This document shows, one piece after another, positions 1 to 34,144 of a DNA stretch of 34,144 bases. Position 1 is the first letter of the stretch, and each line of letters starts with the position of its first letter. The stretch is from a virus (lineage: Duplodnaviria; Caudoviricetes): positions 1 through 34,144 of the IMG/VR virus record IMGVR_UViG_3300012953_000100. The stretch is one strand, 5' to 3'. The position numbers and the translations under genes are program-made. The notes beneath the pieces were generated by a model. It saw only the letters and a list, made by a program, of their open reading frames with translations, was not told the origin of the DNA and ran no database searches.

Positions 1-1
1 G

Positions 2-163
2 AATCTTCCGCAGCTGGAAGACGCATCCACAAAGCTCGCTTCTCTGGTGCTTGCGTCTCAGCTAGGATTGCAGTCGATTCCAAAGACGGCTGCGGTCAGG
101 GCTATGACGGCATTAGAAGACGTGATAACGGGGCTCAAATCACTTAAGAGGTACTCAATATGA
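2..163 (+). CDS. 3' end of an upstream gene (partial), helical C-terminus, probable head-associated protein
   Basis: Frame open from the window start: NLPQLEDASTKLASLVLASQLGLQSIPKTAAVRAMTALEDVITGLKSLKRYSI*. Its TGA (161-163) overlaps the next ATG (160) as ATGA. Not in the ORF track. Confidence 0.7.
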   Translation, partial: NLPQLEDASTKLASLVLASQLGLQSIPKTAAVRAMTALEDVITGLKSLKRYSI

Positions 164-462
164 CTGCCAGCATGGATAAAATAGCAGCATACGAAATGTT
201 ATTGGAAGATCATCCTCTGTGGACCAAAGAGGCGGGGCTACTAGTCGGCAAAGCCGTACATGCAGGAGGAAGAAGCCTTACTTCGGCAAGAGCAGCTGGA
301 AAAGGGATCCCAGGGGGCCTGAAACGTCCTGCACAAAATCTTAAGCCAAGTGTTCCGCCTGCACAAACGGCCAGGGAGGTGACCACACACGGGTATCCTA
401 AGACTATTTTCCATAATAATATTACCAAGAGTCGGCCTTTGGCCCTCCCAGCACCTAGGTGA
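160..462 (+). CDS. Small basic protein with N-terminal KIAAYExxLExHPLWxKxA leader; putative virion internal/cargo protein
   Basis: ATGA coupling to the upstream gene. The leader motif is shared with ORF 2287..2658, and the rest is basic and Gly/Ala/Pro-rich. Confidence 0.7.
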   Translation: MTASMDKIAAYEMLLEDHPLWTKEAGLLVGKAVHAGGRSLTSARAAGKGIPGGLKRPAQNLKPSVPPAQTAREVTTHGYPKTIFHNNITKSRPLALPAPR

Positions 463-479
463 GTAGAGTAGTATTGTAA

Positions 480-1349
480 ATGGCACACCCTTCTGAATTC
501 TTTATTAAGTATTTACTGATTCTAGGAGACGACCTGTCCCTAGAGTCAATAAATACCAACTTGGAGCTGTACGGTATTTCTGCAGTTACTGAGAACGAGA
601 TAACTCTATATAAAGAAGACTTAAAAGATGTGCCTAAAGACTTTCGCCCTTGGGAGAGTAGCCATAGGCCCTCAGTGTCCTGGCTAAAAAAGAAGAGACT
701 TTACTCCATGGTACATCCCGATAAGGGAATGCTAGAGATGAGAGACTCTATCTTATCTAATCCCCGACTTCGTGAGAACGTAGAGCGCATGATTCTGGGA
801 AACGTTAGTTTCGTGGAGTCCTCTAATCGCCTCGCAAAACTTGGGACAATGGTCAGTGATGTAGCCATTTCTGAATATAAACATTACTTCTGGAATACAG
901 AAGTGATGGGCATAAGTGATTGGGCGTACTATCTCGAAAGAGACTCTACTAGAAGAACTTCGGCGTCCAAGTCTCCGTACTCTTTGGCATTACTTGCGGG
1001 ACCTGAAGTTGCCATGTATAGAGTCGGAGTTCGAAAACAACTAGACTCTAAGAAAATAATGATGGAAGTTCAGTCCGAGCTGTATCATTCTTTCCTAGAG
1101 ACAAAAACTTTACCTCTATCTTCAAAGAAAGTAGAAATGCTTACGGGATTGGCTAGAGGATTAGCTAGGATTGACGAAAGAGTGCAGGCAGGAGATACTG
1201 CACTTCAGGAAACCCTAAAGAAGTTTGAGAAGTTTAAAGTATTGCATGGTAAGGAACAGCCTCCAAGCCTCCTGGATTTAGCCCCTACGGGTTCAGTTAG
1301 TGATAGGTCAAGGGACGAAATTCTTACATCAGGAAAAGGAGCAACATAA
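480..1349 (+). CDS. Hypothetical phage protein (289 aa); possible terminase small subunit or DNA-packaging accessory
   Basis: Long helical ORF with a coiled-coil-like C-terminus, upstream of terL on the same strand. The function is a positional guess only. Confidence 0.75.
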   Translation: MAHPSEFFIKYLLILGDDLSLESINTNLELYGISAVTENEITLYKEDLKDVPKDFRPWESSHRPSVSWLKKKRLYSMVHPDKGMLEMRDSILSNPRLRENVERMILGNVSFVESSNRLAKLGTMVSDVAISEYKHYFWNTEVMGISDWAYYLERDSTRRTSASKSPYSLALLAGPEVAMYRVGVRKQLDSKKIMMEVQSELYHSFLETKTLPLSSKKVEMLTGLARGLARIDERVQAGDTALQETLKKFEKFKVLHGKEQPPSLLDLAPTGSVSDRSRDEILTSGKGAT

Positions 1350-1909
1350 TGTCTACAAGAAGCGTAACTCTAAATGCTGAGATCGATGTATCTCAGTTTA
1401 TCCGAGACAACAATTTATCCGCTAGATCAGTAGAGATCTCTTCCAATAGTTCGGGGATGCCCGTTGTTTATTTTAATTCTCAACAGGGAACGTCCCAAAC
1501 TTTAGTAGACCCTGCTGACGGAGGAGTGATTATTGCTCCGAGGAATGATTACACTGCTGCTCTGGCGGCGAGCCAATACACATCAGCTGTTAGCGGTTTG
1601 GCTGGAATGGACAAGGTACTGATAGAAATTAACTGCGGAGATGTAGCTTCTCAGACCATTAACCTAGTCCCTCGATGGAGCAACAACGCAAGCCCTGATG
1701 TGGACACAGCGGCTGATTGGTCTTTTGAAACTAAAGGAACTGATGCAAACCCTTCAGTATTTCAACTAATGACGTATCAGGTACCCAGTGTTCAGAATGG
1801 CAAGGTTATTGTAGCTCTGTCAGTCTTGGGAGCGCACCTGTCATTAGTTTACTGGAGCGGCGGGCTGACATTGGGAGATACAGGAACAATCGCAGCAGCG
1901 GTTATTTAG
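1349..1909 (+). CDS. Hypothetical beta-rich protein, possibly structural
   Basis: TAATG overlap with the upstream stop, RBS AAGGAG just upstream, S/T/V/A-rich composition. Confidence 0.75.
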   Translation: MSTRSVTLNAEIDVSQFIRDNNLSARSVEISSNSSGMPVVYFNSQQGTSQTLVDPADGGVIIAPRNDYTAALAASQYTSAVSGLAGMDKVLIEINCGDVASQTINLVPRWSNNASPDVDTAADWSFETKGTDANPSVFQLMTYQVPSVQNGKVIVALSVLGAHLSLVYWSGGLTLGDTGTIAAAVI

Positions 1910-1924
1910 GGAGAAAGAGGAAAA

Positions 1925-2284
1925 ATGACTACTCCAGAATTTATGAAAGACTCAAAGAAGTCTTCGCCTGGACACGAGATTGGGGTCGTTCCTGTTCCGA
2001 GAGCAGGATTTAGGGGAGAGAACTTTAGAGCTGAGATAGTTGCTAAAGGAGACGATCTAATTTATCAATTTTTTGATGTTAGAAACGATGACTTTAGGAA
2101 CCTTCTTGCAGAGGTTATAGAGGCTCACTTCGGCTCCACCGACAAGTTTAGTGCGTCCTATATACCTGAAGTTAAATCTATGGGGGTCCACGCCAACGGC
2201 GTAGTCGGGTCTCCTTTTTTTAACTACGATCACTACACTAAGGACTTCTTGGAGTTAGTGGATACGGTGCTAGGCGAAGTTTAG
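1925..2284 (+). CDS. Hypothetical protein
   Basis: Purine-rich RBS (GGAGAAAGAGG) before the ATG; fits the tightly packed operon. Confidence 0.75.
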   Translation: MTTPEFMKDSKKSSPGHEIGVVPVPRAGFRGENFRAEIVAKGDDLIYQFFDVRNDDFRNLLAEVIEAHFGSTDKFSASYIPEVKSMGVHANGVVGSPFFNYDHYTKDFLELVDTVLGEV

Positions 2285-2286
2285 AG

Positions 2287-2658
2287 ATGCCCTTTAAGTC
2301 TCAAGCCCAGCGCAGATACATGTACGCCACAAACCCCAAGCTCGCAAAAAGATTTGAAGAGCACACGCCGAAAGGCAAAAAGCTACCGGAATACGTAATG
2401 GATAAAGTTTCTGCGCACTGCACATCCAAAGCTAAAAAGAAAAAGAAGCACACAAAGATAGCTGCCTACGAGTTTATTCTAGAGAATCACCCTCTCTGGG
2501 AAAAGGTAGCTAAGAAAAAAGTAGTTGGAGTGAGAGAATGGGCACTGGATGCACAGGGCAGAAGAATGCAGAAGCTGCTCGAAGGCACCGGACTTACGCT
2601 AAAGCCGTTAAACAAGACTCCCGATTCAAAGCGACTAAGTATGTGGAACACCGCCTAA
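2287..2658 (+). CDS. Small basic phage protein: MPFKSQAQRR-type N-terminal module plus internal KIAAYExxLExHPLWxKxA motif
   Basis: The N-terminus MPFKSQAQRRYMYATNPKLAKRFEEHTPKGKKLPEYV resembles a short module I recognise from uncharacterised phage proteins. Residues 57-75 match the ORF160 leader. Confidence 0.8.
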   Translation: MPFKSQAQRRYMYATNPKLAKRFEEHTPKGKKLPEYVMDKVSAHCTSKAKKKKKHTKIAAYEFILENHPLWEKVAKKKVVGVREWALDAQGRRMQKLLEGTGLTLKPLNKTPDSKRLSMWNTA

Positions 2659-3020
2659 GACTCCTCATACGGTTTATTGTCCTGTACGGGACCTAGTCCC
2701 TTTATGTATATAATTGCCTTAAAATCGTATTTCTTCCAGTTGGATTTTTGATACACCGCATCGTTAGCTTCGCACCATCCCTTCAAGACAGACCTAAAAA
2801 AAGGAACTTCTTCCTTTTTAATGTGGCGATGAAGCCGCAAGTGAAAGACCCACTTCAATGGATCTACCTGCGGCTTCATATCCCATGCGTACAGATCACC
2901 CAGCAGGACTCGCTGGTAACTCTGTATGCACTCCCCGATCCACGTCAAAGACATGGGTAGGGGGGTCTGTGAGTACGTGATATCCTTTTCTCTTCCCATA
3001 CTCTTTCCACTCAACTCCAA
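2655..3020 (-). CDS. Hypothetical protein (true start uncertain, possibly ATG at 2996 or 2954)
   Basis: Fills the gap between convergent genes, with its stop overlapping that of 2287..2658. The 5' part overlaps ORF 2896..3489. Confidence 0.6.
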   Translation of the reverse strand: MELSGKSMGREKDITYSQTPLPMSLTWIGECIQSYQRVLLGDLYAWDMKPQVDPLKWVFHLRLHRHIKKEEVPFFRSVLKGWCEANDAVYQKSNWKKYDFKAIIYIKGLGPVQDNKPYEES

Positions 3021-3489
3021 CTGGCGAACCCATAGGAAAGCTTAGCAGATACTGGGAGTAAGTGTCTTCCCATATCTCCTTCACTTCCTCTGCAGCAATG
3101 TGTTCATAGTCAGGAGTAGAGATTACTTCTATGTTTCGGACACCGACTCCAGGTATGTCTACCTGAATGAACAGAACAGGATGCGTTCTGTATTCCTCGG
3201 AAAAGAATACTCCCATCCCTCGAACTGTGCCGACCCCAGAAAATTGAGATCTCCACCCACCTCTGTAGGGCTTGAGATTTCTCTCATTTACCTTCACCTC
3301 GGTACCCAACGGAATCTCACTGGCATGATGAGATAGGTCGCTGGATGCAAACCCTGAGTCTATTATCTTGGTCCATTTTTGCAGATTTTCATCTAGAAGA
3401 TGCAGCAACCCGACCCAATGGTCTTTGCCCTTCACCTTTCTTGTCTCAAACCCACACACCAACATCTCCTTTTCGCTACGGTTAGTCAC
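2896..3489 (-). CDS. Hypothetical protein (early-type gene)
   Basis: GTG start with a strong RBS AGGAGG (3499-3504 on minus strand), preceded by the GGGCATAA motif at 3542-3556. Confidence 0.7.
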   Translation of the reverse strand: MTNRSEKEMLVCGFETRKVKGKDHWVGLLHLLDENLQKWTKIIDSGFASSDLSHHASEIPLGTEVKVNERNLKPYRGGWRSQFSGVGTVRGMGVFFSEEYRTHPVLFIQVDIPGVGVRNIEVISTPDYEHIAAEEVKEIWEDTYSQYLLSFPMGSPVGVEWKEYGKRKGYHVLTDPPTHVFDVDRGVHTELPASPAG

Positions 3490-3541
3490 CTTTAAGTTCC
3501 TCCTTTTAAATTTTGTTGTGATATAATCGACCGTAATTTAG

Positions 3542-3556
3542 TTATGCCCGTTTATT
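3542..3556 (-). promoter_or_regulatory. Putative phage promoter motif copy 1 (AATAAACGGGCATAA)
   Basis: Same motif as at 5851, 6336 and 30738, each 39-78 nt upstream of a minus-strand start with a strong RBS. Confidence 0.6.
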
Positions 3557-5306
3557 GGGATTTTTTAGGGAGCCGTTTGTGAGGAATTTTGAGCAAGATG
3601 GGGCGTTTGACTGGGAGTGGTCTGAGCCAAAAAAAGAAGATGTAATGATGGAGGAGCAGGAAGCGGCAGACAATCGTGTCCGAGTCCTTCCCTCTCAATT
3701 TGTTGAGACATCGGTTCTTATGCCCGATGCCCACACAAGAAGCCTAGTGCCGTTTTCCTTCAAAGAACGAAGATACCTGAAAGATATATACGATATAAAG
3801 TCCCCAAGAGTGCTGTTGATGTGCGGCCGTCAGGTTGAGAAATCAACTACATTAGGGAACAAGATGTTAGCCTACTCTTGTTTGATACCTCACTTTAGAG
3901 TTCTCTATGTTTCTCCGTCCAGCACACAGACTAAAGAGTTCTCAAAGACTCGCCTCAAAGAACCTTTAGAGACTTGCCCAGATCTTCGTACTTGGTTTCC
4001 TACGAATCTTACGGATAACGTATTCGAAAAGAAGGCGATAAACCGTAGTCAACTAACTCTTAGATATGCATTCCTAAATGCAGACAGATGTCGTGGACTA
4101 AGCGCCGACTTGATAGCTATGGACGAGTTCCAGGACTTATTGCTGGACAATATACCCGTTATTGAAGAAGCAGCGTCTCACTCAGCGTTCAAATGGTTTA
4201 TCTACTCGGGAACTCCTAAGTCGTTGGATAACCCTATTCAGTATTACTGGGATTCGTATTCAACTAAGAATGAGTGGGCGGTTCCGTGTGAGCGGCATGG
4301 ACTTCCTAACAACCCCGGCTCATGGCATTGGAATATACTCGGGGAAAAGAACATCGGCATAAATAGCTTAATATGTGATAAATGCGGCGAGCCAATAGAC
4401 GCTGCACATCCAATGGCTAAGTGGGTCAGGACAGGGAATCCCAATCCAAAGTTTGATACCTTCGAAGGGTATAGAATTCCGCAGTTGATGGTCCCTTGGA
4501 TATCTTGGTCCAATATCTTAACTAAATACAACTCTTACCCTAGGGGAAGGTTTTATAATGAGGTATTGGGAATGAGTTTTGACTCAGGACAAAGACCTCT
4601 TACTCGACAAGACGTATACGATAATTGTGATCCAGAGTTCAGCATGGCTGCAGAGGCCTTGAAAGAAATAAAGAGTAAGCTGTTTAGTGCCAAGATCTAC
4701 GCTGGGATTGACTGGGGACAGGATAGTACTAATTCCTATACCGTACTTACCTTAGCCGCATACATGGACGGGTTTTTCCGAGTTTTCTTTGCACATAGAT
4801 TTAGTGGAGCAGAGTCGGAACCCAGAGCACAGATAGCTAAAATAAAAAAGTTTATAGATACCTTTAGCATTACTAGGGTCGGAGTGGACTATGGTGGAGG
4901 CTATTGGCCGAATGATGAGTTACTCAGGAACTTCGGTTCTCAGAGAATTATCAGATATCAGTATTCTACTCCTAAGACTATTATGAAGTATGATTCTAAT
5001 AAAGGAAGGTTTTTAGTTCATAGATCAGAAGTAATGAGTGCCGTGTTTAACTCTATAAAGAGAAGAACAGTATTTAGATTTCCTAAGTGGTCTGAGTTCG
5101 GCTCTCCGTTTGGGTCCGATATGTTATCTATATTTTCTGAATACAACGAACGAACAAGAATGACTGAGTACAAAAAATCTCCAAGCACGACAGACGATAC
5201 GTTTCACTCGCTAGTTCTCTGCTTCTTGGCGTCTCTTGTAGATCATCCTAGACCGGACATCATAGTTCCTAGCTCAGAAAAAGACAGATCTCTTATGATG
5301 ACCTAA
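3555..5306 (+). CDS. terL: Terminase large subunit (lambda GpA-like ATPase plus nuclease)
   Basis: Walker A-like MCGRQVEKSTT, Walker B IAMDEFQD, motif III SGTP, Cys cluster CERH...CDKC, YNEVLG, RNase H-type GIDWG and a C-terminal DD.FHS. The true start may be an ATG near 3645. Confidence 0.93.
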   Translation: MGFFREPFVRNFEQDGAFDWEWSEPKKEDVMMEEQEAADNRVRVLPSQFVETSVLMPDAHTRSLVPFSFKERRYLKDIYDIKSPRVLLMCGRQVEKSTTLGNKMLAYSCLIPHFRVLYVSPSSTQTKEFSKTRLKEPLETCPDLRTWFPTNLTDNVFEKKAINRSQLTLRYAFLNADRCRGLSADLIAMDEFQDLLLDNIPVIEEAASHSAFKWFIYSGTPKSLDNPIQYYWDSYSTKNEWAVPCERHGLPNNPGSWHWNILGEKNIGINSLICDKCGEPIDAAHPMAKWVRTGNPNPKFDTFEGYRIPQLMVPWISWSNILTKYNSYPRGRFYNEVLGMSFDSGQRPLTRQDVYDNCDPEFSMAAEALKEIKSKLFSAKIYAGIDWGQDSTNSYTVLTLAAYMDGFFRVFFAHRFSGAESEPRAQIAKIKKFIDTFSITRVGVDYGGGYWPNDELLRNFGSQRIIRYQYSTPKTIMKYDSNKGRFLVHRSEVMSAVFNSIKRRTVFRFPKWSEFGSPFGSDMLSIFSEYNERTRMTEYKKSPSTTDDTFHSLVLCFLASLVDHPRPDIIVPSSEKDRSLMMT

Positions 5307-5346
5307 AAAAGAAAGGGCCCCGAAGGGCCCCAGGTCCCGAAGGACC
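5305..5346 (-). terminator. Rho-independent terminator with twin cUUCGg hairpins for the minus-strand genes
   Basis: The minus strand reads GGTCC-TTCG-GGACC, then GGGCCC-TTCG-GGGCCC followed by TTTCTTTTTT. It lies between the convergent terL and 5354..5773 stops. Confidence 0.85.
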
Positions 5347-5353
5347 CAACGGC

Positions 5354-5773
5354 TTACGCCGTCTTCTTCCCTTTCTTCTCTTCCTGGATAGCCACGACCT
5401 TAGCCTGGTTTTCCAGAATCTCGCCAGTCGTCTTGGCGATGAACCCCGCAAAGGGGGAAGACTCCCCAGCGGCGTAGCCGCTGGTCACCAACTCAGGGCA
5501 GTTGGTGAGTTGCTTCGAAATCTGCCCCTCGAGGATCTTCGCCTCGTGGTCGGTCTTGACCACGAACCTCCTGATCCCCTCGTACGCGAGGAGGCCAGCC
5601 GCACCCTGAAGGGCGAGCTGGGCTCGAGGATCGAAACTCTCAAGTGGGTTCCACCCCTGCTTCTGAGCCAGGTACTGCATTCCTGCAATACCTGCCCCGA
5701 CACTCGCTGCGCGAGCACCGTTGCGGCCGAGTTGAACTTCTAGAGATACGATTCCGTTTGCTACGATATCCAT
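5354..5773 (-). CDS. Hypothetical membrane-associated protein (two hydrophobic Gly/Ala segments)
   Basis: Start placed at ATG 5773 because of RBS AGGAGG at 5781-5786 (ORF track extends to 5806). Segments ASVGAGIAGMQYLA and LALQGAAGLLAY; visibly GC-richer codons. Confidence 0.8.
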   Translation of the reverse strand: MDIVANGIVSLEVQLGRNGARAASVGAGIAGMQYLAQKQGWNPLESFDPRAQLALQGAAGLLAYEGIRRFVVKTDHEAKILEGQISKQLTNCPELVTSGYAAGESSPFAGFIAKTTGEILENQAKVVAIQEEKKGKKTA

Positions 5774-5850
5774 AATATTGCCTCCTTTAGGCATGCCTTC
5801 TGGCATTATGTTGTTTTGCGCAGATACTTACTTTTCTCTGTGCATATATA

Positions 5851-5867
5851 TTATGCCCCTTTTTTAG
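5851..5867 (-). promoter_or_regulatory. Putative phage promoter motif copy 2 (CTAAAAAAGGGGCATAA)
   Basis: Intergenic, 78 nt upstream of ATG 5773; matches the other three copies. Confidence 0.65.
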
Positions 5868-5938
5868 GGGTTTTTAAGGTTTATAGGGTACAAGGACCCT
5901 GCATCCGCATGGGGTTTTTAAGGATGGGGTTTTTAAGG
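5867..5938. repeat. Three copies of GGGGTTTTTAAGG (5867-5879, 5911-5923, 5926-5938)
   Basis: Exact 13-mer repeated three times; the last two form a 15-bp tandem duplication (ILKNP x2 in the minus-strand ORF). Confidence 0.85.
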
Positions 5939-6297
5939 ATGCATGGCCCCAACTTTGCGGACCTATTTGCCGCAAGTCCAAACCCTGCCAAGGTGTTCAG
6001 GATCAACTCTTGCAGATCCTGATTCGATCGCACAGCGTCATCCACTGCGCCTTGGGTCTCCGCCTGGCTTGTCTCGAGACTTCCAAGCGTACTAAGAACC
6101 GACTCCAGAAGTGGAGTGGGGTCATCGATTACTTCCTGCAGCGCTTTGTCCGCGCCGTTCTTTACGGAAGTAACTCGTCCCTTTGTTGATCGAAGACTCT
6201 TTTCAAGTCTCTCAATCTTAGTCTCGTTTTGCTCAACTCGATTCTCAATGGTAAGTTGATCACTTACCTTTTCAATCGCCTTCGTAACTTTTCCCAT
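5881..6297 (-). CDS. Hypothetical coiled-coil protein
   Basis: ATG 6297 with RBS AAAGGAG (ORF track starts at 6330); heptad-like IENRVEQNETKIERLEKSL. Confidence 0.75.
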   Translation of the reverse strand: MGKVTKAIEKVSDQLTIENRVEQNETKIERLEKSLRSTKGRVTSVKNGADKALQEVIDDPTPLLESVLSTLGSLETSQAETQGAVDDAVRSNQDLQELILNTLAGFGLAANRSAKLGPCILKNPILKNPMRMQGPCTL

Positions 6298-6335
6298 TCT
6301 ATTCTCCTTTCTAGCTAAATGGGGCTGCAAATAGG

Positions 6336-6351
6336 TTATGCCCCTTTTTAT
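6336..6351 (-). promoter_or_regulatory. Putative phage promoter motif copy 3 (ATAAAAAGGGGCATAA)
   Basis: 39 nt upstream of ATG 6297 and overlapping the stop of the HTH gene. Confidence 0.65.
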
Positions 6352-7034
6352 TTAGTTTTTAGTAGTTTGGAGAACAAAGATTCTGCAGTGCTTTTGGGGG
6401 CCTCAATCAGCCCATATCTATTAAGTTCTTCTTCTAAATTTCCCATCATCTCTGAGTATATAAATGCGGATATTCTAAGCCTGCGTCTTGCCTCTGATAA
6501 AAGTTTATGTAGGTTTTGTAGTTCTAGTGAAGTGGAGTATTCTCTATCGCCAACGACACATTCGGACATTCGAACATTTAGTCTTAAAAATACCAGCCAT
6601 GCCTTTGGGTTATCTGTAGCTTTACAAAGAACCATAAAATCATTTTCGGATAGTCGATCAAATATCTCTATCCAAGGGGCTATTTCTTCCGCGCGCCACG
6701 AAGATCTTTCGGTGAGATGTTGAGCTGCTAATTGATATAGTTCTCTAGAATACTCCTCTCCTATCCCCAACGGCTGCATTTTTGTATCGAGCATACGCAG
6801 AACTACCTCCATATGAGACTCTAATCTGCGTACAGTTGTTTTTAGTTTTAAGAACTCTTTTCTAGATAATGTTGGAAATTCTGATTGAAAATCTAGCCTT
6901 AGTTCTTCTACTTCGATAGGATCAAGTAAACTAGACCTAGAAATTCGTTGTCTGGACAACAGTCCTTTTTTGATATAATTTCTAACTGTTCTATCGGTGA
7001 CTCCCAGAATGCTTGCAGCTTCTGGAATTTTCAT
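6348..7034 (-). CDS. DNA-binding protein with N-terminal MerR/excisionase-like (HTH_17-type) winged helix and coiled coil
   Basis: MKIPEAASILGVTDRTVRNYIKKGLL is a classic HTH pattern. Start likely ATG 7034 or 7046. Confidence 0.8.
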   Translation of the reverse strand: MKIPEAASILGVTDRTVRNYIKKGLLSRQRISRSSLLDPIEVEELRLDFQSEFPTLSRKEFLKLKTTVRRLESHMEVVLRMLDTKMQPLGIGEEYSRELYQLAAQHLTERSSWRAEEIAPWIEIFDRLSENDFMVLCKATDNPKAWLVFLRLNVRMSECVVGDREYSTSLELQNLHKLLSEARRRLRISAFIYSEMMGNLEEELNRYGLIEAPKSTAESLFSKLLKTK

Positions 7035-7066
7035 TGTATATTTCATATATAACCTCAAGAGGGTTT

Positions 7067-7948
7067 ATGTTTAATTTTACTCTTTCAAGGGACTCTCTTA
7101 GAGCAATGGCTCAAAGAGCATCCTCAGAATACATTATCAACGGCACGCCGCTTACGGAAGCAGTTATAAAGGTTGCGTCGTCGTGCCCCCATACTTTAAC
7201 AGCAGAGCATGTTCGTAGGATTTGTGAAATGACTTATCACGACGCTTACGAACGGTTACACAAGACCGCTAGCGGAGCAGATAGATACGTTAGCTTTGAT
7301 CCACCGGACGCAGTAGTTGCAGCTAAGAAGCTACGAGCAACTAAGACAGCAGCTGCGGAGCGTTCCGCTAATCTATTTGAGGGTACCGCCGTTATGACAT
7401 CTAAAGTAGCATCTTTACGAACTAAGTTTACTCCCGCTAATGCCTTTACTGAGCTTGTCAAAGCTGCAGAAGCTCCAGAAGTTAACTGGGAAAATCCAAA
7501 CAAAGAAATACAGGACATCCAAACTTCTCTAAAGGAGGCAAAGAGTTCGTTACATGTAGAGCTGGGAGGAGTGAAGACCGCCCATGCTGTAGCTACTGGA
7601 GAATTAATAGAGTCAATGATTGGCATGTACAAGCAGGGAAACTCGATACCGGATCTACTGCACGCATGTCTCAGCCAGCTTGACTGGAATGAAATAACCA
7701 AAGAGTCCGCTCAAGAGACTTCAAACATTATAGCAGAGAAGATAGCCAGCGCAGTCAACACTGTAGTAGGGATGCCCGTCAATGAAGTGGCTCATTTAGG
7801 TGATGTAAATCCTGAACATCCTCTACCAAAAAAGTTTTCTAAGGTAGCAGAGTTAGCCACCCAAAGAGCCCATCTTGAGTTTGCTTTGGATGAGATCGAC
7901 TCTAATGTCGAATATTTTAATAGAAAACTAGAAGACCTGTTAAAGTAA
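7067..7948 (+). CDS. Putative head core/scaffold-associated protein rich in K-x-A sites
   Basis: ATG 7067 after GAGGG (ORF track starts at 7013). Helical, with KVAS, KTAS, KTAA, KVAS, KIAS and KVAE; first gene of the head operon. Confidence 0.75.
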   Translation: MFNFTLSRDSLRAMAQRASSEYIINGTPLTEAVIKVASSCPHTLTAEHVRRICEMTYHDAYERLHKTASGADRYVSFDPPDAVVAAKKLRATKTAAAERSANLFEGTAVMTSKVASLRTKFTPANAFTELVKAAEAPEVNWENPNKEIQDIQTSLKEAKSSLHVELGGVKTAHAVATGELIESMIGMYKQGNSIPDLLHACLSQLDWNEITKESAQETSNIIAEKIASAVNTVVGMPVNEVAHLGDVNPEHPLPKKFSKVAELATQRAHLEFALDEIDSNVEYFNRKLEDLLK

Positions 7949-8151
7949 TGTCAGAACGACAAAGAACAGCTAGGCTGAGAGAGCGACTAACTAAAATCGC
8001 TATGGATGCTTCAAAAGTATTACTAGCGGGAGCGGCACTGGGGGGCGGATCTTACGCATTTGCGAAGGGCGCAAAGAGCAGTAGAAATAAGTTTACGAAA
8101 CAGGACCTCCCCATGGACAATTATTTACGTTTGCGAAAAGGACCATTCTAA
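7948..8151 (+). CDS. Small protein: leader, TKIA, Gly-rich hydrophobic segment, basic tail
   Basis: TAATG overlaps on both sides; contains VLLAGAALGGGSYAFA. Confidence 0.7.
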   Translation: MSERQRTARLRERLTKIAMDASKVLLAGAALGGGSYAFAKGAKSSRNKFTKQDLPMDNYLRLRKGPF

Positions 8152-8720
8152 TGCCCAAAATTAATGTTCCCTCAGAAGCATATGAGGCTTTCTCTTCTGG
8201 AGAGATTACAAGAGAAGAATTAACCGAGCTTGAGAAGTTTGCTGAATATCTAAGTAAGGAAGCTTCCCCTACTTTCGGGCAAATGGCTGGATTGGCGATA
8301 GCAGCCCCTAGTCTAGCTTACTTGGGGAGTAAGATCCCAGAAGCTATAGAAAGCGCTAGAAACAACGCTTCTTTCAACAGTGACTTTAAGCGGATACTAA
8401 AAGTTAACCCGTCTCTTGGTAGCTCTCAAGATCCCAATCTTCAGATGGCCTATAAAACTTTACGGACACTGAGCCCTACGTACGCCAAAGATCCTTTGTT
8501 GGCGGGTACTATCTTGGGTAACGTTATGCATAATAGAACTGATCCAGACGATCCTTCGAGTCCTCCTAGGTTTGATCCGGCCCTCGTAAATGAAATAGTG
8601 AGAGGAACTCCACAATCCTCGGGTGCAGTAAGAGCGGGACAATCCGCTGCAGCTAAGTCTTCTGAGCCCTTAGCTAAGATGCTTGCAATGGGCAGAAAAA
8701 AAGAAGAACAAAAAAAGTAG
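8151..8720 (+). CDS. Putative internal head protein (acidic leader ending EKFA...SKEA)
   Basis: Translationally coupled to the upstream gene; the hydrophobic segment MAGLAIAAPSLAYLG follows the KEA site. Confidence 0.75.
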   Translation: MPKINVPSEAYEAFSSGEITREELTELEKFAEYLSKEASPTFGQMAGLAIAAPSLAYLGSKIPEAIESARNNASFNSDFKRILKVNPSLGSSQDPNLQMAYKTLRTLSPTYAKDPLLAGTILGNVMHNRTDPDDPSSPPRFDPALVNEIVRGTPQSSGAVRAGQSAAAKSSEPLAKMLAMGRKKEEQKK

Positions 8721-8723
8721 ATT

Positions 8724-10679
8724 ATGTTTACGAAATACTCACAACTCAGAGGTAGGTCGACCGAAGGACGCCCATTAATTCATATGGTCGAGCCAGGCTC
8801 TGCCTATGGAACCCAGGACACATCGGGCATCTCTAAGACTGCTTCTGGTGAGCATTTACCCCAAGTAATAGAACTCATAGAGTCTTTAGAGGCGCAGCCA
8901 GATAGACTATACCTAGTGAATTCGGCACTGGGTGCGGGAGAGTATGTAGGCTTTAATCTTCGCGGGGATTGGTTTGGCGAAGAAGGACTAAAGCGTGCTC
9001 CCAAGGGTTTTGATGATATACCTGTGTGGGATATAGATGCCCGAAGAAGAGCGGCCAATCAGACAGAGATTGTTCCAGGATGGGGGCCCTTGGCTTGGGG
9101 ACACACTACTTTCTATAACGCTCACCGATTTAGGCACCACGTAAATAAAGATCCAAATAAAGCCTATGGGTATATATTAGGGGCTTTTTGGGATGATAGA
9201 ATGAAGAGAGTCATTCTTGTCTCAGAGTTAATAGAGAGTATGTGTGCGAATCTCGGCGCACAACATATTTACGACAGAATCAAAGCAGGAGAGTTTCCCG
9301 ACTCTTCTATGGGAAGCAAAGTCCCCTATGATGCCTGTTCCATCTGTGGACATAAAGCTCGATCACCTGCCCAATATTGTGAGCACGTTTCCTCTGATGC
9401 CCGTCCTCCCTATGGAATGAAATCACTTCTGCCAGATGGCAGAGTCTGCGGGGTCTATAATGATTACCCCAGATTTTTTGACGACTCCTTTGTGTTTATC
9501 GGAGCGGAAAGATCTGCGAAAGTAATGTCTGACGTTACAGATAAAATTAAAGGTACTCACTCGTACTCACAAACTTTGTATCCTTTTGTACGTACAGTTG
9601 CGAAGGTTGCGTCTGCTCCCGAGCAAAAAGCCGTTCAGGGAGTCAAAGATGTAGTGATCCCTGACTTTGTGTTAGAGGAAAAACTAACTAGAGCAGTTCA
9701 ACAGATACAGGCGAATACTCCTCTAGAAAGAGAAGCCTTGAGGTACTTCATGCAGGAGCGACTAGGGCAGGAGCGTATAGCTCGAGGCACTATGTCTGGT
9801 TCTGAGTATGAAATGTGGAAACAGATTTCGACAAATCTGTTTTTACGTCAGTACGGAGTTCCGCCAGAGAACCTTTCTTATCTTCGTCAGCTATTCAATT
9901 CCAAAGTAGAGCAGATGACGGGAATGCAGAAGTCTGCCGAGATGCCGAAGTGGGCTGAGATGCTAAAAAGAATTCCAGCTCCAAGCCCCAAGCAACTAAG
10001 TTTGGTTAGGTCGGAAGAGCAATCAATGCCTGAGCTTCCAAGAGAGATCTTAGAAGTACTAGCTAAAAATCCAAGAGAGAATTTAGTTGCTGCTGCCAGA
10101 ATGGGAGTAGTTCTAAAGCCTAGAGAATTTCAACACGTAATATTGCACAAGAAAAATCCGGAAATTGCGGACAATATATACAGTAAAAAAGTAGTGTTCA
10201 GACCCTGCCCTCTGAAAGAAAATACTTCTGCGTTTGGAACGTCTTATGCACCAAAAGAAGTTATGCGAACTGTAGCTGGGCTTCTTTCGCGGTTTTTAGA
10301 GAGAAGATCTTTCGCTCCAACGGCGGTAAGAATTAGAATACTCAAAGGAAATACAGAACCTACTTCTTCTACTGATTTACTAGAAAAAGTTAGCGATTTA
10401 GAAGAAATTTCAGAATTATATAATGTATATAGATTGGGACTAATTCAAAATCCGCCAGACATGAGGGCTATTAACTTGAATTTTTTCCCATCAGAAACTA
10501 TAAAAAGAGATGAAAAAGTTGCCGAAGACTCAGTTTCTTTGTCGAATTTGTTATTACATGTTGCTTATTGGCCCGGTCTAAGTTTAGGATTAGGTCAGCT
10601 GGAAGAGGGGGTTTCCCCCGAAGATGCCGCCAACACCCCAGAAAATGTATTTGGAGAAAACCATGTCAGCACTCCTTGA
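8724..10679 (+). CDS. Putative prohead (capsid maturation) protease with Zn-finger motif and long C-terminal extension
   Basis: Candidate catalytic His (FRHH) and Ser (SSMG), followed by CSICGH...YCEH and FFDDSFV, a pattern typical of HK97/herpes-fold phage prohead proteases. Lies upstream of the scaffold-like genes and MCP. Confidence 0.7.
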   Translation: MFTKYSQLRGRSTEGRPLIHMVEPGSAYGTQDTSGISKTASGEHLPQVIELIESLEAQPDRLYLVNSALGAGEYVGFNLRGDWFGEEGLKRAPKGFDDIPVWDIDARRRAANQTEIVPGWGPLAWGHTTFYNAHRFRHHVNKDPNKAYGYILGAFWDDRMKRVILVSELIESMCANLGAQHIYDRIKAGEFPDSSMGSKVPYDACSICGHKARSPAQYCEHVSSDARPPYGMKSLLPDGRVCGVYNDYPRFFDDSFVFIGAERSAKVMSDVTDKIKGTHSYSQTLYPFVRTVAKVASAPEQKAVQGVKDVVIPDFVLEEKLTRAVQQIQANTPLEREALRYFMQERLGQERIARGTMSGSEYEMWKQISTNLFLRQYGVPPENLSYLRQLFNSKVEQMTGMQKSAEMPKWAEMLKRIPAPSPKQLSLVRSEEQSMPELPREILEVLAKNPRENLVAAARMGVVLKPREFQHVILHKKNPEIADNIYSKKVVFRPCPLKENTSAFGTSYAPKEVMRTVAGLLSRFLERRSFAPTAVRIRILKGNTEPTSSTDLLEKVSDLEEISELYNVYRLGLIQNPPDMRAINLNFFPSETIKRDEKVAEDSVSLSNLLLHVAYWPGLSLGLGQLEEGVSPEDAANTPENVFGENHVSTP

Positions 10680-11679
10680 GGAGCTTGAATCGCGTGGCGT
10701 CACAGCTGAAGATCTAGAAAAAGCGGCATCAGTCCGACTTTTCGAAAAAGCTGCTGCCGCCGAGGGCGTGAATCTTGAGACTTTGGATCAAGAGCAGATC
10801 GAAGAACTCTATTCCGCCTTCATTAACAATAACAACCTTTCTTCGTCAGTGGTTGACGAAGATAATTTAATGAAAGAGGCAAATGCCATGAATGAAGAAA
10901 TCGTAGAGTTATTCGAAAAGCAAGCAGAGGCGGAGGGTATCGATCTCGAAACTCTCGATGACGTTGAGCTTGCCAATATGTACAACCACTATGTGGAAAA
11001 CGTACTACCAGAGCAAATTGAGACTGAGCAGTCTTACGAAGTTGAAGAGGCTCACGCTAAGCTCGCTGAGGCTGAGATTTTGGGACGTCACATGGCTCGC
11101 GCCTATGCAGATGAATCTGAGAAGATCGCTGCTACTATGGGAGAGAGAGCTGAGGCTGTTAAGGAAAAGGCCAAGTCCGCTTTCGACTCAATTAAGGAAA
11201 AGGGCAAGGCAGCTGGCGAGCGAGCGCGAAGCGCTGGCAAGTCCGTTGCAGATGCTGGACGTAGCGCCGGTCGTTCCTACATGGATGCCATTAAGTTTAA
11301 GGAGCTTCGAGAGGGAATCACGGCAGCAAAGAACGTTAAGGGGTATAAGGGCAAGCTCGATTCTCCCGGAAAGAGACAACTGTCGGCGGCTAGAAAACAA
11401 ATGCTTCGCGGCGGCGCTAAGGGTCTTCTCGCAGCTGGTGGTACGGCTGCTGCAGGTTACGGCGGCTACAAGGGCGTCCAGAAGATGACGAAGAAGAGTT
11501 CCTACGATATTCTAGAGGAAAACGCAGAAGCGTTGGCACTTGAGTTTCTCTCTAAGGAAGCAGAGGACACTCAGATTGACGACATCAATTTGAACGAGTA
11601 CTCGGAAACTGAGATCGACAACTACATCACTGAGCGTGCAGTAGAGATGCTCATCGATGCGGGCTACGATTTCGAGTAA
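10663..11679 (+). CDS. Scaffold/internal head protein: acidic duplicated N-domain, basic Ala/Gly-rich core, acidic C-tail
   Basis: ATG 10663 after GGAG. Repeat LFEKAAAAEGVNLETLD / LFEKQAEAEGIDLETLD and many K-x-A sites. Confidence 0.8.
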   Translation: MSALLEELESRGVTAEDLEKAASVRLFEKAAAAEGVNLETLDQEQIEELYSAFINNNNLSSSVVDEDNLMKEANAMNEEIVELFEKQAEAEGIDLETLDDVELANMYNHYVENVLPEQIETEQSYEVEEAHAKLAEAEILGRHMARAYADESEKIAATMGERAEAVKEKAKSAFDSIKEKGKAAGERARSAGKSVADAGRSAGRSYMDAIKFKELREGITAAKNVKGYKGKLDSPGKRQLSAARKQMLRGGAKGLLAAGGTAAAGYGGYKGVQKMTKKSSYDILEENAEALALEFLSKEAEDTQIDDINLNEYSETEIDNYITERAVEMLIDAGYDFE

Positions 11680-11689
11680 AGGACGTTAG

Positions 11690-11941
11690 ATGAGGCTTGG
11701 ATATCAGGTATGGCTATCGTTTCTAGATGAAATGACAAAGCTGTCTTCCAAGCCTCGTCAAACTATCAAGCTGCCTTCTCCTAATGGTGGGGGAGGGCAG
11801 AACTTTGGAAGATTTACCGACTCCCCGGCTCCAACTAAGGTAACGGGCGAAACTAGAAAAGTTTCCAAGTCGGATTCTTTATTACAGATTGGAAGAACGG
11901 GGTCTGTTACGGATACTCCGCCTCCGCCTCCAGTCATTTAA
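11690..11941 (+). CDS. Small protein with FLDEMTKLS leader and Pro/Gly/Thr-rich tail
   Basis: RBS AAGGA; the leader resembles those of ORFs 16930 and 26237. Confidence 0.7.
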   Translation: MRLGYQVWLSFLDEMTKLSSKPRQTIKLPSPNGGGGQNFGRFTDSPAPTKVTGETRKVSKSDSLLQIGRTGSVTDTPPPPPVI

Positions 11942-11962
11942 CTATTTGATAGGGCAAGTTTA

Positions 11963-12823
11963 ATGAGCACCAACTATCGAAGTATGATTGACGAAGCGCT
12001 GGCTAGCGCCCGCTCTCGTCTTACCGCAGAGGTGCCTCAGATGACTAAATCGGCCTCTTCTACCACAGAAGATAGCCTGGTCAAAGAGGCGTCTGATCTG
12101 GCCGATGCCCTTGAGTACATTTCTCACTCAGTGGGTACCGGAAACAAGGCTGACCAAGTTAAGAGCGCAATGCTTTCAGATTTCTTTAGTAAGTCTGCTG
12201 CTGATGGTCCAGTCGTGTCCGAAACTTCTGCTAAGGGAACGCAGGAGCAAACTTCTGAAGGCGGAAAGGCAAAGCTTAATCCAAAAGGCCTAGTGTCTGG
12301 AGACTCTCCAGCACAGTCGTCCGCCTCCCCAGAAGCTAAAGATGGCGAAAAGACTCTGCGAGAGTCCATGAAACAGGCAGAGAGCCTATCTCTTTACGAT
12401 ATACTTATGAGCAGCAAAGAGGCTGGACAGGGTGGTCCTGCCGAAACGAGCGCCTCTGAAGATGCTCCAGGCATTCCTACCGGAAACGAAAACGCGGGAA
12501 GGCAAAACCTTTTAGGAACTAACGAAGCCGCAGTTGCTGCTACTAAGCGACAGGCAAAGCTTCCTACACGTTCTCGCCTACAGGAAATCTTTTCTCACGC
12601 ACAAGACACTACTGGTGAGCAGGATGCTGCTGCTGTATTCCCTATGGCGACTCGCGCAGGGACCATCAAAGTTTCTTCTGTAATGGATAAGCTCGCTAAC
12701 ATTGAAAAGGCTCGCAAGCTTATGGAGTCTGATGGGCTCTCAGCTACCGCAGCCCTAGGCAAGGTTTACCCAGACTGGGACGAAGAAAAGATTGCCGCAA
12801 CCGCAGCAAAGATGGGCGGGTAA
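11963..12823 (+). CDS. Putative scaffold/core protein, largely disordered, multiple K-x-A sites
   Basis: S/A/E-rich; KSAS, KEAS, KSAA, KQAE, KEAG, KLAN, KIAA; located in the head operon. Confidence 0.8.
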   Translation: MSTNYRSMIDEALASARSRLTAEVPQMTKSASSTTEDSLVKEASDLADALEYISHSVGTGNKADQVKSAMLSDFFSKSAADGPVVSETSAKGTQEQTSEGGKAKLNPKGLVSGDSPAQSSASPEAKDGEKTLRESMKQAESLSLYDILMSSKEAGQGGPAETSASEDAPGIPTGNENAGRQNLLGTNEAAVAATKRQAKLPTRSRLQEIFSHAQDTTGEQDAAAVFPMATRAGTIKVSSVMDKLANIEKARKLMESDGLSATAALGKVYPDWDEEKIAATAAKMGG

Positions 12824-12825
12824 GG

Positions 12826-12984
12826 ATGAGCAAGGTCTATGATAGACTTATCAAGATAGCCAAAGGCGAACCTACCTCTAAGGAGGCAGAGGCCGTTAAT
12901 GAAAGCTCGTCTTCAGAAAAGGTGGCTTCATTGCCAGAAGAAGAGGCGAGAATGCGTCGTCTTGATCAGTTACTAAAACGTTAA
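12826..12984 (+). CDS. 52-aa protein MSKVYDRLIKIAKGEPTSKEAEAVNESSSSEKVASLPEEEARMRRLDQLLKR
   Basis: Read manually, below the ORF-track cutoff. It fills most of the gap and contains three K-x-A sites. Confidence 0.7.
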   Translation: MSKVYDRLIKIAKGEPTSKEAEAVNESSSSEKVASLPEEEARMRRLDQLLKR

Positions 12985-13011
12985 TTTGGTGCAAACCGCG
13001 AGGATACTATT

Positions 13012-13377
13012 ATGAGTAAAATCGAAAGTACGCAGCTAGCAGCAGTATCTGCTCGCGGAGCTGCGTCAATTAGAGCCCTGGTTGAAAAAGTAGCAAGCCT
13101 AGAAGCCGAAAAACTCGAGCTTCACGAAAAGATTGCCCAGTATGAGCGAGATGTTGAAATCTCTGCCTTAGCCAAGGAAATGGAAGATAAAGGCCTGAAT
13201 GCAGATATGACGTTCGAAGAAAAGGTAGCGAACCTACGGGGTCACGCACACCTAGAGAGCGTCAAAGAAGCTGTTAAATTAGCGTCAGCTGGCGGTGTCC
13301 AGTTGGCAGATGTTTCCGACCACCCCGGGACGGGAACGCTTGACCCCTTAACCAACTTTTGCCTAGTAGGCGAATAA
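13012..13377 (+). CDS. Coiled-coil capsid scaffolding-like protein
   Basis: RBS GAGGA; heptad LVEKVASLEAEKLELHEKIAQYE; two genes upstream of MCP. Confidence 0.75.
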   Translation: MSKIESTQLAAVSARGAASIRALVEKVASLEAEKLELHEKIAQYERDVEISALAKEMEDKGLNADMTFEEKVANLRGHAHLESVKEAVKLASAGGVQLADVSDHPGTGTLDPLTNFCLVGE

Positions 13378-13398
13378 CCCTAGACTAAGGAGATTGTC

Positions 13399-13977
13399 AT
13401 GGCTGGCAGATACGTCGAGCTTACAAATCCCGGGTACTCATCACTGTTTACTCGTGATCTTTCTTACACTAACAACCAGGCGGTTGACGGCGCAGCTGAT
13501 GCGTTTGATCCGGATTCATCTGCAGCTCTTCACGAAGGTGAATGGCTAGAGATGTCTGGCGGTTCTTTTTCTCGCGGTGGTGCTGCACCGGCTGACCAAG
13601 CTGCAGGAGCTGTTCTTCAGCTTGCACTTGCTGGTGCTGACCCAGGTACCGCCCCGTGTTTTCTAAACTTCCAAGAGCGTGGACGTTACGACGCACAGGT
13701 TACGCGGAAGGCACATTGCATTGTAGGTCCTGAGGGCTTCGAGCTACGGACAAAGATGATTATTTGTTCGGGACAAGATGACGGTGACCGAGTATTCGTT
13801 GTTACCGGCATTCTCCCATCGGGCGCAGTCGTTCGTTGTTTGGCGAGCGCAACTGCCATTGGACTTGGCAACGGGCTTGCTGCAGGTACGTACCACTCTG
13901 TTGGTATCATTACTCAGGCCCATGGACAAAATGACGCTTCTGTCTTAACACAGCCTGCTTCAATTACCCAAGCTTAG
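13399..13977 (+). CDS. Putative capsid decoration/cement protein
   Basis: Strong RBS TAAGGAG; small, Ala/Gly-rich and beta-type, immediately upstream of MCP. Confidence 0.65.
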   Translation: MAGRYVELTNPGYSSLFTRDLSYTNNQAVDGAADAFDPDSSAALHEGEWLEMSGGSFSRGGAAPADQAAGAVLQLALAGADPGTAPCFLNFQERGRYDAQVTRKAHCIVGPEGFELRTKMIICSGQDDGDRVFVVTGILPSGAVVRCLASATAIGLGNGLAAGTYHSVGIITQAHGQNDASVLTQPASITQA

Positions 13978-14000
13978 GCCTGAATAGGAGAATAAAAAAA

Positions 14001-15140
14001 ATGGATTACACGGCAGAAATGGTAAATTCAGGCTTCATTGAGCGGTTGGAGACCGAAGGTCCCACTAAGACCGCCGCTGCGAGCCTTAACTACATTAAGG
14101 ATCGTCTCCGCGAGTCAAGTTTCGCAGACATGATCATTCCTAATGAGAGAGTCGTTCGTGGCGATCTCCAGCGATCCACCGAGCATGATACGCTCGTCAA
14201 GATCGTTGACATCGAACCGGGCAGCCGAGCCATGGCAGTTAACTTCCGTGGTCAGCCTACTGCTCAGTACGTAAACGGTAAGCGATACGCTATCGGTTTC
14301 TTCACGATCTCAAGCCTCAAGTTTGAAATCGTTGAGCAGGAGCTTATGGCATACGAGATGCCTGTTACTCGCATTATCGAAGAGAACAGCCTCAAGGACA
14401 TGGTTGAGATCAAGGACCGAGAGTTCCTCAATCACGTTGAGGCTTGCATTGACGGTATGCAGGCAGAGGCAAACAGCACTGCTTTCAGCACGACCAACAT
14501 CAACGCCGGAACCGCAATCAGCGTTTCTAAGTTGAAGGGTACTTTGGCTCTACAGGCACAGGCGGATTCTTTCGCTAGTCTGGCGATCCAGCGTAACGAC
14601 ATTGTTCGCCTCAAGAAGCTCTTGAAGCAGCAGGTTGCTGATGCCAACGGTACAGTCATCCGACAGGGCCGCTTGCGTCCCGCAGTTATGCTCATGACTG
14701 AGTCTGACGCGGATGATTTCGATCAGTGGACACTTGAGGATTACGGTGATCGTCTCCAGAGTGAGACGGCTCTTGACGGCTACACCTACAACAAGGTTTT
14801 GGGTCTTCGAGTTATCCGTACCATCAAGAATGACATTCTTCGAGAAGGAAACGTTTACGTTTTCACTGCTCCAGAATTCTTCGGACGTAACTACACCTTG
14901 AACGATGTTAAGTTCTACATCGACAAGATTGCTAACCGAATCTTCTGGCAGGCATGGATGGACGTCGGCATGGGCTTTGGTAACATTGCTTCCGTAGTTA
15001 AGCTTGAGCTTTACTCGGACGCTTCAGACGGTGCTGCACCTGGTGCTGCTGCTGTTAGACCAGTTGCTGAGGCTGACATTGGCGCTCAGAACAATAAGGC
15101 ATCCGAAGGCTTGACCTTCCCTGCTATCAGCGTATTCTAA
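14001..15140 (+). CDS. Major capsid protein (HK97-fold expected)
   Basis: 379 aa with strong RBS AGGAG and highly biased codon usage, followed by a strong terminator. It sits after the protease, scaffold and decoration genes and has a KTAA site near the N-terminus. Confidence 0.85.
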   Translation: MDYTAEMVNSGFIERLETEGPTKTAAASLNYIKDRLRESSFADMIIPNERVVRGDLQRSTEHDTLVKIVDIEPGSRAMAVNFRGQPTAQYVNGKRYAIGFFTISSLKFEIVEQELMAYEMPVTRIIEENSLKDMVEIKDREFLNHVEACIDGMQAEANSTAFSTTNINAGTAISVSKLKGTLALQAQADSFASLAIQRNDIVRLKKLLKQQVADANGTVIRQGRLRPAVMLMTESDADDFDQWTLEDYGDRLQSETALDGYTYNKVLGLRVIRTIKNDILREGNVYVFTAPEFFGRNYTLNDVKFYIDKIANRIFWQAWMDVGMGFGNIASVVKLELYSDASDGAAPGAAAVRPVAEADIGAQNNKASEGLTFPAISVF

Positions 15141-15165
15141 GCCGATCGCATAGGATGACGTTTAT

Positions 15166-15219
15166 AACGGCCCTGGTTCCGCTCTTATTGGGGCAATGGG
15201 GCCAGGGCCGTTTTATTTT
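15166..15219 (+). terminator. Rho-independent terminator after MCP
   Basis: AACGGCCCTGGTTCC ... GGGGCCAGGGCCGTT stem followed by TTATTTT. Confidence 0.8.
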
Positions 15220-15234
15220 CTGAGGAAGGACAAA

Positions 15235-15948
15235 ATGAAGATAATAGTTAGAAATATATCGGCAGATAGATCGGGCAGAGACTCGGTAAGAGTTAACCCA
15301 ATTGGATTAGTGGGACGCCCTAAGATTATGGGCAGAGCTTTGCCTCCCAGATCTAATAGAATAGTAAAATCGTCGAGACTACACGCCCAAGAACTAGAGT
15401 CTTGGCAAGAGTTTGTTGAGGCGGGGTGTATTCAAATTGTTGTTAGTCCCATTGCTAGTAATTTGGGAACTTCTGCGCCCAAGATTGTTAGCGCAATTGA
15501 GCTGGCTCAGATGCTTAATATTAAGCTCACTACTACTACTACTACTACTACTACAGAGAGCGCTGAAACTGTCCCAGTTGAGACCGCTCCTGTACAGATC
15601 GAAGAGATCGAAGAGTTAGATACATCTTCTATATACGATCCAGAGCCTCAATTAGTTGAGTATACAGACGAACCAGAGGCGGAAATAGAAGAAGACATCG
15701 AGCCTCCTTTACCTCCAGGATGTGAAGAAGAGGAATGTCCTGTATGTGAGGAAGAAGAAGTCGAAGTTCAAGACACAAACTTAATCGAGGTAGAGGTAGA
15801 ATCAGTCGATTACAACTACACTTTGTCTGAGCTAAATCTAAAAAGAAAAGCTGATCTCAAAGACATCTTGGAGTCCATGGGAGGGATGCCAGGATCTCTT
15901 ACAAAGAGACAGATTGTAAGCGAAATTTTAGCAATACAGGGGGATTGA
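15235..15948 (+). CDS. Hypothetical protein with acidic linker and C-terminal Rho-N/SAP-like helix-extension-helix domain
   Basis: ATG 15235 after GAGGAAGGA (the track start at 15196 lies inside the terminator). C-terminus YTLSELNLKRKADLKDILESMG...TKRQIVSEIL. Confidence 0.75.
   Translation: MKIIVRNISADRSGRDSVRVNPIGLVGRPKIMGRALPPRSNRIVKSSRLHAQELESWQEFVEAGCIQIVVSPIASNLGTSAPKIVSAIELAQMLNIKLTTTTTTTTTESAETVPVETAPVQIEEIEELDTSSIYDPEPQLVEYTDEPEAEIEEDIEPPLPPGCEEEECPVCEEEEVEVQDTNLIEVEVESVDYNYTLSELNLKRKADLKDILESMGGMPGSLTKRQIVSEILAIQGD
15529..15555 (+). repeat. (ACT)8-ACA microsatellite encoding Thr9
   Basis: Directly visible trinucleotide repeat. Confidence 0.9.
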
Positions 15949-15952
15949 TATT

Positions 15953-16429
15953 ATGGAAGTCAGAGTACATAACATAACTGACCGACCAAACACCGAGGAG
16001 GCTCCGCACGCACTGCGGATAGGGACGTTTTTACTTAGGCCCGGAAAATTTATTGAAATTGACGATTCCGTACTGAATACAAAACATCGTGCTCTGCATG
16101 GAAATTCTTTATGGATCGGAAATCTGCTTCCTCTTAGATACCAAGCCACCAGCAAGTCTGCGCTTAGTATCATAGACAGCTCCGTCGGGCTTTCTCCTAT
16201 GACCATTGAAGAGGCTCGAACCTATCTATTAGATGTACCAAAGGAAGACGCTCTTGCTCTTTGCAACAGCATGACTCCTCCTATAGTATTTAGGCAGGAG
16301 CCTTCTCATAAAATGCTCGCCGTTAAGTTGTCTAGATCTCTATTTACTGGAGATCGAATTCTGGACCCAGAAGCTTTTTTCTGGCTAAGACGATGGACGA
16401 ATAAGGGCGACACTTACACGGAGAGATAA
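15953..16429 (+). CDS. Hypothetical protein
   Basis: Tightly packed in the operon; RBS-like AGGGGG upstream. Confidence 0.75.
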   Translation: MEVRVHNITDRPNTEEAPHALRIGTFLLRPGKFIEIDDSVLNTKHRALHGNSLWIGNLLPLRYQATSKSALSIIDSSVGLSPMTIEEARTYLLDVPKEDALALCNSMTPPIVFRQEPSHKMLAVKLSRSLFTGDRILDPEAFFWLRRWTNKGDTYTER

Positions 16430-16430
16430 C

Positions 16431-16928
16431 GTGTATAGCTCTACTACGAAAATACCGGGCGCTAGTACTAGACTAAATGAAATAGTTTCGGTCGTTCGCC
16501 TGTATCTGCGGGACTTTCCCGAACTTAATAGGTTGATACAGGGCGAAGAGACTAGTGATAGAATGATTGCCTGGTCAGTAGTAGATGCCCTGGATGACTT
16601 TAATTCCACTCCTCCCTTTGTAGGGTCGTATGGACTGACTAATTTTCCTTCTCTCTCTTTATTGAGAGAGGGGGCAGTCATTCGGGTTTTAGAATCTGTC
16701 GGCCTTCTTCAGTTGAGAAATCAAATGAATTATTCCGACGGAGGGATTACCGTTCAAATATCGGATAAATCTCAATTTTTAATGGGCTGGATAAATATGC
16801 TCCGAGGCTCCTATGAGCAAAAAAAGGTGCGCATCAAGTCTTCTATTAATGTGGAACAGGCGTTTGAAGGGTCGGGAATACATTCTGAGTATTTCGTGAT
16901 CAACGGCGTATACTTTTCGGGGTATTAA
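16431..16928 (+). CDS. Putative head-tail connector (adaptor) protein
   Basis: Helical 165 aa after MCP, with VRLYLRD near the N-terminus and YSDGGITV, resembling head completion/adaptor proteins. Confidence 0.6.
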   Translation: MYSSTTKIPGASTRLNEIVSVVRLYLRDFPELNRLIQGEETSDRMIAWSVVDALDDFNSTPPFVGSYGLTNFPSLSLLREGAVIRVLESVGLLQLRNQMNYSDGGITVQISDKSQFLMGWINMLRGSYEQKKVRIKSSINVEQAFEGSGIHSEYFVINGVYFSGY

Positions 16929-16929
16929 T

Positions 16930-17109
16930 ATGCTTAACAAAGAAACATTATATTTCTTCGCGGATGAGCTAGAGAAATCAGCTAGAAGCACTACGTCAAT
17001 TCACGACGTATATACGGGTCTTCGAAACCTATTCAGCGGCAGTGCAGCAAGAACTACTAAGCCGCACCCCTCCTTTAAACAATGGCAAAAGAAGAGAAAG
17101 ATTAAATGA
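16930..17109 (+). CDS. 59-aa protein with FFADELEKSA leader and basic tail
   Basis: Read manually: MLNKETLYFFADELEKSARSTTSIHDVYTGLRNLFSGSAARTTKPHPSFKQWQKKRKIK*. It fills the gap and has an ATGA overlap with the next gene. Confidence 0.75.
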   Translation: MLNKETLYFFADELEKSARSTTSIHDVYTGLRNLFSGSAARTTKPHPSFKQWQKKRKIK

Positions 17110-18290
17110 TGTCTGATTTTTTCTCCAATAAGAGTTCTGAAATTCCTGACGAAATTTGGAAGGCCCCTGCTCCAATGCAGAGGCAAGTAGATGCTGCCGT
17201 TCTATGGGCAGAGCTTACTGGAAAGCATCAGGAAGAAGAACTACCTACAAAAGAGGCAGCCTTCTATCACACTGGCATGGGGCTAGGGGCCGGAGCCGGA
17301 GCCATAATTGGAGCACATAAGGCACAAGAGGGAGACAACTTAGCCAAAAGAATTGCAATAGGCGCTGGCGCTGGCGCTCTTGGTGGGGGAGCAGGTTTCC
17401 ATGCAGCGAGGCTGGCTGCCATAAAAACCCTTAAGAACGAGCGACTGCTTGAGAAAGTACGTAAGCTAAGCGAACAAAATCAAGAACTCTTTGAAAGAGC
17501 GATAGTTGGCGGTGTTACGACCGGAGCGCCCGCTGCTGGAGCTACCGGAGCGGCCCTTTTGGCAGATAAGCTAACAAAAAAACGGAATAGCACCAAAAAA
17601 GAGGCAGCATTTCCTCTAGCCGGCATGATACCCGGAGCCATAACAGGAGCTGCAGTTGGCGCAGCTAAGGGAAATGATAAAGACAGCTTAGCCAAAAGGA
17701 TGGCAATAGGTGCCGGTGCCGGTGCACTTGGAGGGAGTGCGGGTTTTCATGGATCGAGGCTTGCTTTAGGTAAAGTGCTTACGAATCCGACGGTAGTAAA
17801 TAAAATAGAAAAGCTAGGGCCTACGGGGCAGAATCTTGTCATGGGTGGGGCTGTGCTTGGTGCTGGGCTTGCTGCGCCCGCTGCTGGAGGTGCTGGAGCA
17901 ACCCTTCTTGCGGATAAACTAAGAAATAAAAAAACCAAAAAGGAGGCGTCTGCCCTCAGCAAGATGGTTTCAGGCGTAGCAAACAGCCCAGTTGCTGCAG
18001 GAGCAGCAATAGGCGCTCCCGCAGGAGCTGCAATCGAATATGCCGAGGCGAGACCAGGAAAGAAAGGGCTTTCTCGTAGAGAAATAAATCTTCGAGGACA
18101 ACTAGCCTCTTTAAGAGAGCAGGAAAAAATAACCGGAAATAAGGGCGGTAAGATTGATCGCCTAAAGAGAAGGTTAGAAAAGGCCGAAGAAGCCCGCAAG
18201 AATCCTGCAAAAGCCGCACTAAAAGGCGCTGCGCATGGGGCAGCCTTTGGCAGTTTGGGTGGATATCTAGGAGGCAAAGGCCTGTTGTGA
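17106..18290 (+). CDS. Glycine-zipper polyprotein with three modules delimited by KEA[A/S]
   Basis: GxxxG arrays; a roughly 116-aa internal duplication; KEAA at aa 49 and 165, KEAS at aa 279. Confidence 0.85.
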   Translation: MMSDFFSNKSSEIPDEIWKAPAPMQRQVDAAVLWAELTGKHQEEELPTKEAAFYHTGMGLGAGAGAIIGAHKAQEGDNLAKRIAIGAGAGALGGGAGFHAARLAAIKTLKNERLLEKVRKLSEQNQELFERAIVGGVTTGAPAAGATGAALLADKLTKKRNSTKKEAAFPLAGMIPGAITGAAVGAAKGNDKDSLAKRMAIGAGAGALGGSAGFHGSRLALGKVLTNPTVVNKIEKLGPTGQNLVMGGAVLGAGLAAPAAGGAGATLLADKLRNKKTKKEASALSKMVSGVANSPVAAGAAIGAPAGAAIEYAEARPGKKGLSRREINLRGQLASLREQEKITGNKGGKIDRLKRRLEKAEEARKNPAKAALKGAAHGAAFGSLGGYLGGKGLL

Positions 18291-19162
18291 TAAAATTCCG
18301 CAACGAAAAAGTAGTCTCTTTTGAGCTAGACTACCAAGATGTCTTCTGGGAAATTGCTCCGACGATGGAGGATATACAGGAATATCAATTTTTCGTTGAA
18401 AGATCGGAAGCGGAAGCCGGACCCTGGGACCAGATAGCCGGCCCTTTGATAGATCAATATCAGATACGCGACAACAGTGTTCCACTAATAACTACTAACT
18501 CTAGGACTCTTCACTATAGAGTAAAGGCCCTGCACCTCCCATCTGGAGAAATAGAGTACTCAAGGGTATTCGATAGGGAGGGAGACATCACTGTAATGGC
18601 CAAGGAAATGGTCAGATTAGAAAGAGTTCTTTTCTCCGAGTTCGTAGGAGTAAAGTGCTGGTTGTTCCCCAGAAGAACCTTTGGACAGAGATGTCCTAGT
18701 TGTTACGATGAAGTTCTTGACAAAGTAATTGATGACGCCTGTTCGGTGTGTTTTGGGACTTCGTATAGCGGAGGCTATCACCATCCGATAGAATTCTGGG
18801 CGCAGATAGACCAACCAGAAGAAGCCGAGCAAGTTACCGTAGAGGACCATAGGAGAGTATTATATTATCAGCTTAGATGTGGCCCCTCACCCGCTGTTAA
18901 GCCCTTAGATGTTATAATCGACCATCAAAATAGGCGTTTTAGAGTAATTCAAGTTGGCGGAACTTCTCGATTAGGAGTTACCGTACGGCAAGAAGTTAGA
19001 TTAGTTAATATACAAAAGGGGTCCATAGAAGATAGAATACCCTTAAAGGTCGATCACGCTATCAAAGATCTAGTACCGAAAAGAGTTTTTAGTAACTCCC
19101 AGTCTGTCTCCAGTTCTGACGTAGATCTAGACACGATTCTAAGTCCGTATAGGTATAAGTAA
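18287..19162 (+). CDS. Putative neck/head-closure protein with N-terminal FN3-like segment and Zn-binding Cys pairs
   Basis: VFWEI...YQFFVERSEAEAGPW, CPSC...CSVCFGT; located between the adaptor and tail genes. Confidence 0.6.
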   Translation: MIKFRNEKVVSFELDYQDVFWEIAPTMEDIQEYQFFVERSEAEAGPWDQIAGPLIDQYQIRDNSVPLITTNSRTLHYRVKALHLPSGEIEYSRVFDREGDITVMAKEMVRLERVLFSEFVGVKCWLFPRRTFGQRCPSCYDEVLDKVIDDACSVCFGTSYSGGYHHPIEFWAQIDQPEEAEQVTVEDHRRVLYYQLRCGPSPAVKPLDVIIDHQNRRFRVIQVGGTSRLGVTVRQEVRLVNIQKGSIEDRIPLKVDHAIKDLVPKRVFSNSQSVSSSDVDLDTILSPYRYK

Positions 19163-19530
19163 TGCAGAAAAATAAAAAAGAAAAAAGGTCCCTAATCAAA
19201 ACAGTGGCAGTGCCTGCTTTAGCCAGCGTTGCTGGTTACGGTATGGGGTCTTTGACGGGTGGACTAGCTGCGAATGCATTATTTAAAAATAAAACCATAG
19301 CGAATAAACTCATGTCTATGAGTCCCGAAAAAAGAAAGAGAGCCGTAGACAGAATAAGACTAGTCAGTAGGAGCGTAACCGGAGTTGCGGGTGCATTAGG
19401 CAGCGCCGCTACCGCTAATTATGTGAAGAGAGAGTTAGATAAAATAGAAAAGAAGGGCTCGACTAGCTTTAATGAAAAAACTGCATCAGTATATACTGTA
19501 TATCTTCAAGCATTAGAGAGAACTAGATGA
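19162..19530 (+). CDS. Small basic glycine-zipper membrane-type protein with C-terminal EKTAS tail
   Basis: ALASVAGYGMGSLTGGLAA and VTGVAGALGSAATA; coupled to its neighbours on both sides. Confidence 0.75.
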   Translation: MQKNKKEKRSLIKTVAVPALASVAGYGMGSLTGGLAANALFKNKTIANKLMSMSPEKRKRAVDRIRLVSRSVTGVAGALGSAATANYVKRELDKIEKKGSTSFNEKTASVYTVYLQALERTR

Positions 19531-20351
19531 GTACTTCTAACACTCGGAGATTCCCACTAACAATAGAGAGGGGAGACGATCCGGCAGCGTTCGGGCTTCG
19601 CCTATATGTGCAGTTTCTTCAGGGTTTATTTAACTGGATGCCTCCCGGTACATTTCATTGGGAGCCCGATGCGGAAACTTCTGAAGTGGTAATTAGGGCC
19701 CAGGCTCCCCTAGATATGAAGACGGTAGGTAAGCGCCCAGCCATTACGGTAGTGATGGGTCCGTATCAGTATGGCGGTATTGGGATGGATAACCTGCTAA
19801 AATATGATATGAATACAGGTGAAAGAATAAGAACAGATCTGCTAAGTGGTCATCTTATTGTTTATTGTATTGCAAATAGTGATATTATCGCCATGAGACT
19901 AGGACACCTAGTGGCCCACCACACTCGAGATAGTCAGCGACTTTTAGAGAGTAAGGGCGGATTTCATTCGATAGCTCGTCCGAGCCCATCGATGAACTCT
20001 CCTAGTCCCCCAGGACAACTAATTATGGGAGACCCTCAGAGTCTTATTATGGTACAAGTAAATATTCCATATCAAATACAGTGGACTTGGTCTAACCTTC
20101 CGTCTACTAAGTCTCCTCAGTTTAGATCATTGGATCAGGTTACTGAGGAAAGAAGAGCATCAGAATATAAGTATCCAGAATCCCAGACAGTCCAATCAAT
20201 GAAATTGGCTATGTCTACAAAAAACGTATTAGTTAAGAAATTGAGTGGCTCAGCTAAAAACAATAACGTCCAGAATCCTTCGATCGTCACCGTCCATGAA
20301 GGGGTTGAGGACTTTCAAATTTCAGGACTTGAATCCTTTCAAGACGACTAG
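19527..20351 (+). CDS. Putative tail completion/terminator protein
   Basis: Immediately upstream of the sheath gene; RPAITVV motif and alpha/beta pattern typical of tail terminators. Confidence 0.55.
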   Translation: MSTSNTRRFPLTIERGDDPAAFGLRLYVQFLQGLFNWMPPGTFHWEPDAETSEVVIRAQAPLDMKTVGKRPAITVVMGPYQYGGIGMDNLLKYDMNTGERIRTDLLSGHLIVYCIANSDIIAMRLGHLVAHHTRDSQRLLESKGGFHSIARPSPSMNSPSPPGQLIMGDPQSLIMVQVNIPYQIQWTWSNLPSTKSPQFRSLDQVTEERRASEYKYPESQTVQSMKLAMSTKNVLVKKLSGSAKNNNVQNPSIVTVHEGVEDFQISGLESFQDD

Positions 20352-20363
20352 GAGATTTTTCTA

Positions 20364-23300
20364 ATGGCTTCTATAAATAGACCAGGTGTAACCGTTGTTC
20401 AGGAATTGTCCGAGACCCCCGCTGCGGTCTCGAGCCCTACTCTTGTTCCGGTTGTTGTGGCTCCCTGCCACCAGATAGTAGAGGCTATTACTTCTACTGG
20501 AGAGCTTAACCAGGATGCAAAGCATTCCGCGGAAAAGTATAATCAGAGGGCAATAGCTATTCCTCAGGGTAACTTTCCAGATCCTCGAGCTAACATCGAC
20601 GAAATAAATGTCGACGAGAGCGAAGTAAACGCCCGACTTTACTTTGGAGGAGCTTTAAGTAACTTAGACAGGGGGTCCAACGGATCAGAAGGATCCGCAT
20701 TTCTATCCGGCGCAAACCTTTCTACCAGCGCTGCGTTCTTTTTTCCAGTGAGTACTGCAGGCTCTTATGCCATTGGCGGAGGCGAGGCAGGACAGAATCT
20801 AATCTTGGGCTTTAACCTAAATAACCCAGGTAACCGAGCTTCAGACGTCACTATTCGTTTTGACGCAGGACAACACACGCCCGAAGCAGTAGCTACTGCT
20901 ATTAACCAGGCAGTAGGCGTGGAAGTAGCCGAAGTAATCGAAAACGGAGCATACGGAATCCAATTTGGAGTGGGAAACACTCTTGTCGATGGAGAAGCGA
21001 CCGTTTTTATAAAGACCGGTCTGCCAGGAGCTACTGGAAACATTCAAATAAGAAATAACGCCTCAGCACTCGCTACTTTCTTTACTGCTAACAATATAAA
21101 CGCTGCTAAAGTTTATAGAATCGAGGGCTCAGGATTTAGGGCTCAGGACGATGAAGATGGGGACCTCACTAGTCCTTGGATTGAGTGGCATAGAGGGGCC
21201 CTTCATATCGGGGATCCTGGAACAGCTCTAACGGACAACGATGTCGCTAATAGCGCCTTTGGTACCGTTACTGGATGGGCAGGGACTTTCTCCGCTCAAA
21301 CGTCTACCTTTGCCCCTTCCAAGGGGACTGCTCTTGACTTTCTTGGTGCCGACGCGAATATTCCATTAAAGGCCGCCACAGCAACCTCTAGAGGGGACGA
21401 ATTTTGGGCAGATGGTACTTTAATTGGAGACGGAGAAATTATTGCCGTCGAGGGTACCCGATTTAAAGTAGGGATTTTAGATGTAGGGCTAAGTTCGTTC
21501 GATGCAGACGGCAATGCCACCTCTAGAGTGTATACTTCTGTAGAATTTAACACTCCCCTACACAAAGCCCCTTTCTCGCCAAAGTACGCTTACTTTGTCG
21601 CTAACGGACTAGTTTGGGGAGAAGTTACTCCAGAAGGAACGTCAGCGTCACTAACGGGAACTGTCGCAGGTAACGCCGCTCGCCCCGCAGTTGTGATGAG
21701 TTCTGTGGACGCCACTGTCGAGTTGCCAAATGTTGCAGGATTTACCGTAACGGTAGGACTAACTATTGATGGAATTCAGCAACCGGAGCAAACAGTTACT
21801 TTGGTTGGAGGTCCCGCAACATTTAACGCATTAGCTGCGGATATAACTGAGGGACTGAACGGCGTAACCGTAACCGCTGTTGATGTTAGCGGTGATGGGC
21901 AAGATGACAGATTTATCTTTTCTACAGATAGAGCAGGGGCAGATCAAGAGATCGTAGTGAGAGCTACCGGTGAGAACTCTCTTGTCCCTTCGTTAGGGTT
22001 TCCTGCTACCGCTACAGGCAGCGGCAGTGACATAGAGTTTGCAGAAAAAGCGTTTATCGTAGGAGACTACTTAAACGGAGCATCGGTAAAGTCTCAAACT
22101 GACGAAGTCCAACTAACCCTCACAGTTACTGATGAGTTTGGAACACACGAAAAAGCGCTAGAATCCGCACTCGATCATGGCGATAACCTAGATACTGTGA
22201 TTGCAAGACTCGCAGGTGCTCAGCAAGGCGATGGGAGTTTTTCCTACGATATACGCCTGGGCAGCGCCCCTGACGGCAACGGACTGCACATAGCGACCAT
22301 AAGCCTTGTGGACTCGGACGGCGATCTCTCTAGTATAGGCACTGCCGGAGCAATAAAGATCGAAACAGTGTCCTCTGGGGCTGATGTAGACATTGACCTC
22401 GACCTGCAAGCCCAGAGGGACAGCTCCGAGTTAACTTGTCTAGGATTCTCTAATGTAGGGTCCGTGGGAATTTTAAGAAGTGAGCCTTTTGACGGATCGC
22501 CACAAGGAAATATTCTTGCTCAGAACGACGTTATCTCCTTTGAATATGCCGGTAACGGGGCGTTTGAACCCATTACATTCACGGCACTACAAGATATTGC
22601 AGACGCCGATGCGTTACGAGCTGCATTAGCTGCCTCCGCAAATTTCAACCAGGTAGCGGTAGATCGACTAGATGGCGGGGATTTTTCCTTTCACATTGTT
22701 CCTGAAGTAGATTCAGACTTTACGGGGCAGGTACGTCTAGAGCTTAGAACGGGCACGGATGAGAATGCCAGAGTAAGGACCGTCGCGAACGCGCCCATAG
22801 CTAGCTTAGGGTTCTCAGAAATAGCCGTTGAGATTGCTGAGTACAGTGCGGCAGGGACACCAAATAATACAGACACTGGCGTGGATTCTCTGGCAGGGAC
22901 GCGGCTTGCGTTTACTCTAGATGAGAATCCTTATGTTTATGAGATCGATTTCCTGACCAACTCTCTTTCGGACGCGATTGACGCAATTAATTCGGCCATC
23001 GGTGGTGCCATCGACATTGCCTCTGAGGACCTTAGGCGTCTAGTCCTTACTTCGAGTTTTGCAGGTACGGCTTCTCAGGTATTCATAGATTCCGCTCGGA
23101 GCGTTTCTGCTCCCGCTCTACTTGGGTTAAGTGGATCTGCACAGGGATCTGGACGTCCTAACCCAAATTTTTACCTTAATGGGGATGGCACTGTTATCAT
23201 CGGGGCAAACATTCTTCGTAACAGAACTACGGGGATTCCCTATAATCTTCGAAGTGCGCTGGCCGACATTTATATTGAATATAAAGGGTTGAGATTAGAC

Positions 23301-24677
23301 GTAACACCTTCCGCCCAAGAACCGGATCTTCTAACGTTTGACGATGTGGACACAATGATTGCCGCCATCGGTCCAATTAGTACTGAGAATCCCTTGGCAT
23401 TGGCATGTTTTCTAGCCCTTAGTAATGCTCCCACACAAAGTGTATCCGCTATCGGCGTAGCCGCGACTACTCCGGCGGCTCCAATGGGCACTGTAGCTGC
23501 ACATGCCTCTGTTTTAGATTTTCTAGAGGCAAAAGAAGTCTACGGAGTTGCTCCAATGACTGACAGTACTTTTGTGCAGCAGTTGTACGGAACGCACGTA
23601 TCCTCGATGTCTAGGCCCGAAGAGCGAGGAGAGCGAATAGCTATTATTTGGCAGGGAGAGCCTAGCAAGTCGACTGACATATCTATTCAGTCAGGAGAAG
23701 ACGCCGAGACAAATGGTTCAGATAATAGCCTAACAGTCGGGACTAACCCTGTTAGCGCAATCGTTGGAGCGGGCATTTCGGATCCGGACGATATTCCCGC
23801 TGATGCTGACTTGTACATGGAAGTAATCTTGGTTTCTCTGGGAGAAACGACCGTTAGAAATTACTCTATTGCATCTGCAAATGGGGTAGTTCTGACGCTT
23901 AGAACTACTTTTGCTGCCGACGAAAACATTGACGGGTTTTTCTCTACAACTGCACTAGACGGAACGGATGATCTAACCGCACTTACTTACGCAATAAGAG
24001 TAAGAGGAAGCGACCTAGTAATTCCAGGAACCGATATCCCAGATAGCGGGGCGATTGCCACTGCTGCTGCGGAGCAAGGAACCGCATATTCAAACCGTAG
24101 AGTCTTTATGACGTATGGTCGCTCGGTAGACACTGTTATCGAAGGCGTCGTGACAAATGTTCCTGGCTATTATGTGTCAGCTGCAATCTCAGGGATGATT
24201 GGCGAGCAGGCACCACAACAGCCATTTACTAGAGTCTCTATAAACGGATTCAGCCGTGTATACGGAACAGACGACACCTTTAGCGAAAATCAGCTAGATA
24301 CTATTGCCGATGGTGGACGGTATATCCTCATCAATCAGGGAGGCAGAGTAGCCTCTAGGCACCAAAGATCCACAGCCACTACTAGTATAGAGGCAAGAGA
24401 ATTATCCATAACAAAGGCAATCGATTTCTTAGCCAAGGGATTGAGAGCAACAAACAGAGTATACATCGGACGTTATGTAATTAACCCCGGGTTTATCGAT
24501 CAGTTAGTAATGTCGAACGAAGGCTTCCTTGCACGTACTGTTCAAGCGGGGGTAGTCAATTCAGCAGCATTGAGGAGCGTGCTTCAGGATGAAAGTGCGC
24601 CAGACACTGTTTTGGTTGAAGTAGAAGTTGCTCCGGCATACCCCTGCAACAAAATTAGAATAACCATTGTTTCTTAA
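20364..24677 (+). CDS. Contractile tail sheath protein, unusually large
   Basis: N-terminus RPGVTVVQE and C-terminus PGYYVSAAISG...QQPFT...ELSITKAIDF...VEVEVAPAYPCNKIRITI are typical sheath termini. RBS AGGAG. Confidence 0.88.
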   Translation: MASINRPGVTVVQELSETPAAVSSPTLVPVVVAPCHQIVEAITSTGELNQDAKHSAEKYNQRAIAIPQGNFPDPRANIDEINVDESEVNARLYFGGALSNLDRGSNGSEGSAFLSGANLSTSAAFFFPVSTAGSYAIGGGEAGQNLILGFNLNNPGNRASDVTIRFDAGQHTPEAVATAINQAVGVEVAEVIENGAYGIQFGVGNTLVDGEATVFIKTGLPGATGNIQIRNNASALATFFTANNINAAKVYRIEGSGFRAQDDEDGDLTSPWIEWHRGALHIGDPGTALTDNDVANSAFGTVTGWAGTFSAQTSTFAPSKGTALDFLGADANIPLKAATATSRGDEFWADGTLIGDGEIIAVEGTRFKVGILDVGLSSFDADGNATSRVYTSVEFNTPLHKAPFSPKYAYFVANGLVWGEVTPEGTSASLTGTVAGNAARPAVVMSSVDATVELPNVAGFTVTVGLTIDGIQQPEQTVTLVGGPATFNALAADITEGLNGVTVTAVDVSGDGQDDRFIFSTDRAGADQEIVVRATGENSLVPSLGFPATATGSGSDIEFAEKAFIVGDYLNGASVKSQTDEVQLTLTVTDEFGTHEKALESALDHGDNLDTVIARLAGAQQGDGSFSYDIRLGSAPDGNGLHIATISLVDSDGDLSSIGTAGAIKIETVSSGADVDIDLDLQAQRDSSELTCLGFSNVGSVGILRSEPFDGSPQGNILAQNDVISFEYAGNGAFEPITFTALQDIADADALRAALAASANFNQVAVDRLDGGDFSFHIVPEVDSDFTGQVRLELRTGTDENARVRTVANAPIASLGFSEIAVEIAEYSAAGTPNNTDTGVDSLAGTRLAFTLDENPYVYEIDFLTNSLSDAIDAINSAIGGAIDIASEDLRRLVLTSSFAGTASQVFIDSARSVSAPALLGLSGSAQGSGRPNPNFYLNGDGTVIIGANILRNRTTGIPYNLRSALADIYIEYKGLRLDVTPSAQEPDLLTFDDVDTMIAAIGPISTENPLALACFLALSNAPTQSVSAIGVAATTPAAPMGTVAAHASVLDFLEAKEVYGVAPMTDSTFVQQLYGTHVSSMSRPEERGERIAIIWQGEPSKSTDISIQSGEDAETNGSDNSLTVGTNPVSAIVGAGISDPDDIPADADLYMEVILVSLGETTVRNYSIASANGVVLTLRTTFAADENIDGFFSTTALDGTDDLTALTYAIRVRGSDLVIPGTDIPDSGAIATAAAEQGTAYSNRRVFMTYGRSVDTVIEGVVTNVPGYYVSAAISGMIGEQAPQQPFTRVSINGFSRVYGTDDTFSENQLDTIADGGRYILINQGGRVASRHQRSTATTSIEARELSITKAIDFLAKGLRATNRVYIGRYVINPGFIDQLVMSNEGFLARTVQAGVVNSAALRSVLQDESAPDTVLVEVEVAPAYPCNKIRITIVS

Positions 24678-24689
24678 GAAAGGTTTGAA

Positions 24690-25505
24690 ATGACACTCTC
24701 AAAAACCCTAAGGCAAGTAAGCTCGTTCGCTTCTAGATGGCGAACTCAACGAATTAACCGACGTCTCGACGACCGAGACCATGTCCTAGCAGAAGGCGTT
24801 CAGCTTCTGGAAGAGTGGGATTACGCTTCTCTTCCTGTTATCGAAGCGGTGGACGGACACAACGAGGATGATGCTACCGATCTAGAAATTGTAGTTCATA
24901 TCGGCGGCTCTGGACTCGGTAGTAGTACTTCCGGTGCCTTGCACGTAGAAGCTGCTCCAGGAGATGGCGAAGTCGCAGGACAAATTCAGTTCACAAGCCG
25001 TCTGCCTGGCGCATCTCAGGACGGCATTCAGGTGGTATTTACTGTACAGCCGGCAGCAAACGCTGACGGTCCGATAGCGGCAGCAGACAGTATTTCTGTT
25101 GCCGAGAGAACCATTACTATTGTATTGGCTAACGATAGCTCAACTACTGCTACTGAGGTGGTTGGCTTGGTTACTAATAGCGCCGGAGCAAGTGCTCTAG
25201 TCACGGCAGCGGCCGCAAATGGAGCGGGAGCTGGACTAGTAATTAGTGCAGCTACTGTTGAGCTAACCGGAGGCGCTGGCGAGGGCCTTTCTATGGCAAG
25301 CATTGGCGGATTCGATGTACTTGATGCAGGCGGTAATAGTCGAATCACTGCCACGGATTCCGCTAGTGACACGATCTCAATTACAATGGGTGCCGATGAT
25401 CGTACATCAGGTAGATCCGTTGTATTGATCCTGAAGCCTGAAAATGTTCAGTGCCCGCCATTGCTTCTGCCAATGCCTGCTGCACATGATCATGATGAGG
25501 GCTAA
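24690..25505 (+). CDS. Putative tail-associated structural protein
   Basis: Lies between sheath and tube; A/G/T-rich, with a segment resembling the sheath insertion repeats (IQFTSRLPGA, TTATEVV). Confidence 0.7.
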   Translation: MTLSKTLRQVSSFASRWRTQRINRRLDDRDHVLAEGVQLLEEWDYASLPVIEAVDGHNEDDATDLEIVVHIGGSGLGSSTSGALHVEAAPGDGEVAGQIQFTSRLPGASQDGIQVVFTVQPAANADGPIAAADSISVAERTITIVLANDSSTTATEVVGLVTNSAGASALVTAAAANGAGAGLVISAATVELTGGAGEGLSMASIGGFDVLDAGGNSRITATDSASDTISITMGADDRTSGRSVVLILKPENVQCPPLLLPMPAAHDHDEG

Positions 25506-25535
25506 ACAATAATCCCATAACCTAAGGAGAGCCCT

Positions 25536-26234
25536 ATGGCATCTTTATCAAATTGGTCTCCATATGAGACCAGAGTCCAAGGCGGAATGGCCGATGGACG
25601 ATTCATGAACGCAGCGTACACTGTGATTGCCGCAGGGCCTCCTCGTCTTGCAAATGTGGGTGGTCCTGAATTCCTAGGTGCAGCTTTAGCTGCTGGGGAT
25701 CAGTCAGAAGATATGCTTGCGTATCCAATTGGCGTGGTTCAGAATTTTAATCTAAGCCACAATATGCAGATCAGCAGAATCTTTGAAATAGGCTCTGTTC
25801 GTTCTTACTACATTCCTGGACGAGTAATGGGGCAGATTGGGCTGGGTAGAGTTCTCTATCACGGCCCCTCTCTTCTGAGAGTTCTGTACGCGTACTATCA
25901 GGATATTATCCCTCCGACATTTATCCGTCCTACTTTTCCCAATTTAGGGTCTGCTACCGTAGCTAACCCTCACGATGTAATCATTCCTCCTGGGTATGAG
26001 AACATTTTCCTCAATCTTGCTTCTGACCTTTTTACTCAGCCTGTGGGTATGTTAATGTTAATGAAGGATAGTAACGAGGACACGTTGGGTGCAGGGTATT
26101 TTGAGTGTTGCCACGTTCCAAACCATTCGTTATCGACAGATGCTATGGGAACTTTGATCCAAGAAACGGCAGCTGTTCAGTTCGAAAGACTGGTTCCTGT
26201 TAACACTGAGGTCGTATCACTCATAACTGGGTAA
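25536..26234 (+). CDS. Tail tube protein
   Basis: RBS TAAGGAG; PIGVVQNFNLS...RIFEIGS...YYIPGR and a C-terminal IQETAAVQFER pattern; downstream of the sheath gene. Confidence 0.75.
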   Translation: MASLSNWSPYETRVQGGMADGRFMNAAYTVIAAGPPRLANVGGPEFLGAALAAGDQSEDMLAYPIGVVQNFNLSHNMQISRIFEIGSVRSYYIPGRVMGQIGLGRVLYHGPSLLRVLYAYYQDIIPPTFIRPTFPNLGSATVANPHDVIIPPGYENIFLNLASDLFTQPVGMLMLMKDSNEDTLGAGYFECCHVPNHSLSTDAMGTLIQETAAVQFERLVPVNTEVVSLITG

Positions 26235-26236
26235 GT

Positions 26237-26494
26237 ATGGACAGCTTAATATTAGAGTTCTTTCAAGATGAGCTTATTAAGTTAGCCTCTTCCGCTAAAA
26301 AGCGGAAGAGGCACACTTATTATATGGCGAATAGAAATGCAATCTTGAATAGACAAAGAATGTATAGGCAGAAGAACTCTTCTAAGATAAGAAGAAGACA
26401 AAAAATATATAGAAATAAAGTTAAGTCTGGGGCTCGCAAAGTAAGAAAGAGAATTTCTACTGGAAACTCCTACTCATACGGAAGCTACAGATGA
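26237..26494 (+). CDS. Highly basic small protein with FFQDELIKLA leader; putative DNA-condensing internal protein
   Basis: An acidic/hydrophobic 17-aa leader followed by a K/R/Y-rich body with no acidic residues. Confidence 0.75.
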   Translation: MDSLILEFFQDELIKLASSAKKRKRHTYYMANRNAILNRQRMYRQKNSSKIRRRQKIYRNKVKSGARKVRKRISTGNSYSYGSYR

Positions 26495-27366
26495 GCCAAG
26501 ACAGATTACGAGTTAAGGGACTTAAGATGCCAAGACTAGCTACCCCGCGTCCTGCAAATTTTACTCACAAGGGAGACGTACCTTTACGTCCTTTTTCTGG
26601 TAATCAGGTTCTTTTAGAGAAGTATTCTTCTGCCCCACTGACTTATCACCTTTTAGGAAACGAGATTGCAAAGGTAGCCAATACCGATCTAGACCCTGCA
26701 ATTCATGCGTTTCTCTACCTACACGCCCCCGAAATGCTGACCGAGCAGGAGAAGCAAGCAGGAATCATGGCCCTGGGCCTTAGGGGACTCGGAAGAGCTG
26801 CAGGCGCTGCGGCTAAGGTCGTGAGTCCCCTCTCTAAACGGCTAAGCGCGTCATTATCTCAGGGCAGCAGCAGGGCATATCAAGCTGCTTCTAGAAGGTA
26901 TGATGCGGCCGCACAAAAAGCTCTGGACAAGCTCCCTACAGCTAAGTTAACGGGGAATAAGGTTACGGGATTCGAAACTCCAGTAGCACAGCTTCCCACC
27001 GCGAGCTATAGGACTGTAGGTAAGGGTCGAGACGGAACAAATATTATCAGTATAGATAAACTGAAAACTCCTGCATCAGCGACGCCCAAAGCCTTAGATC
27101 GTGCAGCAGCTAACGCAGAGAAATATAGAGCGGCGAGCAAGAGATCAATGGATAAGTCGTATGATGCGGCAAGAGCGGCCGACGCAACTAGAGCGGCACG
27201 GGCGACCAGAATTGCTGAGAATGAAGCAAGGAGACAGGGAAGGATTATTGGTCCGAAAGGATTAGCGTTGGCGGGAATCGGTACATTAGGTGTCGGGTCT
27301 TACGCCGGAATGCGGGCGGGGGCTCGAGATCAGGGGGCTCCGGGGTATAACTACGGAGTTAGGTAG
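26491..27366 (+). CDS. Basic Ala-rich protein with EKQA site and C-terminal Gly-rich hydrophobic segment; putative internal virion protein
   Basis: ATGA coupling; EKYS, KVAN, EKQA|GIMALGLRGLG; GLALAGIGTLGVGSYAG. Confidence 0.75.
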   Translation: MSQDRLRVKGLKMPRLATPRPANFTHKGDVPLRPFSGNQVLLEKYSSAPLTYHLLGNEIAKVANTDLDPAIHAFLYLHAPEMLTEQEKQAGIMALGLRGLGRAAGAAAKVVSPLSKRLSASLSQGSSRAYQAASRRYDAAAQKALDKLPTAKLTGNKVTGFETPVAQLPTASYRTVGKGRDGTNIISIDKLKTPASATPKALDRAAANAEKYRAASKRSMDKSYDAARAADATRAARATRIAENEARRQGRIIGPKGLALAGIGTLGVGSYAGMRAGARDQGAPGYNYGVR

Positions 27367-27625
27367 CTTTCAACTTATCCAGTAAAGCTACCACATCAAA
27401 GGAGGCCGTCCTGGCCTCCTTTTCTATTTGTTTAAACTCTTTTTTATAGGGATCTATTGGAGAGGTACCGTCTAGATCATACATCTCTTCATCTTCAAGT
27501 GCCAAATCCAAAAGAAGTGAGAGCGCTTGTTTTGGCGTTACCTTTGTTCCGAAAAGCTCAGACAGTCGTCTAGCAGTTCTATCCAGATACGCAGAGTGTT
27601 GATTGCTGACAGGAATACGTTTCAT
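27359..27625 (-). CDS. Small hypothetical protein, possibly ribbon-helix-helix-like DNA binding
   Basis: RBS GGAG; beta-helix-helix-like N-terminus (KRIPVS, YLDRTARRLS, PKQALSLLLDLAL). Confidence 0.65.
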   Translation of the reverse strand: MKRIPVSNQHSAYLDRTARRLSELFGTKVTPKQALSLLLDLALEDEEMYDLDGTSPIDPYKKEFKQIEKEARTASFDVVALLDKLKAT

Positions 27626-27638
27626 AAAATCTCCAGCT

Positions 27639-27672
27639 AAAAAAAAGGAACTAGCTAGGCCAGTTCCTTTTT
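27639..27672 (-). terminator. Rho-independent terminator after the vWA gene (potentially bidirectional)
   Basis: The minus strand reads AAAAAGGAACTGGC-CTA-GCTAGTTCCTTTTTTTT. Confidence 0.75.
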
Positions 27673-27683
27673 ATATTTTCATC

Positions 27684-29537
27684 TCAACTTTTCAGATGAG
27701 CTTCCATAAGAATTCTACAGCTCTCCAGCAAAGCATCGGACATTTGAGATAAATTACCTACAAGACCGTAGCCTTTTTCCCCAAAGTTCTTGTCGTAATA
27801 CTCGGCCTGTCCCGCCCCTATTGCCAGGATAGAAACCACGACCCCGGTGCTTCTCATATCTTTTAAAACCTCTAAAGTGTCTGTAGCTGGGTTTCCACTA
27901 GACTTACGAGATCGACAAGTAGTAGCACATCCATCGGTTATCAAGATGACCGCTCGACTGTTTTTATTTGGCTTAGCCCACTCCCAAGCCGCATCTAGTG
28001 CCTGGACTGTATGTGTTGTAGCCATCTTAATCCCCTCTGCGTACTTGGTGCTTCCTAATTTTCTGAAATAGTATAGCTCCGAGCTGTATGCCCATAAGTG
28101 TAGGCGTATGCTAGACCCCGCACCTTTAATGGCAAACTGTATGTCTGCAATAGCCTGCTCCATCAAGTCTTCTCCCATTCCGCCCATAGAGGCCGAAACA
28201 TCTACTAACAGCAGAAGGTCCATGCCTCCACTAGAGCGAGTTTCCTTGAACAACTTAGTGGAGCTTAGAGTTCTGGATATCTTCGCAGATATGAAGCTGT
28301 CAATACAAATAGCTCCTCCGCGCCAAACTCTTCTGGTCTCTTTTTTCATTTTTACTCTATCTAGATGCTTACGCAACCTAGCCGCAGATCTTGATGGACG
28401 GGGCAGTTCTTTTTTAGGAGTTACGAAGCTTGCGGGTATTCCGCTTACCTGTGCTGCAGATAGTAATGCCTGCTCTTTTTGCTGCTTCTCCGTAGTCTTA
28501 GGGTTTGCCATAGCTGCTCTAGCTTCCTCAAGCCTATCGAGCATCTTAGTGGTCCCTTCATCTAACAGCTTCTGCAGTGAACTAGGATTATCAGCATCTC
28601 CATCATCATCTCTTGCAGTTTGGATACGCCGTATCTGTCCCATCTGTTTCGCGGTTATTCTCTCTTTCCCCTTTCCTCTAGTCTGCGGATCAATATCATT
28701 TCCTCCTAAAGGATTATTCATGTTATCCCCATAGCCTATGCCCTCATTTCCCGGATTGGCTATGGCGGATGCTAAAGCGTCTAACTTTTCTTGTGACTTT
28801 TGTTGTTTAGACTTATTGTCCATTGGAGAATCTTTTATTAGCTCATCGGCAATATCATCTATGAGTCTCGAAGTTATTGCTAGACATGCGGCGTTATCGA
28901 CTCTCTTCACAAGTTGGACGGCTTTCTCCATGTGAGGTCGGCATCTCTGATAATGATCTGGGGCATCATCCGTATCTACTCCCGCAGCAAGTCGGGCCAA
29001 ATACGTGATTATATCCTTCTTTGCTTGGTCCCCCATTTCATATTCGGCTATCTGCTGCCACCTCTCTTCAAGGGCGCAGCCCCCTCCGTAGTATAGTTCT
29101 TTCCAAAGGCTGCAAACTCTTTTATCGTCTAGAACATTCCACAGGTTATGTACTATGCTCCCAAGTTTTCGCTTATAGGGTATGGCATCTGGGTGGGTCA
29201 GAGGTATTCCCGCTTTTCGTAGAAGTCTTTCTACTGCCTTTTCCCTAAAGACTTCTGCCAACGCCAAATCCGTCCCAAAGAACGGATGAGAGATCTCGTG
29301 CTCGCAGATTAAGTATGCCTCTGGGTCAGCAAAGGGGACTTTGAAGAAAGTTTTACAATCCGTACTTCCGCTCCGAGAATTGATCAGTTCGAAATTAACG
29401 TCCATTATTTGGGAGAAAGTATCCACCAAAGATTTCATTCTTTGGAGGACATAATCGGGGCTGCCGCCCATACTTCCCAGTTCGACCCTATTTCTCATTG
29501 GCGTAGTCCAGAATTCCGACAGCAATCGCCCAGGCAT
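27684..29537 (-). CDS. vWA-domain protein with N-terminal HEXXH metallopeptidase-like motif (CobT/NorD/CbbO-like partner)
   Basis: MIDAS LLLLVDVSASM, T and LITDG; N-terminal CEHEISH...WNVLDD.R. Start may be ATG 29498. Confidence 0.85.
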   Translation of the reverse strand: MPGRLLSEFWTTPMRNRVELGSMGGSPDYVLQRMKSLVDTFSQIMDVNFELINSRSGSTDCKTFFKVPFADPEAYLICEHEISHPFFGTDLALAEVFREKAVERLLRKAGIPLTHPDAIPYKRKLGSIVHNLWNVLDDKRVCSLWKELYYGGGCALEERWQQIAEYEMGDQAKKDIITYLARLAAGVDTDDAPDHYQRCRPHMEKAVQLVKRVDNAACLAITSRLIDDIADELIKDSPMDNKSKQQKSQEKLDALASAIANPGNEGIGYGDNMNNPLGGNDIDPQTRGKGKERITAKQMGQIRRIQTARDDDGDADNPSSLQKLLDEGTTKMLDRLEEARAAMANPKTTEKQQKEQALLSAAQVSGIPASFVTPKKELPRPSRSAARLRKHLDRVKMKKETRRVWRGGAICIDSFISAKISRTLSSTKLFKETRSSGGMDLLLLVDVSASMGGMGEDLMEQAIADIQFAIKGAGSSIRLHLWAYSSELYYFRKLGSTKYAEGIKMATTHTVQALDAAWEWAKPNKNSRAVILITDGCATTCRSRKSSGNPATDTLEVLKDMRSTGVVVSILAIGAGQAEYYDKNFGEKGYGLVGNLSQMSDALLESCRILMEAHLKS

Positions 29538-29820
29538 TTGAATAGATCCTATTACCCATAACCTGCCAGTGGTTCGTAATCGGTTCGGGATTACGGATTA
29601 CTTCATTTATCTCTTCTAGGTACATTTCCTGGGCATCTTTTACGGCCTCTTTGAGTAGTGCCTTACTCCGCCTCTTACGCGTCCCTGAACTTATCTCTTT
29701 GTCTATCAAAATGTCTGCTTCTTCTTCAACGAACTGATTCAAGTGCGTGAGCATTGTTCCCGCTACTGGGCCGATATCCTCAATCCACTCTACCAACTCA
29801 TCAAATGTTTTAAACTTCAT
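29488..29820 (-). CDS. Hypothetical protein
   Basis: Between the AAA and vWA genes; RBS GGAGG. Confidence 0.75.
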   Translation of the reverse strand: MKFKTFDELVEWIEDIGPVAGTMLTHLNQFVEEEADILIDKEISSGTRKRRSKALLKEAVKDAQEMYLEEINEVIRNPEPITNHWQVMGNRIYSNAWAIAVGILDYANEK

Positions 29821-29821
29821 C

Positions 29822-30697
29822 TTAGCCTCCTAAAGGATTCACTTCAGCCAGATTGACTCTAAATGCTGATTCGACTCGAGCCCTGAAATCGTCTGTGTAT
29901 TCAGCATCCAACTTCCACTCGAGCATCTTGAGAGACTTCTGCAGCCCTGTTTCCTCTCTACCGAATTTCTCGTAAGTGTTAATGAAGTGCACTAGGTCTC
30001 TTGTAGACAGTGCGTACTCCCACTTACCTCCTCGAGTTTCTTTCGCAATATTGATGATTCCGTTGATCATCCTTCTCTCAGATACCCCTGGAGGAGTGCT
30101 GAGTGCGTCTTCTAGAACTCTTTTCTCGCTCTCTGTGTCCATGTACGGGACCTGGAAGTAGTCGAACCGACTTCTCAAGGCTTCATTCAGAGTGTATGTT
30201 CCGCCGTATCCAGGGTTCATGGTTCCGACCACCCAAAGTCTACATGCATCTAAGGTTCTAAACACTTTTCCAGAGGCCGGATCTTCTACACTCTGCCTGT
30301 AGTCCGAAACGCTAAACACGGCAGACTGCATCTCTGGGCGAAGAGTATTGATCTCTTCTAAACACAATACTGCTCCTCCCTCTTCGTTTGCGACATCGAT
30401 AGCTGTAGTAATGGCTCCTAAAGAAAAGAATACCTCTTCCCCTGCCATCAAATATCTTCCGATAAGGTGACTGGAGTCAGTCTCGCTATTACAGTTTAGC
30501 CTTATCAATGGAATGCTGTGCTTGGCGCAGTACTCTTCTATTGACAGGGTTTTACCGGTTCCCTTAGGCCCCTTAAGAATTAAAGGGTTGCCCCAAGATA
30601 GACACTCTAGATTAGCGAGTAATCCGGTATCAACGTAATCATCCGAGTTTTTCGGAATTAGCTTTTCTGTCGGTATCCTTCTAAAAGGTACATGCAT
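29822..30697 (-). CDS. MoxR-family (CbbQ/NirQ/NorQ, CobS-like) AAA+ ATPase
   Basis: Walker A GPKGTGKT, Walker B variant LCLEEIN, sensor I TMNPGY, arginine finger ALRSRF, sensor II STRDL. Confidence 0.9.
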   Translation of the reverse strand: MHVPFRRIPTEKLIPKNSDDYVDTGLLANLECLSWGNPLILKGPKGTGKTLSIEEYCAKHSIPLIRLNCNSETDSSHLIGRYLMAGEEVFFSLGAITTAIDVANEEGGAVLCLEEINTLRPEMQSAVFSVSDYRQSVEDPASGKVFRTLDACRLWVVGTMNPGYGGTYTLNEALRSRFDYFQVPYMDTESEKRVLEDALSTPPGVSERRMINGIINIAKETRGGKWEYALSTRDLVHFINTYEKFGREETGLQKSLKMLEWKLDAEYTDDFRARVESAFRVNLAEVNPLGG

Positions 30698-30737
30698 GGC
30701 GTCAAACTCCTTTCTTAAATTGTTGCCAGCAAAGTCC

Positions 30738-30754
30738 TTATGACGTTTTTTATT
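30738..30754 (-). promoter_or_regulatory. Putative phage promoter motif copy 4 (AATAAAAAACGTCATAA)
   Basis: 41 nt upstream of the AAA+ ATG; a variant of the GGGCATAA motif. Confidence 0.5.
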
Positions 30755-30771
30755 TAATTGTTAGTACGTGC

Positions 30772-30800
30772 TTGATTTGTACTGACAGTGCCTCTATTCT
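30772..30800 (+). promoter_or_regulatory. Sigma70-like promoter TTGATT-N17-TATTCT
   Basis: Exact 17-nt spacer; the predicted +1 coincides with ATG 30807. Confidence 0.55.
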
Positions 30801-30806
30801 AGCATT

Positions 30807-31061
30807 ATGGACGAAAATAAACGAGATATTGATATGTCAAGCCTGGGGGAGGACCAAGTATTGGCCGCTCTGGGAGATATGTTCTTAGGGCTCCTATCCT
30901 CTCATAGAGTGGCTATTGCGGTTCAGCGAGATGATGGAGTAGTCACTTTCGTGAACCCCAGCATAATCTCTTCTATACCGCCACAGGAAATGGCGGAGAC
31001 ACTGTTAGAGAGTTGGGAGGAAGAAGATATTCTAAAATTGATGAGCCATATTTATGGATAA
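30807..31061 (+). CDS. Hypothetical acidic protein
   Basis: First gene of the divergent operon leading to parB; no SD sequence. Confidence 0.7.
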   Translation: MDENKRDIDMSSLGEDQVLAALGDMFLGLLSSHRVAIAVQRDDGVVTFVNPSIISSIPPQEMAETLLESWEEEDILKLMSHIYG

Positions 31062-31341
31062 TATTGTAATTTTTCCAGGCAAAGCGCGCCTAGACCAATA
31101 CGAAGGTTATAACGTAAATCTGGGACATCTTAAGGCCTGTTTAGTTCGTATCGCGTTGACAAGCAGCAAGGAAGCCTTTAAGGAAGAGTGCTCTTCCGCA
31201 ATTAAAGAATCGGTGAAAAATTTAAAGTCATTGTCCGTAGAAACTACAGATACTGGAGTCCGGATCAACATCTTGACTAATCCAGCTAATGGGGAATTTA
31301 CATATTCATTCGAACTAAAGAATATGTTCTTTAAAAAATAA
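31054..31341 (+). CDS. Hypothetical protein
   Basis: Overlaps the upstream stop; begins MDNIVIFPG. Confidence 0.7.
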   Translation: MDNIVIFPGKARLDQYEGYNVNLGHLKACLVRIALTSSKEAFKEECSSAIKESVKNLKSLSVETTDTGVRINILTNPANGEFTYSFELKNMFFKK

Positions 31342-31406
31342 TTAGAATATACGTGTCAAAATATACTTGCAGCCCATTAACCAATAGACACGAAAAGGAG
31401 CCTATA

Positions 31407-32231
31407 ATGTTAAGTAAATTCGATACCTCCACAATGGAGATCCCAATCAATCAAATTCAAATTGGGAAAAACATAAAGAATATAAGAACTGTTTTTAATC
31501 GAGACCGCATCGAGGAACTCGCAGACGGCATTCAAAGAGACGGACTCATGACTCCCTTAATTGTCATGGGCTCTGAAGATGATGACGACAACCCCATAAT
31601 CGAATTGATTGCCGGAGAGCGACGATACCGTGCCATTCAATTGATTAGGAAAAGGAACCCTACTTTTATGGAAGAGGTCCCTTGTATACACTTCGAGGGA
31701 ACAATTCACGATGCTACGTTTGTAAACGTGGCAGAGAACATTGATCGAGAGCAGGTTGACGAAGTTGATTTGTCTTCTTGGTTATACGAGAGAGTACAGG
31801 ACGGAGTAACTCAAAGTGAGCTAGCGACGAGACTTCACCGATCCGCTCAGTGGGTCAGCTTTCGCATAACCTTCTTCGATCGTGCGTGTCCTGAACTAAA
31901 GAAGGCCCTAAGAGAAGGGTTGATTTCGTTTACCGCAGCTTACTATCTGGCAAAGAACTGCTCTGCCGAAGAACAAGTAAAGTACATCGACAAGGCTCGC
32001 CGAAATGAGGAGAAGATCTCCCTAAACGAAGCCAAAAGTTCTGGATCAGATAAGAAGTCCACAACTCCAGGTAAGAAGGAGCGTACAAAGATGGCAGCCC
32101 TTGCAGAGAAGGTAGCAAGCGAGTCAGGGTCAGATGTCGCCCGCGGTGTTTCCCTAGGACTCAGTTGGGTAGACGGATTAATTCCTGCCAACGAGCTGGA
32201 AGAAATGCTGACCTTTGAGGGAGGTAAGTAA
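31407..32231 (+). CDS. parB: ParB/Spo0J-like protein (ParB N-terminal domain plus HTH)
   Basis: IEELADGIQRDGLMTPLIV, LIAGERRYRA box, ENIDRE, HTH TQSELATRLHRSAQWVS. ATG 31407 follows AAGGAG. Confidence 0.9.
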   Translation: MLSKFDTSTMEIPINQIQIGKNIKNIRTVFNRDRIEELADGIQRDGLMTPLIVMGSEDDDDNPIIELIAGERRYRAIQLIRKRNPTFMEEVPCIHFEGTIHDATFVNVAENIDREQVDEVDLSSWLYERVQDGVTQSELATRLHRSAQWVSFRITFFDRACPELKKALREGLISFTAAYYLAKNCSAEEQVKYIDKARRNEEKISLNEAKSSGSDKKSTTPGKKERTKMAALAEKVASESGSDVARGVSLGLSWVDGLIPANELEEMLTFEGGK

Positions 32232-32369
32232 TTGAGCTTAGCTGAACTATACCCAAAATCAAACCAGCCGATAATCTTCTACTCTGGAGTAAACGGCAAG
32301 CCCGCACTATTTGAGATAGAGATTGATTGTTGCGGCACCCCAATGGCTAGGTTTGTACAGTTCGTTTAG
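32232..32369 (+). CDS. Possible 45-aa protein MSLAELYPKSNQPIIFYSGVNGKPALFEIEIDCCGTPMARFVQFV
   Basis: TTG directly after the parB stop, with GGAGGT SD upstream; ends just before the terminator. Confidence 0.45.
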   Translation: MSLAELYPKSNQPIIFYSGVNGKPALFEIEIDCCGTPMARFVQFV

Positions 32370-32375
32370 TAGTTT

Positions 32376-32416
32376 GCTAAAAAAATGGATGTTTTCGGAC
32401 ATCCATTTTTTTTAGC
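32376..32416. terminator. Bidirectional rho-independent terminator
   Basis: GCTAAAAAAATGGATGT-TTTCGG-ACATCCATTTTTTTTAGC between convergent operons. Confidence 0.8.
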
Positions 32417-32508
32417 TATCTGATAAGTATGCGGACAGGCCTATAAACAATACGGATAGAATTGTTCCAACCAAAATAAAGAACCTGACCGCTTCCGGAC
32501 TCCACGTA

Positions 32509-32823
32509 TCAATCATCAATTATACTCAGCAACTCTTTAGGGATTTTTCTAGAGCAGCCGTTGGTCTGGTACTCCTCCAGTGGGGGCTGAATCCAGTCTT
32601 TTAGAAGCTCTTTGTTTTTTTGCTTGGCTTGAATATCCTTTAGGAAGGACTCCAGACACTTTATTTTTCGTTTTGCTCGTTGACTACTTAGTCGAATGTT
32701 TCTGACCTTAGCCTTTTTAGCTAACTTTCGCATCTCTTTACGACTCTCTTTAAACTCGACTCCTTCTGCCGAAGACTGACAGCCTGCTAAAGCCAGAAAT
32801 AGCCCAATTAAAAGTTTAGTCAC
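32509..32823 (-). CDS. Predicted lipoprotein (possible outer spanin-like lysis component)
   Basis: Signal peptide II MTKLLIGLFLALAG-C with a canonical LAGC lipobox. Confidence 0.7.
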   Translation of the reverse strand: MTKLLIGLFLALAGCQSSAEGVEFKESRKEMRKLAKKAKVRNIRLSSQRAKRKIKCLESFLKDIQAKQKNKELLKDWIQPPLEEYQTNGCSRKIPKELLSIIDD

Positions 32824-33080
32824 GGTCGTTCCCGCCCTTCTATTAGCTTGGCTATCTCTCCTAACTTCACGTTAATGTGCTGGATATCTTTTTGTATTAG
32901 TCGAATATCTGTAGAGTTAGCCCTCATTTCACTTACCTCTCTTTGGGTGTGAGATAGTTCATTCTCGAGAGCAGCTACCCTAGATTCTGCCGACCATACC
33001 CATCCAAAGGTCGGCAGAATGATTACAGTTAATGTCCCCAGTAAAACTTTAGGCACTATTTCAGATAGTTGAGAAGTCAT
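32820..33080 (-). CDS. Single-TM plus coiled-coil protein (holin-like or inner spanin-like)
   Basis: TM segment VLLGTLTVIILPTFGWVW, then heptads; 4-nt overlap with the lipoprotein gene. Confidence 0.7.
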   Translation of the reverse strand: MTSQLSEIVPKVLLGTLTVIILPTFGWVWSAESRVAALENELSHTQREVSEMRANSTDIRLIQKDIQHINVKLGEIAKLIEGRERP

Positions 33081-33100
33081 TGTTACTAGTTCCTACTAAA

Positions 33101-34144
33101 TTAAACGCCTATAGACTGTGAAAAGAAATTTGACGCAGAGGCAAGGAGGTATTGCGGATAGCGATCGTGGTGCGCCGTTATCTGCCAACACCATAGCTCA
33201 GACTGAGCATTGGTGGTCGGATCGTTATCACTATTTGTAGCTGATTTAACTGCAGTTAACGTGACTGTTCCTCCGGGCGATAGGAAAAAGGCAGGACATG
33301 CCTCGCCTTCTATGCCGGTAGGATATTTCGGCCAGTTAAAGAGAGTGTTAAACGTAGTCGAAGTCGAGTAATACGTCTGATTGCTTATAAACGCGGTACA
33401 GTCCGCAGCCCAAGACCCACTACTCGGTATTAGAGCAATCATCTGATCTGGCTGTTGAGGGAGGGATACGAATGAGGGATCCGTGAAGGAACCGGCCGAT
33501 GGTGTCTGTATAGTGAGATGTTGGTCGCCGGGCTGATCATTGAAATCTTGGTTTCGATTCGAATAGCATATAGTTATCGTAGTTCCCCTTAAGCCTTGAG
33601 GGTCCGGTAATCTAACCGGACTAAACCCATAATTCGAACTATGGATCCTCGCGTGCCCGCTAATATTGTAAAGAGTATAGTATGGATTAATGGACTGCTG
33701 GGCATCCGCATACTCAGGAAGTAAGGCATATTCATCTAATAAAGGCGCGCTTGGATTGGCATAGCTAATGTCGTATAGGTCCATATCGTGCACATGGTGT
33801 CGGTTCTGATGAGTCTGCGTTACTCTGCCAAAGTCATCAACGGTCACTGTAGCGAAGTAGCTGGTGTGGTTAGTTTGTGCAAGGGAACCAGGTACGGGGA
33901 TCAATTCTCCGCCAGCATTAATAGTTATTAGGTCGCCTGCATCTATACTCGAGTCATCTGCTACTTTTAGGAGTTTTCCAGTAGTTCCCGCGCTTTCTCC
34001 AGTTGCAATCCCGGGACCGGCGGCCAGACCCCCCGCCCCGTCGTTAGTTTGGACGTCGCCTGCGTTTCCAGCAGGAGTTAGTCCGGCCCCATCAGCCCCA
34101 GCAGGTCCAGCAGGTCCAGCAGGTCCAGCAGGTCCAGCAGGTCC
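33101..34144 (-). CDS. Fibre protein with collagen-like repeat (5' partial)
   Basis: The frame of track ORF 33101..33904 stays open to the window edge: (GPA)5-GADGAG...PAGNAGDVQTNDGAGG...; contains the fibre-type motif TVTVDDFGRVT. Confidence 0.8.
   Translation of the reverse strand, partial: GPAGPAGPAGPAGPAGADGAGLTPAGNAGDVQTNDGAGGLAAGPGIATGESAGTTGKLLKVADDSSIDAGDLITINAGGELIPVPGSLAQTNHTSYFATVTVDDFGRVTQTHQNRHHVHDMDLYDISYANPSAPLLDEYALLPEYADAQQSINPYYTLYNISGHARIHSSNYGFSPVRLPDPQGLRGTTITICYSNRNQDFNDQPGDQHLTIQTPSAGSFTDPSFVSLPQQPDQMIALIPSSGSWAADCTAFISNQTYYSTSTTFNTLFNWPKYPTGIEGEACPAFFLSPGGTVTLTAVKSATNSDNDPTTNAQSELWCWQITAHHDRYPQYLLASASNFFSQSIGV
34098..34144. repeat. Perfect 9-bp tandem repeat (CCAGCAGGT)n, at least 5 copies, encoding Gly-Pro-Ala
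   Basis: Directly visible; runs to the window end. Confidence 0.95.

What the first reader, a model, noticed from the sequence alone, without database searches (positions are those of the whole stretch)
160..27366. Window-wide K-x-[A/S] motif: candidate prohead-protease processing code for a large set of virion-packaged proteins
Seen: K-x-A/S (TKEA, EKVAS, KTAS, EKIAA, IKLAS, EKSA, EKQA) recurs in about 15 + strand proteins (160, 2287, 7067, 7948, 8151, 8724, 10663, 11690, 11963, 12826, 13012, MCP N-terminus TKTAA, 16930, 17106, 19162, 26237, 26491). It often sits exactly at the boundary between an acidic leader and a basic or hydrophobic module, and by eye it is much less conspicuous in terminase, sheath and tube. 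Established: T4 gp21 and phiKZ gp175 cleave many head proteins at short motifs ending in Glu and remove propeptides. Inference: the 8724 protease has a different, K-x-A/S specificity and matures scaffold, MCP and many cargo proteins.
Basis: partly seen in the sequence, partly recalled or inferred. Interest (0 to 1): 0.85.

Follow-up and report, generated by a model that had tools for sequence, protein, structure and literature searches.

The report
Lys-x-Ala phage head-protease cut code
The head-building proteins of this uncultured phage and of relatives including Bacillus phage G and Salmonella phage Arash are packed with a conserved Lys-x-Ala tag that likely marks where the phage's own capsid-maturation protease cuts, a known kind of system with a cutting rule not found in the papers searched, though no cut has been measured.

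Summary
The motif is real but narrower than described: it is hydrophobic-x-Lys-x-Ala-(Ser/Gly/Ala). K-x-A is the top of 311 residue pairs in the head operon 7067-13377 (44 vs 17.2 expected); K-x-S is not enriched (12 vs 12.8). Terminase, neck, sheath, tube and non-structural genes sit at chance. The same blind test recovers the proven motifs of T4 gp21 (LxE, IxE, ranks 1-2) and SPN3US gp245 (AxE, rank 2). ORF 8724 folds like T4 gp21 and herpesvirus proteases, with conserved His139 and Ser195. K-x-A flanks its catalytic domain in 128 of 129 and 131 of 134 homologues and is not enriched inside. Short leaders ending in K-x-A head swappable basic or glycine-rich tails; a 97%-identical relative diverges right at the site. 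K-x-A also ranks first in phage G, Arash and Vibrio D69 head genes. Best reading: a protease site cut after Ala (0.72). Limits: no cut, packaging or register is measured, and in Arash most abundant virion enzymes lack the motif, so it is a head-core code, not a general packaging tag. The scan noted the same motif at least eight times on other DNA. New variant of a known kind.

The parts
8724..10679 (+). Prohead-protease gene (651 aa): catalytic domain about residues 44-290 (His139 at 9138-9140, Ser195 at 9306-9308), flanked by K38-T-A (8835-8843) and K294-V-A (9603-9611); helical C-terminal part with K403-S-A
   Evidence: PHROG head maturation protease E 5e-5; VIA Z 9.0 to T4 gp21, 7.6 to VZV protease; H139 100%, S195 99% of 147 aligned rows; the three sites lie in low-confidence linkers of the model
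7067..7948 (+). K-x-A-dense core/scaffold-like protein (9 sites; K113 kept in 13 of 13 orthologues)
   Evidence: syntenic K-x-A-dense genes in Arash (gp220) and D69; no atlas or phage-collection hit
7948..8720 (+). ORFs 7948 and 8151: short N-terminal leaders ending in K-x-A (K16; K29 and K36, each 11 of 16 orthologues)
10663..11679 (+). Acidic scaffold-like protein with 9 K-x-A sites; a variable basic module starts after K154-I-A
11690..12984 (+). ORFs 11690 (leader ending K-L-S; K-I-A in some orthologues), 11963 (8 sites, K41 14 of 16) and 12826 (3 sites in 52 aa)
13012..13377 (+). Small helical scaffold-like protein, 5 K-x-A sites, four kept in 11-14 of 14-15 orthologues
14001..15140 (+). 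Major capsid protein; K23-T-A at 14067-14075 is a candidate end of a 25-residue propeptide
   Evidence: PHROG major head protein E 2e-4; K-x-A kept in 15 of 16 distinct orthologues and in Arash and D69; absent from phage G gp27
160..462 (+). Small ORF: leader M-D-K-I-A-A-Y...H-P-L-W-x-K-x-A (172-234) followed by a swappable basic tail
2287..2658 (+). ORF with the same leader internally (2449-2511); tail after K73-V-A replaced in a 97%-identical relative
   Evidence: 206 of 213 nt identical up to the site, unrelated after
16930..18290 (+). ORF 16930 (F-x-D-E-L-x-K-x-A leader, basic tail) and ORF 17106 (conserved leader ending K49-E-A, then glycine-zipper modules joined by K-E-A at 165 and 279)
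   Evidence: leader ends in K-x-A in 11 of 11 pattern-matched orthologues, 12 of 13 with two read by eye
19162..19530 (+). ORF with a C-terminal K106-T-A site (5 of 9 orthologues)
26237..27366 (+). ORFs 26237 (F-x-D-E-L-x-K-x-A leader, very basic tail) and 26491 (sites K61, K88, variable tail) downstream of the tube gene

Best explanation
Hydrophobic-x-Lys-x-Ala-(Ser/Gly/Ala) is concentrated in this phage's head-core proteins and is likely the recognition site of its own T4-gp21/herpesvirus-fold protease (ORF 8724), which would cut after the Ala during prohead maturation. Shown: the enrichment and its confinement, conservation of Lys and Ala with a free middle residue, the protease fold with conserved His139/Ser195, sites flanking but not enriched inside the catalytic domain, and module swaps that begin at the site. 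Inferred: Lys is P3 and Ala P1. The protease would free itself from its leader and C-terminal part, shred the site-dense scaffold/core proteins (7067, 10663, 11963, 12826, 13012) so they leave the shell, probably trim 25 residues from the MCP (about 0.6), and remove short leaders from a few small basic or glycine-rich proteins. Those leaders would act as capsid-targeting sequences as in T4 (about 0.6).
For: K-x-A ranks 1 of 311 pairs in the head operon (44 vs 17.2) and 222 of 361 in terminase/neck/sheath/tube. The same test gives LxE and IxE ranks 1-2 of 192 in T4 core proteins and AxE rank 2 of 267 in SPN3US propeptide regions; these are the published P3-x-P1 motifs (PMC9026906; PMC10052503). 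Matrix sites 25 vs 1.46. Protease leader 128 of 129 (28.7 expected), C-flank 131 of 134 (49.3), catalytic core 4 vs 3.1 sites in 107 homologues. Fold: T4 gp21 Z 9.0, rmsd 2.9 over 133 residues; VZV 7.6; HCMV 5.9; KSHV 5.6. The residue after Ala is Ser 34%, Gly 17%, Ala 14%; SPN3US also prefers Ser at P1'. K-x-A ranks first in head genes of phage G (56 vs 29.1), Arash (44 vs 19.7) and D69 (49 vs 20.2). Two of the three densest Arash proteins give few virion peptides (gp220 6 of 20 possible, gp225 2 of 13) against MCP 30 and 18. Identity to a 97% relative ends at the site in ORF 2287.
Against: No cleavage, mature N-terminus or packaging is observed anywhere in this work. Fold scores are moderate (Foldseek best E 0.011-0.019; profile match to gp21 E 0.18), and the third catalytic residue is unassigned. 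T4 core proteins show a mild K-x-A excess too (14 vs 8.4, rank 7), so helical composition contributes. Substrates for the positive controls were picked with prior knowledge, and AxE fell to rank 11 of 343 on full-length SPN3US proteins. MCP, 16930 and 17106 sites score below threshold. Phage G gp27 has no K-x-A and is deposited from residue 1. Arash gp223 (8 sites, 9 of 13 peptides) and gp242 (5 sites, 21 of 21) persist in virions, and that proteome lists many metabolic enzymes, so it is a weak test. In mycobacteriophage Catera the signal is weak and split (K-x-A 34 vs 21.9, R-x-A 51 vs 36.1). Some high-scoring sites lie in predicted helices (K598 region).
Confidence: 0.72

Rival explanations
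1. Same protease and site, but the cut falls after the Lys (P1 Lys, P2' Ala), as recalled for HK97-type proteases.
For: Lys is invariant and Arg does not substitute (R-x-A 524 vs 586.8), which could reflect a P1 pocket; HK97 K|S cutting is recalled, not from a call.
Against: P1' would be bulky and variable (T, L, V, I, E), whereas the residue after Ala is small; both control motifs recovered by the same test are P3-x-P1; homology to the relative holds through Ala and breaks after it.
Confidence: 0.1
2. K-x-A is a docking motif that recruits proteins into the prohead core (binding scaffold or protease) and is mostly not cut.
For: Many sites lie in acidic, helix-prone segments (E-K-x-A); T4 separates targeting from processing within one leader (PMC9026906); site-rich Arash gp223 and gp242 are well covered in virions.
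Against: Sites bracket the catalytic domain and avoid its interior; up to 9 sites per 300 residues fits multiple cutting as in T4 gp22; the strict small residue at the third and fourth positions fits an S1/S1' pocket.
Confidence: 0.11
3. The cutting enzyme is another protease (host enzyme or a phage gene outside this 34-kb fragment).
For: The window is a fragment; phage G also encodes ClpP/ClpX, annotated as head maturation proteases (bioRxiv 2024.12.16.628780).
Against: The same motif occurs in phages isolated on Bacillus, Salmonella and Vibrio hosts, always next to an 8724 homologue, and flanks that enzyme itself.
Confidence: 0.04
4. Compositional by-product of K/A/E-rich helices.
For: Mild K-x-A excess in T4 core proteins; ParB has 3 vs 1.45; ORF 17106 is not enriched.
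Against: Composition-preserving shuffles are exceeded 17-fold by matrix sites; K of K-x-A is conserved 0.56-0.72 vs 0.18-0.33 for other Lys in four of five head proteins tested (11963 is the exception, 0.30 vs 0.38); T4 core has 2 matrix sites in 842 aa vs 25 in 2080.
Confidence: 0.03

Closest known systems
Phage T4 prohead protease gp21 with L/I-x-E sites, core proteins gp22/gp67/gp68 and capsid-targeting sequences of IPI-III
   Same: Protease fold (Z 9.0); three-residue P3-x-P1-like motif; site-dense core genes beside the protease and MCP genes; short shared leaders on divergent small proteins (PMC9026906 passages).
   Different: Motif is K-x-A, not L/I-x-E; sequence similarity is marginal (E 0.18); the enzyme carries a Cys/His cluster after the serine and a 350-residue C-terminal part; nothing is shown experimentally.
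phiKZ gp175 / SPN3US gp245 (S/A/G-x-E, A-x-E)
   Same: Short motif, Ser preferred after the cut, self-cleavage, propeptides cut several times, most head proteins not cut (42 uncut in SPN3US; PMC10052503 passages).
   Different: P1 would be Ala, not Glu; unrelated phage lineage; the virion RNA polymerase region in relatives is nearly free of sites.
Herpesvirus assemblin (VZV, HCMV, KSHV proteases)
   Same: Fold (Z 5.6-7.6); protease fused to a long C-terminal part; recalled consensus V/L-x-A|S matches Ala then Ser.
   Different: Lys instead of an aliphatic residue at P3; many more substrate sites; the consensus is recalled and my one search for it gave nothing usable.
Bacillus phage G gp19 (Donellivirus), Salmonella phage Arash gp222, Vibrio phage D69, mycobacteriophage cluster C and Rhodococcus E3 gp77
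   Same: Sequence homologues of 8724 (E 5e-12, 3e-31, 1e-30, 1e-3; E3 gp77 only E 1); gp19 is annotated head maturation protease; K-x-A ranks first in G, Arash and D69 head genes.
   Different: No cleavage motif is given in the passages read; Arash gp222 is annotated only as structural protein; phage G MCP lacks the site; Catera shows a weaker K/R-x-A signal.

Membership tests
Procapsid (prohead) proteases of the T4 gp21 / herpes assemblin fold | Assemblin-type beta-barrel fold | tested here: met
   Domain model pLDDT 93; top four VIA hits are gp21, VZV, HCMV, KSHV proteases, Z 9.0-5.6
Procapsid (prohead) proteases of the T4 gp21 / herpes assemblin fold | Conserved catalytic His and Ser in order | tested here: met
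   H139 100%, S195 99% of 147 rows; S195 aligns with gp21 residue 140 (E 0.18; that 140 is the catalytic Ser is recalled)
Procapsid (prohead) proteases of the T4 gp21 / herpes assemblin fold | Third catalytic residue | tested here: inconclusive
   D253 (99%) and H138 (95%) are candidates; no coordinates were available to measure geometry
Procapsid (prohead) proteases of the T4 gp21 / herpes assemblin fold | Gene lies upstream of scaffold and MCP genes | tested here: met
   8724 precedes 10663-13012 and MCP 14001; order kept in relatives
Procapsid (prohead) proteases of the T4 gp21 / herpes assemblin fold | Proteolytic activity on head proteins | not testable with these tools
   needs enzyme assay or virion MS
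T4/phiKZ Glu-specific processing system | Cut after Glu at L/I/A/S/G-x-E | tested here: not met
   AxE 18 vs 23.5, SxE 17 vs 16.2, IxE 11 vs 8.3 in the head operon; LxE 30 vs 17.0 is raised but is the P5-P4 flank context or helix bias, below K-x-A
T4-type capsid-targeting sequence | Short shared N-terminal leader ending in the protease motif on otherwise unrelated proteins | tested here: met
   15 distinct copies of the K-I-A-A-Y...H-P-L-W leader in 9 loci, 13 ending in K-x-A (the pattern itself demanded K-x-[AGS]); 29 F/Y-x-D-E-L-x-K-x-[AS] copies
T4-type capsid-targeting sequence | Leader is sufficient to bring a protein into the head and is removed there | not testable with these tools
   needs fusion experiments in a cultured relative

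The most novel reading that the evidence does not exclude
Across a very large phage lineage (2,494 protease clusters at 50% identity), K-x-A-bounded leaders are portable capsid-loading cassettes. New basic or glycine-zipper peptides are recombined in directly behind the cut site, packaged, released by the protease and injected: a fast-evolving, polyprotein-style effector delivery system whose cargo can be read from sequence alone.
Probability: 0.3. Interest if true: 0.78.

Novelty: new variant of a known kind. Interest (0 to 1): 0.56.

Why it matters
Known phage head proteases of this fold cut after Glu (T4, phiKZ, SPN3US). A Lys-x-Ala rule would give a different specificity, closer to herpesvirus assemblin, for a large lineage that includes phage G and Arash. 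It lets one predict scaffold, propeptides and internal head proteins in genomes where almost all head genes are unannotated. It is directly testable by re-searching existing virion spectra of Arash and phage G with semi-specific settings. If the leaders load cargo, they offer a second capsid-targeting tag beside T4's.

Tried and rejected
Co-folding of the protease domain with a 31-residue site-bearing stretch of ORF 7067 gave no answer (score 0.23, mark 0.32) and is not used either way. K-x-S and R-x-A as parts of the motif: rejected. The K-T-A right after the conserved G/P-A-D in the catalytic loop of homologues (61 cases at offset 0) is probably structural and was excluded in the recount. 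Arash MS 'coverage' values (MCP 86.64%) were considered as evidence of a lost propeptide and dropped: many proteins show 100% on two peptides and no peptide list is given. Phage G supplements held no peptide table. PDB sequence search with the window MCP found nothing significant; Catera and phage G MCPs hit only 6wkk. ORF 7067 had no hit in phages or the atlas. Literature searches for the motif or processing in this lineage gave no relevant paper. The 2020 phage G capsid paper was not held under the DOI I recalled and may hold processing data I could not see; Arash's docx supplement was too large to read and its xlsx was not opened. In one search ORF 5354 was translated on the wrong strand; corrected. 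My ORF caller picked wrong-strand frames in GC-rich loci, so site counts there are lower bounds and were not pooled.
Full report
Setting. The MCP has 35 relatives in IMG/VR at 38-90% identity on contigs up to 196 kb. Cultured relatives of ORF 8724 are Salmonella phage Arash, Vibrio phages D69/D181/D148, Bacillus phage G gp19 and cluster C mycobacteriophages; 2,494 clusters at 50% identity match it.

Observation. All 17 named ORFs carry K-x-[A/S], but the excess is only K-x-A: 62 vs 35.8 expected, with K-x-S 23 vs 22.1 (hand sums). In a blind test of all a-x-b pairs, K-x-A ranks 1 of 311 in the operon 7067-13377 (44 vs 17.2) and 222 of 361 in terminase, neck, sheath and tube (5 vs 6.1). A flank matrix trained on 347 sites from 130 distant protease homologues gives L/M/F at -2, E at -1, T/L/V/I in the middle and S/G/A after Ala. 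At one untuned threshold it finds 25 sites vs 1.46 in the head operon, 6 vs 0.99 in seven named small ORFs, 0 vs 0.12 in MCP plus 13399, 0 vs 0.58 in 12 other plus-strand genes and 2 vs 0.98 in 15 non-structural ORFs.

Conservation. In orthologues, Lys of K-x-A is kept at 0.60, 0.72, 0.56 and 0.67 against 0.18, 0.21, 0.18 and 0.33 for other Lys in 7067, 8151, 10663 and 13012; 11963 is an exception (0.30 vs 0.38). The middle residue often varies, e.g. 7067 K113: 13 of 13 keep K and A, middle identity 0.15. The MCP site is kept in 15 of 16 distinct orthologues and in Arash and D69 at about 25% identity, but phage G gp27 has no K-x-A and its PDB entry 6wkk lists residues 1-280.

The enzyme. The domain model (pLDDT 93) matches T4 gp21 (Z 9.0), then VZV, HCMV and KSHV proteases (7.6, 5.9, 5.6), above unrelated MCE domains at 5.2 or less; Foldseek gives the same families at E 0.01-0.05. 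His139 and Ser195 of the SSMG motif are 100% and 99% conserved. Of 146 homologues, 129 had a scorable leader and 128 of these hold K-x-A (28.7 expected); 131 of 134 hold one within 45 residues after the core (49.3 expected), while the core has 4 matrix sites vs 3.1 in 107. In the full-length model K38, K294 and K403 lie in disordered linkers. This is the pattern of an enzyme that cuts itself free.

Controls. On T4 core proteins and propeptide regions the same blind test ranks LxE and IxE first and second of 192; on the first 160 residues of eight SPN3US head proteins AxE is second of 267 (eleventh of 343 on full length). These are the published motifs, cut after the third residue (PMC9026906 and PMC10052503, passages; PMC5694885, passages). 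I chose those substrates knowing the literature. T4 core proteins also show K-x-A at 14 vs 8.4, so a helical background exists, but only 2 matrix sites in 842 residues.

Range and limits. K-x-A ranks first in head genes of phage G, Arash and D69 and only sixth, shared with R-x-A, in Catera. In Arash I scored 74 of 252 annotated genes plus 126 script-called minus-strand ORFs: gp218-226 hold 31 sites vs 1.8, gp242 5, gp97 3, and the early/middle region 8 vs 7.9. The most abundant virion enzymes have few: RNA polymerase gp206 2 vs 0.65, gp216, gp217 and gp10 none. Site-dense gp220 and gp225 give few virion peptides, but gp223 and gp242 are well covered (section 16 of PMC10585845 read whole; that proteome looks contaminated). 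In the 97%-identical relative G001, 27 tail and replication ORFs hold 2 sites vs about 1.9, and its RNA polymerase beta gene none. So this is a head-core code, not a tag on all packaged proteins, as in SPN3US where 42 head proteins are uncut.

Leaders and swaps. ORFs 160 and 2287 share M/H-x-K-I-A-A-Y-x-x-x-L-x-x-H-P-L-W-x-K-x-A; 15 distinct copies sit at different positions in 9 loci ahead of unrelated tails. Between the window and G001 the only two unmatched stretches in the 3.7-kb overlap are the body of ORF 160 and the tail of ORF 2287. In 2287, 206 of 213 nt match up to the Trp, Lys and Ala are kept, and the tails are unrelated; in 160 the match ends three codons after the Ala. A second leader, F-x-D-E-L-x-K-x-A, heads 16930 and 26237, and the 17106 leader ends in K-x-A in 12 of 13 orthologues although 17106 is not enriched overall. 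This resembles T4 capsid-targeting sequences on divergent internal proteins; packaging itself is untested.

Mechanism. Most likely (0.72) the 8724 protease reads Lys at P3 and Ala at P1 and cuts before a small residue, releasing itself, degrading core proteins, probably trimming the MCP and removing leaders from small cargo. The register is inferred from the controls, the small residue after Ala, the swap points and the recalled herpesvirus V/L-x-A|S consensus. Rivals: uncut docking motif 0.11, cut after Lys 0.10, another protease 0.04, composition 0.03.

Novelty. Searches found no paper giving this motif. The phage G megaphage paper (passages; supplement search) names gp19 a head maturation protease without a motif, the phage G tail paper has no passage on cleavage and the Arash paper has no occurrence of 'protease'. 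The 2020 phage G capsid paper could not be read. The scan has noted the same motif on at least eight other windows, after my reading was recorded; these are unchecked notes and not evidence. Verdict: a new variant of a known kind, strong on sequence evidence, unproven biochemically, cheap to test; interest 0.56.

Noticed in passing
window 9336-9386 (ORF 8724 residues 205-221): Cys205, Cys208, Cys219 and His221 directly after the catalytic Ser are conserved at 97, 95, 98 and 78%: a probable zinc-binding insertion in the protease, also seen in phage G, Arash, D69 and Catera.
   Followed up: partly
P0065, P0090, P0093, P0100, P0103, P0105, P0110, P0112, P0115: Several protease homologues of about 1,000 aa carry intein and homing-endonuclease Pfam domains and match in two stretches, i.e. 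inteins inside the catalytic domain.
   Followed up: no
window 8724-8745 (ORF 8724 N-terminus): A second conserved motif M-x-x-K-(L/Y)-A-(T/V)-F starts many homologues (Lys4 94%); the window has K-Y-S there.
   Followed up: no
L039 (mycobacteriophage Catera gp87-94): R-x-A (51 vs 36.1) is raised alongside K-x-A (34 vs 21.9), suggesting relaxed P3 specificity in this branch.
   Followed up: partly
L074:42-3356 (G001) and Arash gp206/gp216: Relatives encode multi-subunit RNA polymerase subunits near the head genes; Arash gp206 and its D69 counterpart start M-P-K-x-A-S.
   Followed up: partly
window 27684-30697 (-): Adjacent vWA-like protein and MoxR/CobS-type AAA ATPase (PHROG 249, E 2e-29), a usual chaperone pair.
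   Followed up: no
window 6348-7058 (-): MerR/HTH regulator on the opposite strand just upstream of the head operon, conserved in position in relatives.
   Followed up: no
L073:13413-15422 (G001): 669-aa protein that may be the portal (my guess; no PHROG hit) has no matrix site, whereas phage G portal gp14 has 5 K-x-A vs 2.5.
   Followed up: partly
L074:5407-9383 and L073:10725-11756 (G001): Further site-bearing genes upstream of the window (343 aa, 4 sites; 652 aa, 5 sites; 479 aa with a conserved F-E-K-x-A leader), showing the system extends beyond the window.
   Followed up: partly
window 33101-34144 (-): Collagen-like G-P-A repeats run off the window end, probably a fibre protein.
   Followed up: no
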